Origin: a virus
Virus record (IMG/VR): IMGVR_UViG_3300045988_079610
Strand: one strand, 5' to 3'
DNA: 64,000 nucleotides
The position numbers and the translations under genes are program-made. Below the pieces are notes generated by a model. It was not told the DNA's origin. It did not search any database and saw only the letters and a program-made list of their open reading frames with translations. Shown here piece after piece: positions 1-64,000 of this stretch (position 1 is its first letter; each line of letters starts with the position of its first letter).

Positions 1-1
1 A

Positions 2-1189
2 ATAGTAAAAATAGATACTACTACAAAAACCGCTACTATTCAAACAGATAAAATATTTACTAGTGGTAATTGTGATGTTGAACTTGGTTGTTCTATTAAT
101 GGTTATGATGGAGAAATAGGTGTCGATACAGGTGGTAAATTCTATCAATGGTCAGTAGATAATGATGGAGACAATAATGAAGTTTGGCAAAGTCTTTATA
201 AATGTGTTCCTTATGCTAGAGAAATAAAAAGACATATTATTGGTATAGATAGAGCTTGTGTTCTTAATGTTGCTTTTAATGACACTAAATGGGGTTGGAT
301 TGGTAGTCTAGAAGCCAATACAGCTGTAAATGTTATTAATTATCATACTAATCTTAGAGGTGGAACTAATACTACTACTTTTGATGAATATTTAGGAGTT
401 GATTCTTTTAGATGTCAACTTGGTAAAGCTAGAACTAATATCCCTCTTGCTGCTATGAGAAGTTATTCTCAAAAAACTGATGGTGGACAAATGCTTTATA
501 AGCAAATTTGGGAAGCTATTGTTTGGAGTTATGTTATTGAATATGCAGATTTTGATGTAAAGAAAGCATATAACTCTGAACTTACTACTGAAGGTTATCA
601 TCAAGGAGGATTAGGTAATGGAGTTATAGGAGGAACTAATTTAAGCGATTATAACAATAATGAAAAGATTGTTCCTAATGATTATACACTTGAATTAGGT
701 AATAATACAGGTATTAAAACTAGAGCTGCTAGAGAAAATCAAATTGCTTGGAATATTCCTCATTGGAGAGGATTTAATGTTTTTTGGTATGGAGATATTT
801 GGATTAATATAGATAATATGTTGACTAAATATGATACTACTAAACAAAAAAGAATTTGGTATTATACAGATGACGTTTCTAAGTTTAGTAATAATATTAC
901 TAATAAAGAACATCAAATAGAAGGTCTTGGTAATGTAACTGAAAATTGGTTACAAGAAGTGAGAATAAATACTAAAGGAGATATAGTTCCTAGTAAGATA
1001 GTTAATAATGTTAATTATAAAAATTCTTATCATTGGAATTATACAGATAGTAGTATTCATACTACTTTTGCTGGTGGTAGGGCTTCTTATGGCTCTCGTT
1101 GTGGTCTTCTTTCTCTTTTTGCTAACCTTGGTACTGGTCTTGCTGGGTCTCATCTTGGGTTTGCTAAAGTTACAATTTTAGATATTTAA
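2..1189 (+). CDS. tail fibre / receptor-binding protein, C-terminal part (5' end upstream of window)
   Basis: Frame 2 is open from nt 2, with no stop before the listed ATG at 455; stop at 1187-1189. The product is G/N/T/W-rich with a C-terminal segment ...FAGGRASYGSRCGLLSLFANLGTGLAG..., which resembles lectin-like fibre tips. It heads a tail/virion gene block. Confidence 0.6.
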   Translation: MVKIDTTTKTATIQTDKIFTSGNCDVELGCSINGYDGEIGVDTGGKFYQWSVDNDGDNNEVWQSLYKCVPYAREIKRHIIGIDRACVLNVAFNDTKWGWIGSLEANTAVNVINYHTNLRGGTNTTTFDEYLGVDSFRCQLGKARTNIPLAAMRSYSQKTDGGQMLYKQIWEAIVWSYVIEYADFDVKKAYNSELTTEGYHQGGLGNGVIGGTNLSDYNNNEKIVPNDYTLELGNNTGIKTRAARENQIAWNIPHWRGFNVFWYGDIWINIDNMLTKYDTTKQKRIWYYTDDVSKFSNNITNKEHQIEGLGNVTENWLQEVRINTKGDIVPSKIVNNVNYKNSYHWNYTDSSIHTTFAGGRASYGSRCGLLSLFANLGTGLAGSHLGFAKVTILDI

Positions 1190-1530
1190 ATTTATTATTT
1201 AAATAAAAAATATTAAGTTGTACAAAGTATTTAACGTGTTGGTCTATAAGATGAAACTAATAATGGAATGATTATAGTTGGTGTTATAGTTTAAAATCAA
1301 GATAGTTATATACAAAGTATAACTTAATATTGTTTTTATAATAATAGAACTATTATATCTAAAGATGCTACTAAAGCTAAAACTAATAATTAATATAATT
1401 TATTTTTATTTATATGGCTCATTTTCGCTTTGTCTGTAAGTCTTTAATTATCAGAATGATTAATTATTCATCGAATGTTAATAAGACGATTTGTGTACGC
1501 ACACAGATAGTAATCTAACGACATCATGGA

Positions 1531-1562
1531 TTTGGATAAATGGTTTCAAAGTCTTACCTTTG
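1531..1562 (+). promoter_or_regulatory. candidate Bacteroides-type promoter TTTG-N20-TACCTTTG
   Basis: TTTG at 1531-1534 and TAnnTTTG (TACCTTTG) at 1555-1562 match the Bacteroides -33/-7 consensus and spacing. The site lies in a 580-bp spacer upstream of the 1771 gene. About one such match per strand is expected by chance in this window. Confidence 0.25.
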
Positions 1563-1712
1563 CCCTTACTAAAGGGACATCAAAAGACATCTAATAGATA
1601 AAGTTACTAATAGACTTATAGATGAAACTTTAAATGATAATAAGCCTCCTCGTTAAGAAGTTGATGATTACCTAAGTAATAGAGATAGAACTCAAGCCAA
1701 ACATCAACATTC

Positions 1713-1725
1713 TTCTACGGGGGGG
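1713..1725 (-). repeat. GC-motif copy 1, G-rich form on + strand: TTCTACGGGGGGG (intergenic, 46 nt upstream of ATG 1771)
   Basis: Read directly; G7 run at 1719-1725. Confidence 0.95.
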
Positions 1726-1770
1726 CTTTAATGTTTTATTAATATTCATATTACTAATAATGTTAAAGCT

Positions 1771-2457
1771 ATGGCTAGTATTGCAATGATGGTTAGTGAA
1801 TTAGCTCATTCTTTAGGTCAACCTAATAATCATGCTCTTAGAGAAAATCTTAAACTTCTAGTAATTCAAACTCGTAATGAAGTTATTAGAAGAAGTTATG
1901 AGAATCATGGTTATGTAGATAAAGGTCTTACTCAAAGATTTAGAGTTACTTTAACTGACGTTAATGATGGTGATATAGTTCTACCAGATTCTATTAAAGA
2001 TTTTGTTGCTATTGATAAAATTAAAAGAACTACTGAAAAAGTTCCTAGACCTGTTAGACTTACTAATAATCTTCCTTTTGATAGAGTTAGTTCTGTAGGT
2101 TATGCTAATAATAGAGAATTTCCTTATATTAAAGAAACTACTGCTAGATTTAGAAATTCTGTTCCTGGTCTTTGTGGTGCTATTAGTTACGATTATATTA
2201 ATGAATATATATATCTATATCCCCCCCGTAGAAGAGCTTTTGATTTACAACAAATAGTTATTGAGAGTTCTTTTGAACATCCAAATGAAATATCATTTAA
2301 TAATGGAGAAATAGATAATAATAATCTTATATATGATGATAATGAATATCTTATACCTGAAGATATGTATGGAACTATAAAAGATATTATTTATAAACGT
2401 GATTTATTAAATCAACATCGAGAAACTGATGAAACTCCTAATAGTATTAAATTTTAA
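1771..2457 (+). CDS. hypothetical virion/tail-associated protein
   Basis: 228-aa ORF, tightly packed with the following + strand genes. No recognisable motif. Confidence 0.75.
   Translation: MASIAMMVSELAHSLGQPNNHALRENLKLLVIQTRNEVIRRSYENHGYVDKGLTQRFRVTLTDVNDGDIVLPDSIKDFVAIDKIKRTTEKVPRPVRLTNNLPFDRVSSVGYANNREFPYIKETTARFRNSVPGLCGAISYDYINEYIYLYPPRRRAFDLQQIVIESSFEHPNEISFNNGEIDNNNLIYDDNEYLIPEDMYGTIKDIIYKRDLLNQHRETDETPNSIKF
2221..2234 (+). repeat. GC-motif copy 2, C-rich form on + strand: CCCCCCCGTAGAAG (codes PPRRR)
   Basis: Read directly; C7 run at 2221-2227. Confidence 0.95.
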
Positions 2458-2460
2458 GTT

Positions 2461-3402
2461 ATGAGTATTAAAGATAAACCAATAGGACTTCGAGAGTATT
2501 ATGAAAATGCTAAAGACATTTATACTAAAAAGAAAGAAGTTGCTCAATTAGATAATGATAGACTTGAAGAAGTTATAACTAGACAAAGAAATGATATTGT
2601 TAAATATTTGGATTTGTATAAACTTCCTATAGTTGATTATCCTGAATTTAGAGAAAATAAATATATTAATGGAAGGCTTTTAAATGCAGCTATAGGTCTA
2701 TATCAAGATAAAAGAATTGGTGCAGAAGTTAAAGGTGCTTGTTTTAAACTTTTAGTTTTAGCTAAAAATCAAGAAAAATATTATAATAATATTAAGATTA
2801 TTAATAAAGCTAACAAAGTACTTTCTCTTACTTATAAACAATATATTGCTATCATTAGAACCTTTTATAAAGAAGTTCATAAAAAACTTATTCTTGATGG
2901 TTATGGTTATGTATTTCATGGAACTATAGGTTGGGTTTGTATTAATAGAGTTCTTAATACTGATAAATGTCGTAAGATGCTTGACTTTGCAGCTACTAAT
3001 GCTAAAAAGAAAGAACTTAAAGCTAAAGGTATTAGACTTTATAATAAAGAAGAAGCTGAATGGTGTAAACGAAATAATATTCCTTATGATGGAGTTGATT
3101 ATAAAGTTTATAAGAAAGATGAATGTTGGTATCAATTTTGTCTAATAGGAAGTACTTGTAAAAATGCTTTAAGTTTATCTTTTACTCCTGCTGATAGTCG
3201 TCCTACAAAATATCATGGTGTAACCAATGATGATTTTATTAAACTATGTAATAATAATAAAGATAAGATTTTAAATTTAGATTTAGATATTAAAACTAAA
3301 CTTACTCTTTGTCTTACTGTTGATAAAATTCTTTATACTAAATTTATTAGAAATGAAAATCAAACAACAAATAAAGTTAGACCGACTTATAGGAAAAGTT
3401 GA
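2461..3402 (+). CDS. hypothetical protein (structural module)
   Basis: 313-aa ORF starting 3 nt after the previous stop. Confidence 0.75.
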   Translation: MSIKDKPIGLREYYENAKDIYTKKKEVAQLDNDRLEEVITRQRNDIVKYLDLYKLPIVDYPEFRENKYINGRLLNAAIGLYQDKRIGAEVKGACFKLLVLAKNQEKYYNNIKIINKANKVLSLTYKQYIAIIRTFYKEVHKKLILDGYGYVFHGTIGWVCINRVLNTDKCRKMLDFAATNAKKKELKAKGIRLYNKEEAEWCKRNNIPYDGVDYKVYKKDECWYQFCLIGSTCKNALSLSFTPADSRPTKYHGVTNDDFIKLCNNNKDKILNLDLDIKTKLTLCLTVDKILYTKFIRNENQTTNKVRPTYRKS

Positions 3403-4102
3403 TAATGACTTTAATATAAGTGAAAGTGATTGGATTCCTAGAGTTGCTGCTTGGACTATAGATGCTCTTTCTCAAATGAAATTACTTCCTATGGAACGTA
3501 AGAAAAGAACATTAGATGTTAAAGAAAGAATAGCTATATTTCCTTGTACTCTTAATGCTAAAGAAATTAAAGTATATGATTCCAATGGTTGTGAAATAAG
3601 AGAACTTAATAGTTCTACTTGTAATTGTAATTCAGGACTAAATAGTAATACTACTAATAGTTCTGAAATTGCTGTTTTTAGACCTGATGGTAATAATCCA
3701 GTAAATTCTATGAAAGTAGGAGGAATTGTAAATCCTGATAGTAATAGAAATTTTGTTATTGCTGGAAATAATATAGAACTTAATTTTGATACAGATAGTA
3801 TTGTAGTAGAAAGTTATGAAACTGCTACATATTATGATGAATATTATGATTGTGAAGTTCCTTATATATATGAAAATGGAATTTTACTTGAAGCTCTTGC
3901 TTGGTATATACTTTTCAAATATCTTAGTAGAGGAAGTACTCATCAAGTTTATAGTTTGAAAAGTAATAGTCCTGTTACTAATCCTTTTCTTCAGTGGAAT
4001 AATCTTAAAAGTAAAGCTATTGCTTCTGTTAAGAATGAAATTTATAATGCTGAAGGATGGAGAAATTTCTTTTATAATTCAACTTTTGACCCAAGAAGAT
4101 AA
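3320..4102 (+). CDS. hypothetical protein (structural module)
   Basis: 260-aa ORF. A likelier start is ATG 3353 (MKIKQQ...), which still overlaps the upstream gene by about 50 nt. Confidence 0.7.
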   Translation: MIKFFILNLLEMKIKQQIKLDRLIGKVDNDFNISESDWIPRVAAWTIDALSQMKLLPMERKKRTLDVKERIAIFPCTLNAKEIKVYDSNGCEIRELNSSTCNCNSGLNSNTTNSSEIAVFRPDGNNPVNSMKVGGIVNPDSNRNFVIAGNNIELNFDTDSIVVESYETATYYDEYYDCEVPYIYENGILLEALAWYILFKYLSRGSTHQVYSLKSNSPVTNPFLQWNNLKSKAIASVKNEIYNAEGWRNFFYNSTFDPRR

Positions 4103-4104
4103 TT

Positions 4105-7100
4105 ATGGAAATAATACCAAAACTTAATTTAAATAGAAATCCAAAAGATATTCCTAATAATAGTATCGTTGCTGCTAAAAATATGGTAGTAGATGATACT
4201 GGTAGTTATCTTACTAATGAATGGGGATTTGGTGTAGCATTTGAATGTCCTAATGATGGAGAATTTATTTGTGGAGTTGTACCTACAAATAAAGAGTTTG
4301 TTATATTTACTTATTGTACTACAGATAAAGTTTCTAGAATATATCGTAAAACTGATGTTTCTTCTTATGAAGTTAATATTGGTTGGAAATATTCAGGAGG
4401 AACTTTGGTTGGTTCTTATACTTATAATTATAAAGGAGAACTAATTATAGCTCTTGGTGAATATGATGCTGTCGGTTCAAATGGAGAAACTATACAAATT
4501 CCATATAAATGTTGGAATCTTGATAATACTATAAATATTAGTCATAATCAAGAACTTGAAATACCAAATTATACATTTAAATATGATATTGTAAATGGTA
4601 ATTTAACTTGTGCTGTTTATACATTTTTTATTAGATATGCTGTAAATGATTATGATTATACTAAATGGTTTCAAATAACTCCTGAAATTCCTATAATTCA
4701 ATCTATTCAAAAAGAATCTCCTACTCATGCATATTTACATGATGATAGTGTAGTAATGTTATCATCTGAAGGTTTTAAAGATTTTAATGTAAATACTAAT
4801 ACTATTTCTGATAAAGGAATAAATATTAGTATTACCAATAATCCATCTACTAATTTTACTAAATATCAAATAGGATATATAGTTAAAAGAGATGAAGAAG
4901 TTCTAGGAAGAATATTTAATACTTTTAATATTAATAATAAAAGTATTACTTTTAATAACAATGAATATATTGAAGAAATTTCTATAGATGATATTCTTAA
5001 ATCTCCTAATCAATTATATAATGTAAAGAATATTATTAATTATAATAATAGGATTTATATTGCTAATTATGAGGAATATAAAAATGAGAATTTAACTCCA
5101 AGTAATACAAATGTTCAAATAGGTACTTCTTTTACTGGTATAACTCATAATAAAAAAATAATTTCTGCTACTACTCATGATATTCAAATATCTATGAATG
5201 GTACTACTACTAATACAGATAATATAGCATTTAAATTATATGATTTAATTGATGAAGGAGAATATTATAAAATTGGTAATGTTAGTGCTTTTGTTACAAA
5301 TTATATAATTAAGACTATAAGATTATATAATAATCTTGGAGAAGCTATAGATATATATAATGATGCAAATATTCAACTTACAGATGAAGGTAAAAAGATT
5401 TGGAATAGTTGTAAAGAAAGTTATTCTTTAGTTATTTGTAGAAAAGGTGATAAACAAAATCCAAGTTATGCTCATGTATATAATTCTTCAAATCATAAAG
5501 TTGAATATATAAATTGGATTAAAATAAGAAAAAGTGATAGTGCTTTATTGTTTAATATTGCATTTAATGATGGTGTTGCTACTGTAAACTTTAGTGGTGA
5601 TGCTAATGGTAATTATAATGGTATTTTTTGGAATGTATATATTTATGGAACTTTTTATTTAAAATATACAGATAATGGAGTTGATATTGAGAAATATGGT
5701 TTAAATCCTGAAGATTGGAAAGGTCATTATGCTGGTTTTATTGGAGAAAATGTTTGGGATCCAAATGTTTATTTTAGAGTATATCCTTTAGGAGGTGCTA
5801 GTCCATCTTATTCTATAAAGAATGAAGAAAATACTATTGTTTTAAGTGGAGTTCTAGATGAATATTATAATACATTTATTCCTAAGCAAAAATATAACAT
5901 TTATATTCATTATATTAGAAAAGATAATTCTTATACTAATGGATATTATGTAGGTAATATATATTCAGATAATAGTGTTTCTATGAATGAAACTTTTAAA
6001 CCTATTATAAAGTTTAAATTTACAGTAGATAAAATTCCTAATGGATTTATAGGTTATTTCTTTTCTTATGAAGATGTTGATTATTCTGTTTCTCCTATAA
6101 TTGTATTAGATAAGTCTAATAGTGAACAATCAGGATTTAAAGACTTTAAAGTTACTAATAGTAGATTTATTTATGATAATGAAGCTATTACAGGAAGTAA
6201 TATGAAAGCTTTAGAATCTAAAGGTAATGGAAGTCTAAATTCAGAAACAGAGAAAACTTATGTTAGAAATCAATTAAATACTCCATATATTAATTATAAA
6301 CACGTTTCAGAAGATGCTAATTTAACTAAAAGTAAAGCTGGTATAATTTATGAAGATTCAGATAATGAGAAAGAAGTTAAAACTTTATATCGACTTACAG
6401 ATAATTATTATGATGTAGTTGAAGATGAAACTTCCGTAAATTATATTCCTAATTATTATACTAGAGAAAAAGTAATTTCTTTTAGAGATACTACTACTGA
6501 TGAAAATCTTATAGAATGTATAATTAATCCTACAGCTTCTTATGTTACTAATAAAGCAGGTGATAAAATAGCTTATAAAGTAAAAGCAGATTGTGGATAT
6601 AATTATTCTAAATATTTATTAGCTGCTAGTAGTATAAAACAAGATTATAATAAAGGAGCTGTATCTTTAGTTTCTAGTACAGGTAAAACTTTAGGTGTAT
6701 TTTATAATTCTGTTATATCTCCTGATAGACTTCATGATTTTCTTGAATTAAAAGGTGCTTATATTAGCAAACCAAGTAAAAGTTTTACAAATTATAATAA
6801 AGATTATATTGATAATTTTAATAAGACTATTCGTAGAAGTAATGTAATATCTGATGAAAGTCTTATTAATGGATTTAGACTATTTGATACTGAACAATAT
6901 AGAATGATTAAGGAGAATAAAGGAAATATTACAAATATTGTAGGTATTGGTCTTTATCTTCTTGTTCATACTGAATATAGTTTATTTGTATTTGATAGAA
7001 CTCCTAAACTTACTCAAAGTAGTCAACTTCAAATACCTGATGTATTTGATATAGATTATCAAGAAGTTCTTCCAGCTAATGAAGGATTTGGAGGTCTTTT

Positions 7101-9267
7101 AAATAAAGAACAATCTATTATTAGTAAAAATGGATATATATGGTACGATAGTGTAAATAAGATAATATTTAAATATGAAAATGGTAAAGCTTCTGTTTTA
7201 TCTTCTGATATTAATAATTTTATCAAAGATTTAAACATTAGTACTGTTGTTTTTGGTGAAGATTTGATTACTAATCGAATTATTATTTGTATTTATGTTT
7301 CAGTTAATAATAAGGATTATCCTATAACTATTAGTTATAATTTCAATACAAACACATTTATAAGTCTTCATGATTATAGTTTTACTAATTGTTATAGAAC
7401 TTATAATAAAGCTTATTTCTTTGATAGAAATAAAGATAGAAATAGACTTTATGCTTTTTATGAATCTGAAACAGGATATAAAAATCTTAGAAATAATGAA
7501 AGTCTTTATTATCCTTTGTATGAAAATAAAAATGAAACTAGTGGAAGTAAACCATTAAATCCTAGTCCAGGAGCTATTATAATTGTAGCAAATGTAGATA
7601 AAGTTGAAACAGTTGCTACATATCCTAATTTAATTAATGTAGATTTTAGATTACTTAATGTGAATATAGGTATTAGTGGTAGACAATATTTTTCTTTCTA
7701 TTTAGGTAATAGTAAAACTAATAAAGAAATAGTATCATATTATAATAATACTTATGGTTCTTCTATAATTACTATACGTTTTAAAAATACTGATTTTAAT
7801 AAAATATATGATTATGAAAATAATTATCTATATTATAAATCATATTTGACTGAAGATGATAGAGCAAAAGATGTTAATCCTGCTATTAGTAATTATATAG
7901 AAAATTCTAGTTCTTATAATCAATCACAACTTGTAGAAGTAGAACATCAAGATGATAAAGATATAATAAATGATAAAATAAATATATCTAAATTAAATGG
8001 TAGTCTTATAAATCCTATAAGTGTTGATTGGGAAGATTTAGATGGAAATAAGATTGGAGGTATAAAATATTTATCAATTAAAGATGATTTAATTATTACT
8101 AAAACTGCAACAAATTATAATGTTATTGTAAATAAAGGAAGTAAAATTATAAAAGTAACTCATGAAGATTATACTTTTAAAATTCCTACTGTTTATAGAG
8201 CAGAAAATAATATTATATTTAAAAATAATACAAAAGTTGGTCATGCTCCTATTAAATATGAATTTTATTTCATTGTAGATGATAATAACGAAATAAATAG
8301 TGATATAATTAAAACAATAAATAATTCTGCTGATGATACGGAACTTATTATAACAAATAAATGGGCTAATGGTTTAAAAATTTATTGTTATTTAGATAAT
8401 AAACTTGTTAAAACTATTAAAGCTATTACAGGTAATAATTTAAAATCTCCTATTGTAAGAATAACTGATAATAAAATAAGCATACATACAGATGACTTAG
8501 ATAATGATTATAAAACATATTATACTTTAGATGGTACAACTCCTACTAATGAAAGTAATATATATAATGAAGAAATAGAATTTGATGTAAATAAAGACAT
8601 TATTATCAAAGCTGTAAATTTATGGACTCCTAAACAAGGTCTTAATATTTATAGTAATGTTTCTACTTATAAATATTATGTACATTTAGATGACAAAACA
8701 TCATTAGAAAATATAATATATAGAACTAAAGCTCTAAGTGATAATGTTATTAAAAATTATGTAGATATTATTTATAATATAAATCCTGAACAAGCTAAAT
8801 CTCTTGAAAGTATTAATTATATACTTAATGAATTTAAAGTTAAATTTAATAGTATGAATCCTGCTGAACAATTACTTAATAGAAGATTTAGTGGTAATAG
8901 TATCATTTTATATACTGATGAAACTTATACAGGAGCTATAGACATAAATGATGGAGGAAATACAAATAATTATAATGCTTATAAACTTCCTACTTTTCAA
9001 AAAGGTCATTGGGAATTTAATTATTTTAGAGATAATTGTACCAATAGTCTTGAAAATGGAAAATTTAAAGCTCTTGTATTTAATAAAGATAAAAACGAAT
9101 ATGAACTTAAAGAAGTAACAGATAAAGACATAACTGAATTATATAATAAAATACATAGTGATAATAAATCTCTAATATATGGTAAATATATTGTTGCTAG
9201 ATTTATTTTTAATAATGATAAACGAATTAAATTTGAAGGAATTACATTTATAACTAATACGTATTAA
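4105..9267 (+). CDS. large tail / receptor-binding structural protein (1720 aa) with a chitobiase/hexosaminidase C-terminal-like (CHB_HEX_C) segment
   Basis: Uninterrupted 5.2-kb ORF. The segment YYTLDGTTPTNESNIYNEEIEF (nt 8518-8583) matches the Y-T-x-D-G-S/T-x-P-T signature of CHB_HEX_C-type carbohydrate-associated domains. Its position after the small tail genes fits a tail role. Confidence 0.85.
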   Translation: MEIIPKLNLNRNPKDIPNNSIVAAKNMVVDDTGSYLTNEWGFGVAFECPNDGEFICGVVPTNKEFVIFTYCTTDKVSRIYRKTDVSSYEVNIGWKYSGGTLVGSYTYNYKGELIIALGEYDAVGSNGETIQIPYKCWNLDNTINISHNQELEIPNYTFKYDIVNGNLTCAVYTFFIRYAVNDYDYTKWFQITPEIPIIQSIQKESPTHAYLHDDSVVMLSSEGFKDFNVNTNTISDKGINISITNNPSTNFTKYQIGYIVKRDEEVLGRIFNTFNINNKSITFNNNEYIEEISIDDILKSPNQLYNVKNIINYNNRIYIANYEEYKNENLTPSNTNVQIGTSFTGITHNKKIISATTHDIQISMNGTTTNTDNIAFKLYDLIDEGEYYKIGNVSAFVTNYIIKTIRLYNNLGEAIDIYNDANIQLTDEGKKIWNSCKESYSLVICRKGDKQNPSYAHVYNSSNHKVEYINWIKIRKSDSALLFNIAFNDGVATVNFSGDANGNYNGIFWNVYIYGTFYLKYTDNGVDIEKYGLNPEDWKGHYAGFIGENVWDPNVYFRVYPLGGASPSYSIKNEENTIVLSGVLDEYYNTFIPKQKYNIYIHYIRKDNSYTNGYYVGNIYSDNSVSMNETFKPIIKFKFTVDKIPNGFIGYFFSYEDVDYSVSPIIVLDKSNSEQSGFKDFKVTNSRFIYDNEAITGSNMKALESKGNGSLNSETEKTYVRNQLNTPYINYKHVSEDANLTKSKAGIIYEDSDNEKEVKTLYRLTDNYYDVVEDETSVNYIPNYYTREKVISFRDTTTDENLIECIINPTASYVTNKAGDKIAYKVKADCGYNYSKYLLAASSIKQDYNKGAVSLVSSTGKTLGVFYNSVISPDRLHDFLELKGAYISKPSKSFTNYNKDYIDNFNKTIRRSNVISDESLINGFRLFDTEQYRMIKENKGNITNIVGIGLYLLVHTEYSLFVFDRTPKLTQSSQLQIPDVFDIDYQEVLPANEGFGGLLNKEQSIISKNGYIWYDSVNKIIFKYENGKASVLSSDINNFIKDLNISTVVFGEDLITNRIIICIYVSVNNKDYPITISYNFNTNTFISLHDYSFTNCYRTYNKAYFFDRNKDRNRLYAFYESETGYKNLRNNESLYYPLYENKNETSGSKPLNPSPGAIIIVANVDKVETVATYPNLINVDFRLLNVNIGISGRQYFSFYLGNSKTNKEIVSYYNNTYGSSIITIRFKNTDFNKIYDYENNYLYYKSYLTEDDRAKDVNPAISNYIENSSSYNQSQLVEVEHQDDKDIINDKINISKLNGSLINPISVDWEDLDGNKIGGIKYLSIKDDLIITKTATNYNVIVNKGSKIIKVTHEDYTFKIPTVYRAENNIIFKNNTKVGHAPIKYEFYFIVDDNNEINSDIIKTINNSADDTELIITNKWANGLKIYCYLDNKLVKTIKAITGNNLKSPIVRITDNKISIHTDDLDNDYKTYYTLDGTTPTNESNIYNEEIEFDVNKDIIIKAVNLWTPKQGLNIYSNVSTYKYYVHLDDKTSLENIIYRTKALSDNVIKNYVDIIYNINPEQAKSLESINYILNEFKVKFNSMNPAEQLLNRRFSGNSIILYTDETYTGAIDINDGGNTNNYNAYKLPTFQKGHWEFNYFRDNCTNSLENGKFKALVFNKDKNEYELKEVTDKDITELYNKIHSDNKSLIYGKYIVARFIFNNDKRIKFEGITFITNTY

Positions 9268-9268
9268 T

Positions 9269-12200
9269 ATGGTATATCAATTAAAAAGAACTCAAACTAA
9301 TAAGAGACCTCAAGCATTTTGGGGTTCTATTATTCCTTCAGCATTAAGTTTTGTTGGAGGTCTTATTACTAGTAGTCAGCAAGCTAAAGCTCAAAGACGA
9401 GCTTTGGAAGAACAACAAAGACTTGCTAAACAACAACTTGATATTAGTAATCAAAATCAATTAGCTAGTACTCTTAATAATTATGCTCTTGCTCAACAAT
9501 CTTATGATGATAAAGATTATAATCTTAAATATCGTATAGGAGGAGTTAAAAGACTCGGTGGCAGAAATATTATTATTACTGATGGAGGTAATGCTAAGAG
9601 AATAGGAAACAACACATATCTTCTACGGGGGGGTTCTCACGAAGATATTAATGAAACTGGTCAAACTGGCATAGGTATTAATGTTGGCGGTAATGAAATT
9701 GAAGCTGAAGGTGGTGAAGTTGCTCAACGTAAGGGCAACTCTTTGCGTATATATTCAGCTCAACCTATTCTTGGTGGTATGAGTCCTGCTCAAGCCATAA
9801 TGAGAGGATATAATAAAGATAGAGTATTTAACGCTCAACAAAGATTTAAGAAGAATAATGGTATTAAAGATGACGGTAATCAACAAAGAAATGGTGGTTT
9901 AACTTCTAAAGATAGAGGTTCTTCTAAACATCCTTATCCTTCTGTATCATCTAAAGATTTTGCAGGTGGTAATAGAAGTTATCCTATTCCTACTAAAGCT
10001 GATGCTATTGATGCTTTAAGACTTGCTGGTCTTCATGGTAGAAGTGATGTTAGAAGTAAAATATATAGTAAGTATCCTGAACTTAGAAAGAAAGCTGATT
10101 TTGGTACTGTGGTTCCTGGTGGTATTCCTGGTACTGATAGTTATAGAGGTAGAATATATAGTGGATATGATATTAGTCCTTTTAATCTTCTTAATATTTT
10201 AAATTATTTAGATAGAGCTGCTGGATTTGTAGATGAAAACGGTAATAGTAGATATATTACTGGTATAGCTCCTGTTTCTGGTAGAGGTAAAATGTCTAAT
10301 AAAGCTTTGCTTAGACAAGCTAGAAGAGCTAATAATAGAGCAATGATGAATCCAGTAAGAGAAAATAGTTCTACTATTTCTGTTAGTCCTGTAAAACCTG
10401 GTTATACTTGGAATGGTACTATAGTTACAACTCGTTCTCCTTATGCTGGTAGAGGTATGCAACGATTAGATATGAGAGGTTTTAAACCTTATAATGCTTC
10501 AGTTAAAGAAACTCCTACTTATTCATATACTATTCGTCAAGATTTCAATCCTAATAATAATATTAATCTTGGATTAGGTAGTAGACTTAGAGGTAATGTT
10601 GAAATTGGAATTGGAGCTGCTAAACAAAAAATAAATAAATTTATAAATAAAACTAAAGTTAAAGTTACAAATCCCAATACATATAGAACTAAAACTGGTT
10701 TTGAAGAAAGATACAATCCTACTTTAGGAGCTTATGAACAATATAATACTTATAAATTAAAACCATGGGTTAAAGCTACTGCTGGTGCTGTTGGAACTGC
10801 TGGAGCAATTGGATTAGGAATAGGTTTAGCTAAAACAAAAAATAAAAATGAGAATAATAAAGCTCAACTCGATGCTTATGGCAAACCTATTTCTCCATAT
10901 ATAGCTAGACCTCAAGAACCAGCTAAACCTCAAGCTAAGAAAGTTGTTTCTGCTCGTAAAGATACAACTAGAAGAGATACTACTAAGCAAGTTAATAAAG
11001 TAGTTAAACGTCAAGTTAGAACAACTCCTCAATATACAGGTAATACTACTAAAGGTAATTATCAATTACATGATGGAGAAACTAAAGTTATTAATGGTAT
11101 TAAATATACTCGTATAGGAAATACTATTATTAATCATAAGACAAATGTAGGTTATATTTATGATAAGAATGGTAATTATACTGGTCAAGCAGATTATTCT
11201 AAAGTAGGTAATTTTAATCAAGCATTTGATGCAGCTAGAGCTGCTGGTAGAAATCAATTTATTTATCGTGCTGGTAAATATAATAATTATTCTACTGCTA
11301 AAGAAACTAATGCTAAGAAAGAAGCTTTGAATAGAAGAATTGGTGCTAGACGTATTGCTAAGAGAATTGGAGGTCTTACTAACCCCCCCGTAGAAAGGTT
11401 TAAATGTGGTGGTCGTGTAAGACCTAAAGCAGGAAATGGTATGCTTGCTACTATTTATAGTTATGGTACTAATATAAGAAGACTTCCTTCATTTGCTCCT
11501 ATAGATATTACTCCAAATTTTAAACCTGTTTCTGTTCCAACTAATACAAAAACTCCTTTTGATCCAAATAGTGTTCCTTATTTAGGAAATCAATCTACTT
11601 TTAAACCTGCTACTCAAGATTATATAGGTTTAGGTATTGATACTCTTGCTGCTTTAGGTAGTGGAATGTTTACTCGTTCTGCATATAATAAAATGAATTT
11701 TGACTATGCTTTACCTAATTATGTAGATGAATCTCCAATAGCATTTGATACAACTTATCATAATGAAGCTCAACGTGCAAATATAGAACGTAATAGACTT
11801 AATGCTCGAAATTTAATTAGAGGTAATACTGCTAGTGCTCAAACATCTTTAGGTCGTATGCAACAAAGTGATGTAGATGCTATGATGGAAACTAATAAGC
11901 TTCTTGATGAAAAGAGTAATAAAGAAGTTGAACTTAGAAATCAAAATGCTGCAAATGAGCAACAAGTTCGTGCTAGAAATGCTGCTGCTAGAAATCAATA
12001 TTATCAGAATGTTGCACAAATTAAAAATGCTGCAATCGAAGCTAAAAATAATGCTGAACTTGCTAAGGCTCAAAGTATTGGAGCAGATTTAAGTGGTCTT
12101 TCTCAAGCATGGACTAATTTTGCTGGTAGTGTTGAAAGTAGATATGATGCTAGACAAAATGAAATAGCTGCTATATCTAGTGCTAATAGTCCATCTGTTG

Positions 12201-12343
12201 TAAAGAATGCTATATCTTTAGGATATAATTTAAGTCCTGAAGTTCTTGCTAATTTGTATAAAAATTCAAAGAATGAAGAACTTAGAAATACTATACTTGG
12301 AAGACTAAGTCCTAATGAAAGAAAAAGATATGGTATTGAATAA
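9269..12343 (+). CDS. large virion (probably internal/ejected) protein, 1024 aa
   Basis: Long ORF with a hydrophobic N-terminal segment, Gly-rich basic repeats (GGVKRLGG, RIGGLTNPP) and a Q/N/A-rich coiled-coil-like C-terminus. No enzymatic motif recognised. Confidence 0.8.
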   Translation: MVYQLKRTQTNKRPQAFWGSIIPSALSFVGGLITSSQQAKAQRRALEEQQRLAKQQLDISNQNQLASTLNNYALAQQSYDDKDYNLKYRIGGVKRLGGRNIIITDGGNAKRIGNNTYLLRGGSHEDINETGQTGIGINVGGNEIEAEGGEVAQRKGNSLRIYSAQPILGGMSPAQAIMRGYNKDRVFNAQQRFKKNNGIKDDGNQQRNGGLTSKDRGSSKHPYPSVSSKDFAGGNRSYPIPTKADAIDALRLAGLHGRSDVRSKIYSKYPELRKKADFGTVVPGGIPGTDSYRGRIYSGYDISPFNLLNILNYLDRAAGFVDENGNSRYITGIAPVSGRGKMSNKALLRQARRANNRAMMNPVRENSSTISVSPVKPGYTWNGTIVTTRSPYAGRGMQRLDMRGFKPYNASVKETPTYSYTIRQDFNPNNNINLGLGSRLRGNVEIGIGAAKQKINKFINKTKVKVTNPNTYRTKTGFEERYNPTLGAYEQYNTYKLKPWVKATAGAVGTAGAIGLGIGLAKTKNKNENNKAQLDAYGKPISPYIARPQEPAKPQAKKVVSARKDTTRRDTTKQVNKVVKRQVRTTPQYTGNTTKGNYQLHDGETKVINGIKYTRIGNTIINHKTNVGYIYDKNGNYTGQADYSKVGNFNQAFDAARAAGRNQFIYRAGKYNNYSTAKETNAKKEALNRRIGARRIAKRIGGLTNPPVERFKCGGRVRPKAGNGMLATIYSYGTNIRRLPSFAPIDITPNFKPVSVPTNTKTPFDPNSVPYLGNQSTFKPATQDYIGLGIDTLAALGSGMFTRSAYNKMNFDYALPNYVDESPIAFDTTYHNEAQRANIERNRLNARNLIRGNTASAQTSLGRMQQSDVDAMMETNKLLDEKSNKEVELRNQNAANEQQVRARNAAARNQYYQNVAQIKNAAIEAKNNAELAKAQSIGADLSGLSQAWTNFAGSVESRYDARQNEIAAISSANSPSVVKNAISLGYNLSPEVLANLYKNSKNEELRNTILGRLSPNERKRYGIE
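9621..9633 (-). repeat. GC-motif copy 3, G-rich on +: TTCTACGGGGGGG (codes LLRGG)
   Basis: Read directly; G7 run at 9627-9633. Confidence 0.95.
11383..11395 (+). repeat. GC-motif copy 4, C-rich on +: (ACTAA)CCCCCCCGTAGAA (codes NPPVE)
   Basis: Read directly; C7 run at 11383-11389. Confidence 0.95.
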
Positions 12344-12356
12344 CTAAAATAAATTA

Positions 12357-12402
12357 AATACTTCTGATGGTCATAATACTATCAGAAGTATTACTTATTT
12401 TT
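12357..12402 (+). terminator. intrinsic terminator hairpin
   Basis: AATACTTCTGAT (12357-12368) pairs with ATCAGAAGTATT (12381-12392), giving a 12-bp stem with a 12-nt loop, followed by ACTTATTTTT. Confidence 0.7.
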
Positions 12403-12431
12403 GTAATAGTTATAATTTAAACATTAAAAAT

Positions 12432-13655
12432 ATGCCAACTCAAAAAGAATATCAAGGTGTTCAAATAGGTGGTTATGTTCCACAAAGAATACTTGGAAAA
12501 AGAGATTTAAGTGGACTTTGGAATATGATTAATATTCGTAATCAACGTTATGATGAAGCTATTAAACAAAAGTCTGCTATTGATGTAGCTTTAGGAAATC
12601 TTAAACTTAATGCTGCTGAGGATAAATGGAAATATGATTATGCTCGTAAGATTCAAAAAAGAATTGACGACGCTGCCACTATGGGAGATTATGGTGATGC
12701 TTTAGATACTGCTGTACTTGAAGCTGGAAAGGCTGTTTCATCTCCTGAAGTTATGGGTCGTATTCGTGCAAATGAAGCTTATGAGAAAAAGAAACAAGAA
12801 GTTGAGTCTTTAGCTAATGCTGGAACTATAGGTGGTATTACTAAAGAAAGATGGCTTGCTCAAAATAAATATTCATATACTGATACTTATGACAATGAAG
12901 GTAATATAGTTGGAGGTAGTGAATGGAAAGCAGGATGGGAACCTGTTAGAAAAGTTGATATGTCTCGTCTTGTAACTCTTGCTGGTCAATTAGCTTCTCC
13001 TAGAAAAAGAGCTGCAAGTAGTAGTTCCACAATAAAAGAAAGTGATGAACAAGGTATTGGTAGTGGAGTTACTCAAACTGGAGATTTAGCTAATGGTCAA
13101 ATAAGAAGTGTTAAGACTGGATTTGAAAAAAGTAGTGGTTCTGGTTATCAAAGAGAAACTCTTACTAAAGAAAAAATTGATGAAGTATATAATCAACTAT
13201 TTGCTTTAGACCCTGACAATATGAATGCTCTTATGCAAGATTATGATGACTATGAATGGAAAGCTAAGCAACTTAAAGCTGAAGCTGATATAACTACTGA
13301 CCCTGAAAAGAAAAAGAAACTTCAAAGTTCTTATAAAGCGTTCTTTAATGAAACTCATGATGCAAGTGGTAATCCTCTTAAAGTTAAAGAATATATGCTT
13401 AATAAAATAGGTCTTATTACTAAAAATATGGCTTATGATAATCTTACTACTAGTAGTCAAAGCGGCAAAAGTAATGAAAGAGGGTTAACCTTTGGTACTA
13501 AATGGGCACTTCAAAATAAAGGAGATACTGATGGAATGGCTGAACTTGTAGGAAGTGGTAGTACTGGAGGTACACAAAGAAGTAATCCTGCTAATAAAAG
13601 TTGGTTTGTTCAAACAATGGAGAAACAATTAGAAGAAGGTGGAATATTTAATTAA
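12432..13655 (+). CDS. hypothetical virion protein
   Basis: 407-aa ORF in the virion-protein block. Confidence 0.75.
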   Translation: MPTQKEYQGVQIGGYVPQRILGKRDLSGLWNMINIRNQRYDEAIKQKSAIDVALGNLKLNAAEDKWKYDYARKIQKRIDDAATMGDYGDALDTAVLEAGKAVSSPEVMGRIRANEAYEKKKQEVESLANAGTIGGITKERWLAQNKYSYTDTYDNEGNIVGGSEWKAGWEPVRKVDMSRLVTLAGQLASPRKRAASSSSTIKESDEQGIGSGVTQTGDLANGQIRSVKTGFEKSSGSGYQRETLTKEKIDEVYNQLFALDPDNMNALMQDYDDYEWKAKQLKAEADITTDPEKKKKLQSSYKAFFNETHDASGNPLKVKEYMLNKIGLITKNMAYDNLTTSSQSGKSNERGLTFGTKWALQNKGDTDGMAELVGSGSTGGTQRSNPANKSWFVQTMEKQLEEGGIFN

Positions 13656-13666
13656 CGGTTATTATT

Positions 13667-15595
13667 ATGTTAAACAAAGATATATATAATAAGTTTATTG
13701 CAAATGGTGATTATGCTGGAGCAGCTAATTATCTTTCACGTGGTCATTTTAAAGACCCTAATAAACAAAGGATAGTTAATGAAACTATTAAACAACTTAG
13801 AAGTGAAGGACGTAAACTTCAAGGAATGATGGAACGTGCAGACGATGACCAAAAAGCTGCTTTTAGTTTTATTAATAGTGTTAATAATAATGGTAATCTT
13901 CCAGGACTAAATAGTGGAAAAGATTCAGATGGAAATTATATAGGGGCAACTAATCAATATAGTGAAGCTTACTCTGATGCTAAAAGAAATTTAGCATCTA
14001 CTAATGAACATGAAGCTGAATCTATATCTATTAAATTTGGAGGTAAAAAAGATAAACGTTATGGTTTTCTTGGAATAGATTTTCTTGCTAAAGATAAAGA
14101 ATATAAAACAGATGCATTTACTGATATGCTTCATAGAGCTGGTATTACTAAAAATTCTTTAGTTAAGTCTGGAGCTAAAGTTGTAGTTAAAAATGGTCAA
14201 TATTATCTTAATATTAGTAAACGTAATAATTTGTTTAATAGAGTTTATAATGCTTTATTAAAAACAAAATCAGATGATGGTTTATATAGATTTCAAGTAG
14301 CTGGAATTGATGCTAAAGGAAATTTAATTAAAAATAGAGAAAGCAGATTAATGTTATCTGCTGAAGATAGAGGAGAAGCTATACGTAATGGAATAGATAT
14401 TTCTCGTTATAGAGATACTATAACTACTTCTGATATAGAAAAAAGTGATGGATATTATTATAATCCTAGTGATTCAAAAATGTTTAGAAATTTTACAGCT
14501 CCTTATGAAGTTGTAAATGATGCTAATAATAAAGTTAAAAGTATTACTTCTGTAAATGAAAAAGAAGGAACTTCTACTGTTAGTTCTATGACTTTAAATT
14601 TTAATTCAGCTAGAGCTAAAGACATTAGTGATTATCTTAATGCTGGTAGAATAAATTCTTCTCAAGCTTCTGCTCTTATTAATGAAAATAATAATGCCAT
14701 TTTAAATGGTATTATGAATAGTGATTTAACACAATACGAAGTATATGCTACAGATTATGAAGATGATAGTGGTAATACTACTAGAAGTAAAATAGATGAT
14801 ACTAAAACACGTGCAGAAATACAAGATAGAATACGCGCTGAAATACGTGATGGTAAATTCGATGTTAATACTCAAGTAGCTTTAGCTATTCAAGGAGATC
14901 AAACAGGTTATGTTATAACTCTTCCTGCTAAACATGATAAAGATGGAGAAGTTGAAGGAACTACTGAAAGTATATTTATTCCTGATTTTCTTAATGGAGA
15001 AGCAGAAAAAGTATTTAATAGAAATACTAAAACTAGAGCTATTAAAGAACTTGCTAGTATGGAAATGTATAATTATGGTGTAGATATACCTCAAGATGGT
15101 AAACTTAATGTTTATAATAATCCTGATACTGGAGCTGCTGTTTATCAAATGGAATATTCTGATGGTAGTACAGTTCAAATAGATAAAGATGAAGCTCTTA
15201 GAAATATAAACAAAATGCTTATTGTAGAAGATGGTATAGATAATGCTAATAGTTTATTTTATGATGAAGATGGTAATATAAGAAAAGGCATTGAACAAAA
15301 TGGAAAAATTAATGCTAATTTTCATAACGATTTAGTTAAAAAGGTTGATGCTTATGTTACTTCTGCTATGAGCGAACTTTATCCAGAAGCTTGGCAAAGT
15401 TTTAAACCATTTGCTAATTATGCTATAAATAATGATTTTGAATCAGAAGATTATAAAACTAAATTAGCTAAAGCAATGGAAAGTTTTGTAGATTCTAGTA
15501 ATATAAATCTTATTAATAATCAAAGAGCTATTTATTCTAGTTATATTTTAGACAATATAGGTATGAACGATAGTGATATGTATAATATAGAATAA
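13667..15595 (+). CDS. hypothetical virion protein
   Basis: 642-aa ORF in the virion-protein block. Confidence 0.75.
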   Translation: MLNKDIYNKFIANGDYAGAANYLSRGHFKDPNKQRIVNETIKQLRSEGRKLQGMMERADDDQKAAFSFINSVNNNGNLPGLNSGKDSDGNYIGATNQYSEAYSDAKRNLASTNEHEAESISIKFGGKKDKRYGFLGIDFLAKDKEYKTDAFTDMLHRAGITKNSLVKSGAKVVVKNGQYYLNISKRNNLFNRVYNALLKTKSDDGLYRFQVAGIDAKGNLIKNRESRLMLSAEDRGEAIRNGIDISRYRDTITTSDIEKSDGYYYNPSDSKMFRNFTAPYEVVNDANNKVKSITSVNEKEGTSTVSSMTLNFNSARAKDISDYLNAGRINSSQASALINENNNAILNGIMNSDLTQYEVYATDYEDDSGNTTRSKIDDTKTRAEIQDRIRAEIRDGKFDVNTQVALAIQGDQTGYVITLPAKHDKDGEVEGTTESIFIPDFLNGEAEKVFNRNTKTRAIKELASMEMYNYGVDIPQDGKLNVYNNPDTGAAVYQMEYSDGSTVQIDKDEALRNINKMLIVEDGIDNANSLFYDEDGNIRKGIEQNGKINANFHNDLVKKVDAYVTSAMSELYPEAWQSFKPFANYAINNDFESEDYKTKLAKAMESFVDSSNINLINNQRAIYSSYILDNIGMNDSDMYNIE

Positions 15596-15597
15596 TT

Positions 15598-18500
15598 ATG
15601 AATACAGATAATGTTTTTAAGAATAGTGGTTATATTATTTCTAATCCAAATTATAACCCTAAAACAAAAAAAGGTAGGAGTCAATCTCCTACCCTTCATG
15701 TTATTGGAGTAGACGATGCTGGTGGTAATGGAGCTGCTGATGTTTTTGCAAGTAATGTAAATGATATGTGGGCTATGGGAGATACTTCTAAATATCAAAG
15801 ATATGGTATCACTCCTAATAGAATTTCTCCAAATCTAGATAAAGAATTAGCTGATGCTCAATCTAATTGGGCTAAAGCTGGAAATGCTCTTGCTCAAACT
15901 GTAATATCTGAAATAGGTCTTGGAACTGCTTTAGGTATTACAGATTTATTTGATATGATAGGTAGTAAAATAGGTATTCTTGATGATAACTATAAAAATC
16001 CTGTTAGTGAATTTCTTGAGAAGAAACAAGAAGAGTTTAGAGAATTTGCTCCTATATATACAACTCCAGGAGTTGATATAGCTAATGGTGGACTTACAGA
16101 TTTTGGTTGGTGGATGAGTAATATGCCTAGTATAGCTAGTAGTTTAACTTTACTTATTCCTAGTACTGGTATTACTAAAGGTTTATCTTGGTTAGGTAAA
16201 GCTACTAAAGCTACTTCGTTTACTAGAAAAGCTATACGTGCTACAAGTAAAGCTATAGGTAATAAAAACCTTTATCGTTGGGCTAATAAAGCTTCTACTA
16301 TTGAAAAAGCTAATGCTATGACAGAATTAGGACTTAATGCAGCTCTTAGTAGAACTATGGAAAATTATCAAGAAGCTAGAGGTGTATATAATGATATGTA
16401 TGCTGAGGCTGTTGATAAACTTAATAATCTTACTCCTCAACAATATCAACAATATATAGATAATAATCCTAATATATTTAAAGACAAAGACGGTAATGAT
16501 AAAGTAGATACATCTGATAGAGATGCTGTTGCTAAATTTGTTGCTAAAGAATCTGCTGATAGAGACTTTCTACAAAACTATTGGAATATAGGTTGGGATA
16601 TGCTTCAACTTTATGGTTTAAAGAATATGTTTAGAGGAGGTAAACTTCCTGAACTTGGTAGTAGTAAAGCTAAAATTCGTCGTGCTCATAAAGACATGAT
16701 GAAATATGCAGATAAACTTAAAGGTACAAATACTGCTGAGATTGTAGAAGAAATTAAAGAACTTAATAAGAGTTTACCTTTTATGACTAAACTTGGTCAT
16801 AAGATTGAAGATTATACTTATGGTAATGCTATGACTATTGGTGCTGAAGCTTCTGAAGGTGCTGAGGAAGCTTGGAACTATATTAGTCAAATGGAAGGTA
16901 TGCACACTGGTCGTTTACTTCTTGGTACTGATAAACCTAGTAGATGGGATAATAGATTTAATGATTATATTACTTCTCCTCAACTTTGGGAAAGTGCTTT
17001 TTGGGGTGTTCTAGGTGGTGTTGTATTTCAAAATGTAGGTGGTTTGTTTAAACAAGTTGGATATAATATATCTAAACATGCTAAAGATAAGAAAGCTGCT
17101 AAGAAAGCAGAAACTACTGGAGAAACTAAACTTGCTCCTGAATGGAGTTTATTTGATGATATGCCTGATGTTAAAAGAGGTATTGAATCAGTATATGCAA
17201 GACAAGTTAATCTTATGAATTTAAAGGAAAAACAAGAACTTATTAAGTCTGGTAAAAATCCTTATGATTCATCTAAAGAAATAACTAAAGAAGAAGCTCC
17301 TATTTATGAGAAAATGGTTTCTGATGATTATATTGTCAATCTAGCTCTTCAATCTTATAATAATGGAACATTTGATATGACAAGAGAATATTTTGCTAAT
17401 GATAATGTTCGTAAAGGCATGGTTGAAAATGGAGTTATTAGTGAAGAAGATTCTCATAAATTTCAACAAGAAGTACTTGCTAAACTTGATAAAACTAAAG
17501 AGCAATATGAAGACGAAACTGTTAGAATAGATGCTTTAAGTGGAGAAGGTGATAGAAAAGAAAACATTCCTATGGAATATATTCAAATAGCTGCTACTCA
17601 TAATGTCAAAACTCTTAATAATATAGAAGATATGACTGCTAGACAAGCAGCTCTTATTAAAGAATTTGATGATGCTTTTGCTGCTATTCCTGATGGTAAA
17701 ATAGATAAAAATCTTCCATACAGACAAATGATGGATTTTCAAGTTAAAGTTAGTTATCTAAATAAACTTGAAGATGATAAACGTAAACTAGAAGAACAAC
17801 ATAAAATTGACCCTAATATTGGAACTCAAGTTTCATTAGATAATATAAATAAACGTATTGATAATGTAAAGAAAGAAATAGCTGGAGATTTTAGTAATGA
17901 AAGAGCTTCTTATACTATGTTTGCTCTTAATGAATTGCTTGCTCATAAACGTACTCAATTTAAAGAAATTGATGCTAATATAGAAAAAGTATTTCATGAC
18001 CTTGAAAATGGTAATGCTAAAGCTTTTGGCAAATATTTTGGTAATGAAGAATATAATCCTGATAAAGATACTATTGATAGTATTATACAGGAATATAAGC
18101 AATTAGGTAAAAGATATGATGATGTTATGACTAATCTAGAACAATTAGGAACTACTGCTGATTCATATCGTAATGCCGTTATGCTTGGAGAATTTATTAA
18201 TGAACAAAATAGTAATATGATTGCTACTCGTAAAGAGTTTGATGATTATATGAATGTTCTAAATAATACAATAAATGAAACTAGAATTAAAGCTATAGAT
18301 GAAGCAGTAAATAATATTACTAGTTTAACTGATAAATATGATTTAGATATAATAGATAAAATTCTTCTTGCCAATAAAAATGGTAAGCCTATAGACGATT
18401 TAACTTCTGATTTTGAAGAAGGAGATAAAGCTAAAATTAATGAAGCATTATCTGTTATAAACTTTAGTAATCAAGCTAATATTGGAATATATGAAGATAT

Positions 18501-21500
18501 TAAAAATAACATTATTGCTAAGATGGCACAAAAAGCTATTGATGAAGGTAATGCTTCTGCTCAAACTAAGAATGCTGTCAAGGAAAATTCTACAAGCAAT
18601 TTAAATCCCTCAGAATCCACTGAAAACGAATCATCGAATAATCAATCAACCGAAACATCTGAATCGTCTACGCAAGAGAAAAATAAGCAACCAGCCAATT
18701 TACAACAATCAGAGGAACAACCGCAAACAGAAAATCAATTTATCAAAGTTACAGATAATGGAGTTGAAACTAATGAAACTCAAGATACTGCTGATGGTCG
18801 TATAGTACAATCTGTTGATGAAGAAACTGGAGAAGTTATAAGAAATATACTTCCTAAAGATGACACAGAAAAATCTCAGTCTGATTATTATAAAAATAAT
18901 AATCTTTTTGATTATGAGGATGGAGTAAGTCTTATTGATAATAATTATAAAATTCAAGCGTATCCTGCTCTTGATAATGATGGTAATTTAATTAAAGGTA
19001 GACTTGTTAAACAAACAACTGAAGGAGAAGCAAAAGCTCCAACAGAAACAAAAGAGGAAAGTCCTTCTACGGGGGGGATTAAACAATCTCAAGATACAAC
19101 TTCTACTTTTGATGCTGAACAATTTACACATGATATACAATCTGCTTTTGCTGGTCATGTAGATTATATGACTTCAGATGAAGATATAAATAAAGTAGCT
19201 GATGCTATTAAAGCTAAAATAGCAGAAGTTCGTCCTGAAATAAAATCTGAATATGTAAATGCTGAAGTCGATAAATATGTTGAACAACTTAAAAAAGCTT
19301 TTGATAAAGTTCGTCAATATAAAGGTATAGAAAGAGCTGCTGGAAATCTTAATGTTGTTGCTCAAACAGAAAGTTTTGCTGCTAAAGTAGAAGAAACAGA
19401 TACTACTGATTATTCTCCTATGTTTAGTAAAGCTATGGATGTTTTTGTTCAAGAGTATGCTAAAACTCTTCTAGTACCTTATAGTGAAGGTAAACAAATT
19501 ATTAATATGCAAGATATTCTTCGTATTTGTCAAAGCACTTACGGTAATGATTCTACTCAAGCTACAAATCTTTATAATTTATGTAAAGCGTATCTTCTTA
19601 GTGAAGATGGTAAAAAGAAATATATTATTGAAGATTTAGAAGAAATTAATAAAGATACTGTTGTAGAAAATTCATTTAAAAATCCTATAACTAGACAAAC
19701 TGAATTTGTTGGTGGTTTTTATTCAGCTAGAGTTGATATTAAAAGTTTTATTGATTTAATGAATGATAAAGATATTACTTCTGATGCTGATAGAAAAGCT
19801 TATTTTGATGTTATGGATAAGCTTCAACCAGGAGATAAAGTTAAACTTTATGCTGTAAATGATGAATTAATAATTAAAGGTGTTGATAGTAATGGTAAAG
19901 AAATTACTATTGGTAGAATGCCAAAGCCTGTTACTATTGATGATGGAAAATATGTTGCATTTAATGAAGGTTGGGGAACTGATGTTAAAATAGGACCTAA
20001 TGGAGAAGTTCAAAGTGAACTTAGAGATTTATTTAAAAGTATATTTCTTAATGACGGTTCTAATAAAACATTAGATGATTTACGACAAATAATTGTAAAT
20101 GCTAGTGTAAATGGACTTAGTAATAAATATATTGCTGCTTTTCAAAATAATCCTCTGATTGCTAAACTTGTTGATTATAGCATTAAAGAAAAAGATTTTT
20201 ATAAACGTAAAGTTTATATTGATAAAGAAGGTAATGCTGATTATAGAAATATGCTTAATCATCTTGTAAAATTATGGAGATTTTGTAATATTAGTGATGC
20301 TAAACTTAATATTAAAAATAATGTTACTAATATTAATGTAGGTTTAAATCTTTGGTTTAATAAGATGTATAATAGTTATAATAATATAACTGGTGTTACA
20401 AGTAATCAAGAAGTTACTGTTAGTAAAATAACTGAAGGTAAAATGCACAGAAAACTTGCATTTGTTACTGATGAAAATAAATCAGAACTTCCTCATCCTA
20501 AAGAAGGTATTAAAGATTTAAGTTCTGCTAGAATTGCAGTTGTAGATCCTCAGAATCCTACAAGCATGATTATTTCTGGTAAAGAACATATATCTTCTAA
20601 TGGATGGAAAGCTGGTTCTACTATTATGGCTGTATTTAATCGTAATGGACAACCTGATTTTGTTAAAGCTATTGGAGTTAATTTTGATAATAACGAAGAT
20701 AATGATTCTATTACAAAAGTTGGTAGAGCAATAGTTAAAGAATTTCAAAGACATCTTAATAATTTCTTTGTTGATGGCAATTTAAATGAATTAGAGATAT
20801 TCTTTAATAATTTAATTAGAAATAAAGGTAATGTTGGAGTTGTTCCTCTTCTTGCTCCTAAAAGCAGTATTGTAACAGTAGGTCAACAATCAGTTCACAA
20901 TAATAAAACTAATACAGATGACCATCATCTTCAAATAAATTTTTATGATAAAGCTAATGATATTAATAGATGGATAAGAATTTATAATGTTTCTTTTGGT
21001 AATACTAAAGCTAGAAAAATTATAACTTCTGATGGTTTTAGATTTGATTATAATAATCAAGCTAAAAGTAGTTCTGGTAATCCAGCTTATACTATTATTA
21101 GTATGTTACAATCTTTATGTAATCTTAATATAGATGCAGAAGGTATTAAAATGGATAATCAAGCTACATCTTCTAATACAGGTTTTATTACTAAAAAGGA
21201 TGGTAAAATTCATTTAGATATTGGTGATGAAGATGGAGTACATGAAGAATATGATAGTTATAATGATTTTTTAGTAAATAATAATTTTATTAGAGTTAAT
21301 ACTTTTATTGATGATAATGGTAGTAACTATGATAGAACTTCAGATGTGCAAGGAGCTTCTCAAAATATGTATATTGATATTCCTATGTCAACTATACAAA
21401 CTTCAACTAGTCAACAAACAAAAGGTTCTACAGAAAGAATAGAACGTGGAACTGATAAAGATAAATATGATAATCTTAAAGCTTCTCTTGAGTCAGATAG

Positions 21501-22656
21501 TACTGCTAAAGGTGAAGATTTAATGAGATTAGCATTTGGAAATGAATGGGTTGATAGATTTAATGAAGAAGCTAAGACTGATGGAATATTTGAAAGTTTG
21601 TTTCCTAGTAAAATTTATTATGATGATATAAATTGGTATTCTGATAATGGAGTAAGAGGAGCTATAGCTAGAACAAATAGTAGAGGTAATAATAGTACTT
21701 ATGACCATATATTTAGAGATGGACGTAAAACTGTTAGAATACATGGAAAAGGTAATACTGTTGTTGGTTCTAGACTTCTTAATATGCTTGCAAGTAAAGA
21801 TTCTTTTAGAAGAAATACTGGTGCTCGTAAACTTATTCATGAACGTATACATCAAATACTTGCAGAACCTACTATAGAAAAACTTAATGCTTTATCTAGT
21901 ATTGCAGATGTATATAAACAAGTAAAATCTGCTTTAGCTGATGAAGGTAAAGCTATTAAAAGTCTTGATGCTAATGATTCTAAAAATAAAGCTAGAATTG
22001 CATTATATAATGATGTAAAAAATACTCTTTCTTATAAAGATGGAGATATAGCTCTTGAAGAATTTATAGTTGAATCTATGACTAATTCAAGTATTGCTAA
22101 GTTTATGGATAATATTAAAGTTTCTGATGTTGGCGAAGCTAAAGGTGAAACTCTTCTTAGTAAAATTATGAAGTTTATAGCTAAATTCTTTGGATGGAAT
22201 ATTAGTGATGATAGTCTTCTTAGAAAAGAATTTAATATACTTAGCAATCTTGATGGAACTTCTCATAATGAAAATCAAAAAGAAATTATAGAAGAAGTTC
22301 ATAAAGATAATAAAGAAGAAGATGAAGATAATAAGTTAGAAGATGAAAATGAACCGACTAACCCCCCCGTAGAAGAGTCTACAGATACTTCATCTAAAAC
22401 TCCTGAAATAAGAGAAGGAGGTGAACAAATACTTAGTGATTTAAATGATAGTGCTTTCGATGACCTTCTTCTTCCTGAAGATGATTATAGTCTTGAGGCT
22501 AATGTAGAAGAAAGTAATTTAGATTATAAAAATCTTACAGATAATCAAACTCATGTTACTTCTCTTCCTCATTTAATTTATTCTCTTGATGAAAATAATA
22601 GAGCAAATATGCAAAAACTTGTTGATAGCGGATGGGCTTCAATTAAATGTTCTTAA
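15598..22656 (+). CDS. giant virion/ejected protein (2352 aa) with an HExxH zincin-like motif
   Basis: 7-kb ORF with N-terminal hydrophobic segments and an S/T/E/Q-rich linker (nt about 18585-18730). HERIH lies at nt 21838-21852 (H2081), and the C-terminus is acidic. Its position directly upstream of the virion RNAP gene matches other crAss-like phages. Confidence 0.85.
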   Translation: MNTDNVFKNSGYIISNPNYNPKTKKGRSQSPTLHVIGVDDAGGNGAADVFASNVNDMWAMGDTSKYQRYGITPNRISPNLDKELADAQSNWAKAGNALAQTVISEIGLGTALGITDLFDMIGSKIGILDDNYKNPVSEFLEKKQEEFREFAPIYTTPGVDIANGGLTDFGWWMSNMPSIASSLTLLIPSTGITKGLSWLGKATKATSFTRKAIRATSKAIGNKNLYRWANKASTIEKANAMTELGLNAALSRTMENYQEARGVYNDMYAEAVDKLNNLTPQQYQQYIDNNPNIFKDKDGNDKVDTSDRDAVAKFVAKESADRDFLQNYWNIGWDMLQLYGLKNMFRGGKLPELGSSKAKIRRAHKDMMKYADKLKGTNTAEIVEEIKELNKSLPFMTKLGHKIEDYTYGNAMTIGAEASEGAEEAWNYISQMEGMHTGRLLLGTDKPSRWDNRFNDYITSPQLWESAFWGVLGGVVFQNVGGLFKQVGYNISKHAKDKKAAKKAETTGETKLAPEWSLFDDMPDVKRGIESVYARQVNLMNLKEKQELIKSGKNPYDSSKEITKEEAPIYEKMVSDDYIVNLALQSYNNGTFDMTREYFANDNVRKGMVENGVISEEDSHKFQQEVLAKLDKTKEQYEDETVRIDALSGEGDRKENIPMEYIQIAATHNVKTLNNIEDMTARQAALIKEFDDAFAAIPDGKIDKNLPYRQMMDFQVKVSYLNKLEDDKRKLEEQHKIDPNIGTQVSLDNINKRIDNVKKEIAGDFSNERASYTMFALNELLAHKRTQFKEIDANIEKVFHDLENGNAKAFGKYFGNEEYNPDKDTIDSIIQEYKQLGKRYDDVMTNLEQLGTTADSYRNAVMLGEFINEQNSNMIATRKEFDDYMNVLNNTINETRIKAIDEAVNNITSLTDKYDLDIIDKILLANKNGKPIDDLTSDFEEGDKAKINEALSVINFSNQANIGIYEDIKNNIIAKMAQKAIDEGNASAQTKNAVKENSTSNLNPSESTENESSNNQSTETSESSTQEKNKQPANLQQSEEQPQTENQFIKVTDNGVETNETQDTADGRIVQSVDEETGEVIRNILPKDDTEKSQSDYYKNNNLFDYEDGVSLIDNNYKIQAYPALDNDGNLIKGRLVKQTTEGEAKAPTETKEESPSTGGIKQSQDTTSTFDAEQFTHDIQSAFAGHVDYMTSDEDINKVADAIKAKIAEVRPEIKSEYVNAEVDKYVEQLKKAFDKVRQYKGIERAAGNLNVVAQTESFAAKVEETDTTDYSPMFSKAMDVFVQEYAKTLLVPYSEGKQIINMQDILRICQSTYGNDSTQATNLYNLCKAYLLSEDGKKKYIIEDLEEINKDTVVENSFKNPITRQTEFVGGFYSARVDIKSFIDLMNDKDITSDADRKAYFDVMDKLQPGDKVKLYAVNDELIIKGVDSNGKEITIGRMPKPVTIDDGKYVAFNEGWGTDVKIGPNGEVQSELRDLFKSIFLNDGSNKTLDDLRQIIVNASVNGLSNKYIAAFQNNPLIAKLVDYSIKEKDFYKRKVYIDKEGNADYRNMLNHLVKLWRFCNISDAKLNIKNNVTNINVGLNLWFNKMYNSYNNITGVTSNQEVTVSKITEGKMHRKLAFVTDENKSELPHPKEGIKDLSSARIAVVDPQNPTSMIISGKEHISSNGWKAGSTIMAVFNRNGQPDFVKAIGVNFDNNEDNDSITKVGRAIVKEFQRHLNNFFVDGNLNELEIFFNNLIRNKGNVGVVPLLAPKSSIVTVGQQSVHNNKTNTDDHHLQINFYDKANDINRWIRIYNVSFGNTKARKIITSDGFRFDYNNQAKSSSGNPAYTIISMLQSLCNLNIDAEGIKMDNQATSSNTGFITKKDGKIHLDIGDEDGVHEEYDSYNDFLVNNNFIRVNTFIDDNGSNYDRTSDVQGASQNMYIDIPMSTIQTSTSQQTKGSTERIERGTDKDKYDNLKASLESDSTAKGEDLMRLAFGNEWVDRFNEEAKTDGIFESLFPSKIYYDDINWYSDNGVRGAIARTNSRGNNSTYDHIFRDGRKTVRIHGKGNTVVGSRLLNMLASKDSFRRNTGARKLIHERIHQILAEPTIEKLNALSSIADVYKQVKSALADEGKAIKSLDANDSKNKARIALYNDVKNTLSYKDGDIALEEFIVESMTNSSIAKFMDNIKVSDVGEAKGETLLSKIMKFIAKFFGWNISDDSLLRKEFNILSNLDGTSHNENQKEIIEEVHKDNKEEDEDNKLEDENEPTNPPVEESTDTSSKTPEIREGGEQILSDLNDSAFDDLLLPEDDYSLEANVEESNLDYKNLTDNQTHVTSLPHLIYSLDENNRANMQKLVDSGWASIKCS
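19065..19077 (-). repeat. GC-motif copy 5, G-rich on +: TTCTACGGGGGGG (codes PSTGG)
   Basis: Read directly; G7 run at 19071-19077. Confidence 0.95.
22362..22375 (+). repeat. GC-motif copy 6, C-rich on +: (ACTAA)CCCCCCCGTAGAAG(AGT) (codes NPPVEE)
   Basis: Read directly. It is identical over 22 nt to the reverse complement of copy 15. Confidence 0.95.
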
Positions 22657-22659
22657 ATA

Positions 22660-22702
22660 TTAAAGTAGTTATACTGATAGTGTAACTACTTTAATTAGTT
22701 TT
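22660..22702 (+). terminator. intrinsic terminator hairpin
   Basis: TTAAAGTAGTTA (22660-22671) pairs with TAACTACTTTAA (22683-22694), giving a 12-bp stem followed by TTAGTTTT. Confidence 0.7.
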
Positions 22703-22737
22703 GTATATCATTATAATATTAATTTAAATATAAAGAT

Positions 22738-25700
22738 ATGAATACTTGTGTTATTAATTTTACAGAAACTAAAGTAGGTGAAAAACTTAGAACTCTAGTA
22801 GGTAATAATAATGTTGCTTATTGGAATTATGTATCTAAATGTTTCGATGATAATGGTATTAAAGATAGTTTTAAAACATGGTATGAAAAAACATTTAGAA
22901 AAGAATGTAAAACTACAGATAAAGATTTTGCTATTAGAATGATTCGTTATTATAATGAAACTGCTACTAAAGTAGGTAGAAGTCTAAGAAGTGGAGTTAA
23001 TACTTCTAATGTAGGAAAATATAATTATCCTTCTATTCAAGATAGAGAGGAAGGAATTAGACATTCTGTAGGATTTCTTCTTGATGAATTTACCAATATT
23101 CAAAATCAAGGTTTGACTATTAAAGGAAATAAAAGAGAATATTATGCTAACGTTCTTCAAACTCAATTTAAAAAACATATATTTAATTATATTGCTTATC
23201 TTAATAAGATGAGTTATGATGATGTAATAGCAGATTATCAAGAAGCTACTGATAAACATAAATATCTTGAGAAAATGTTTGGTGGTAAAAATATGACTAT
23301 TACTGGTAGAAATCTTCTTGCTGTACATGATGAACTTACTTCATCTACAGAAAGTCTTAATAGTTATTTTAATGAAGTTCTTGGCAATAAAAATTTGCAA
23401 TCTGTTTTACGTCAAATAAATGATGAAAAAGAAGAAGATGATGAAGATAGAAAAGATCAAGAAGAAGCTTCTGATAATGAACAAGATGGAAATTCTGAAT
23501 CTGATACTCACATGAGAGAAGATGAAGGAGATAATTATATAGCTAGTGCTAATAGTCATATGGGTAATTATACTTCATTTATGAAGCATATTGGTGCTAG
23601 AATTACTAATTATTTTAATAGTCTTGATAAACTTTCATCTCCTGTTAGAGGTGGAACAGCAGGTAATTGGACTTATACTGTTGATACTAATAACAATTAT
23701 GGCATTCCTGATAAAATGGATGCTAATGAATGTTCTGCTTTACTTTATAGTCATGCCAGATTTAACAATATTGGAGAAATGATTCAAAGTATTGAAGAAA
23801 TAGGTAATCGTATGCCTGAATTTTATGCTTTTAGTAAATTAGCTCAAGACCTTAGAGATGATGCGGATTTTGCAACTGAAATGAGAACTGTTTTTGCTAA
23901 AACTATTATGGATAAAGTAGAAACTGTTCTTAGTGATAATGAAGGTTCTGTAAGAATATCTAATGAAAGAGCTAATCCTAGAAGTTCTTTGATGTTTGAT
24001 ATGTTAAATGATTGTCGTGGAAGTATTATAGATATTCAACCTGATTTAGTTATTAATAATATTAATAAAATTATTGCAGATATTAGTCAAGGAAATAAAT
24101 CTATTAAATTTGCTAAAGAAAATATTCAAAATTTAAGTGACGAAGATATTGCTAGTTCTAATGATGAAGCTACTAAATATTTAGCAAATACTATTACTAA
24201 TGTTAAATCTTTAATTAAAGCTTATTTTCCTAGTATTCAATCTGAAGCAATTGAAGCTTACATTAACAATGCAAATAGTGCTAATGATATTGCTAGTAAA
24301 TTAGATAATTGCAGAAATCTTATTAATGATATAATAACTCTTGTAAGTAGTGCTGAAAAAGTTCAAGATAATTATTATAATATTCAAGATGAAATAGAAC
24401 GTGGAAGAGAACATAATAGAAATATAGATTCTGAAATAAAAAAAGGTAATTTTGTAAATATAGAAAGAGTTGACATAAGTAGTCTTTATTCTAAAGATTA
24501 TCTTACAGATGATTCTAATGCAGCTGTTAGAAGACTTATGGAAAAACTTCTTCCTTATAGTATTGTAAATATTAGTCTTAATTCTCGTAATGTTTATGGT
24601 AATCAATCATCTGATGTTATTAACAATAGTATGGTTACAAACATTACTAAAATGTTAAGACTTACATATAAAGATGTAAATGGAAATCTTGTAAATGAAA
24701 CTCTTAGTACTTGGGGAAGAAATAAATTTAGAAGTCATCAATATGATTATAGTGGTTATCTTCTTGAAACAAGAGATGATGAAGGTAATATTATAAAAGC
24801 TGGTTTGTTTAAAGATAAAAATGGAACTCTTAGTAATTATGCACAAAATCTTATCAATATAAGTTTGTTTAATGGAACATCAAATATTGATGATGATACT
24901 AATGCAATGTATACAGACCAGACTAAAGGTGATTTTCTTCCTACAGCTTTTATTAATTTCTTTAAAACTCCTAAAGAAGTAGAAGGAGTTAAAACTAAAC
25001 AAGATAATGCTACTTATTTTCTTAGGACACCTAGTGATGCTCCTAAGACTTTTTGTATTCGTGCTCCAAGATATGATACTAAATCATTTTTGACATACGA
25101 AGACGATACTGATAAAATAAATGAAATTGTAAATGGTTATAATAAATATAATGCTGAAAATATTCCAACTGATTTATTTACTCCAGGCATAGGAGTTAGT
25201 GGTATTAAAGAAGACGACCTTATTAAAGGTTTAAAGAATGAAGGAAATCTTCTTATTACTAATGCTCAGTCTATACATTGGATTGATAAAGAAAAAGGTA
25301 TTGCTGCTGTAAACTTTGCTTACAAAACAAATGAGGAATATTACAATAATGATACTATCAATCAAGCTAATGGTAAAAGATATATTTTTGTTGGTACTAT
25401 AGATAAATCAGGTAAAGCTCTTTATCTTAAAGATTATCATTTTGATGGTATTCTTGGAACAGTAAGTACAGATTTTGATGGAAATATTAAAGAAGTTCTT
25501 GAAGGATATTATTCTAAAGAACTTAAACTTCATGATGTAGAAGTTAATGGAAAAGTTTATTCTAAAACTAATCAAATAGTTAATAGAAATGATAAACTAT
25601 TTACTAGATTTAGAAACGAAGCTAAACAAGAACTTCTTGATGCAGCTATAGCTCTTGATTATTATTTTGAAATGACTCCTGATGGTGTTATTAAAACTGA

Positions 25701-28700
25701 ACTAGTTAAAGGTGTTAGAAAACCCGTATTTAAGAAAGATAGAAAGAATAATATTGGATATAAATTTTATCATCTTGGTAATAATGGAACTGTTCTTGAA
25801 GAAATAAAGAAGGGTAGTAAAGTAATTGGGTATAGACTTGGAGGTGCTGTATTTGGTTCTAATAAATTTACTCTTAATGTTCTTGATGAGAATGGTAAAA
25901 TTGTTCATCGTAACTATGTAAATGAAGCTTTATTTCAAGAAGGAGAACAAGAACAAAGTGATAATGGAAAGATTAACATTCTCTACGGGGGGGCTGTAGA
26001 ATCTAATGGTGCTTATGTTGGCACTAATCTTAATATTATTCGTGATGCTGATGGAAATGTATCAGATGTTCAATTAACTGATAAGCAACAAGAAACTCTT
26101 GATAATGCTCTTGAAGAATTTATTCTTGCTTATGCTAATCAAGCTCAAGAAAGATGCGAACCTTATAAAGATTTTATAAAAGGAGTTGAATATAATAAAG
26201 ATAATATTAATAATTTTGCTATTAATGCTCTTCTAAATCATTATAATTATGATTCTATATTTGAAGGTTCTGTATTGTTTTATGGAACTGGTCAGAATGT
26301 GCTCAAACGTGCAAAGGAATATCAAGGTTCTGGAGTTCCTTATGGTTCATCTAATTATTTTGAAGATGATGCAGCTCCTAATACAATAGTAGAACATAGT
26401 TATTTAAATGAAGGATATTATGATGTTGAAAGTACTTCTTTTGAAACTATAGATGGTAAAAGAGTTAAGAAAACAATTAAAACTTCTACTAAGATTCAAG
26501 ATATATTTAAAGGAACTATTTTTGATGGAGTTCAACAAACAACTAAATTTAGAGCCATAACAGTAGCTAATACTAAACGTACATCTGATGCTGCTGCACA
26601 AAATGGTCCTCTTGCTAAATATCTTGCTAAAATATATGAAGCTGCTCATATAGATAAAGATAAAGCTTTAGTTATGAGTAATGAACTCATGTCAGGTTTT
26701 GGCGGTACTAAAGTTAATGATGCTCAATCTTATATTACAATTCAAGAATGGGTTCGTCGTATTGCTGCTAGAGGACAACTTAGAAAATATATGCCTTTAA
26801 TTCAAAAACTTATTAAAGGTGATGAACTTAGTACTGCTGATGTTAAAGAATTTGTTCAAGTTCAAAAGAATTTCTATTATGATATTCATTATGATAATAA
26901 ATATAAAATAGAAGTTCCTCGTCAAATTAAGAATGCTGAATTTGTTCTTATTCCTCAATTTATTAAAGGTACAGAACTTGAAGCTGTTTATAATATGATG
27001 ATAGCTGCTAAAATTGATCAGCTTAATACTGTTGAAACATCTAAAGCTGCTAATGAAGAAATTCTTACTCTTTGGGATAATGATGGAAGACTTAGCGGAC
27101 TTCTCGAAGATGATGGTACTATTAATGAAAATGGTAAATTTAAGCAATTTGTGGATAAAGCTAATGAAATTGCTACAGGTAATGAATATCTTTATAAGTA
27201 TCTTTATACTCAGCAAGAAACTCCTCAGCATGTTAATGCTCAAAATAAATTTGGTATTCAAATTGCTAAAAAAATTATAGATAACATTCAAGTTCTTAGT
27301 GAGGATGAAAAGAAAACTGCTAGTGCAGATAAAATAGCTCTTAGTAATCTTAAAGAACGTTATATGAAACTTACTGCTGCAAATGTAAGAGATTCATTTA
27401 ATAATCTTATGGAAGAACTTGAAGTTCAACTTGATGATGAAGGAAATATTATTGTTGATGAACATGATAATATAAATAATATTAATAAGAAAATATTCTA
27501 TGATAAATTAAAAGAAGAACTTCTTAGAACTGGTGCTGATAGTAATCTTATGGATTATGTTACTCTTGAAAATGGAGAACCTAGAATGAAAGCTATAACA
27601 GTTGATAAGATTACTAAATTTGAATCTGTAGTTCAAAGTGTATTTAATAATAGAATTACTAGACAAAAACTTCCTGGTTTTCATGCTGCTCAGGTTACTA
27701 ATATGGGCTTTAAAAAATTAGGTGAAGTTACTGGTGTTAATAATGTTTCTTATGATAAAGATCTTCAATATCATCCAAATAATAAAGGATATATTGAAGT
27801 TCGTCTTTCTTATTCTGCTTTTGGTATAGATAGAACTAAACCTTTCTATAAAGAACTTAGAGCTAAATGTGCTAATGAAGCAGAATTTCAAGATGCTGTT
27901 CTTAAAGATTTAAGAGAAAAAGGTCTTGATATTATTATGGGTTATCGTATTCCTACTGAAGGTAAACAATCAGTATGTAATATGAAAGTAGTTAGTTTCC
28001 TTGATGATGCTCAAGGTTCAACTATTGTTGTGCCTGATGATTGGGTATCTCAAACTGGTTCTGACTTTGATATTGATTCTGTATATGGCATTCAACAAAA
28101 AACTAGAACTACAAGTACAGGTGAAATTAAACCTATAGAGTTTATAGAAGGACAAAATGTTACTATTGGAGATTATGCTAATTATCTTAGAGAATTTGCA
28201 AATAATGTAGATTCTGATTCAGAAGGAACTAAATTAGGTAATCGTAAAAAAGCTGTAAGAGAAGCTATTAATAGTATATTTGATTCTTCTAGAGCTAAAG
28301 TTAAAGGAGTATTTGATGAAGCCATCAGCATAAGGAATGAGCAACAAGAAACTTATCAAAATGCTTCTGACTATCAAAATGAAGCTTTTGAAAACTTTAA
28401 AGCTAAAGGTCCTTTTGATGGAAAGAATTTAACTATGGTTATTAATACTATTAGAAATAATCAAATAGTTGCTGCTAAAAAAGTAGAAGATAATGGAGGT
28501 AATAAAACTGAGCAATATATTGCTAAACTAGAAGCTACAAGTAATATATTAAAAGCTATTTACAAGAAAGTAAAACTTGATATTAATAAGTCAGAATCTG
28601 CTAAAGCTTTAATTGAAGCTAATAATGAACTTATTAAAGTACTTAAAGATAATTCTGTAAATAATGATAATGCTACTAATGAGCAACTTACTGAAATATA

Positions 28701-31700
28701 TGCTGACAAACAAAATGAATTAGAGGATATTGCTAAAAATAATAATCTTTATTCATTTGATGAATTTAAAGAAGCTGCTATTAATCATCCTGAAGATGTT
28801 AATTCTAGAGATGCTAGAACTAATGAAATCTTTAGATGTATGAGAGATATTCTTGCAAATCCTCTTAGTCTTGAAGAAAATCTTTCTCGTTCTAATTTTG
28901 ATGACATTACAGATGCACTTAATGATTATATGAATCCTAATGTTAAAGATGAACGTATTAATCGTAGTGCTTATAATCCTTTTGACCAAATGAGTTATCA
29001 AGAAGAAGCTATGAGTGGTGCTAAACTTAAAGCTTTCTCTGTTACACTCGATACATTCTGTTCTGTATGCAACACTGTTAGACCGATTCTGTCTAAGCCA
29101 ATTTACGTGGTCTATGACAAGTCAGACTACCAAGACCCTACAATTATTCAGAAACGTTTCAACGATACAAAGGAGAAGAATTTAAAATCTTCAAAAACTT
29201 TTCAAGTTCGTCATACAACTTATGGATGGAGTAATGATAATCGTTGTGCAGCAGGTAAAATACTTACTTCATATAGTTCTCAAACTACTGCTTATATTCT
29301 TGATGCAATTAAGAGTGGTGCTATACCTAATGTAAATGATTATACATTTGCTGTATTTAAAACTCTTGCTAATATTGGATGTGATTATAAAACATCTATT
29401 AGTTATATTATGCAACCTGGAGTTACTGAAATAGTTAATGCTTATAACGCAAATCATTCTGTATTCAGTGATTATCAAGGTGGTAATCCTATTAATGATG
29501 CTATTAAAAATATAGCTAAAAAAATGGGATATAAAGTGACTAATAGAACTTCTGTTAAAGAACTTCTTAAAAAGATTGATGAAGATTATCATAAAGAATT
29601 TAATAAGATATTTGCTCAAAAAGGAGAAGAAATAACCATTAGTACAAATTATGATGATATTATTAATCTTCCTATTCTTGTAGGTAAGAATGTCACTAGA
29701 CTTAAAGGAGAAGGTGAGTTTAAGAACCCCCCCGTAGGAGATATTACAACTAACCTTTTTGATCTTGGTGTAGTATTATCTTTTGGAAAGATTTATACTT
29801 CTGCTAAAGAAATAGGTGATATAGCTAGATGTTGTAATCCTGATAAATTTGGAGCTAAACAAGATGTTTATACTACAAATAAGATTTTTGATGATGCTGT
29901 TGAAATGATTCAAAAGCATTCTGAGCAAGAACCTGATAAGCCTTATAATAGACCAGCCCTTGTTGTAAATAAAAACGGAAAAGATATTCATATTCTTGAA
30001 AGTATTTATCCTGGTCTTACAAATGTAAGTCAAGATAGTAATGCTCATGGTATAATTACTGAAAATAGAATTGCTGAATCTTCTTATCCTAATCTTTATA
30101 GTTATTTAAAATATGCTTCTGCTACAAGTACTGTAGTAGCTAAAGCTGTATTGCCTACACAAAATCTTGGTTTTGTAAATCTTCTTAAAGGATTTACTCA
30201 TAAACTTAATGGTTGGAATGTTAAGCTTACTCCTAAAGCATATAAAGAACTTCAATCTTATGCTCTTGGTCATTTTTATAATCAATGTGAATTTGTTCAA
30301 TATCCTATTGATTATTCTATAGATGAAAATGGTCAAATGAATGTTCATCTTAGTGAAAATAGAACTGATGGAGATTTTGAAGCTGAACGTCAAAGAATAT
30401 ATGGTTATAATCAAAATACTTCTTTGACTATTAGACATACAGTTGAAGAGGATATGTATAAGAAAATAGATAGTAAACATACTTATATTACTCCTGAAGA
30501 ATATAATGGATTGTCTTCTGAACTTAAAGCTAATTATGAATTAACCAAAGTTAAAGCTAAAGATGATGTTCCTTTTGAGGTTAAAGATATAAACAATACA
30601 ACTAATGAAGAAATTAAAGAATTTGCTAAATTTAGTCCTGCTCAAAAAGTTGCTTGGATAAAGAAGAATTTTGACGATAGTGGTATATTTAGTAAACTTC
30701 AAGTTTCTCTTTATAATCCAGCTAGTAGAGGTTATAGAGTCGGAAGTCAGACTATAGAATATATTGAAGATAATGCTAATCCTAATATTGCTTATCAAGA
30801 ATTTTATAATGCTTTCTTTGATAATAATCCTCTTGTTGCTATTACAGCTTATGATTTAATAAAATATGCTGCTACTGTTGAAGGATTTAAAATGTCTCAA
30901 AGAGCTATTACTAAAATTATTGATAATAAAACTTTGATTGGAGAATTTGGTACTAATGGTACTGGTTTCCAAGATGCAGTTCTTAATAGAATTAATGATT
31001 TGGAAATGGCTAATAATCCAATGACTGCTAATGATGCAGATAATAAATTCTATGAAGAATATCTTAGAAGTCATCCTAATACTGAAGGTATTAAAACTTA
31101 TTCTGTAAATAAAAAGAATAATGAAAAATATCATCTTAATAATACGTATGCTGATATTGTTACAATAACTATTGATAAAACTCTTGAAAATGAAAGTAAA
31201 GAAAAAGCTAAAGATGAATTTGAAGAAAGACTTGAAAAAGTAGGATTTATTACTAGAAATAGTAATGATAATACTTTTAAAGATAATCAATATGTTAGAT
31301 TTAAGAGTAAGGCTAGAGGTATTGAAATTTATAAAATTGAAAAAATAGATGATAATGAATATATAGCTTATCCTCTTAATAAACTTAATATTAATGAGCA
31401 TGGTACTTGGTCTGCTAATGAGGATTATAATATACATCCTCGTAGTGAAACATATCAATATATTATTGCTCAATATAAAACAGATAAAGAAAATGCTAAA
31501 TTAGATAAAGATTATATAAAAGAACAGATTAATGATTATAGAGAGAATGAAGGTAATCCTTATTATAATCAAAGAAATAAGAATTATAACATTCCTGCTT
31601 TAGATTTTAATCTTGAACAGCTTGCTACTGAAGATGATGGTAATGCAGCTTCTATTATTAGACAAAATATTATTAAACATTTTAGTTCTCTTGATAAGTA

Positions 31701-34700
31701 TAAACCTTTAAGAGTTAAAAGTCTTACATTAGGAAGATATATTATTAGTACTAATTCTACTAGTACTCAAACTATATCTTTTCCTGATGGAAGTAAACAT
31801 ACTTTTGCTATTACAAAGGAGAATACTAGAAAATATGATAGTGTTTATCTTAATGATAAAAAGTATACTAAAGAAGAAAGACTTGCTGCTGCTTATCAAA
31901 TTAAAGACCCTCTTCTTAGAGACTCTTATGTTAAAGCAATAGAAGATAATCATGTTCATGTTGATAATATATTTAAGATTGTAGAAAATACAGATATTCT
32001 TCAAGGAGATGATACTTCTTTTGCAGCTAGCGTTGAAGAATCAGATTTATCTGCTCTTGAATATATTAATCTTGCTCAAAAAGGTCAAAGAGAAATAAAG
32101 ACTGGTCTTGATGGAGAAATTTCTCTTGAAGTTCAAGCTACTCAACAAGCAAAAGTTCAAGGTATAAAACTCAAATATGATGATGTTAGAAATAATGTTG
32201 ATGATGCTACTAGAATAGTTGCTGAATATGCAATTAAAAAAGCTCAACAACTTGTTACTAGATTTAATCAATATATTGAAGACCCTCAAAATCCTGGTAC
32301 ATATATTAGTTTAAGTGATGAAAGAATAATAGATGTTATTAAAGATAATCCTGTTGCTATTAGTAATTTCTTTAAAACACTTAATGAAATAAGTGCTTAT
32401 AAAGCTAGATTTATAACATATAAGAGTTGTGATATAGCTACAGATAGTCCTGCTGTTAAGAAGTATGTTGAAGATATTAATGAAGCTTATGATAAAGTTG
32501 CATCTTTAAATGCAGATACAGCTAATCATAATCTTATGGAAAACTATGTATCTAAACTTAGTACTAATCCTCTTATTAGAGAAGGAGTTTTAGATATTAG
32601 TGAAAATTATTATAAGACTTATGGTTCTATGTGGATGTTCCATGATATAGCGGAAAATGGTAATCCTGCTCTTCAAAATATTCTTAAAGATGTTTATGGT
32701 CATATTGAAGCTAAAAGAATGATGGCACTTAGACAAGTAAGAGAATTTAAAAATCATATTAAATCAATTATTGATGCTGCTAAAAAAGAAGGTATAACTG
32801 TAGATATTAATAAGATTATTGATTCTAGAGGTATATTTGTTCAAGATTATTCTCAAGAATTTCTTGATAAAATGGAGGAACTTAGAAAAGCTAAAAGAGA
32901 TGCTGCTAAACTTGGTAAAGGTTATGGTTCTATTGAATATCTTACAGCTAAAAATAAATATGATCAATATAAAGCTGTATATACTCATCAAGCTGCTAAA
33001 CAAGATTATTATATTCAAAAAGCTAATCTTGAAAGACTTATGATTAAGAATCATCCTAGAATTTATTCTAGATATATGACTCTTCTTTATAGGCAGCTTG
33101 ATATATATAATTACATGACTGAAAATGGTATTCCTGAAGAGAAGCAAGAAGAACTTAATAGGATTAACGATGAAATGTTTAATCTTAGAGCTAATACTCA
33201 ATATTATATCGAAGATGGAATTTCAAAAGAGCGTCCTGCTGAAGAACCAGACCATGACCCTACTGATTATGAATATTGGTCAAATCCTGAGAATGATTAT
33301 GAGGCTAGTAGTATATATGATGTGCATGAAGCTAATGTTCTTAATGATTTCTTAAATAAAATGCACGAGCTTAATAATATGTATTTTGAATATACTCCTA
33401 AATACGGATTTGAAGATTTACTTCAAAAGAATCTTAGCATTATAAGAACTATTGAAAAGCCTGATGCCAATGGTGTTCCTACTCAGTCTCAAGAAATACT
33501 TGAATCAAATCCTGAATATGTAGCTGCTAAAAAATGGATTAAAGAAAATGCTCAATATGAAATTAAAGCAGGTAAAAATGAAGATGGAAGTTTTGTAAAT
33601 CCTTTAGCTGATAAGATTATTAAAGCTCTTAATAGACTTAAACTTGGTGGTAATGGTAAATCAAGAACTGTAAATAGTATTATGCGTCATGCTAATAATA
33701 ATGAAGGCATATATGATGCTAATAAAGTTCCTGATGGTACTAAACTTACTAAAGATGAAATAGATTCTATTCGTATCGAAATGGAAAATCGCTATGGTAT
33801 AGCTGGTCTTCCTGCTGGTAGTGATAGAGTTATGATTTCTAATGCTAAGCCTGATGGTCCTTTACTTAATGCAGCTTTCTATAGTAGATATGGTGGAGGT
33901 AAGAAAATTAATACTCCTGAATATATAGATATTATTACTCAAATTAATAAGATTCATCAAAAGTATTGGAATCCTATTGATAAAACTGTTAATCTTCAAA
34001 ATATACCAGATACTGAAGCTGGACATAAAGAACTCAAAAAACTTGATGAACTTTATCAAAAACTTCGTCAAATTAGAGCTGCTAATAGTGAAAGTATTGA
34101 TGAAGAAACTAAAAAATTTAGAGAAAAGTATACTGAATTTAAAGTTAATACTGAATTAGGTAGAGAACAAGCTAAAGGCATTGTAGGTAAATCTGATGAA
34201 TTTAGAAAACTTTATCTCAATGTTGTTCTTGAAAAAAGAATTGATGGTACTATTAGAACTGATGAAAATGGTGTTGCTGTACCTAATAGATTACTTTATG
34301 GTTATCTTGCTCTTAAAGAAGACCTTTCAGAAGATGAAAAGAATAGATTTATTGATAAACAAAGACAAGAAGATTTAAATCTTATTGATAAATCATATAA
34401 AACTGTTCGTACTAAATATTGGGAAAGAGCTTTAGCTGAAGCTCATAATCGTAGAGATACTGACCCTTCTTTTGATTATAATGCTTGGTGGAATAGTAAT
34501 CATGTTTACAATCCTTATACTAGAGAAATGGAACTTCTTCCATGTTGGACTACTAAAGCTATAAATCCTGAATATATGGAAGATGGTACTTTCCTTGGTG
34601 AATGGATTCCTAAAGCTGGTATGAGAACTAAGAAAGTTAAAGATGGTATGACTAAACTTGATGGTCTTGACCAAAAATATTATCTTGAAGACCAAGATAT

Positions 34701-37299
34701 GAGAGATAAAGACTATAAAGATGATGCTTCTCTTGCAACTAATTATATAAAAGGTGCTAATAATGGTAAATATGATAATTCAACTCAACTTAATGATAGA
34801 GAAAAAGAATTAAGAGATTATATTCAAAATACTCTTATTAAGACTGCTGGTAATATTGTTAGTAGAAGATATTTTGAATCAGGACGTGCTCCTCAACGTA
34901 GAAAAGCTGATTCTGTTGATGCTAAAATGATTCTTAAAGAAACTGGTAAAATGGTTGGAATCGGTGTATCAACTAATAATGGTAAAAAAGATTTTGATGA
35001 ACATATAGGTTATGATAATGATGTAACTCCTATTATGCCTATGCTTAAAGATATAGTAAGTGTCAAAGTTACTAAAGTTGTTAAACCTGAAGAACTTGAT
35101 GCTGCATTAAAATCTGATTATACTGTTACTCTTGATAGTAAGAAATTTAAAAAGCCAGAAAGACTTGATTACGAAACAAATGAAGATTATACTAAAGCTT
35201 TAGCTGAATATGAAGCAACTCAAGAACTTGTTAAAAAACATAATGAAAAAGTTCGTGAAGATAATCTTGATAGAAATTGGATAGATGTTATCAGTGATTA
35301 TATTAACCAAGCTTCTAGATATAATGCAATTCAAGATAGTAAGGAAAAACTTTATTGGTTACTTGAAGAACTTAGACATCAACAAGCTTATATTCGTAAG
35401 TATGGAGCTACTGGTGATTTAAGACTTGATAGTAGAAGAAGTACTGATGATAATAATGTTTATCAAACTTCTACTGATGATAATCTTATTAAGCAATATG
35501 AAAATCAACTTAGAAGACTTCTTTGGGACCAATGGAAAGAACCTGAAAATCATATGACTCGTTGGGCTAATCAACTTCAAACTTTTACATCTGCTAATTA
35601 TATGATGCTTAATATACGTGGTGGTATTGCTAACATTACTGTTGGTATGCAAGGTATATTTGGTGAAGCTATGGCAGGTGACCAATTTAGTGCTAAAGGT
35701 TGGAGATGGGGAATTGCTGAATGGCATAAAGGACTTCCTGGTATGGCTGCTGGTATGTATGATGAAAAAGCTCATGGTAAAGTAGATGGAGTTATTAAAC
35801 TTTTTAAAGCTGTTGACTATGATGAAATTACTGGAGTTGTAAGAAATGCTGGTCTTGCTAAATGGTCTGAAAGAATTAGAAATGCAGGTTTCTCTCCTCA
35901 AACTATTACTGAAAACTTTATGCAAAATGGAGTTCTTCTTGCTATGCTTCATGAACATAAGATTATTACTATTGACAGTGATGATATTAGAGGTATTGGA
36001 GCTAGAATTATGAATAAGCGAGAATATTGGAATTATAAAAAGATTGGTCTTCTTGCTGAAATTCTTGGTGAAGAACAATTCAATGAATATAAGAAGTTTA
36101 AAGAGGAAAAGATGAAAGACCCTAATCTTCTTAAAGATTATGCTTGGTTTAGAAAAGATTTAGCTACTGATTTTGTTGTTCAGCATTGTAGTTCTAAACA
36201 ACGTGATGAATATGTAAAGAAACAAAAAGAAGCAAAAGCTAAAGTAGAAAAAGAATTTGATACTAAGATAGACCTTTATAGTCAAATGGAAGAAAAAGAT
36301 GGTTATATTCAATTTAAAGAAGGTTCTGACCTTGCTAAACTTGATGAATTTAGAAGCGATAAAGATGGAGAAGATGTAACAAAATCTTATGCTCTTCTTG
36401 GTGAATTTGCTGAAAAAGTTCGTAAGACTAATAACTATATTCATGGTGTATATAATCGTCAAGGTATGGCTTATATTGAAAAGACTTGGTATGGTAGTCT
36501 TGTAATGCAATATCATAAACATCTTCCAATGGGTCTTATGAAACGTTATCATACTAGAGGTAATTGGAATGAATTTAGAAACTCTGTAAATAAAGGTATG
36601 ATTCCTAGTTGTATAGACTTTTTAAAGCTAGATATTGATTTAGTTAAACATGATGCTGGTTTATCAGATGATGAAGTAACTACTCTTAAGGGTGTTCAAA
36701 ATATTCTTACTCATAGTTATCAATTACTTACTCATCTTAAAACAACTTGGGAAATAATGCCTGATTATGATAAAGCTAATATAAAGAGAAACCTTGGAGA
36801 TTTGATAGGAGTTCTTGGAGGTATAATGGGTTCTATTGCACTTATAGCTTTAGGTGCTGATGATGATAAAAATAAAGGTGCATTTGAAAATATAATGGCA
36901 AATCTTGCTTTATATGAAAGTGATAGACTTACTTCTGAATCATTTATGTACAATCCTATAGGTATGCAAACTGAACTTAAAACTCTTATGAGTACTCCTC
37001 TTGCTGCACAAAGTGTTATAAGTGATGGACTTAAAGCTATTTATGAAATAGGTGGTTTTATAATGCAAGGTGATAGTTTTGACCCAATTTATAAAAGTGG
37101 TCGATTTGCTGGAGAAAATAAGCTTAGTGTTTATGTTCAAAGACGTATTCCTATGTGGAATGGTATTAGACAAGTTATAGATTCCCCTGATAATAATCAT
37201 TATTATAAAGTTGGTGATACTGCTTGTAGTCTTATTAATACTAAAGGTATTGGTAATTGGATTGGTGGTAGAGGTTATGATTATGGTAAAGAAGATTAG
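22738..37299 (+). CDS. giant virion-packaged RNA polymerase-containing protein (4853 aa)
   Basis: 14.6-kb uninterrupted ORF. The segment ...GYRIPTEGKQSV...SQTGSDFDIDSVYG contains DFDID at nt 28063-28077 (D1776), the DxDxD metal-binding signature of the double-psi beta-barrel RNAPs predicted and shown for crAss-like phages. It also has an acidic N-terminal tract and a C-terminal hydrophobic helix (GVLGGIMGSIALIALG). Confidence 0.85.
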   Translation: MNTCVINFTETKVGEKLRTLVGNNNVAYWNYVSKCFDDNGIKDSFKTWYEKTFRKECKTTDKDFAIRMIRYYNETATKVGRSLRSGVNTSNVGKYNYPSIQDREEGIRHSVGFLLDEFTNIQNQGLTIKGNKREYYANVLQTQFKKHIFNYIAYLNKMSYDDVIADYQEATDKHKYLEKMFGGKNMTITGRNLLAVHDELTSSTESLNSYFNEVLGNKNLQSVLRQINDEKEEDDEDRKDQEEASDNEQDGNSESDTHMREDEGDNYIASANSHMGNYTSFMKHIGARITNYFNSLDKLSSPVRGGTAGNWTYTVDTNNNYGIPDKMDANECSALLYSHARFNNIGEMIQSIEEIGNRMPEFYAFSKLAQDLRDDADFATEMRTVFAKTIMDKVETVLSDNEGSVRISNERANPRSSLMFDMLNDCRGSIIDIQPDLVINNINKIIADISQGNKSIKFAKENIQNLSDEDIASSNDEATKYLANTITNVKSLIKAYFPSIQSEAIEAYINNANSANDIASKLDNCRNLINDIITLVSSAEKVQDNYYNIQDEIERGREHNRNIDSEIKKGNFVNIERVDISSLYSKDYLTDDSNAAVRRLMEKLLPYSIVNISLNSRNVYGNQSSDVINNSMVTNITKMLRLTYKDVNGNLVNETLSTWGRNKFRSHQYDYSGYLLETRDDEGNIIKAGLFKDKNGTLSNYAQNLINISLFNGTSNIDDDTNAMYTDQTKGDFLPTAFINFFKTPKEVEGVKTKQDNATYFLRTPSDAPKTFCIRAPRYDTKSFLTYEDDTDKINEIVNGYNKYNAENIPTDLFTPGIGVSGIKEDDLIKGLKNEGNLLITNAQSIHWIDKEKGIAAVNFAYKTNEEYYNNDTINQANGKRYIFVGTIDKSGKALYLKDYHFDGILGTVSTDFDGNIKEVLEGYYSKELKLHDVEVNGKVYSKTNQIVNRNDKLFTRFRNEAKQELLDAAIALDYYFEMTPDGVIKTELVKGVRKPVFKKDRKNNIGYKFYHLGNNGTVLEEIKKGSKVIGYRLGGAVFGSNKFTLNVLDENGKIVHRNYVNEALFQEGEQEQSDNGKINILYGGAVESNGAYVGTNLNIIRDADGNVSDVQLTDKQQETLDNALEEFILAYANQAQERCEPYKDFIKGVEYNKDNINNFAINALLNHYNYDSIFEGSVLFYGTGQNVLKRAKEYQGSGVPYGSSNYFEDDAAPNTIVEHSYLNEGYYDVESTSFETIDGKRVKKTIKTSTKIQDIFKGTIFDGVQQTTKFRAITVANTKRTSDAAAQNGPLAKYLAKIYEAAHIDKDKALVMSNELMSGFGGTKVNDAQSYITIQEWVRRIAARGQLRKYMPLIQKLIKGDELSTADVKEFVQVQKNFYYDIHYDNKYKIEVPRQIKNAEFVLIPQFIKGTELEAVYNMMIAAKIDQLNTVETSKAANEEILTLWDNDGRLSGLLEDDGTINENGKFKQFVDKANEIATGNEYLYKYLYTQQETPQHVNAQNKFGIQIAKKIIDNIQVLSEDEKKTASADKIALSNLKERYMKLTAANVRDSFNNLMEELEVQLDDEGNIIVDEHDNINNINKKIFYDKLKEELLRTGADSNLMDYVTLENGEPRMKAITVDKITKFESVVQSVFNNRITRQKLPGFHAAQVTNMGFKKLGEVTGVNNVSYDKDLQYHPNNKGYIEVRLSYSAFGIDRTKPFYKELRAKCANEAEFQDAVLKDLREKGLDIIMGYRIPTEGKQSVCNMKVVSFLDDAQGSTIVVPDDWVSQTGSDFDIDSVYGIQQKTRTTSTGEIKPIEFIEGQNVTIGDYANYLREFANNVDSDSEGTKLGNRKKAVREAINSIFDSSRAKVKGVFDEAISIRNEQQETYQNASDYQNEAFENFKAKGPFDGKNLTMVINTIRNNQIVAAKKVEDNGGNKTEQYIAKLEATSNILKAIYKKVKLDINKSESAKALIEANNELIKVLKDNSVNNDNATNEQLTEIYADKQNELEDIAKNNNLYSFDEFKEAAINHPEDVNSRDARTNEIFRCMRDILANPLSLEENLSRSNFDDITDALNDYMNPNVKDERINRSAYNPFDQMSYQEEAMSGAKLKAFSVTLDTFCSVCNTVRPILSKPIYVVYDKSDYQDPTIIQKRFNDTKEKNLKSSKTFQVRHTTYGWSNDNRCAAGKILTSYSSQTTAYILDAIKSGAIPNVNDYTFAVFKTLANIGCDYKTSISYIMQPGVTEIVNAYNANHSVFSDYQGGNPINDAIKNIAKKMGYKVTNRTSVKELLKKIDEDYHKEFNKIFAQKGEEITISTNYDDIINLPILVGKNVTRLKGEGEFKNPPVGDITTNLFDLGVVLSFGKIYTSAKEIGDIARCCNPDKFGAKQDVYTTNKIFDDAVEMIQKHSEQEPDKPYNRPALVVNKNGKDIHILESIYPGLTNVSQDSNAHGIITENRIAESSYPNLYSYLKYASATSTVVAKAVLPTQNLGFVNLLKGFTHKLNGWNVKLTPKAYKELQSYALGHFYNQCEFVQYPIDYSIDENGQMNVHLSENRTDGDFEAERQRIYGYNQNTSLTIRHTVEEDMYKKIDSKHTYITPEEYNGLSSELKANYELTKVKAKDDVPFEVKDINNTTNEEIKEFAKFSPAQKVAWIKKNFDDSGIFSKLQVSLYNPASRGYRVGSQTIEYIEDNANPNIAYQEFYNAFFDNNPLVAITAYDLIKYAATVEGFKMSQRAITKIIDNKTLIGEFGTNGTGFQDAVLNRINDLEMANNPMTANDADNKFYEEYLRSHPNTEGIKTYSVNKKNNEKYHLNNTYADIVTITIDKTLENESKEKAKDEFEERLEKVGFITRNSNDNTFKDNQYVRFKSKARGIEIYKIEKIDDNEYIAYPLNKLNINEHGTWSANEDYNIHPRSETYQYIIAQYKTDKENAKLDKDYIKEQINDYRENEGNPYYNQRNKNYNIPALDFNLEQLATEDDGNAASIIRQNIIKHFSSLDKYKPLRVKSLTLGRYIISTNSTSTQTISFPDGSKHTFAITKENTRKYDSVYLNDKKYTKEERLAAAYQIKDPLLRDSYVKAIEDNHVHVDNIFKIVENTDILQGDDTSFAASVEESDLSALEYINLAQKGQREIKTGLDGEISLEVQATQQAKVQGIKLKYDDVRNNVDDATRIVAEYAIKKAQQLVTRFNQYIEDPQNPGTYISLSDERIIDVIKDNPVAISNFFKTLNEISAYKARFITYKSCDIATDSPAVKKYVEDINEAYDKVASLNADTANHNLMENYVSKLSTNPLIREGVLDISENYYKTYGSMWMFHDIAENGNPALQNILKDVYGHIEAKRMMALRQVREFKNHIKSIIDAAKKEGITVDINKIIDSRGIFVQDYSQEFLDKMEELRKAKRDAAKLGKGYGSIEYLTAKNKYDQYKAVYTHQAAKQDYYIQKANLERLMIKNHPRIYSRYMTLLYRQLDIYNYMTENGIPEEKQEELNRINDEMFNLRANTQYYIEDGISKERPAEEPDHDPTDYEYWSNPENDYEASSIYDVHEANVLNDFLNKMHELNNMYFEYTPKYGFEDLLQKNLSIIRTIEKPDANGVPTQSQEILESNPEYVAAKKWIKENAQYEIKAGKNEDGSFVNPLADKIIKALNRLKLGGNGKSRTVNSIMRHANNNEGIYDANKVPDGTKLTKDEIDSIRIEMENRYGIAGLPAGSDRVMISNAKPDGPLLNAAFYSRYGGGKKINTPEYIDIITQINKIHQKYWNPIDKTVNLQNIPDTEAGHKELKKLDELYQKLRQIRAANSESIDEETKKFREKYTEFKVNTELGREQAKGIVGKSDEFRKLYLNVVLEKRIDGTIRTDENGVAVPNRLLYGYLALKEDLSEDEKNRFIDKQRQEDLNLIDKSYKTVRTKYWERALAEAHNRRDTDPSFDYNAWWNSNHVYNPYTREMELLPCWTTKAINPEYMEDGTFLGEWIPKAGMRTKKVKDGMTKLDGLDQKYYLEDQDMRDKDYKDDASLATNYIKGANNGKYDNSTQLNDREKELRDYIQNTLIKTAGNIVSRRYFESGRAPQRRKADSVDAKMILKETGKMVGIGVSTNNGKKDFDEHIGYDNDVTPIMPMLKDIVSVKVTKVVKPEELDAALKSDYTVTLDSKKFKKPERLDYETNEDYTKALAEYEATQELVKKHNEKVREDNLDRNWIDVISDYINQASRYNAIQDSKEKLYWLLEELRHQQAYIRKYGATGDLRLDSRRSTDDNNVYQTSTDDNLIKQYENQLRRLLWDQWKEPENHMTRWANQLQTFTSANYMMLNIRGGIANITVGMQGIFGEAMAGDQFSAKGWRWGIAEWHKGLPGMAAGMYDEKAHGKVDGVIKLFKAVDYDEITGVVRNAGLAKWSERIRNAGFSPQTITENFMQNGVLLAMLHEHKIITIDSDDIRGIGARIMNKREYWNYKKIGLLAEILGEEQFNEYKKFKEEKMKDPNLLKDYAWFRKDLATDFVVQHCSSKQRDEYVKKQKEAKAKVEKEFDTKIDLYSQMEEKDGYIQFKEGSDLAKLDEFRSDKDGEDVTKSYALLGEFAEKVRKTNNYIHGVYNRQGMAYIEKTWYGSLVMQYHKHLPMGLMKRYHTRGNWNEFRNSVNKGMIPSCIDFLKLDIDLVKHDAGLSDDEVTTLKGVQNILTHSYQLLTHLKTTWEIMPDYDKANIKRNLGDLIGVLGGIMGSIALIALGADDDKNKGAFENIMANLALYESDRLTSESFMYNPIGMQTELKTLMSTPLAAQSVISDGLKAIYEIGGFIMQGDSFDPIYKSGRFAGENKLSVYVQRRIPMWNGIRQVIDSPDNNHYYKVGDTACSLINTKGIGNWIGGRGYDYGKED
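25981..25993 (-). repeat. GC-motif copy 7, G-rich on +: CTCTACGGGGGGG (codes LYGG)
   Basis: Read directly; G7 run at 25987-25993. Confidence 0.95.
29727..29740 (+). repeat. GC-motif copy 8, C-rich on +: CCCCCCCGTAGGAG (codes NPPVG)
   Basis: Read directly; C7 run at 29727-29733. Confidence 0.95.
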
Positions 37300-37317
37300 C
37301 CTGCCCGTAGAAAGACT
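37300..37317 (+). repeat. GC-motif copy 9, interrupted variant: CCTGCCCGTAGAAAGACT, starting 1 nt after the RNAP stop codon
   Basis: Read directly; 16/18 identical to copy 11. Confidence 0.85.
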
Positions 37318-37361
37318 GATGAAATCTAATATAGATATTAATTAGAGTTAAATACAAATAA

Positions 37362-37405
37362 TACTATTGCTTAGATAGGTAGAAATGCTTATCTTTGCAA
37401 TAGTA
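37362..37405 (+). other. long imperfect hairpin between the RNAP gene and the tRNA (terminator or processing signal)
   Basis: ACTATTGCTTAGATA (37363-37377) pairs with TATCTTTGCAATAGT (37390-37404) as 8+5 bp with a 2x2 internal loop. There is no clean U tract. Confidence 0.45.
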
Positions 37406-37414
37406 ATATTTCAA

Positions 37415-37485
37415 TGGAGCATCGTATAATGGTAGTACAGAAGATTTTGGTTCTTCTAGCATAGGTTCGATTCCTATTACTCCAA
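37415..37485 (+). tRNA. tRNA-Gln, anticodon UUG
   Basis: The cloverleaf was folded by hand. Acceptor TGGAGCA/TACTCCA has one C:A mismatch. U8 is present. D stem is GTAT/GTAC with loop AATGGTA (GG present). Anticodon stem is GAAGA/TCTTC with loop TTTTGGT (U33, anticodon TTG at 37447-37449, G37). T arm is ATAGG-TTCGATT-CCTAT. No CCA is encoded. Confidence 0.8.
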
Positions 37486-37573
37486 CTAATAGTAAAATTT
37501 AAGTTGTTAATTATAATGTTAGGTTAAGTGGTTAAAAATAGGCGGTGTTAAATGGTAATTATCCCCATGTTCG

Positions 37574-37609
37574 TCCCAAGGTTATCGTGATGATAATCTT
37601 GGGATTTTT
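37574..37609 (+). terminator. strong intrinsic terminator
   Basis: TCCCAAGGTTATC (37574-37586) pairs with GATAATCTTGGGA (37592-37604), giving a 13-bp stem with one G:U and a 5-nt loop, followed by TTTTT. Confidence 0.8.
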
Positions 37610-38012
37610 CGTATATAAGATTTAATGTTGATTTCCATTGTTAAAAAAAAGGTGAAGTCCAACCTCACGGTCAAACTCCACCAAATAAAAATAGAAAACT
37701 AACAAAACAATTTAAATCACAATTTCTATACAAGTTTATATACTAATATAAAATTTAATATTTTAATTTCCTTTCTAAACGATTATTTGTATCAGGTTTA
37801 ATAACTAATCATCATTTAATAATAATTGTCATAGAAACAAATTATCAATGTATATTTCAAATTTTATCTATTATATGTAGTCGGCTAATAATTCATATTG
37901 ATACAATAATTTGTTTCCATGTCAATTTAATAGTACGACTGAATAATTATTCAGAAGATGAAATATAAATCCTTAAATGAGAAATTAAATTCTTATATAA
38001 CATATTATGAAA

Positions 38013-38249
38013 CTATTTAATAATAATATCTTCATAAAGTTTTCCAGTACTATCTACTTTATAAATTGTATCAATATTAACAGTATCATAATCTTGATTA
38101 AGAGTATCTACAATATAACTATAATCAATGCCACAAGGTTCATTATCATAATTATTATCTTTATGTTGAGAACAACATATTAGTATAAAAATAATAATTA
38201 TAAAACCTATAATAGTTTTAATTAAATGTTTATTATAATCTTTATTCAT
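38013..38249 (-). CDS. small membrane-anchored protein or lipoprotein
   Basis: 78 aa. The N-terminal hydrophobic helix ends ...FILICCSQHKD, which is signal/lipobox-like. Confidence 0.5.
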   Translation of the reverse strand: MNKDYNKHLIKTIIGFIIIIFILICCSQHKDNNYDNEPCGIDYSYIVDTLNQDYDTVNIDTIYKVDSTGKLYEDIIIK

Positions 38250-38264
38250 ATTTCTTTTAAATTA

Positions 38265-38297
38265 AAAACCCTTACTATTTTCACAAACAGTAAGGGC
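38265..38297 (-). terminator. intrinsic terminator (minus strand)
   Basis: CCCTTACT/AGTAAGGG form an 8-bp stem (38270-38277 and 38290-38297), followed on the minus strand by TTTTT (complement of 38265-38269). Confidence 0.6.
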
Positions 38298-38323
38298 AAA
38301 ATCAACTATTTACGGCAACACGT

Positions 38324-38623
38324 CTAACACTTCTTCTTTATATATAAATCTATATATCTAATAATACATATAGCAGGAGTAGAACCAGTCATTTTAAAAG
38401 TAATAACATTATCTACCATAAAAATTGTAGTTGGAAAATCTTTAAGAAAAACTCTTTTATTTCTATATTCAATAACTTCTTTTTTAGTAAGAGTATCAAA
38501 GTCTATAACTTCAAAACCAATATTAATTTTACTATTAGCAATAGCTTTTTCAATATTTTCTCTTTGAACTCTGCAACCAACACAACCTTTAGTTGTTATA
38601 AGAATTATCTTTCTATTAGTCAT
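38324..38623 (-). CDS. thioredoxin/glutaredoxin-like protein
   Basis: 99 aa with an N-terminal beta-strand followed by the CxxC motif (ILITTKGCVGC). Confidence 0.5.
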   Translation of the reverse strand: MTNRKIILITTKGCVGCRVQRENIEKAIANSKINIGFEVIDFDTLTKKEVIEYRNKRVFLKDFPTTIFMVDNVITFKMTGSTPAICIIRYIDLYIKKKC

Positions 38624-38882
38624 TTTTCTTAGAAGTATTTATTTCAGCTACATTCTCATAATATTTACCATCAGAAGTAAATTCAATACCTTCATTATGA
38701 AGACAAGTTTCCAATGTCTTAGCAAGATTTTTATAATCTCTAATAAGAATAGCTATATTAGCAGCAGTTATTTTACTTACTTTATCATTCTTTACAGCAT
38801 TATTAAAATAAGCAGTGTTTGCATTAATACGTTTAAGAGCATTAGCGTGTTCTTCAATCATAATTCTAACATTTGTATTCAT
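38616..38882 (-). CDS. hypothetical protein
   Basis: 88-aa ORF packed in the minus-strand operon. Confidence 0.6.
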   Translation of the reverse strand: MNTNVRIMIEEHANALKRINANTAYFNNAVKNDKVSKITAANIAILIRDYKNLAKTLETCLHNEGIEFTSDGKYYENVAEINTSKKND

Positions 38883-38909
38883 ATCTTTATAATTTAATTT
38901 GTTAATAAT

Positions 38910-39512
38910 TTATTTACCTGTACTTCCAAAACCACCATCACCTCTATCAGTTATTCCTAAATCTTCAAGTGTTTTTACTACTTCAAAATTAGTTTGACGA
39001 TGATGAGGAATTTCAATTTGACCAATAACATCACCAACTTCAATCGGAATTACTGCATCTGCTATAGGTCTAAATACAATAAAAATTTCACCACGATAAC
39101 TTTCATCTACAGTACATGGAGAATTAGCTATTACAAAACCTGCTTTAGTAATTCTACTATTAGGACGAATAGTTAATGAATCTCTATCTTCAAGAGCTAC
39201 ATGAATACCAGTTCCACATTTAGTTCGACCATCTTCTGTCTTTTCAATAGAAGTACAAACTACATCACAACAAGCATCAGTAGCATGACCACCAAATCCA
39301 TTTTCTTTTGAGTTAGCTACATAATGAGCATACTCTGGAATTTTAGCTGCAACTTTAGGATCAAGCCAAATCTTAACTGGAACAAAATCAATAGCTTGAC
39401 GAAGAGCTTCTTTAAGTTCTTTTTCAGCTAATTCACGATTGTCTGGAGTTTCTTTAAAAGCATTAGTATAATTAATAAATGCTTTTGCAATACGATTACT
39501 TAATTGACTCAT
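38910..39512 (-). CDS. dut: dUTP diphosphatase (dUTPase)
   Basis: Classic trimeric dUTPase motifs are present: ...VDESYRGEIFIV... and C-terminal ...RGDGGFGSTGK. Confidence 0.9.
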   Translation of the reverse strand: MSQLSNRIAKAFINYTNAFKETPDNRELAEKELKEALRQAIDFVPVKIWLDPKVAAKIPEYAHYVANSKENGFGGHATDACCDVVCTSIEKTEDGRTKCGTGIHVALEDRDSLTIRPNSRITKAGFVIANSPCTVDESYRGEIFIVFRPIADAVIPIEVGDVIGQIEIPHHRQTNFEVVKTLEDLGITDRGDGGFGSTGK

Positions 39513-39729
39513 TTTCTATATCATTAAAATTAATATTTAAAATTCTAATTATCTCTTCTTTTATTTCAAGTTTATCTTTATATACATTTTCAGGATTATA
39601 ATTTATACTTCCGTATTGAATTTCATTATCAACATCATTATTAACAATAGTTCTAAAAGATTCTTCTCCTTCATGTTTTTTATGATAAACATAATCTACA
39701 AGTATATCAATATATCTATTATCTATCAT
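39496..39729 (-). CDS. hypothetical protein
   Basis: 77-aa ORF with operon packing. Confidence 0.55.
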   Translation of the reverse strand: MIDNRYIDILVDYVYHKKHEGEESFRTIVNNDVDNEIQYGSINYNPENVYKDKLEIKEEIIRILNINFNDIENESIK

Positions 39730-40252
39730 TTTTATTTTTATTTTTAAAATTATAAACTATAGCAGAATATTCATTAACTACATAATGAGTACTATTATTA
39801 ATTTGTTTAATAGTAGTATTAGCCTGTTCTTTAAATCCTTCACAACCAATAGCTTTAATCATACAAGGATTTAATAAATACCAATCTCTACTAGCTTCAA
39901 CAGTTTCAGGAAGACCTTCAATATCTCTCCATTTAATTATAGCACCAACATTAACTAGTTCTTTAATAGCTGCATTAATTGTTTTTGGGTCTTTAGTTCT
40001 ACATATAGGAGAATCAGCTATATTTCTAGAATTAAACTTAATGCTAGTCTGACTAGGTAACATAGTTTCGCTAATATAGCAAGCTATATCACAAGCAGTC
40101 TTACTACAATATCTGTGAATAATAGTAGAAACAAATTTACCAGTATCTTTAAATACTTCATAAACTACATCTACTTTAATATCACTTCCTTTAAGTTTAT
40201 TCTTAGCTTTATGTTCTTCCATAATAGAATTATAATTATTACCTCTAATCAT
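39719..40252 (-). CDS. hypothetical protein, possibly winged-helix DNA-binding
   Basis: 177-aa ORF. The segment ...TINAAIKELVNVGAIIKWRD... looks like a wHTH recognition helix plus wing. This is weak evidence. Confidence 0.6.
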   Translation of the reverse strand: MIRGNNYNSIMEEHKAKNKLKGSDIKVDVVYEVFKDTGKFVSTIIHRYCSKTACDIACYISETMLPSQTSIKFNSRNIADSPICRTKDPKTINAAIKELVNVGAIIKWRDIEGLPETVEASRDWYLLNPCMIKAIGCEGFKEQANTTIKQINNSTHYVVNEYSAIVYNFKNKNKNDR

Positions 40253-40294
40253 AGCTTTAGTACTTTAATTAATATCATACTATAAAAATAGGTA

Positions 40295-40329
40295 TTTTCC
40301 CCAAGTTGATAAAATCAAAATGGGGAAAA
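40295..40329. other. long hairpin in a 373-bp intergenic region
   Basis: TTTTCCCCAAGTTGAT-aaa-ATCAAAATGGGGAAAA forms 16 stem positions with 2 mismatches and a 3-nt loop. No adjacent U tract on either strand. Confidence 0.6.
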
Positions 40330-40420
40330 ATGATATTAATTAAAGTTAAATCGCTATTTAACTTATTGATTATCAAGTAGTTATAAACTATCTATATATA
40401 TATATAATATAGCATTACTT

Positions 40421-40570
40421 TTACTGATAACTATTACAAACATACTCATTATCTTTAAAACTAGCAATATTATCAATAGAATAATTACTATAATAAAGAT
40501 AATTTAATAATTCAGCCTCTCTACGGGGGGTTTCTAGTTTATCTAGTACTTCTAAAACTTCTAATGACAT
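40421..40570 (-). CDS. possible small ORF (49 aa), below the track threshold
   Basis: ATG at 40570 and TAA at 40421-40423, product MSLEVLEVLDKLETPRREAELLNY... It contains motif copy 10. Coding status is uncertain. Confidence 0.3.
   Translation of the reverse strand: MSLEVLEVLDKLETPRREAELLNYLYYSNYSIDNIASFKDNEYVCNSYQ
40517..40530 (-). repeat. GC-motif copy 10, G-rich on +: CTCTCTACGGGGGG (G6)
   Basis: Read directly. Confidence 0.9.
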
Positions 40571-40602
40571 TATTAGACATATTAGTACTAAGATTAGTAT
40601 AT

Positions 40603-40620
40603 CCCGCCCGTAGGAAGACT
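40603..40620 (+). repeat. GC-motif copy 11, interrupted variant: CCCGCCCGTAGGAAGACT, 6 nt beyond the stop of the 40626 gene
   Basis: Read directly. It is inverted relative to copy 10, which lies 72 nt away. Confidence 0.85.
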
Positions 40621-40625
40621 TGAGA

Positions 40626-40916
40626 TTATTTTATTAACTTATTTAGTTTATCTTCAACATAATTAAGCCAATCTTTAGCTGCAACATAATTATCAAATAC
40701 TAATGATTCAGGAATACAAGGAAGAATATTGTCATCATCAGTTTTAATTCCATAAGCAACAGTTTGATATTGTTCTGTTTTAACTAGTTGAAATTGAACT
40801 ACTATACCATAAGCAAATTCTCCTTTAACATGGTCAAAGAATAGAACTTGTCTTCCAACATCATACTGAGGGATTTTTATTCCCTCAGTATCATTATTAT
40901 TAAAATTAACTTGCAT
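40626..40916 (-). CDS. hypothetical protein
   Basis: 96-aa ORF. Confidence 0.6.
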   Translation of the reverse strand: MQVNFNNNDTEGIKIPQYDVGRQVLFFDHVKGEFAYGIVVQFQLVKTEQYQTVAYGIKTDDDNILPCIPESLVFDNYVAAKDWLNYVEDKLNKLIK

Positions 40917-41961
40917 AGGCTATAGCATTATTAAGAGCTTTATTCATATTATTATTAGCAGAACCCCAAACAAGAGAGTTCATTCTCTTTTCTCCTTCAA
41001 GATTTGCAACATTACAATAAAAGCCAGTAACGGCATTATAAGCGCCCCAAGCAGTACCATAAATATCTTTCTGACCAATACCATCATTATAATAATTAAA
41101 CATATTAGAAAGAATATTAGCTTTTCTAGTAGATATTTCAGTTGCTTCAAGAAGTCTATAATCTCTATTAATAAGACGTTTAAAACCTGTTTTATTGTCA
41201 TATTGCATTATTTTTTGAATTTCAGCAGGAGTTAATTGAAGATTACAAAGATATTCATAAACTTGTTCATCTTTCATAGTAACTTTAGCTAATTTTCTAT
41301 ACATTTCTTGAGCATCAAGAGCGTGTTCACAAGCAACTTTAAGAACTTGTGCTCCTAATTCAAGTTTTTCTTTTACAGATTTAGTATGACGAAGACGAAT
41401 ATGACAATCAGCTTTATTTATAGCACCATTAAGCATATTAGTACATATAACTCTTACAGGTGTAATCATAATATCAACAGATGAATTACCATCATGTCCA
41501 TTACTAAATATAAGATAATTATCTACTACATCATTACTATTAGCTACAGAAGTTTGTACAGGAAGTTTAACACTAACATAAACTTTTTCACCAAAGTTAA
41601 GACAAGCAGCTTTATCCCACTTAGCAAGATTTTCACCAATAGCATTATTGAAGAAATTAAAAGCATCCATATTTTGAACAACTTCATATTTTTCTTTAAC
41701 TAATCCTAAAGGATAATTATTATCTGTACGATAAGTAGCATAAGCATTATTCATTTCTCTATAAATGTTTCCATCATGTTGAAATGCACAATCATCTATA
41801 TTATTATTTCCATTAATTCTAAATGGCATTTTAGCTACTAATTCACATTTAGCTACAGACCAATCAAGTCCAGCTTTAGTCATAACTTCTTGAGCAGTTT
41901 GACAATCAGAAACGTCTTTACCTAAAGCCCAAGGAAGACCACCAGTATTATATTTACTCAT
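40906..41961 (-). CDS. DUF932-like phage/plasmid protein
   Basis: 351 aa. The N-terminus ...GLPWALGKDV...TAQEVMTKAGLDWSVAKCEL... resembles the conserved start of DUF932 / TIGR03299 proteins. Recalled from memory; needs an HMM check. Confidence 0.5.
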   Translation of the reverse strand: MSKYNTGGLPWALGKDVSDCQTAQEVMTKAGLDWSVAKCELVAKMPFRINGNNNIDDCAFQHDGNIYREMNNAYATYRTDNNYPLGLVKEKYEVVQNMDAFNFFNNAIGENLAKWDKAACLNFGEKVYVSVKLPVQTSVANSNDVVDNYLIFSNGHDGNSSVDIMITPVRVICTNMLNGAINKADCHIRLRHTKSVKEKLELGAQVLKVACEHALDAQEMYRKLAKVTMKDEQVYEYLCNLQLTPAEIQKIMQYDNKTGFKRLINRDYRLLEATEISTRKANILSNMFNYYNDGIGQKDIYGTAWGAYNAVTGFYCNVANLEGEKRMNSLVWGSANNNMNKALNNAIAYAS

Positions 41962-41971
41962 AATTCTTTAT

Positions 41972-42421
41972 TTAAAATATTAAACCATATCCTTCTTTAT
42001 ATCTATCAAATGTTTTTAGAACAATAGAAATAGGAATTTGTTCATCTTCAGGAAGAGAAGCATTTCTTTTTTCTATTCTAGTAACACATTCAGTAAGAGG
42101 AGTATTAAATAATTTATATATAATATCAGCTTTACTATCAACATTAAGAACTAATTGTTTTATATGTTCAAGAGTTTTAAGATTGAGATTCATATCATCA
42201 ATTACAACCTCAAATCCTCTAACCATTGCATAAGTAATAGCTTTATCTTCAATTTCATTACATAATTCTTCTCTTTCAAGAACCCAATATTTACCAATCA
42301 TTTTACGAATAGAATCACGACTAATTCTAACTCGTTTAGTTGATTCTTTATTAACATAATCCAAAGCCCAGGTAGATTTACCTGAGCCTTGAATACCTTG
42401 ACAAATAATTACTTTACTCAT
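41972..42421 (-). CDS. P-loop kinase (AAA_33 / polynucleotide-kinase-like)
   Basis: Walker A motif GIQGSGKST at the N-terminus; small size (149 aa) typical of phage PNK-kinase or dNMP-kinase-like proteins. Confidence 0.5.
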   Translation of the reverse strand: MSKVIICQGIQGSGKSTWALDYVNKESTKRVRISRDSIRKMIGKYWVLEREELCNEIEDKAITYAMVRGFEVVIDDMNLNLKTLEHIKQLVLNVDSKADIIYKLFNTPLTECVTRIEKRNASLPEDEQIPISIVLKTFDRYKEGYGLIF

Positions 42422-42668
42422 CTTCTATATCTTCTTTTGGTTTATAATTAGGATTTAAATCATCAATATTATAAGTATATTTATAAACTTTATCTATAAA
42501 TTTTTCAATACTTACAATATGTTGTCCTAATTCTTCGCCATTATATTTTAAATAACTAGCAGAATTTGTAGCATCTACTAAATTTTCGCCAATAATATTG
42601 AATTGAAGTTTAGTTTTATCTTCTTTTACAATGTCAGTTTTAACAGTATATACAGCAATAGTATCCAT
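42414..42668 (-). CDS. hypothetical protein
   Basis: 84-aa ORF. Confidence 0.55.
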   Translation of the reverse strand: MDTIAVYTVKTDIVKEDKTKLQFNIIGENLVDATNSASYLKYNGEELGQHIVSIEKFIDKVYKYTYNIDDLNPNYKPKEDIEDE

Positions 42669-42669
42669 A

Positions 42670-43434
42670 TTATCTTATATTTAAATTTTCATTAGTAACA
42701 ACTTTTCCGATATTAGAAGTACAACCTTCTTCTACAATTTTAGTTTTAAGAGTCTTCTTATCAACAGTAGGTTTAAAATCCCAATTATTAGGACTAGTAT
42801 GACCTACTTGTTCCATAAGTTTATAACCTTCACCATTAAGAAGTTTAGCAGCAGATACAGGAATTGTAACATTAATTGTAATATCATCTAAATCTTCAAT
42901 TTCTACTTCACCAGCAGCTATATTATTTTCTGCAACAGCAGTTTGCTGGATAGAATCAAGAAGACTATTAATATCTACAGAATCATTACATTGTAATGTA
43001 TTCATAAATATACCATTAGCAAATACTCCTTTAAGAGTTTCAGTTATATGATCGATTTTATTACTATCAACTTCAACAGAAACAGAAGGACGAATACTAA
43101 CTTTACCAGTACCCCAATCAAAGAACTTCTTACCTTTCTTATCTTCTTTACCAAAAGTATTAATTGCATAAAGAACAAGATTAGTAAGAGATTTTATAGT
43201 ATTATCTTTACTCTTATCTAAAGCTGCAAGTCTATCTTTTTCTGCTTTAATAGCAGCTTTATCAACTTTAAGCTTATTGATGTACTCAACATAATTCTTA
43301 ACTTTAGAAGTTACTTCTTCTTCATTAAGTTTAAGTTTTTCTTCAATCTCAGGAGTAAGTTCACCACCATTTTCTTCGAGTTCTTCAAATATATCAAGAA
43401 GTTCTCTATCAATATCAAATATACTTTTTCCCAT
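42670..43434 (-). CDS. Gp157-like protein (Siphovirus Gp157 family)
   Basis: The N-terminal pattern ...LLDIFEELEENGGELTPEIEEKL...NYVEYINKLKVDKAAIKAEKDRLAAL... is typical of that family. Needs an HMM check. Confidence 0.45.
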   Translation of the reverse strand: MGKSIFDIDRELLDIFEELEENGGELTPEIEEKLKLNEEEVTSKVKNYVEYINKLKVDKAAIKAEKDRLAALDKSKDNTIKSLTNLVLYAINTFGKEDKKGKKFFDWGTGKVSIRPSVSVEVDSNKIDHITETLKGVFANGIFMNTLQCNDSVDINSLLDSIQQTAVAENNIAAGEVEIEDLDDITINVTIPVSAAKLLNGEGYKLMEQVGHTSPNNWDFKPTVDKKTLKTKIVEEGCTSNIGKVVTNENLNIR

Positions 43435-43440
43435 AATTAA

Positions 43441-43650
43441 TTATTTACCAGTTCTAACACCTCTACTATCTACTAAATAATCAGCATTAGTAGCAACAAA
43501 TTTAATTCTAATTTTACCACAATTATTACAACGAGAAACAATATTAATTCCTACAGTTGTATCAGTAGAATCTTTAACTTCTACTTCTTTATAAACTTCA
43601 TAATGATGAAGTCCAATAAAACATTGTTTATTTAGTCCCATATTAAACAT
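43441..43650 (-). CDS. hypothetical small protein, possible zinc ribbon
   Basis: 69 aa with CxxxxH ... CNNC. Confidence 0.5.
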   Translation of the reverse strand: MFNMGLNKQCFIGLHHYEVYKEVEVKDSTDTTVGINIVSRCNNCGKIRIKFVATNADYLVDSRGVRTGK

Positions 43651-44212
43651 AATCTAAAAGTAAAACACGTTCATTATCTTCACTATAACCATAATGTCTT
43701 TGTTTAGCATAACTATTATAATGTTTTGCAAACCATTTGCAACCTAATAAATATTGATACCATGTAGCACTAACACTAGCATGATATTCTTTAACTTTAA
43801 TAAGAGGTTTATAATGTTCTTTCCAATCCCAATAAGTAATAGCAGAATCTATATTAACATTAAAATCTCTTCTTATAAGAGCTATATAATCTCTGAAAAT
43901 TTCAATTCTTTTATTAACATAATTGGGTTTAGTTCTTTGGTCAAATATAATCCTTATAGGGCATTTATTATTTCCAAACCAATTCCAAACATAATTGCTT
44001 ACTTTACCATAATCAACTTTATTATGAACAAAATGCCATTCATAATCATTATACGAATTAATATAAAGATTAATACGAATATCAAAATATTCAACACCAT
44101 CTCTATATTGTTCTTCAAGAGTTTTATCTTGGCATTTATTCCAAAGTCTTGTTATCTTCCCCCAAAGATTTTTAGGAGGAAGATAACTTAAAGTATTATG
44201 ACTACCTATCAT
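43643..44212 (-). CDS. PLC-like phosphodiesterase candidate (PI-PLC X-box-like)
   Basis: The N-terminus MIGSHNTLSY...CQDKTLEEQYRDGVEYFDIRIN resembles the G-x-H-(D/N)-S ... Q-x-x-x-I-x-x-Q-L-x-x-G-V-R-Y-x-D-I-R core of PI-PLC X domains. The protein is short (189 aa). Confidence 0.35.
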   Translation of the reverse strand: MIGSHNTLSYLPPKNLWGKITRLWNKCQDKTLEEQYRDGVEYFDIRINLYINSYNDYEWHFVHNKVDYGKVSNYVWNWFGNNKCPIRIIFDQRTKPNYVNKRIEIFRDYIALIRRDFNVNIDSAITYWDWKEHYKPLIKVKEYHASVSATWYQYLLGCKWFAKHYNSYAKQRHYGYSEDNERVLLLDYV

Positions 44213-44421
44213 AGTGGCATATCTATTATAGTTTGTGTATTACCATCATAAATTTCAGGAGCATCATCTGTTATCATATAAGATATATTATTTGGATTAT
44301 AACCTTCTTTAGATAACCAATAATCAACAACTTCATTTTCAGTAGGAGCAATATTTTCATATTCACTAATATCGTGAATTTCAATTTGACCTGAATTATA
44401 ATTTAAAATACTTATCCACAT
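44209..44421 (-). CDS. hypothetical protein
   Basis: 70-aa ORF. Confidence 0.5.
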   Translation of the reverse strand: MWISILNYNSGQIEIHDISEYENIAPTENEVVDYWLSKEGYNPNNISYMITDDAPEIYDGNTQTIIDMPL

Positions 44422-44423
44422 AG

Positions 44424-45374
44424 TTATTTATTTATAAGTTTAACTAATTTATCACCAAGTTCTTTCGTACAAGGATGAACTTTACCACTAACTTCATTAC
44501 TACGTAAATCAATCCAATGTTTCCAATCATCAACAAAAGCAGTATGAACTACTTGAGTTTTAGTATTAAGAGGAAGAATTTCTCTAGCTTGTTGAGCAGT
44601 CCAACCAAATTCAATACATTTACAATATACAAGATTTGCTATTTGAAGACCATAAAGAAACCAATCTATAGCATTCCAATTTACAGTATATTTATCAGGA
44701 ATTATATCATCATAATAAATTTCATCATCGTCATAGAAACCAACATTATAATTACTAATATTATCAGTATCAGAATCTGGAATCCAAGGAAGTTTAGCAA
44801 CACTTATATTATTACCAAATTTATCAGCATTATAACGACAATAACGAGTAGATTCTTCACTAATACTATGGCAACGATGTCTATTAAGTTCACGACTAGC
44901 ACCAATATCTGTTATAAAATTAACAGTTATTCTATCATCATAATAAGGACAATTAGGTGTATTATCTATAAATTCAAGTTCGTCCATCCAATGATGTTCA
45001 ATAAGAACTCTCATATTAGTAGTTACATAAATATAACCTTCATGTTCTTTAGTTCTACTATAATTATTGTGAATAAATCTGGTAGCTTGAGCAGCAGATC
45101 TAGCTATAAATAGAGGACATTTAAGATGAACTGTTCCATGTTCACATACACTAAGATGAGTTTTAAGTACATCATCATCAGTATAAGGTTGATTAAGAAA
45201 ATCAATTCCTCTAAATAGAGTTCTAACTAAAAAATCATAATCATTTTCATTATTATCTTTTGGAATACTTTGATAACAAACTCTAGCACAACGAGCTATA
45301 TGTTTCCAAATAGCATCAAGAGTATAACCTTCTTGTCTCCAAATTTCAACATTAGGATTTACAACTTTAATCAT
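44424..45374 (-). CDS. thyX: flavin-dependent thymidylate synthase ThyX
   Basis: The ThyX signature RHRxxSxxxxSxR is present as RHRCHSISEESTR. I prefer ATG 45374 (MIKVVNPN...), which abuts the upstream stop, over the track start at 45437. Confidence 0.85.
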   Translation of the reverse strand: MIKVVNPNVEIWRQEGYTLDAIWKHIARCARVCYQSIPKDNNENDYDFLVRTLFRGIDFLNQPYTDDDVLKTHLSVCEHGTVHLKCPLFIARSAAQATRFIHNNYSRTKEHEGYIYVTTNMRVLIEHHWMDELEFIDNTPNCPYYDDRITVNFITDIGASRELNRHRCHSISEESTRYCRYNADKFGNNISVAKLPWIPDSDTDNISNYNVGFYDDDEIYYDDIIPDKYTVNWNAIDWFLYGLQIANLVYCKCIEFGWTAQQAREILPLNTKTQVVHTAFVDDWKHWIDLRSNEVSGKVHPCTKELGDKLVKLINK

Positions 45375-45375
45375 A

Positions 45376-46017
45376 TTATTTACTTTTATGTTTAACAAAC
45401 TCTTTTCTAGAAGCATAATCTTCAGGAGACATAGCAATTACATTTTCTTTATGTTCACTAGTAACAGGAATTTCTTTATTATCAGCGGATAAATTATATA
45501 CATATCCATCTTTATCTTTACAAAGATGCTCAAAACCATAAGCATCTATAATTTCAAAAGTAACATCTTTTCTACTAGTTTCTTCAATAAGAATTAATTT
45601 ACTTGTCTTAACAAGAGTAGAAATATCAATAAAAGATGTTTCTAGCTCCCCCGTAGAAGGTATCGTAGGTTCACCTTCTAACCAAGCTAATAACATATTG
45701 CAATAATTACCTAAATCTTGAATAGTATCAAACATAGTTTCATCTTCAACATTAGGATTATTATAACCATTAAAATCTTCTTCTATAAAATGAATCAAAC
45801 GATTAAGTTTATCATACATTCTAGCTAGACCATATCTATAGCCTAATTTATTACAACCTTTATTGAAAGCATTATCGTAATCAGCATTTTTTTTAGCCAT
45901 AAGATTAAGCATCTTATTTTGCTGGTCACGTAAAGCAACAACTTCAGGAGTAATAAGTTCTTTTGGAACTACTCCATTAAGAGCAGCTTTCCAATAATTT
46001 AAATCATTTTCTGTCAT
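45376..46017 (-). CDS. DUF1599-like (nucleotide-modification-associated) protein
   Basis: ...KKNADYDNAFNKG...GYRYGLARMYDKLNRL... resembles the DUF1599 core K-x-x-D-Y-G ... R-x-x-D-K-x-x-R. Needs an HMM check. Confidence 0.45.
   Translation of the reverse strand: MTENDLNYWKAALNGVVPKELITPEVVALRDQQNKMLNLMAKKNADYDNAFNKGCNKLGYRYGLARMYDKLNRLIHFIEEDFNGYNNPNVEDETMFDTIQDLGNYCNMLLAWLEGEPTIPSTGELETSFIDISTLVKTSKLILIEETSRKDVTFEIIDAYGFEHLCKDKDGYVYNLSADNKEIPVTSEHKENVIAMSPEDYASRKEFVKHKSK
45645..45660 (+). repeat. GC-motif copy 12, variant GCTCCCCCGTAGAAGG (codes PSTGE on minus strand)
   Basis: Read directly; C5 run. Confidence 0.85.
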
Positions 46018-46022
46018 AATTA

Positions 46023-46505
46023 TTATTTTATATAAATAGGATTTGTTATAAGACCTTTAGTTAAACACCATTTAAAAGCATTTCTAATAGCTTGTTCTGG
46101 AGTAATACTACTAATATATTGTATAGTATCTCCTTCTTCACTTATCCAATCAATTCCATATTGGTCTTCAAAATAATAAAGATGAGGAATATAACCACAA
46201 TCTTTTTCACATACTACAAAATTATCAAATTTTTCTTTTATTGTAATACATGGAAGTTGCATAAATAATAGAAATTCATCAGCAGCTTCAAAATCAGTTT
46301 TTAGATGTATATGAAGTCTTCCTTGAGGATCTCCTACAACATCTGTTATAGGAAACATTTCTCTTTCTAATAATTCACTAGGAATTTCATGAGCCATTCC
46401 TTTATAAATACTAACTGAATAATGAGAATCTTTTGGGTCTGTTTCTTCAAGCACAACTAAAGCATTATGAGAAACAGCCGTATCAATAGCATTTTTTAAT
46501 TTCAT
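46023..46505 (-). CDS. hypothetical protein
   Basis: 160-aa ORF. Confidence 0.65.
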   Translation of the reverse strand: MKLKNAIDTAVSHNALVVLEETDPKDSHYSVSIYKGMAHEIPSELLEREMFPITDVVGDPQGRLHIHLKTDFEAADEFLLFMQLPCITIKEKFDNFVVCEKDCGYIPHLYYFEDQYGIDWISEEGDTIQYISSITPEQAIRNAFKWCLTKGLITNPIYIK

Positions 46506-46523
46506 AATTGTTATTTTATTAAA

Positions 46524-47990
46524 TTAAATATCAACTGTTCCTATAGCCTTAATAGTTTTTACATTAGATACATGAATTAAATGATTTTCCATACATTCAG
46601 CAGTAGTTTTATCTAGAGGAAAACTAAGTTGATCTTGTAGATTATAATATCTAGCAAAATCTTTAATATCATCAAACCAAAGAGTATGACAACCTATTTT
46701 AAAATACCATTCTTTATATCCTAAAGTGTTTGGTATATCAAAAGAAGCAATATTATCTGTAATTTTATCAATATAAGCACATTCTGTGACAATAAATGAA
46801 CCAATTTTAAATTCATTATTTTTAAATTCAAATTTAGTTTTACCACTAAGAATGTAATTAGTATATAATTGATTAAATACTCTAATAGCAGCATCGAGAG
46901 GAACTAAAGCACCACGACTAGTTTCAACCCAATTAGGTCTACTAGGTTTAGTTCTAAGCTGAGTATTATTAAATTTACATTGTAAGACACGACGTATAGG
47001 AGTAATAGTTCTTTTCTTTTCATTGACATAATAATCAATATATGAAATATTATTAGAATTATTTCCTTTTCTCCAATAATCAATATTATTATTTGAATCA
47101 ATTAAAGCAGCTTTATGATTAGCTTCAGCTTTAATATTATATTTTTCTACTCTTTCAAGAAAAGCTTTATAATCAGCTTTATCTTTAGCTTCTATTTCTG
47201 CAATACATCCATCAGACCATTTTTTGTTAAGTTCTTTCCAACTAATTCCTTTACAATAACAGAACTTTGTATAGAACTTACATTTCTTAATATGAAGTTT
47301 TTGTTCATCAGTAAACAAATTATCATTAAGAATATCTTTTATAGAAGGAAATGGAACTTTAAAATTACCAACATAAATATCTTTATTTGATAAACGTTTA
47401 ACTTTAGGAACAAACCTATATTTATCACTTAAATATTTCAACAAATTAAAATATTTAGTTCTATTATAAGTTGTATAACTTGCATCAGGAATATATTTAC
47501 TTATACTATTAAGTACTTTATATTCATTATAAAAAGTTTCAATATATTGTTTAATAATATATTTTATATATGTATTAATAAGTACCTTTTTATTTTTTGT
47601 TTCAGTTATATCATAAATTGGAATGGCTTCATCAGTTTTATAAATACTATAACCACTAGGAAGACCTCTTTCAATATCCCAAGCATATTCAGTATCTACT
47701 TTAATTATAGCTATCTTACGTTTACGGTCAATAATTGCCATGCAATGATTTTTAAGAGAACCATACCAACCAGCTTCGTCCCAATGTTCTTTAATATATT
47801 CAGGAGTAATTTGTTCAGCTAAACTACTTCCTCTATGAAAGAAATAACCATAACCAAAACAATAAGGATGACGATTACTTTCAAACCAGCCAGGTTCATC
47901 ACGATGAATACCTTCGTGAATACCTTCATGTTGACAAAATATATGTTTAATTCTTTTCTTAGGTTCAGCACCTACTTTACTTTTAACCAT
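46524..47990 (-). CDS. hypothetical protein
   Basis: 488-aa ORF with a tandem HEGIH-EGIH near the N-terminus. Confidence 0.7.
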   Translation of the reverse strand: MVKSKVGAEPKKRIKHIFCQHEGIHEGIHRDEPGWFESNRHPYCFGYGYFFHRGSSLAEQITPEYIKEHWDEAGWYGSLKNHCMAIIDRKRKIAIIKVDTEYAWDIERGLPSGYSIYKTDEAIPIYDITETKNKKVLINTYIKYIIKQYIETFYNEYKVLNSISKYIPDASYTTYNRTKYFNLLKYLSDKYRFVPKVKRLSNKDIYVGNFKVPFPSIKDILNDNLFTDEQKLHIKKCKFYTKFCYCKGISWKELNKKWSDGCIAEIEAKDKADYKAFLERVEKYNIKAEANHKAALIDSNNNIDYWRKGNNSNNISYIDYYVNEKKRTITPIRRVLQCKFNNTQLRTKPSRPNWVETSRGALVPLDAAIRVFNQLYTNYILSGKTKFEFKNNEFKIGSFIVTECAYIDKITDNIASFDIPNTLGYKEWYFKIGCHTLWFDDIKDFARYYNLQDQLSFPLDKTTAECMENHLIHVSNVKTIKAIGTVDI

Positions 47991-48000
47991 AGTTTTAATA

Positions 48001-48114
48001 TTATAAGTTAATAAACTTTAGATATATTGATAACTTAATTAGTAATTCGATTAGTATTAATAAAATAAATACTATCGGTACACCTATTATTATTAATAGT
48101 TTTATTTTTTTCAT
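48001..48114 (-). CDS. possible small transmembrane peptide (37 aa)
   Basis: Product MKKIKLLIIIGVPIVFILLILIELLIKLSIYLKFINL. Its ATG directly follows the TGA of the preceding small ORF (TGAATG). Confidence 0.35.
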   Translation of the reverse strand: MKKIKLLIIIGVPIVFILLILIELLIKLSIYLKFINL

Positions 48115-48249
48115 TCATAAAATATTATGTTTAATTGCGAAATAAATAAACATTAAAATTCCTATAATAATATATGGAAGAGCAAGCATTAAACAACCTG
48201 TTCCACAACCATTCATAGGGTCTTCTTCAGCAGAATTATAATTACTCAT
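48115..48249 (-). CDS. possible small transmembrane protein (44 aa)
   Basis: Product MSNYNSAEEDPMNGCGTGCLMLALPYIIIGILMFIYFAIKHNIL, with one hydrophobic helix. It is below the track threshold. Confidence 0.35.
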   Translation of the reverse strand: MSNYNSAEEDPMNGCGTGCLMLALPYIIIGILMFIYFAIKHNIL

Positions 48250-48365
48250 TTTTATTTAATATTTTAAATTCTTGTTTGTTCACAAATATAATCGTTTCTG
48301 ATTAATTATATTGCGGACATAATAAAACCGCTCACGTAAAAGAAAAACTGCATAAATGCGAATAT

Positions 48366-48379
48366 TTCCTACGGGGCGG
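48366..48379 (-). repeat. GC-motif copy 13, interrupted variant, G-rich on +: TTCCTACGGGGCGG, 14 nt beyond the stop of the 48393 gene
   Basis: Read directly. Confidence 0.8.
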
Positions 48380-48392
48380 TTATAGTGACAAT

Positions 48393-48743
48393 CTATATGT
48401 ATAGACGATAAACTACACTATTATTATCTTCTTGAACTTTATCTGTAACAATATAAGTAGTAGAAGTAAGATTTTTAAGTGAAGTTTTATTCCAAACTTC
48501 AGTTAGAGAAACTTTAATACCTTCTTTATAAACAGAAGTACTTCTCCAATCATGACCATCATCAGTTTCATTACTAAGAGCAAGATAATATTCATCTTTA
48601 TTAATCTTAGCATTAAAACGTTTTAGAATAGTATAATAAGGATAGAATTTCATTTCTCTACTGTAAAGTTTCCTATAATAAGGCTCTATCCTAGTTTTAT
48701 TTACAATAGATTCATCTATGTTATCATAAGCATTAAGATTCAT
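48393..48743 (-). CDS. hypothetical protein
   Basis: 116-aa ORF. Confidence 0.65.
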   Translation of the reverse strand: MNLNAYDNIDESIVNKTRIEPYYRKLYSREMKFYPYYTILKRFNAKINKDEYYLALSNETDDGHDWRSTSVYKEGIKVSLTEVWNKTSLKNLTSTTYIVTDKVQEDNNSVVYRLYI

Positions 48744-48763
48744 AATTTAATTTAGTTATTATT

Positions 48764-49954
48764 TTAACCTATAGATATAACACGAGCATGAAAAGGAACA
48801 TTTAATTTACCTGAACGTTCTCTATATTCTACAATAGCATATTTACCAATATATTTATCTTTATCTTTAAGAATCATTTCTTGATAAGCATGACTAGAAT
48901 TTATAGCACATTCAAATTGATTATCATTAATATCATTTTGAAGAACTAGTTTACATAAATCTTTTCTAACTCCTTCAGGAATAACATCAACAATTTTAAA
49001 TTTACCATCATCAACTCGTTTGTATTTAAACATAGCAGCATTACGTTTACCAAATTGATATTCAGATAAAGGATTACGAATAATAAGACCTTCAAAACCA
49101 AGAGAAATAAATTTATCTCTATATCTTGTAGCTTCATTAAAATTTGTAATTAGAACATCAGGTAAAAGTATTAATTGAGATTTATTATTAAGATGCTGTG
49201 TAATATCTTCAAAAGTATAACAAAGTTTTTTAATGTTTTCTTTTCTAAAGTTACTACGAGTTTCAGCGTTCATATTCTCAATTAAAACATCGTAACACCA
49301 ATATTGAAGAAGTTTATGTTGAGGAAGAGTAGGATTCTTAACAAAACTATTTATATTATTTACAGTTTGTCCAGGAATATAAAGTTCTCCATCAAGACAA
49401 GCTCCTTCATCAAGCATAGCATCAATTAATTCATCATATAGATTTGGAAGAATAATATCATCCATCCAACTAAGTTGATTCCAAAGAGTTCCTTCTCTAG
49501 AATGATATACAAGTTTAATAGGTTTAAACATATCATTAGTTTTTTGAGCACTAATTATACATCTAACACCATTAATCTTATATTGTCCTAAGAAAGGAGT
49601 TTTAAGAAAAGGTTTATTATCTTTGAGAACTTTAGCAAGCATTGGAAGTATAAATCCATCGCTAGTAGTATTGTTTTTAGGAAGATAAGTATTAAGATAA
49701 TTAATTAAACCTATAGTATCAAGTATCTTATCAGGTCCACTATCTTTCAATTCGCAAAGTTGTTTATAACCTTCTTTACGTTTAGCTTTAATTCTAGATT
49801 CAACTTCATTAGCCTTAACTAGTTTTTTAGGAATACTTTCTTGATGACCATTACAACCAACAATACCATAATCTAAAAGAATATTACCTTTAAAACCTTC
49901 TTGTATAGACCAATATTGAGGTTCACCTTTAGCATTTCTTTTATATAAAATCAT
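48764..49954 (-). CDS. ATP-dependent DNA ligase
   Basis: Nucleotidyltransferase motifs appear in order: I as KINGVR (KxDG-like, N in place of D), III as LDGELY, IV as FEGLIIRN, V as MFKYKR. Confidence 0.8.
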   Translation of the reverse strand: MILYKRNAKGEPQYWSIQEGFKGNILLDYGIVGCNGHQESIPKKLVKANEVESRIKAKRKEGYKQLCELKDSGPDKILDTIGLINYLNTYLPKNNTTSDGFILPMLAKVLKDNKPFLKTPFLGQYKINGVRCIISAQKTNDMFKPIKLVYHSREGTLWNQLSWMDDIILPNLYDELIDAMLDEGACLDGELYIPGQTVNNINSFVKNPTLPQHKLLQYWCYDVLIENMNAETRSNFRKENIKKLCYTFEDITQHLNNKSQLILLPDVLITNFNEATRYRDKFISLGFEGLIIRNPLSEYQFGKRNAAMFKYKRVDDGKFKIVDVIPEGVRKDLCKLVLQNDINDNQFECAINSSHAYQEMILKDKDKYIGKYAIVEYRERSGKLNVPFHARVISIG

Positions 49955-50436
49955 TTTATTTTCAATTTTATATTTCCAAGTATAGCTTTTCTTATATCAG
50001 CATTTAAAGACTTTTGTTGAATTTTACTATTTTCAAATCCATCAATAGTAACTTCTTTTACTTTCTTACGAGTAGTACGAGCATTCTTTACTTTTTTAGA
50101 TTTATCATAAATGATAGGAGGATTATCTTTTTCATATTTAAGATTAGCTTTATGTATTTCAGCAATCTTATTATAATATAAAGAAATCTTATCTTCTTCA
50201 TCATCTGACAAATATATATCAAGTATATATGCAAGTTTAGACATTTCATATTGATAAGGAGTACCTATAGTTTGCATTAATCTTAGACCATTAACTATTC
50301 TAGTACAATCTAAATAATGTAATTGAATTTCTATAGCTTTATCAATACCATATTCAGAAACAGAATTACTACAAATTCTTTTTACACTATCATCAAGAGG
50401 AATAATATATCTTTTAGAAATAGGAAAATCTCTCAT
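49951..50436 (-). CDS. hypothetical protein
   Basis: 161-aa ORF. Confidence 0.65.
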   Translation of the reverse strand: MRDFPISKRYIIPLDDSVKRICSNSVSEYGIDKAIEIQLHYLDCTRIVNGLRLMQTIGTPYQYEMSKLAYILDIYLSDDEEDKISLYYNKIAEIHKANLKYEKDNPPIIYDKSKKVKNARTTRKKVKEVTIDGFENSKIQQKSLNADIRKAILGNIKLKIK

Positions 50437-50437
50437 A

Positions 50438-50893
50438 TCATCTAGTTTTAAATATTAAAACTCTATCAGGTTTACCTAATACACCATAAGCATAACGACA
50501 AACTTCTGCTATATTACTACATTCACAACTTCTATATCTTTTAATAGGACTTCTACAAGTATGAGTTTTTAAATCATAATCTATAGGAATATGTACTATT
50601 TTATTAAAATGTATAAGTTCTTGTAACTGATAATAATCATCAGAGTTTATATTAAAATCTATATGACCATAACAAATAACATTACCTCTACCATTAGGAA
50701 TATTAAAAGTTTTGTCATTTCTAGTTATTTTTATAGCTTCTCCTTTATCTAATTTAATTTCCTCTTTTTCTGTTATATATGTCATTACGATGTCAATACC
50801 ATCACGTTCAGTACGGCAAATCAAAGTTTGATAACCTTTCATAATAGGCATCGGAATTACATAGATTTTCTTTTCTGTATCGTAGTTCGACAT
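50438..50893 (-). CDS. hypothetical protein
   Basis: 151-aa ORF. The listed start overlaps the primase ORF by 86 nt. Internal ATGs at 50851, 50842 or 50785 are alternatives. Confidence 0.6.
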   Translation of the reverse strand: MSNYDTEKKIYVIPMPIMKGYQTLICRTERDGIDIVMTYITEKEEIKLDKGEAIKITRNDKTFNIPNGRGNVICYGHIDFNINSDDYYQLQELIHFNKIVHIPIDYDLKTHTCRSPIKRYRSCECSNIAEVCRYAYGVLGKPDRVLIFKTR

Positions 50894-52037
50894 AACTAAG
50901 AGTTTCTTTAATAAATTTATCTATTTCATCTTTAGTGTATTTATCATGCAAATCTGCAAAGTCTTTACATTCATAATTACTAAGACCAAATTCGCCACGA
51001 GTAATAAATAAATAAGGAATATTATATGTTTCTAAAAGATATTCAGCTCCTTCTCTACCAGTTCTGTCAAAATCTAGAAAACTAAGTATCATTCCATCAT
51101 TAGATAATTTCTTTTTTATCCATTCATATTCGTTAGCTTTAAGTCTATAATTCTCACTAGGAAGATTAATCACTCCTATTTTTAGAAGTTTTCCAGTCCC
51201 CCCGTAAAGAGGCTTGTTTGTTAAATGACTTCCTAAACTAAGTCTATCTTTACTACTTTTAGTAATTATAATATAATCATAATCATCTAATTCAAGATTA
51301 GGTAGACCTTCAAGAACATTACAATTAGTAATAAACTTTAAATCAATATGTCTATTCCTAAGAGGAAAATATAGTTTAATTAAATAAATACCTTGTTTAT
51401 TTTGTCCAAGCATATAAGCATAACAAGGGTCTTTACTAACATATCTATATTTAGGTTCAGGATTAGAACTTCTATTGATATAATATTGGTCAACAGGAAT
51501 TACAAAATGAGTATTAAGATAAGCAAGATTTACATTCCATTTATCCCATATTTTTTTATCTTCTTTATTCCATGAACGTGGAACAAGTTCAATAATAGCT
51601 TTACGATCTTTACTTTTAAATAAAGCATTTTTTATATCATCATCTGTAGAATAATCATGTTCACGATTGTCTATAACATCTGCAAATGTTCTATAAATAT
51701 GTTTTAATATAAAATAAAAATCTTGTTTGTTATCAGTACTAATAGGTCTTTCATAAGCAATACTAAGAACATAAGCTACAACTCCATATACATCTTCAAA
51801 GAAACCAAAACCTCCAAAATCTCTAACTTTAAGTCTACCTTTTCTATTATAAGCAATACCCATACTACCATCAGTATCATCATCTCTAAATACAGATTTT
51901 ATGAGATTATTATGTTCAATACAATTTTGAACAGTTTCTATAGGAATATTTAGATATTTGCTTACAATATCTTCTTGACTTATACGAGATTCAATAAATG
52001 CTTTAGTTAAATGAGCAGTATTTATATTACGTTTCAT
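50808..52037 (-). CDS. DNA primase (toprim/DnaG-like), putative
   Basis: 409 aa with a toprim-like DxD segment ...ILSFLDFDRTGREGAEYL... It sits in the replication module next to the SSB-like and PolB genes. Confidence 0.5.
   Translation of the reverse strand: MKRNINTAHLTKAFIESRISQEDIVSKYLNIPIETVQNCIEHNNLIKSVFRDDDTDGSMGIAYNRKGRLKVRDFGGFGFFEDVYGVVAYVLSIAYERPISTDNKQDFYFILKHIYRTFADVIDNREHDYSTDDDIKNALFKSKDRKAIIELVPRSWNKEDKKIWDKWNVNLAYLNTHFVIPVDQYYINRSSNPEPKYRYVSKDPCYAYMLGQNKQGIYLIKLYFPLRNRHIDLKFITNCNVLEGLPNLELDDYDYIIITKSSKDRLSLGSHLTNKPLYGGTGKLLKIGVINLPSENYRLKANEYEWIKKKLSNDGMILSFLDFDRTGREGAEYLLETYNIPYLFITRGEFGLSNYECKDFADLHDKYTKDEIDKFIKETLSYVELRYRKENLCNSDAYYERLSNFDLPY
51196..51212 (+). repeat. GC-motif copy 14, variant GTCCCCCCGTAAAGAGG (C6, GTAAAG; codes PLYGG on minus strand)
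   Basis: Read directly. Confidence 0.8.
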
Positions 52038-52741
52038 ATTATAGTAACTTTAAAAGACCTATATACTTCTTTCATCTTTTCTAAGTAAGCATTATAAGCT
52101 TCTTCTTCTGTTTTATAACCTCGTTTAGTATAAGTTCTATCTATAACTTTAAAAGCATAACCATAACTTTTAGTATCAGTTCTATAATATATATGTTCAT
52201 GCGAACATATTTTATAAGAATAAGAAGTAAGTTTATTTTGATTATTAACTGCAACAGAAACATATCTAAGATTAGTTTTTCTATTGTTAGCAGGATTTCT
52301 ATCTATATGGTCAACCTGATAATTATAATCATATTCACTAAAAATAGAAAGAATATATCTAGATAATCTATATCTAGTTTTCTTTCCAAAGTTAATATAA
52401 AAATATCCATCAGAATACATACCAACTTTACCAGTTATTCTTGACACATCTTCAGTATCTATAATAGTTTTACCTTTAATGTTACCTTTCTTATCTCTAA
52501 CTATTATTATAGAGTAATCTCCTTTATTTATTATTTCATTTTTATCATATATAGTTTTTTTAATTTTACCATAATGATTAAATTGATAATAATGTTTAGG
52601 ACAATATCCCTTACACTGAACAGGATTATTACAACCTTCAACTTTACAAATTTCATTTTGTTTACAATAAGCAAACTTAGAAGTAAGATTATACCTTGTA
52701 GCATAATCTTTAGGTAATACAATTTTAATTTTATCATTCAT
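52034..52741 (-). CDS. free-standing HNH homing endonuclease with C-terminal AP2-like DNA-binding domain (mobile gene)
   Basis: HNH core ...YQVDHIDRNPANNRKTNLRYVSVAVNNQN...; N-terminal Cys-rich repeats (CxxxxxC...CxxH); C-terminal ...YGYAFKV...GYKTEEEAYNAY..., which is typical of AP2 domains fused to phage HNH enzymes. Confidence 0.8.
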   Translation of the reverse strand: MNDKIKIVLPKDYATRYNLTSKFAYCKQNEICKVEGCNNPVQCKGYCPKHYYQFNHYGKIKKTIYDKNEIINKGDYSIIIVRDKKGNIKGKTIIDTEDVSRITGKVGMYSDGYFYINFGKKTRYRLSRYILSIFSEYDYNYQVDHIDRNPANNRKTNLRYVSVAVNNQNKLTSYSYKICSHEHIYYRTDTKSYGYAFKVIDRTYTKRGYKTEEEAYNAYLEKMKEVYRSFKVTII

Positions 52742-52780
52742 AAGTATATGTTTTTAATTAATACTTAAAGTAAAGGTATT

Positions 52781-52814
52781 AAAAAAAGCCGTAATAGCTT
52801 TACTATTACGGCTT
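52781..52814 (-). terminator. intrinsic terminator (minus strand) after the SSB-like gene
   Basis: AAGCCGTAATAG (52786-52797) pairs with CTATTACGGCTT (52803-52814), giving a 12-bp stem followed on the minus strand by TTTTT. Confidence 0.8.
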
Positions 52815-52864
52815 AAAAACATATATCATGAATATTAAAATACCTTGCAGACTGTTAACAAGCG

Positions 52865-53812
52865 TTAAAAGGGCATATCGTCACTAGCTCCAGCAAATGC
52901 GGCATTATCAGCACCATTTGGAATAGAAGAAGCACTAGGAATAGCAATTCCTGCTCCCATACCAGGCATCTGAGGAACACCTACAGAAGGAGCTTTATTT
53001 ACTTGTTTTGGAGTAATAGATTCTTTAGCTGCATCAATACGAAGAATTGCTGGAGGATTAGTACCTTTAACAAGTTCAATAGCACCACTACCAACAAAAC
53101 CTGTGAAACTCAATTCTCCACCTTTATCTACATTAACCCAATCTCCTTTACGATTACGAACCGCACGAAGAAGTTTAATCCAAACAGGAATAAAGTTACC
53201 ATTTTGGTCTTTATATGTAGGTTTAGCAGTCTCTCCATCAGCAAGATTAAAGTTACCATTAAGCATTGTTGCAATATTGTCAAATACATGACGATAACCA
53301 TCAACAACTTCTTGAGGGTCAATAGCTACATACTGAACTTGACCATTCTCATCTTCTGCAAAATCTTCAAATGGAAGAGTTAAAGCATCTTCTTCTTCAG
53401 CAGTCATCTCTCGACCTTTGAAATAGAATATGTCAAGAATATGCTTACCCCAATTAAGAACATTATCTACTTGCCAAGCATCTTTTCCATCAGGAATAGT
53501 ATCTACATTACTTTCAATAGGGAAAAGTGTCTTAGTAACATAACGTCTTTCATTAACATTAGAATGATTACTAGCAAAAGTAAGTACAAGACGAGGAACT
53601 CTAAGACCTGTAAAAGCTTTAGAATCAGCATTTACACTCCATTCTACAGAAACAGAATCAAGATGTCCAATAAACAAAGCATTACCAGCAGCATCTTTCT
53701 CATGAAATTTAAGACGATTAACTGCATGACGACTATTGTTAATACCTCTACGATTTACTTTCTTTGCAGCACCATTTGCAACTACTGCTGCACTTTCTTT
53801 TTCATTTGCCAT
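52865..53812 (-). CDS. single-stranded DNA-binding protein-like (divergent) with SSB-type acidic C-terminal tip
   Basis: 315 aa with a G/P/A-rich flexible tail ending ...GASDDMPF (compare bacterial SSB DDDIPF). G+C and C/G-ending codon use are higher than in neighbouring genes, and the gene has its own terminator. Confidence 0.55.
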   Translation of the reverse strand: MANEKESAAVVANGAAKKVNRRGINNSRHAVNRLKFHEKDAAGNALFIGHLDSVSVEWSVNADSKAFTGLRVPRLVLTFASNHSNVNERRYVTKTLFPIESNVDTIPDGKDAWQVDNVLNWGKHILDIFYFKGREMTAEEEDALTLPFEDFAEDENGQVQYVAIDPQEVVDGYRHVFDNIATMLNGNFNLADGETAKPTYKDQNGNFIPVWIKLLRAVRNRKGDWVNVDKGGELSFTGFVGSGAIELVKGTNPPAILRIDAAKESITPKQVNKAPSVGVPQMPGMGAGIAIPSASSIPNGADNAAFAGASDDMPF

Positions 53813-53848
53813 AACTTAATTAAGTTTTTATTGTTTAAAATTGAGTTT

Positions 53849-53880
53849 AAAAAAGGGAACTGAAACTAATCAGTTCCCTT
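53849..53880 (-). terminator. intrinsic terminator (minus strand)
   Basis: AAGGGAACTGA (53853-53863) pairs with TCAGTTCCCTT (53870-53880), giving an 11-bp stem followed on the minus strand by TTTT. Confidence 0.8.
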
Positions 53881-53902
53881 ATAAATAATTACTTATTAAT
53901 AA

Positions 53903-54733
53903 TTACTCAGCAGTCTGAGCATCAGCATCAGCATCTTCTTTCTTACCAATACGAGAAGGCTTCTCATCTACATAGTCACCAACAGAATAAAGAACTACGT
54001 CAACATCCTCAAAACCATTACTCATCTTAACAGATACTGGGTTCTTAACATCTACATCAAATACACGCTTAACAGCAGTCTTATCATCAAGGTCAGACTT
54101 CAACTGCTCCCAAGTAGAAGTATCAGAGAAAGTAAGCTTCAAACCTACACCAGGAGTATTACCATTAGAAGCAACCTTAGCACCAACAAAAGCTTGTGTC
54201 TCAGGAGATGCAATATCATTAATAGTAAGATGAGACTTAATCTCCTCATCAGAAGCATCAGCAGAAAGCTCAAACTTCTCAATAAGAGTCTCACGATTTT
54301 CAGCTACAATAGTATCAGCCTGACTAGCAAGAAGCTCCTCCTTCTCCTCATTTGTCATACGAACAGTAGTCATAACTGGAGCACCAGTCTTAGTCTTCTT
54401 AGCATAAGCCTTACCAATGAACCAACGAGTAATAGCATTGAGCAAAGTCTTAGCATCAACTTCATTATCAAGGTCAAGGTTATTCTCCTCAGCAAGCTTA
54501 ACAACTTCCTCATCACGAGTAGCAATAGCATTCTCAGCCCAAGCAAGGTTATTTACAAACATAATATTGTCACCAGTAGACAATACAAGAGCCTTAGATA
54601 CAGCAGGAGTAATAGCAAAACCACCCTTTGTAGAAAGAGCAATAAGCTGTGGAGCAACATTAGCAACTACCTTAGCACCGCTATTAACAACACTCAAAGA
54701 ACCCAAACCAAATGATACATTACCTAATTTCAT
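53903..54733 (-). CDS. hypothetical protein, probably highly expressed
   Basis: 276-aa ORF with about 40 % G+C (for example 25/60 at 54361-54420) and frequent aag/gag/ctc/atc/acc codons, unlike its neighbours. It has an acidic C-terminus and its own terminator. Confidence 0.8.
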   Translation of the reverse strand: MKLGNVSFGLGSLSVVNSGAKVVANVAPQLIALSTKGGFAITPAVSKALVLSTGDNIMFVNNLAWAENAIATRDEEVVKLAEENNLDLDNEVDAKTLLNAITRWFIGKAYAKKTKTGAPVMTTVRMTNEEKEELLASQADTIVAENRETLIEKFELSADASDEEIKSHLTINDIASPETQAFVGAKVASNGNTPGVGLKLTFSDTSTWEQLKSDLDDKTAVKRVFDVDVKNPVSVKMSNGFEDVDVVLYSVGDYVDEKPSRIGKKEDADADAQTAE

Positions 54734-54795
54734 AATTGTTTAATTTTTAAAAAGTTAATAATATTATTAATTGTAACTTCAATATGAAGTTTATT

Positions 54796-55725
54796 TCAAT
54801 CTTGAATAGAAGAATTAATTTCTTCAACATTTACAAAGTCATCGGTATCAAGATTAGTATTACCAATGACTTCCATAATCTCATCATCAGACATTACACC
54901 CATAAGATAATCACTAGCTATATCTCTAGCACCATACATAAAGGCTCTATGACCAATAAGTATTCTAGGATATTTCTTATAAGTATCTTTAGTAAATAGG
55001 TCAGCAGCAGCAGCTTCACTATAACTAAAATGTCCTTTAGACGTCATTTCAACAACTTTACCATTTATACTCTTAAATCTATGAAGTTCATATTCAGTAA
55101 CAAAATCTATAGGTTGAGCTGGAATCCTAATAATAGGAAATTTACCTTCATTAGCAACTTTAATAGCTTGTATTTTATTTATACATTTAACACATTGAGC
55201 ATTAATCTCAAATTCGTTATATTTGTTACCTTTTAAATCTGCATAATATCTAAGAGGATAAACACCTACAACATCATCGTTAGTTTTTTCTTCTGCTTCT
55301 TTAGCATTTCTACACTTAACAATATATTGTGGAAGTTGTGTTTCTAGATAAACCGTATTACCGTCAGTATATTGATACTGAGGTACATAATCTTTAGTAC
55401 AATTCCAGACTATACCTGCCCTCAGTAATAGCGCTTTAACTATATGAACATCGACACCTGTCTTACCATTAATAACATGGATATGTTCTATACAAGTACT
55501 AAAAGGCAAATTTAGGTCTTTAGCTCTCAACATAATAGCTAAACCATCTTGAACACTTTTAAGACCACTTTTATCACTTGTAAGAATCTTCTTTAGAAAA
55601 TACTCTGCTTTAGTAATATCTTTTTCATCAAGAAGATTAATATTAGCAAGAGCAGTGTCTAGTTCTTCACGTTTAACAACCATTGTACGATTGTCATTCT
55701 TACTTTCTTTATTCATTACTTTCAA
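54796..55725 (-). CDS. RecT-like single-strand annealing protein (putative)
   Basis: 309 aa. It lies next to the SSB-like gene and has a weak resemblance to the RecT core (...LNLPFSTCIEHIHVINGKTGVDVHIVKALLLRAG...). Needs an HMM check. Confidence 0.4.
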   Translation of the reverse strand: MKVMNKESKNDNRTMVVKREELDTALANINLLDEKDITKAEYFLKKILTSDKSGLKSVQDGLAIMLRAKDLNLPFSTCIEHIHVINGKTGVDVHIVKALLLRAGIVWNCTKDYVPQYQYTDGNTVYLETQLPQYIVKCRNAKEAEEKTNDDVVGVYPLRYYADLKGNKYNEFEINAQCVKCINKIQAIKVANEGKFPIIRIPAQPIDFVTEYELHRFKSINGKVVEMTSKGHFSYSEAAAADLFTKDTYKKYPRILIGHRAFMYGARDIASDYLMGVMSDDEIMEVIGNTNLDTDDFVNVEEINSSIQD

Positions 55726-55778
55726 AGAGCATTAATAAGTTTATTTCTTATTTCTGTTGCAAATATAATAACTTTATT

Positions 55779-57191
55779 TTAATCTACAATACAATAATCA
55801 GAATTATTATCAATTTTAACATCTATATCTTTTTTATTAACAATAACATGATTAGATGATAGTTGTTTATCATTGATTTCTTTTTCTTCTAATGTATTTT
55901 CACAATAAAGACTATATAATATAATAGGTATATTGAACTTACATTTACTTAATCTATATATATAAGATTTTATATCATCACATAGACTTGACGTAATTAT
56001 TAAAACATCTACATCTATATTAAGTTCTTTATCAGGACTATTTGTTGTAGATATAATGTTTATCTTTCCAAGATTAAATAATTGTTGGATAAGTTTCTTT
56101 TGGTTCGTTACACCCATTATTTTTTGCTTACCTTTCTTAGCTCCAGTTTTATAATAAATAGGATTACCATCTTTATCTATAGCTGGAATTGATTCTAATT
56201 TGTCATGAAAACTTTTACATATTTCTTTATTATATTTAATGTTTATATTATTAGTTAATTCATCTGCAAAATCTGCAAACTTATTTATTATAAGAATCTT
56301 TTTATCTTTATAACTATCAATAATATCTATAATAGCATTAATCTTATTTGAATAATTAGCAAGAAGTCTAGCTCTTTTTCTAATCATTTCATAAGTAGAA
56401 TTAGCTCTTTCTTTTATTGCTATAGGATTATAAAGATTATCTATTTGTCGATTATATTCTGTACTCATATCTAGATATTCATTCCAACCATTATCTCTAG
56501 CAAGTTTATCACAATATGCCATACTAGAAGCATTATTTGTGTTATTACCAGACATAGCAATTTTTATATTATCTAGACCTCCAAATATATTAAGTGACAT
56601 TCTAATATTATCATTATAATATTGAAGAAGTTTAGCATCATTAGTATCATCTTTAATAGTGATAGGAATACGATACTCTTCTACGGGGGGGTTAGTACGA
56701 ATATTATCGACATCATTTTGCTTAAACTCTTTAATAATAGGACAACAAGAATAAAAACTATCTTTAGTTCTACCATCAAGAGATTTAGTAATAATAACTA
56801 ATTTATATATGCTTTTTTCTAATATTCCTAAATGAACAAAAGTAAAACTAATAGGATTGTAAATAATAGTAAGAGTAGGTCTATACAAATTAATATTATC
56901 AGCAACCCAACTATCAGTTAATACATGAATTTGTCCTTTATTAATCAACTTTAGAAAAATACTATCATAATTATTCTTTTGATTAGTAAGATATTCTTTG
57001 ATATAATCTTTATCTTCAAAGTCTTTAACTAGAATAAGTACATTACAAGTTGGACTTCTATTAAATAATCTAGGAAGAAGAAGATAAATAGGTCTAACAC
57101 TATCTAAAGGATGAGGTATTAGAAAACTTCCATTACCATTACGAGCATTCCATCTTTCGATAGCATCATTAAACATTTCTTCTTGTGTCAT
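55779..57191 (-). CDS. hypothetical replication-module protein (possible helicase-like ATPase)
   Basis: 470-aa ORF immediately downstream of PolB. I could not read clear Walker motifs. Confidence 0.7.
   Translation of the reverse strand: MTQEEMFNDAIERWNARNGNGSFLIPHPLDSVRPIYLLLPRLFNRSPTCNVLILVKDFEDKDYIKEYLTNQKNNYDSIFLKLINKGQIHVLTDSWVADNINLYRPTLTIIYNPISFTFVHLGILEKSIYKLVIITKSLDGRTKDSFYSCCPIIKEFKQNDVDNIRTNPPVEEYRIPITIKDDTNDAKLLQYYNDNIRMSLNIFGGLDNIKIAMSGNNTNNASSMAYCDKLARDNGWNEYLDMSTEYNRQIDNLYNPIAIKERANSTYEMIRKRARLLANYSNKINAIIDIIDSYKDKKILIINKFADFADELTNNINIKYNKEICKSFHDKLESIPAIDKDGNPIYYKTGAKKGKQKIMGVTNQKKLIQQLFNLGKINIISTTNSPDKELNIDVDVLIITSSLCDDIKSYIYRLSKCKFNIPIILYSLYCENTLEEKEINDKQLSSNHVIVNKKDIDVKIDNNSDYCIVD
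56676..56691 (-). repeat. GC-motif copy 15, G-rich on +: CTCTTCTACGGGGGGG (codes NPPVEE on minus strand)
   Basis: Read directly; G7 run at 56685-56691. Confidence 0.95.
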
Positions 57192-57194
57192 TTT

Positions 57195-59468
57195 TTACAT
57201 TTCTTCATTATCAAATAAATTGTTATATAAACCAAAGTTCTTCTTTAAAAGAGCTTTTCCACTAAGAGTTTTATTATCCTTATTACTTTTTTGATTAGGA
57301 CTAATGCTAAGTTTAATAGGATTTATAATCTTATAAGCTTCTTCATAATAATATTTATAATCTATATTACGAAAAGCAATGTCTTTATCATCAAGTTTAT
57401 TAAGGATAATTACAGGTTTTCCACTAGCTAGAACACTACGTTTTTTATCATGAACATTCTCTTTCATTATAACAACTCCTTTAGTAGAAACATAAAAACG
57501 AACATGACGTTGACTATGAACATCAATTACTTTTCCATTTTCTACTTTTTGATAAACAACTTCAAATTGTTTACCTACATTTTGAGTCTTACAAAAATCA
57601 AGAATATCTTTATGATTACGAAGTGTTTCCATAACTGGAACACCATGTGCAAAATATTCAAATACAGCTTTAGCAACTACAGGCATATCATAACCTTTTT
57701 TCAAATCTTTAAGATATTGATGAGGGTCAAGACTACCTTTATATTCAATCTTATCATTACTTTGAATATTAAAATAATTATTAATATCTCTAGTAACAAA
57801 AAGTTTATATTGTTCTGAATCTGCACCTAATTTATTTTGAGCACACCAATCATCAGTTATACGTTTGAAATCTTCTTCTTTATTTTTAGGAAGCTTTACA
57901 ATAATACCATCAGTATTAGCACTAACAACATGAATACCATCAAGTTCTAGAGCTTCTACTACCATCATTACCATTAGCTGTCCGTTGATTGTTACTTGCA
58001 TCTGCGCAAATCTATCAAATAAAAAGAACATCTCAAAGCCAAACTTTCCATAAATTGCATTAATAACAATCTTTAAAGCTTCAGCCGCTAGTTTATTATG
58101 AACTCCTGTTATTATAAGACCATCTTCATCTTTTGTATGTTTACATTTAATACGAGTTAGACGAAAATAATCAACCATTTTAACAAATACATTATTATTT
58201 AGATGTTTAGGAGAAATATTATATGCAACCATAACACTAGGATAAAATGAATTTATATCAAAATGTATATAAGTATAATCGTCTGTACTTGTTAATACAG
58301 CAGGTCTATCTTGTGAATGTAAACCTCCAGTAGCAATAGTATAAACAGTACCATAAAAATTTATTACTTTTTCAAAAGCATCTTTATTAGTTCTATAAAT
58401 AACAACTTTCTTCATATCTTCAAGAACTTTTTGAAGTTCAAGAGTTTTAAAACATATATGAGGAAATATTATCTTATTAAAACTAAGAGCAGTTCTTTGA
58501 GTACGTAGATTTTTAAAAGCATCTATTTGTAAACCACTACGTTCAGAATAAAACTTATAAAGAAGTTTATCGGCAATGGTACTTCTAGCAGCACATAAAA
58601 GATTAAGATTAAATGCAGCACCTAAAGAATATCTAAGTTTAATCTCATCAGGCTTTTGTCTAGCAATTTCACAAACTAAATATACATCATTCTTATTATA
58701 ATGAAGCATAGGTTCAACATATTTAGGAAGAATATATCTATCAAAATCATTAGTAATCAAATGATTAAGTTGTTCATTAGTCATACCACGATATTCATTT
58801 CTTTTCCTATATATATCTCCTTCTTCATCATCTATAGGAGGTAATGTAAAATCTAGAAGATTATGCCATTTAAGATTAATACTAACTTGTTTAAGAGATT
58901 TACCAAACTTTATTCTTTCACCAGTATTTTTATCAACATTAACACCAGCAGAATTAAGAGCATAAATTTTAAACAAATCAACAGTCGCCCAAGGAAGTCT
59001 ATATTTACGAATCAAATCAAGTTCTCTATCTTTCCATAAAGCATCTTTATCATCTTGAAGACTAAGAAGTTTATCATTAATTTCTTTAAGTTTATGACAA
59101 AGTTCTTTAGTGGTATCAAAACGATTAAAATACATCATGAAAGTTTTAAACATCATATCATCATAACCTTGATTATTATATCCAAATACATCATATCTAA
59201 CAGGATTTCCATCTTCATCAAAATAAGCTTCCATACTATTAATATAAGAAACAAGTTTTAGAAGTTGAGAATCATCAGTATCACTAATATAAAATATTTT
59301 AGATTTAACAGATTCAAGTCTAGACTCTATTTCAGCAACACTTAAACATTCAGTAAGTGCCATACCTTCACAATCTTTGAACACTTTAAGATAATCTTGA
59401 ACATCAACAAAAGTTGCACTAAAAAGATTTTCAAAACATTCAATATCTGTGGCAATACTACGTATCAT
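57195..59468 (-). CDS. family B DNA polymerase
   Basis: Exo I is ATDIECF, Exo II is YNNQGYDDMMF, Exo III is YNKNDVYLV. Pol motif A is DINSFYPS, motif B is KIVINAIYGKFG, motif C is SANTDGIIV. Confidence 0.9.
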   Translation of the reverse strand: MIRSIATDIECFENLFSATFVDVQDYLKVFKDCEGMALTECLSVAEIESRLESVKSKIFYISDTDDSQLLKLVSYINSMEAYFDEDGNPVRYDVFGYNNQGYDDMMFKTFMMYFNRFDTTKELCHKLKEINDKLLSLQDDKDALWKDRELDLIRKYRLPWATVDLFKIYALNSAGVNVDKNTGERIKFGKSLKQVSINLKWHNLLDFTLPPIDDEEGDIYRKRNEYRGMTNEQLNHLITNDFDRYILPKYVEPMLHYNKNDVYLVCEIARQKPDEIKLRYSLGAAFNLNLLCAARSTIADKLLYKFYSERSGLQIDAFKNLRTQRTALSFNKIIFPHICFKTLELQKVLEDMKKVVIYRTNKDAFEKVINFYGTVYTIATGGLHSQDRPAVLTSTDDYTYIHFDINSFYPSVMVAYNISPKHLNNNVFVKMVDYFRLTRIKCKHTKDEDGLIITGVHNKLAAEALKIVINAIYGKFGFEMFFLFDRFAQMQVTINGQLMVMMVVEALELDGIHVVSANTDGIIVKLPKNKEEDFKRITDDWCAQNKLGADSEQYKLFVTRDINNYFNIQSNDKIEYKGSLDPHQYLKDLKKGYDMPVVAKAVFEYFAHGVPVMETLRNHKDILDFCKTQNVGKQFEVVYQKVENGKVIDVHSQRHVRFYVSTKGVVIMKENVHDKKRSVLASGKPVIILNKLDDKDIAFRNIDYKYYYEEAYKIINPIKLSISPNQKSNKDNKTLSGKALLKKNFGLYNNLFDNEEM

Positions 59469-60028
59469 ATAATATTAATTTCATATCCATTATAATTATT
59501 ATCTTTACTAGCATTATACCATTTAATTAGATGATTACAAAATTCTTTATATTTATTATCATCTATGTATTTAATAAAAGGAGAATAACTAACACAATAT
59601 CCTCTAATATTACCATTATCCTTAGTAATGTATAGTTTATCAGTTTTATTACTTATATCTGTTATAGATAAAAATAGTTTAGCTGCATCACCAAGTAATA
59701 ATATTTTTACAGCATGAGTATTAACAATATCTCTAATTGTATGTACAATACATCTATTAATAATATTATTATTTAGAGGACATTTATCAGTCAATTTACA
59801 TCTAATAAGTGGAACTATAAAATAATCATTTAACCCCCCCGTAGAAGGACTTAATGCTTCATTTATTATTTCCACATATTTACTAAACGTCATTCCTTTA
59901 TTCTTATAAGCATCATAATCAACATTAGGTACAACTATTATTTTACCATAAAGAGGATTACCAACACCTTTAAGACAATGACATTTATCATTAAATAGTC
60001 TTAGAGGACAATCTTTACATACATTCAT
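59465..60028 (-). CDS. uracil-DNA glycosylase-like (family 4-like, divergent)
   Basis: N-terminal Cys pattern CKDCPL...C..C followed by GVGNPLYGKIIVVPN. It sits immediately upstream of PolB, as in other crAss-like phages. Confidence 0.5.
   Translation of the reverse strand: MNVCKDCPLRLFNDKCHCLKGVGNPLYGKIIVVPNVDYDAYKNKGMTFSKYVEIINEALSPSTGGLNDYFIVPLIRCKLTDKCPLNNNIINRCIVHTIRDIVNTHAVKILLLGDAAKLFLSITDISNKTDKLYITKDNGNIRGYCVSYSPFIKYIDDNKYKEFCNHLIKWYNASKDNNYNGYEINII
59834..59852 (+). repeat. GC-motif copy 16, C-rich on +: CCCCCCCGTAGAAGGACTT (codes PSTGG on minus strand)
   Basis: Read directly; C7 run at 59834-59840. Confidence 0.95.
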
Positions 60029-60383
60029 CTACAATTTTATAACTATTTTCAAGTTTAAAATCATTATGATAACTGATAAGGCATAAATTTACTTCTCTAA
60101 CACCAAAATTACCATCAAGTTTTCTTTTATTAGCTATAACATAAGCTGTACCATCAATATTAGCTTTAAATTTAATAACTTTATAAAAACTTGTTTTGGT
60201 TTGACTACCATATATTTGACTATTTATTGTAATAGACCGTTTTATAATAGTTCCTATTTTAATAGGAATAGACTTTACAAGTTCTTCATAAAACTTATCA
60301 TCTTGAACTTTAAGTTTATCATAAAAATCTTTCGTAAGTTTATTTCTATCTTCAATATATTTTCTAATAGTTTCTTTATCCAT
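60015..60383 (-). CDS. hypothetical protein
   Basis: 122-aa ORF. Confidence 0.65.
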   Translation of the reverse strand: MDKETIRKYIEDRNKLTKDFYDKLKVQDDKFYEELVKSIPIKIGTIIKRSITINSQIYGSQTKTSFYKVIKFKANIDGTAYVIANKRKLDGNFGVREVNLCLISYHNDFKLENSYKIVDECM

Positions 60384-60478
60384 AGTGTTATTTAATATTT
60401 TAATTTTGTTTATACAGAGAGTTATAATGTATGTTGATTAATTAATTATGCTTATATAATAAATTCAACATACAAAAC

Positions 60479-60506
60479 GCAAATTGGCAAATAGGCAAAT
60501 TGCCAA
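60479..60506. repeat. three tandem (G)GCAAAT units ending in the palindrome GGCAAATTGCC; candidate operator or iteron
   Basis: The sequence GCAAATT-GGCAAATA-GGCAAATT-GCCAA was read directly. The outer TTGGCA/TGCCAA are inverted. It lies 11 nt beyond the helicase stop and about 100 nt upstream of the next gene. Confidence 0.6.
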
Positions 60507-60516
60507 TCAACATATA

Positions 60517-61986
60517 TCAAACTCCATACCTAATAAATAATTTATTCTTACATCTACTACAAGCAACATAAAGTCGTTTATTAGTTTCTACAGCATTAGT
60601 ATAAGCATCACCATATCTGTCATATACAATATCATTAACGTCAACCATTACTGTATCATAAGTAGAACCTTGACTTTTATGAGCACTAATACTAAAACCA
60701 TAATCCAAATCTCTAGTAAATGCAATACTTCCGTCTTTATTTCCAATATTAATTAGAAGAAGACAACCATTTTTAAATTTATAATATTCTTTCCATTTAG
60801 AAGCTCTAGTACTAGAACTAGCACTTTTAGCATTATTAATTAAATTGTTACTAATTTTGCAATAATATTGTAAACTAAAATTATCAGTATGGTCAAGAAT
60901 AAATAATGGACTAGTAATATGTCCACCATGTATAGCTTGAAATTTAACCATAAATCCTTTTATTTTATAAACAGGATGTACATAATTCACAATATCATAA
61001 ACAATATAATCTTCACTATTTCTAATAATAGCATCATTAAAATCATCTACTAATGTAACATAAGAAGTAAACAAATCATTCTTAGTTATAGGAGATTTAT
61101 CTGCATCTTTAATGATACTATTTCTTACAAACTTATTCCAATTACCAACAGCTCTATTAGTATAAGCTACTATTCTAACAAAGTCTGTATTAGTAGTTAT
61201 TTGTTCATCATTAAATTGTTTATCTACTTCTTCTTCAAAATCTTTACAACCTAAAACTTTATATCCTTTAGTATAATTACTATCAAAAGCTTCTCTATGA
61301 TTAGTAATATAATTAAGAAAATTATAAGTTTTATGTTCTATATCATCTCGAAGCATACTAAGAAGAGGACGAATAGGATTGTCTTCATCTTGACGAACAA
61401 TTTGATTAAGTCTATAAGATTTAACTCCAGCAAAAGCTTCAGAACGAAATTCATTTATAGGTGAAAGTTGATGGTCATCCCCACACAAAAGCAGCTTACA
61501 ATGATTTTCTTTTAATATTCTTTCTATAAATCGAAGAAGACCTTTATTTATCATAGAAGCTTCATCTATTATATAAAGATTATAATTTTCAACTTTAACA
61601 CTACCTTTTGGGTCAAATGGAGGATTATTAATATCAAACTTTTCTATATCAAAATTAAGTCTTAAACCAAAATCTGATTGAACAGTATTAACATTATTAG
61701 TAACTCCAATTAGATTTTCACGAAGAACTCTACAAGCTTTATGACTTGGAGCAGATAAACCAATAGTGGAATAAGCATACTTACAATTCTTAATTATAGC
61801 TTTAAGAATATAAGTCTTTCCAGTCCCAGCCTGACCGATTAAAGCTCTTTTAAAATCATTTTCATTATAATCTGCATTTATAAATTCTATAAGTCCTGTA
61901 TAAGCTTTCTTTTGGTCATCAGTTAGATTACCAATATTAGCTGGATTTTTACCATTAGCAAGACTTAAAGTACTATCTATATTCAT
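60517..61986 (-). CDS. SF1 DNA helicase (Dda/RecD-like)
   Basis: Walker A is GQAGTGKTY and Walker B is LYIIDEASMI. Later motifs SAHKSQGSTYD and LYVACSRCKNKL are present. Confidence 0.9.
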   Translation of the reverse strand: MNIDSTLSLANGKNPANIGNLTDDQKKAYTGLIEFINADYNENDFKRALIGQAGTGKTYILKAIIKNCKYAYSTIGLSAPSHKACRVLRENLIGVTNNVNTVQSDFGLRLNFDIEKFDINNPPFDPKGSVKVENYNLYIIDEASMINKGLLRFIERILKENHCKLLLCGDDHQLSPINEFRSEAFAGVKSYRLNQIVRQDEDNPIRPLLSMLRDDIEHKTYNFLNYITNHREAFDSNYTKGYKVLGCKDFEEEVDKQFNDEQITTNTDFVRIVAYTNRAVGNWNKFVRNSIIKDADKSPITKNDLFTSYVTLVDDFNDAIIRNSEDYIVYDIVNYVHPVYKIKGFMVKFQAIHGGHITSPLFILDHTDNFSLQYYCKISNNLINNAKSASSSTRASKWKEYYKFKNGCLLLINIGNKDGSIAFTRDLDYGFSISAHKSQGSTYDTVMVDVNDIVYDRYGDAYTNAVETNKRLYVACSRCKNKLFIRYGV

Positions 61987-62522
61987 TTCTTTCCATCTTT
62001 ATTAGCTTTAAACCATTCAAATTCATCATCATCTAGAAGTCCTTTATATCTATAATCATATCCGTTTATAGTAACAAGATTTCTAAATTTAAATTGAAGA
62101 ACATTATTGATTTTAACAATCCATCCTCTAACTATCCAATTAGGAGCAAAAGGAACATATTTATCAGGATTATAATTACCAAATACTATTTGACTTTCAG
62201 TTCTAACAAGACTTAAATATCCATATTTAGTTTTATCTCTAGTAAATATAGTTCTAAATCGTCTAATATCATAAGATTCTTCAGTAAAAGGAATATTAAG
62301 AGATTTAGCAATATCGGTAATTTCAATTATATCTGTATTTCCAAACAGACGTTCATTAAAATCATAATATTGAACAAAACAATAATATTTTCCATCTATA
62401 AGAACAACTTTACCATTAACTAACTTAGTAAGTTTCTTAGGAGGAATTTCTTTAGGCTCAACTCTTTTAGTAGGTTTAACTACTTTAAGTTTAAGTTTTA
62501 CATTACTAAGATTTACTCTCAT
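61983..62522 (-). CDS. hypothetical protein
   Basis: 179-aa ORF. Confidence 0.65.
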   Translation of the reverse strand: MRVNLSNVKLKLKVVKPTKRVEPKEIPPKKLTKLVNGKVVLIDGKYYCFVQYYDFNERLFGNTDIIEITDIAKSLNIPFTEESYDIRRFRTIFTRDKTKYGYLSLVRTESQIVFGNYNPDKYVPFAPNWIVRGWIVKINNVLQFKFRNLVTINGYDYRYKGLLDDDEFEWFKANKDGKK

Positions 62523-62788
62523 TTCTTCTTATTAGTTAGTTTATGTTCTTTACGAATCTTTTTAGCTTCTCTTGCAGAAGTATTAGCTTCATCAAATTTT
62601 AAATTAGAAGCTTTAACACCATGTTCATAAGTAGCAACATAACCACAATATTTTGTTAGAAAATCAATCTTACCCCAAGTATGAATACCTACAGCAGATT
62701 TATCACCAATAATAATGTGATTACCATTAATACGAGCAATACGTGAAACACTTCTTAAATCCTTTCTTTCGTCATGTTTTTTAGCCAT
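62519..62788 (-). CDS. hypothetical basic protein
   Basis: 89-aa ORF with a K/R-rich C-terminus. Confidence 0.6.
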   Translation of the reverse strand: MAKKHDERKDLRSVSRIARINGNHIIIGDKSAVGIHTWGKIDFLTKYCGYVATYEHGVKASNLKFDEANTSAREAKKIRKEHKLTNKKK

Positions 62789-62848
62789 TTTACAAAAAGT
62801 TTAATTGTTAATAATATTAATTACATCATCAATAAGATGAATATTAGT

Positions 62849-62903
62849 AGTTTGACTCGGTTTCGCACCATAAGCCGTAGTATAAGCTACACTTAGTCAA
62901 ACT
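62849..62903. other. 9-bp stem (AGTTTGACT/AGTCAAACT) enclosing a 37-nt relatively GC-rich loop
   Basis: Read directly. The loop contains AGCCGTAGTATAAGCTAC (inner GTAG/CTAC pairing), a degenerate motif-like CCGTAG about 45 nt from copy 17. Confidence 0.5.
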
Positions 62904-62916
62904 TAAAGTGACATTA

Positions 62917-63258
62917 TTAAGCTCCCCCGTAGAGGAACTTAACAATGTCAACATTTTCTTCTTCTATTTTCTTACAAGCATTAAGAATAACATCAATACC
63001 TTTATGTCTAACTTTAATTATATCCATAATTACAGTAATCATATCATGTTGACTTAATCTCATAAGATGATAAATTGTTTTAAAACCTTTACGAGTATTA
63101 AGAGGAAAGTTATAAGGAATAATATAACCTCTACGATGTGGAGGATATTTATAATTAGCTTTAGAAATATAATTTCCACAACTTATAACTTCTCCTCCAA
63201 ACTCAGGTTTAGCACAATGTTTTAAATCATAATTATAAGCACAAGTACTACATAACAT
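62917..63258 (-). CDS. hypothetical Cys-rich protein
   Basis: 113-aa ORF. Its last codons (KFLYGGA-stop) are supplied by motif copy 17. Confidence 0.6.
   Translation of the reverse strand: MLCSTCAYNYDLKHCAKPEFGGEVISCGNYISKANYKYPPHRRGYIIPYNFPLNTRKGFKTIYHLMRLSQHDMITVIMDIIKVRHKGIDVILNACKKIEEENVDIVKFLYGGA
62921..62940 (+). repeat. GC-motif copy 17, variant GCTCCCCCGTAGAGGAACTT
   Basis: Read directly; C5 run. Confidence 0.85.
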
Positions 63259-63264
63259 AATATT

Positions 63265-63468
63265 TTATTCTTTATTATTTGTAACATCTATTTTATGGAT
63301 AACTATATCTTTATTTAATGTAATTTTAAACAAACTATTACCTATTACAGACTTAATAATAGTTTCTACAGTTTTATCATCATAAAAACTTTTATTATCA
63401 TAAACAATAATTACCTTAACATTTATTTCTTTAATATTCTTTATCACCCATAATTTATTCATCCACAT
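63265..63468 (-). CDS. hypothetical protein
   Basis: 67-aa ORF. Confidence 0.5.
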   Translation of the reverse strand: MWMNKLWVIKNIKEINVKVIIVYDNKSFYDDKTVETIIKSVIGNSLFKITLNKDIVIHKIDVTNNKE

Positions 63469-63967
63469 CTTTATCTGTACCTAATAAACTTTCATTACCT
63501 TTATAAGGAATACAATATTTCCAAGCCATACTTGTAGTTACATATCTTTTATATTCATTTATATAACTAAAAAAAGCTGCTCTCCAAGCTTCATTACGAT
63601 TATCTCTTACAAGCACTTTTTCAAAAGGCTTGAATTGATATTTAGTTTTTCCATCTTTAAACTCTAGTTGAGTTTTCTCAATCTTTAAAGTTTTAAGATT
63701 AAGTTTACCACCAAGCTTGTTCTCAATCATTCTAATATATGTTTGAACATCAGTATCATCTGTTTCAAGAGTGAAGTGTTCTGTCATAAAACTATCGAAT
63801 CTTCTTTCATAATTATATTCGTTTCTAAAATCTTTCTCATAACAATGCTTACCTGCAAAAATTGTATATGTGTCATCAGTAAACTTATCGAAAATAAGAT
63901 GTATATTCTTATCTCTACTAACCAGAACATCGCCTCTCTTCCAAGCAAATTTATTCCAATCACGCAT
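63455..63967 (-). CDS. hypothetical protein (start uncertain)
   Basis: 170 aa from ATG 63967, but the frame stays open up to nt 64000. The gene may therefore start outside the window, or an upstream gene may abut it. Confidence 0.6.
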   Translation of the reverse strand: MRDWNKFAWKRGDVLVSRDKNIHLIFDKFTDDTYTIFAGKHCYEKDFRNEYNYERRFDSFMTEHFTLETDDTDVQTYIRMIENKLGGKLNLKTLKIEKTQLEFKDGKTKYQFKPFEKVLVRDNRNEAWRAAFFSYINEYKRYVTTSMAWKYCIPYKGNESLLGTDKDVDE

Positions 63968-64000
63968 TTTCTTTGAAGGAACTAAGATAGGTTCTCCCTC

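Follow-up and report, generated by a model that had tools for sequence, protein, structure and literature searches.

A GC-rich word of about 20 bases recurs throughout the window, the whole 64,000-nucleotide stretch of viral DNA analysed here (IMG/VR record IMGVR_UViG_3300045988_079610), in which a pattern scan identifies 17 convincing copies. The conserved entity is the nucleotide word and not the encoded protein. The reading that we tentatively prefer is a phage-specific, strand-specific cis-acting DNA signal that would be read by a co-evolving phage-encoded factor, most likely for strand processing by nicking or priming. The motif seems to be undescribed so far, as literature searches returned no description of it, in agreement with the initial annotation, which knew of none.

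Form and number of the motif

The consensus in the window is yTAR-CCCCCCC-GTAGAAG-R, and a logo of 86 non-redundant sites extends it to yTAR-C7-GTAGAAG-R-NN-T(T/G), the base directly 3' of GTAGAAG being always a purine. The word is asymmetric and not a palindrome. The pattern CCCCCCGTAGAAG, allowed up to three mismatches, gives 19 matches compared with 1.20 ± 1.03 (maximum 4) in 100 dinucleotide-preserving shuffles. Two of these matches (53161 and 54108) lack the C-run, are chance-like and are left out of the 17. The initial annotation had proposed a dispersed motif of at least 17 copies; the motif is real, and a copy lies at every position for which it claimed one.

Motif copies account for 14 of the 15 C or G runs of at least five bases in the window, the sole outsider being CCCCC at 44159. 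A perfect run of seven is present in ten copies (1719, 2221, 9627, 11383, 19071, 22362, 25987, 29727, 56685 and 59834) rather than in the nine first counted. Six-base runs occur only at 40525 and 51198; they had been missed when no further run of six or more was noted, and both fall inside motif copies. Copy 22362 is the reverse complement of copy 56678 over 22 nt, as had been observed. The copies and the gene adjoining their one close inverted pair are as follows.

1712..1725, minus strand: perfect copy (CCCCCCCGTAGAAG on that strand), intergenic, 46 bp upstream of gene 1771-2457
2221..2234, plus strand: perfect copy within gene 1771-2457(+), reads PPRR
9620..9633, minus strand: perfect copy within gene 9269-12343(+), reads LLRGG
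11383..11396, plus strand: copy with GTAGAAA within gene 9269-12343(+), reads NPPVE
19064..19077, minus strand: perfect copy within gene 15598-22656(+), reads PSTGG
22362..22375, plus strand: perfect copy within gene 15598-22656(+), reads NPPVE
25980..25993, minus strand: copy with GTAGAGA within the 4853-aa RNAP-type gene 22738-37299(+), reads LYGG
29727..29740, plus strand: copy with GTAGGAG within gene 22738-37299(+), reads NPPVG
37300..37313, plus strand: degenerate copy CCTGCCCGTAGAAA, directly 3' of the TAG stop of gene 22738-37299
39719..40252, minus strand: candidate reader or initiator gene, 177 aa, adjoining the inverted pair
40518..40531, minus strand: left arm of the close inverted pair (ACCCCCCGTAGAGA on that strand), intergenic
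40603..40616, plus strand: right arm of the same pair (CCCGCCCGTAGGAA), intergenic
45646..45659, plus strand: copy CTCCCCCGTAGAAG within gene 45376-46017(-), reads PSTGE
48366..48379, minus strand: degenerate copy CCGCCCCGTAGGAA, intergenic, between genes 46524-47990 and 48393-48743
51197..51210, plus strand: degenerate copy TCCCCCCGTAAAGA within primase gene 50808-52037(-), reads LYGG
56678..56691, minus strand: perfect copy within gene 55779-57191(-), reads NPPVE
59834..59847, plus strand: perfect copy within gene 59465-60028(-), reads PSTGG
62922..62935, plus strand: copy CTCCCCCGTAGAGG in the final codons of gene 62917-63258(-), reads LYGGA and stop

Selection on the nucleotide word

Twelve of the 17 copies lie in genes and five are intergenic. 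The genic copies use five of the six combinations of frame and orientation, the sixth of which would give a TAG stop, and encode NPPVE (three copies), NPPVG, PPRR, PSTGG (two), PSTGE, LYGG (three) and LLRGG, the peptides first listed for them. The TAG stop of gene 22738-37299 doubles as the 'TAR' of the copy that follows it. The codons that the copies impose are otherwise almost unused: only 1.9% of Gly codons are GGG and 3.4% of Pro codons CCC, yet GGG-GGG occurs in three of 62 Gly-Gly pairs and CCC-CCC in five of ten Pro-Pro pairs. Codon-preserving shuffles, a check that the initial annotation had suggested and that does not touch the five intergenic copies, yield 1.1 copies at up to one mismatch, where 10 are observed, and 1.6 at up to two mismatches, where 12 are observed. 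Because of the varied frames, the rare codons, these shuffles and the fitting of proteins to lineage-specific words described below, selection of the motif as a nucleotide word, within and outside genes, is strongly supported; the original claim that the nucleic acid is conserved stands on the same grounds.

Lineage variants in related phages

When related genomes are scanned, as had been advised, every gut Intestiviridae genome examined carries about 25-34 copies of its own variant. Variants and copy numbers were determined in p-crAssphage (prototype crAssphage), cr8_1, crAss002, Rudgehvirus, crAss001 and DAC15. The word is ACYCCCCGTRGAGGATGGA in p-crAssphage (33-34 copies), CCCCGTAAAAGGTATG in cr8_1, CCCC[GA]TARAGGAG in crAss002 and CCCCTGTARAGGA in Rudgehvirus, and that of gut Steigviridae is C[AT]CCAGAAG. 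In IMG/VR, low-GC crAss-like contigs contain the exact 14-mer at about 60 places. The word was not found in the marine relative phi14:2, though the same primase family is present there, and 185,579 cellular genomes hold only five single matches, judged to be chance.

Orthologous sites are kept at 66-97% flank identity, and in each lineage the word evolves in concert across its copies while the sites hold their positions. At the primase site (51197..51210) all 38 relatives have a copy at the same codon, where each of five genera has a variant of its own; the codons TAC GGG GGG (YGG), CAG GGG AGT (QGS) and CGG GGG AAT (RGN) each spell the word of their own lineage. The copies at 45646..45659 and 59834..59847 have orthologues, as lineage variants, in all 14 relatives displayed. 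The copy at 9620..9633 is kept at 75-97% flank identity, including in cr8_1 with its own variant, and that at 56678..56691 down to 67%. Two relatives (L003 and L026) retain the copy at 19064..19077, two others (L009 and L012) retain 22362..22375 despite diverging flanks, and cr8_1 has a copy at the place equivalent to 37300..37313. Such concerted change at fixed orthologous sites points to a phage-encoded reader co-evolving with the word.

The initial annotation had also raised a mobile GC cluster, and the HNH-AP2 protein encoded at 52034-52741 as a binder. A miniature mobile element (GC cluster or MITE), or a target of this HNH(-AP2) homing endonuclease, is now largely refuted and scarcely credible. 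A GC-rich word that keeps ORFs open in an AT-rich genome does recall yeast mitochondrial GC clusters and Rickettsia palindromic elements, and AP2 domains of HNH-AP2 proteins reportedly bind poly(dG)/poly(dC). In addition, seven p-crAssphage copies bear a (CGCTN)n extension, and the primase site falls in a segment missing from Steigviridae primases. However, alignment of orthologues, another proposed check, places the sites at conserved positions across five genera and not as polymorphic insertions, with no presence/absence polymorphism among relatives at 82-98% identity. The copies have neither target-site duplications nor terminal repeats. The HNH gene is missing from the primase neighbourhoods (+/-10 kb) of 38 motif-bearing relatives, and its AP2-like match is below threshold (E = 0.009).

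Orientation and spacing

The orientation of copies is unrelated to the direction of transcription. Orientation alternates in five of seven genomes (p = 0.010, 0.025, 0.022, <0.001 and 0.003), and even same-strand spacing is significant on at least one strand in six of the seven, statistics that are not independent of one another since the Intestiviridae genomes have orthologous sites in common. Copies on the same strand follow each other about every 5-8 kb and avoid one another, their gaps having a coefficient of variation of 0.27-0.62 compared with about 0.9 for random placement. Spacing is not significant on one strand of Rudgehvirus, and DAC15 displays no significant spacing or alternation. 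Opposite-strand copies are placed independently, save that intergenic regions contain more close inverted pairs than expected. Among the 187 sites of the seven genomes, neighbours less than 1 kb apart comprise 39 inverted and one direct, compared with about 24 and 23 expected (P = 0.001 and P < 0.0002). Every one of the 15 pairs less than 150 bp apart is inverted, with distances of 28-121 bp; 11 of them are convergent and four divergent, and below 1 kb the numbers are 19 and 20. The presence of both polarities among close inverted pairs speaks against a strictly polar origin. The scarcity of close direct repeats could in part reflect deletion instability under a phage RecT/exonuclease system rather than function. 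These rules of orientation and spacing, and the family-wide distribution, go beyond what had initially been observed.

It is very unlikely that a phage RNA polymerase or a primer-synthesising polymerase uses the word as its promoter or start signal. The G-form, with CTTCTAC followed by GGGGGGG, recalls those T7-type promoters whose start is a G run, having a conserved specificity part of about 12 nt and then the run. Most copies are nevertheless intragenic, transcripts started from about half of all copies would be antisense, and no T7-like RNAP gene is seen in the window. In crAss-like phages, the middle and late promoters that have been published are sigma70-like and lie between genes, and the early transcripts of phi14:2 share no motif. 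The signal for a phage RNAP that had been envisaged fails on these points, as well as on the indifference of orientation to transcription.

A polar signal private to the phage, either Chi-like or marking 'self', would make a phage tracking enzyme stop or switch resection or degradation at intervals on either strand; a RecD/Dda-like helicase acting with a PD-(D/E)XK exonuclease and RecT would be an example. Orientation dependence with both orientations present, even placement per strand and a small maximum gap all agree with it, and the word is G-rich on one strand, as in known Chi sites. Among the genes of the window are those for a Dda/RecD-like helicase (60517-61986) and a Gam-like protein, and relatives encode RecT and a PD-(D/E)XK exonuclease. 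It is an unlikely explanation all the same, as we know of no phage-encoded enzyme that recognises Chi and the sites are not where the mosaic boundaries (identity breakpoints) between relatives fall. Host Chi sites are over-represented in the host, whereas the word here is absent from cellular genomes.

The strand-specific signal that we prefer would be required at intervals on each DNA strand separately, and therefore follows the logic of a replication or recombination process. Such a process would act on one strand and travel the genome both ways, as expected of replication or recombination and not of transcription or packaging. The word may mark a localized, site-specific single-strand nick in the style of T5, phiKMV-like and tf-like phages but on both strands, or alternatively a site for the priming of DNA synthesis; we infer that nicking or priming is the most likely mechanism.

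No GC- or AT-skew shift occurs at the sites. This result, the position of the breakpoints off the sites, the null result in DAC15 and the lack of the word in phi14:2 are counted against strand processing.

Inverted pairs and neighbouring genes

The inverted pair of the window lies between a DUF932 gene (40906-41961) and the winged-helix candidate gene (39719-40252), with an AT-rich spacer of 71 bp between the 14-nt cores. Folding predicts a long imperfect ssDNA hairpin for the region (z = -3.2), and relatives keep the pair at the same place, 56-86 bp start to start. The 177-aa product of the candidate gene is possibly the reader or an initiator. It is homologous to cr8_1 gp_19911, which adjoins the equivalent pair; such pairs lie upstream of the homologous gene in both the window and cr8_1. 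In topology its model is winged-helix-like, and its structural matches are all weak. Both repL genes of p-crAssphage have a close inverted pair upstream, and one of these pairs sits in the intergenic region to which Ori-Finder assigned an origin (PMC10983915). If the preferred reading holds, close inverted pairs beside initiator-like genes may be double, origin-like sites.

Inverted copies might instead act by base-pairing in single-stranded mRNA or ssDNA, with roles in RNase III-type processing, transcript stabilisation or termination, or the folding of ssDNA replication intermediates. The hairpin-like spacers of the 15 close pairs, the similar frequencies of convergent and divergent pairs below 1 kb and the folding of the window pair agree with this, as do p-crAssphage sites 22898/22923, which form a near-perfect palindrome just 3' of a stop codon. 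Base-pairing is distinctly improbable, however, because most copies are single and kilobases away from a partner, ribosomes would melt stems in translated regions, the hairpins have no T-run on their 3' side and no Rfam family matches. Complementarity alone would suffice for pairing, which leaves a precise, asymmetric 20-nt word that co-evolves genome-wide unexplained.

Dispersed duplex sites for a phage DNA-binding protein (regulator, initiator or architectural) are a real though minor possibility. This protein could silence in the manner of stoperators, be an initiator of RepL-like or winged-helix type that has secondary sites, or be a conserved IHF/HU-like pair that organises the genome. 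An asymmetric word of about 20 bp fits a protein footprint, the lineage-specific concerted change implies a co-evolving reader, inverted pairs precede the p-crAssphage repL genes and the winged-helix-like gene of the window and cr8_1, and IHF-like genes are annotated in related genomes. Duplex binding, however, would not explain why same-strand copies repel one another and are evenly placed while opposite-strand copies are free, and inverted pairs 28-121 bp apart are unusual for a dimeric binder. A RepL-like initiator is disfavoured by the 177-aa protein, which has no significant similarity to p-crAssphage RepL (hhalign probability 0.2%), and stoperator-like silencing by the features compared below. 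The recognition site initially proposed survives as a sequence-specific DNA activity, which is still the best reading, while the specific candidates offered for it fail.

Comparison with known systems

The stoperators of Cluster A mycobacteriophages, bound by the L5 gp71 repressor, are asymmetric words of 13-14 bp in some 20-35 dispersed copies, specific to a lineage and co-evolving with their reader. The motif is similar in all these respects, including its range of copy numbers. Stoperators, however, come from temperate phages that have a repressor; they follow transcription and most of them fall in short gaps between genes, whereas the word here ignores transcription, is coding in 12 of 17 copies and has no evident repressor.

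Chi sites of RecBCD and AddAB are likewise polar and G-rich, act in one orientation and are needed in both along the DNA. They are 5-8 nt long, the enzyme that reads them is the host's, and the host chromosome is rich in them, in contrast to a word of 14-20 nt that varies by phage lineage.

Yeast mitochondrial GC clusters and ori/rep elements are GC-rich islands in a very AT-rich genome, occur in both orientations and are in some cases tied to replication priming. The clusters are mobile, polymorphic and palindromic, whereas the sites here are orthologous, stable at genus-level divergence and non-palindromic.

T7-type words include primase sites (GGGTC and others) and the 23-bp class II/III promoters, with about 17 promoter copies per genome. 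In T7, as would be the case here, a phage enzyme reads one strand of a specific word that has a G/C run at its start point. T7 promoters are co-oriented and intergenic and its primase sites are frequent and only 5 nt long, whereas the word here is long, rare, bi-oriented and mostly intragenic.

The closest likeness is to the motifs of nicked phages, namely T5, the phiKMV-like phages (CGACNNNNNCCTACTCCGG) and tf with Rembedalsseter and 60 relatives (WACTRTGAC). The known nicked phages all have their copies on one strand, and in the tf group they cluster towards one genome end. The crAss-like word, known here from sequence alone, occurs on both strands, evenly on each and in close inverted pairs, a difference that is counted against nicking. 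WACTRTGAC occurs 13 times in 45 kb compared with 0.7 expected, in genic and intergenic positions, and is kept across 61 phages of little nucleotide similarity (PMC11780129). Like the word described here, nick-associated motifs are short, asymmetric and over-represented, occupy coding and non-coding DNA, persist despite little nucleotide identity, and are phage-specific and without known function (PMC11780129, PMC3517423).

Features of the motif in the window

The window covers part of a crAss-like (Intestiviridae-type) genome, with its genes in two transcription blocks:

455-37299, + strand: tail, cargo and giant RNAP genes
38910-63967, - strand: replication module

Between these convergent blocks lie 1.6 kb (37314-38909) that are very AT-rich and contain no ORF of at least 100 aa, possibly a few short ORFs, and a tRNA-Gln(TTG) at 37415-37486, the sole match to an Rfam family in the window.

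Across the 64 kb (G+C 27.8%), 14 of the 15 C or G runs of at least 5 nt fall inside CCCCCCCGTAGAAG or its complement. A search allowing up to three mismatches returned 19 matches, against 1.2 expected and a maximum of 4 in dinucleotide-preserving shuffles. Seventeen of these are convincing copies, ten on the + and seven on the - strand, and the strand tally is near-equal in every genome scanned. The logo of 86 non-redundant sites from the window and related contigs gives an asymmetric consensus of ~20 nt, yTAR-C7-GTAGAAG-R-NN-T(T/G), with an information-rich span of ~18-22 nt. On re-scanning, the copy coordinates of the initial annotation, the peptides it listed and the 22-nt identity it noted between two copies all proved correct; its run counts required amendment, as perfect 7-nt runs number ten instead of nine and an unrelated C5 run lies at 44159. 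A local hairpin inside single copies was rejected because symmetry within copies is weak, amounting to a slight CTA...TAG tendency around the C run in the window lineage and to none in p-crAssphage.

A DNA word independent of reading frame and transcription

Of the 17 copies, twelve are coding and the other five intergenic. Five of the six possible combinations of frame and orientation occur among the coding copies, and the sixth would create a TAG stop codon. These copies also draw on rare codons: 1.9% of the Gly codons in the window are GGG and 3.4% of the Pro codons are CCC, yet GGG-GGG encodes three of 62 Gly-Gly pairs and CCC-CCC five of ten Pro-Pro pairs. Copies with at most one mismatch number 10, compared with 1.1 in codon-preserving shuffles. 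The frame combinations, rare codons and shuffles uphold the earlier proposal that the conserved entity is the nucleic acid and not the protein. In essential genes, C7/G7 tracts probably concentrate frameshift mutations as well as sequencing and assembly errors. One gene, 22738-37299 (+), holds two intragenic copies and is followed by a third directly after its stop codon.

The orientation of copies is independent of the direction of transcription, and both orientations occur in both blocks. A promoter or primer-start for a phage polymerase, which the initial annotation had entertained as a phage RNAP signal, is for this reason highly improbable: the sites are mostly coding, bi-oriented and not co-oriented with genes. 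Sigma70-like, intergenic sequences have been published as the middle and late promoters of crAss-like phages (PMC8375218); unlike these and T7-like promoters, the word is neither intergenic-upstream nor aligned with genes.

Lineage-specific versions across gut crAss-like phages

The exact 14-mer occurs at ~60 places in many different contexts among low-GC crAss-like IMG/VR contigs, and each of the 38 relatives retrieved by way of their primase genes has copies at conserved positions. In five Intestiviridae genomes, about 25-34 copies per genome are present, far above chance, and each lineage carries its own version.

Versions of the word in named genomes (genome: word; copies)
p-crAssphage (Carjivirus communis): ACYCCCCGTRGAGGATGGA (19-20 bp); 33-34
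cr8_1: (CTAG)CCSCCCCGTAAAAGGTATG; 23-27
crAss002: TTCCCCC[G/A]TARAGGAG; 25-32
Rudgehvirus jaberico: CCCCTGTARAGGA; 20-28
crAss001 (gut Steigviridae): 9-mer CTCCAGAAG; 27 exact, 0.36 expected
DAC15 (gut Steigviridae): 9-mer CACCAGAAG; 22 exact, 0.42 expected

A comparable dispersed word was looked for in the marine relative phi14:2 and none was found. The Steigviridae 9-mers may plausibly belong to the same system as the Intestiviridae word, the two differing by two bases (CNCC-AGAAG and CCCC-GT-AGAAG). Because analogous words are present in the cultured crAss001, DAC15, crAss002 and Rudgehvirus, their function is directly testable, and the word can serve as a compact signature to recognize or sub-type crAss-like genomes. 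The crAss001 word includes a BpmI/GsuI site (CTCCAG). In the p-crAssphage record BK010471, seven copies (around 6017, 28074, 28168, 44950, 58724, 93664 and 95860; two of the seven inside genes) are extended upstream by ~25 GC-rich nt consisting of repeated CGCTN pentamers, e.g., CCGCTTCGCTTCGCTCCGCTAT, which points to a composite element longer than the word or to an additional binding module.

Fixed positions and a candidate phage-encoded reader

Alignable window sites are occupied in relatives at 66-97% flank identity, with the exception of 2221, where the word is absent from the distant cr8_1; no motif-length indels were seen between the window and its relatives in the aligned sites. In the primase gene, a copy sits at the same codon position in five genera, each with its own version.

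The shared primase site (genome: codons; peptide)
Window: CTT TAC GGG GGG; LYGG
cr8_1: CAT ACC TTT TAC GGG GGG; HTFYGG
p-crAssphage: TCC ATC CTC TAC GGG GGG; SILYGG
Rudgehvirus: CTA CAG GGG AGT; LQGS
crAss002: TTA CGG GGG AAT; LRGN

In these codons the protein sequence conforms to the DNA word. The motif-bearing primase segment spans ~17 aa (...HL..N..(F/L)YGG...) around codons 265-285 of 50808-52037. In the alignment, the crAss001, DAC15 and phi14:2 primases lack it, which places the site in a lineage-specific insertion or loop.

The retention of positions together with a single variant per genome argues for a trans-acting reader that would co-evolve with its sites, and speaks against recent mobility. 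A mobile GC cluster or the target of an HNH-AP2 protein, both raised in the initial annotation, is accordingly scarcely credible. The first conflicts with the orthology of sites, including a primase codon occupied in five genera, and with the lack of motif-length indels among relatives. The second concerns the following gene:

52034-52741, - strand: HNH_3 endonuclease gene, directly upstream of the primase gene with a 4-nt overlap

The HNH_3 domain of its product is real, and the C-terminal AP2/Arm-like match is sub-threshold (E = 0.009). Searches by tblastn of the primase neighbourhoods (+/-10 kb) of the 38 motif-bearing relatives gave no homologue at E <= 1, and the sole match at E <= 10, 26 aa in one relative (L089; E = 1.0), is spurious. 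The gene thus does not co-occur with the motif in these neighbourhoods and was rejected as its reader; it resembles a homing-endonuclease gene inserted recently.

In 185,579 bacterial and archaeal genomes (596 Gb), TARCCCCCCCGTAGAAGR has five single matches, none of them Bacteroidales by record title. These look like chance, since the surrounding G+C (47-67%) is unlike that of the phage and a fecal-MAG contig among them has no similarity to the window. As the word is near-absent from cellular genomes, the candidate reader is most likely phage-encoded, and the word is not a host Chi-like signal. A phylogenetic profile of motif-bearing genomes against motif-less phi14:2 yielded only dUTPase and a ~200-aa protein; a separate profile search then detected the latter in phi14:2 as well, and no discriminating gene emerged. 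This conserved protein, which has no Pfam family, is encoded in all Crassvirales genomes compared, for example:

p-crAssphage (record part L128): 43699-44274
crAss001 (L131): 7873-8400
DAC15 (L139): 8508-9107
phi14:2 (L134, g095): 41676-42263

Its gene adjoins a PD-(D/E)XK exonuclease gene in Intestiviridae and the large terminase gene in phi14:2; from the latter position it may be conjectured to encode the small terminase.

Layout on the two strands

A uniform PWM scan of seven genomes returned 187 sites, with ~0.5 false matches expected per genome. Orientation alternates above chance in five of the seven (p = 0.010, 0.025, 0.022, <0.001 and 0.003), and same-strand gaps have coefficients of variation of 0.27-0.62 compared with ~0.9 for random placement, significant on at least one strand in six of the seven, although the Intestiviridae genomes have orthologous sites in common and these tests are hence non-independent. 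Evenness on the same strand reaches p = 0.002 and 0.004 in the window and p < 0.0001 on the + strand of p-crAssphage; in DAC15 neither spacing nor alternation was significant. Among neighbours less than 1 kb apart, 39 are inverted and one is direct, where ~24 and ~23 were expected (P = 0.001 and P < 0.0002). Every one of the 15 pairs within 150 bp is inverted, and below 1 kb convergent pairs are as common as divergent ones. Same-strand copies therefore repel one another and provide even cover every ~5-8 kb, and opposite-strand copies are placed independently apart from an excess of close inverted pairs. The scarcity of close direct repeats may stem in part from deletion instability.

No shift in GC or AT skew accompanies the oriented sites in four genomes. 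A role of the sites as mosaic or recombination breakpoints was rejected because boundaries between relatives do not coincide with them. A terminase cut site was likewise rejected: in DAC15, motif copies are found neither at the ends determined by experiment nor at the 1842-bp terminal repeat.

An asymmetric signal that ignores transcription and is spaced on each strand would serve a one-strand process traversing the genome both ways, either replication or recombination. Since the strand-wise layout fits such processes, site-specific strand processing at the motif, in the form of putative localized nicks or priming sites, is favoured, though tentatively and short of being probable. Better supported than any particular chemistry is the more general reading, in which a cis signal specific to phage and strand is recognized by a phage reader that co-evolves with it. 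A Chi-like polar signal, private to the phage and acting on a helicase-nuclease, would fit both polarity and spacing, but lacks a precedent at such length and is quite unlikely.

A wider arrangement is offered as a rather doubtful proposal: gut crAss-like phages may possess a hitherto unrecognized genome-wide system of polar, lineage-private signals, even on each strand, with a putative phage-encoded single-strand-tracking reader. The signals would organize how the 90-100 kb genome replicates or recombines. Candidates for the reader are a site-specific primase, a nickase and a Chi-like helicase-nuclease control private to the phage, and lineage specificity would diversify as it does in promoter/polymerase or operator/repressor pairs.

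Inverted pairs and initiator-like genes

Close inverted pairs are intergenic and lie upstream of both p-crAssphage repL genes. An origin of p-crAssphage was placed by Ori-Finder in an intergenic region (PMC10983915), the same one that contains the pair 95739/95860. In the window (40518/40603) and in cr8_1, an inverted pair is located upstream of a homologous gene:

39719-40252, - strand: gene for a 177-aa protein, winged-helix candidate

This protein has no Pfam or PDB sequence match, and its Foldseek matches are weak and of winged-helix type; comparison with RepL by BLASTP and hhalign was non-significant, and homology to RepL was rejected. MT774384, the linear GenBank record of cr8_1, has both its start (1-130) and its end precisely at the close inverted pair 41-/113+, the two overlapping slightly; either an assembly break at the palindrome or a real end may lie there.

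Duplex DNA binding at the sites by a regulator, an initiator or an IHF-like protein would account for the footprint of the word and for the pairs beside initiator genes, but it is an unlikely alternative that leaves the same-strand spacing unexplained. Upon folding, the window pair forms a long imperfect ssDNA hairpin (z = -3.2). Base pairing between inverted copies, whether in RNA or in ssDNA, would account for the close inverted pairs; it seems improbable in view of the precise co-evolving word and the many single copies, neither of which it explains.

Comparison with known systems

CrAss-like phages are the most abundant human gut viruses, and their replication and persistence are largely obscure. 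The word offers a concrete handle on a DNA transaction and its protein reader in gut Crassvirales. Searches of open-access and bioRxiv full text gave no description of the motif sequences in connection with crAss, nor of nicks or dispersed motifs in Crassvirales, and the motif is not mentioned in four crAss papers (10.1101/2020.03.07.982082, PMC8375218, PMC10983915, PMC6712665).

By analogy, the word would belong with the dispersed, reader-specific words of phage genomes, such as nick-associated motifs or stoperators; its unusual features are the even layout on two strands and the diversification at genus level. It differs from mobile GC clusters, MITEs and Rickettsia palindromic elements in being asymmetric and in showing neither presence/absence polymorphism nor an insertion footprint. 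For iterons and RepL-type origins, in which repeats cluster beside the initiator gene, the comparison points both ways: inverted pairs lie upstream of the repL and 177-aa genes, but most copies are dispersed and the 177-aa protein of the window is not detectably RepL.

Stoperators of Cluster A mycobacteriophages are mostly intergenic, follow transcription in their orientation and are bound by the phage immunity repressor. The crAss-like word, in contrast, ignores transcription and is mostly coding in the window, where no repressor gene was identified. Chi sites, which the host RecBCD/AddAB reads, are 5-8 nt long and enriched in the host chromosome, whereas this word is far longer and near-absent from cellular genomes.

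The closest precedents are nick-associated words, known from T5, phiKMV-like and tf-like phages. The tf-group word, WACTRTGAC, has 13 copies against 0.7 expected and is kept in 61 phages with little nucleotide similarity (PMC11780129). The likeness lies in a short asymmetric word, far above chance and conserved at low nucleotide identity. The decisive difference is that known nick motifs occupy one strand only (PMC11780129, PMC3517423) and the crAss-like word occupies both. If its sites are nicks, they would constitute the first two-stranded, evenly spaced case and could illuminate why phages nick their own DNA.
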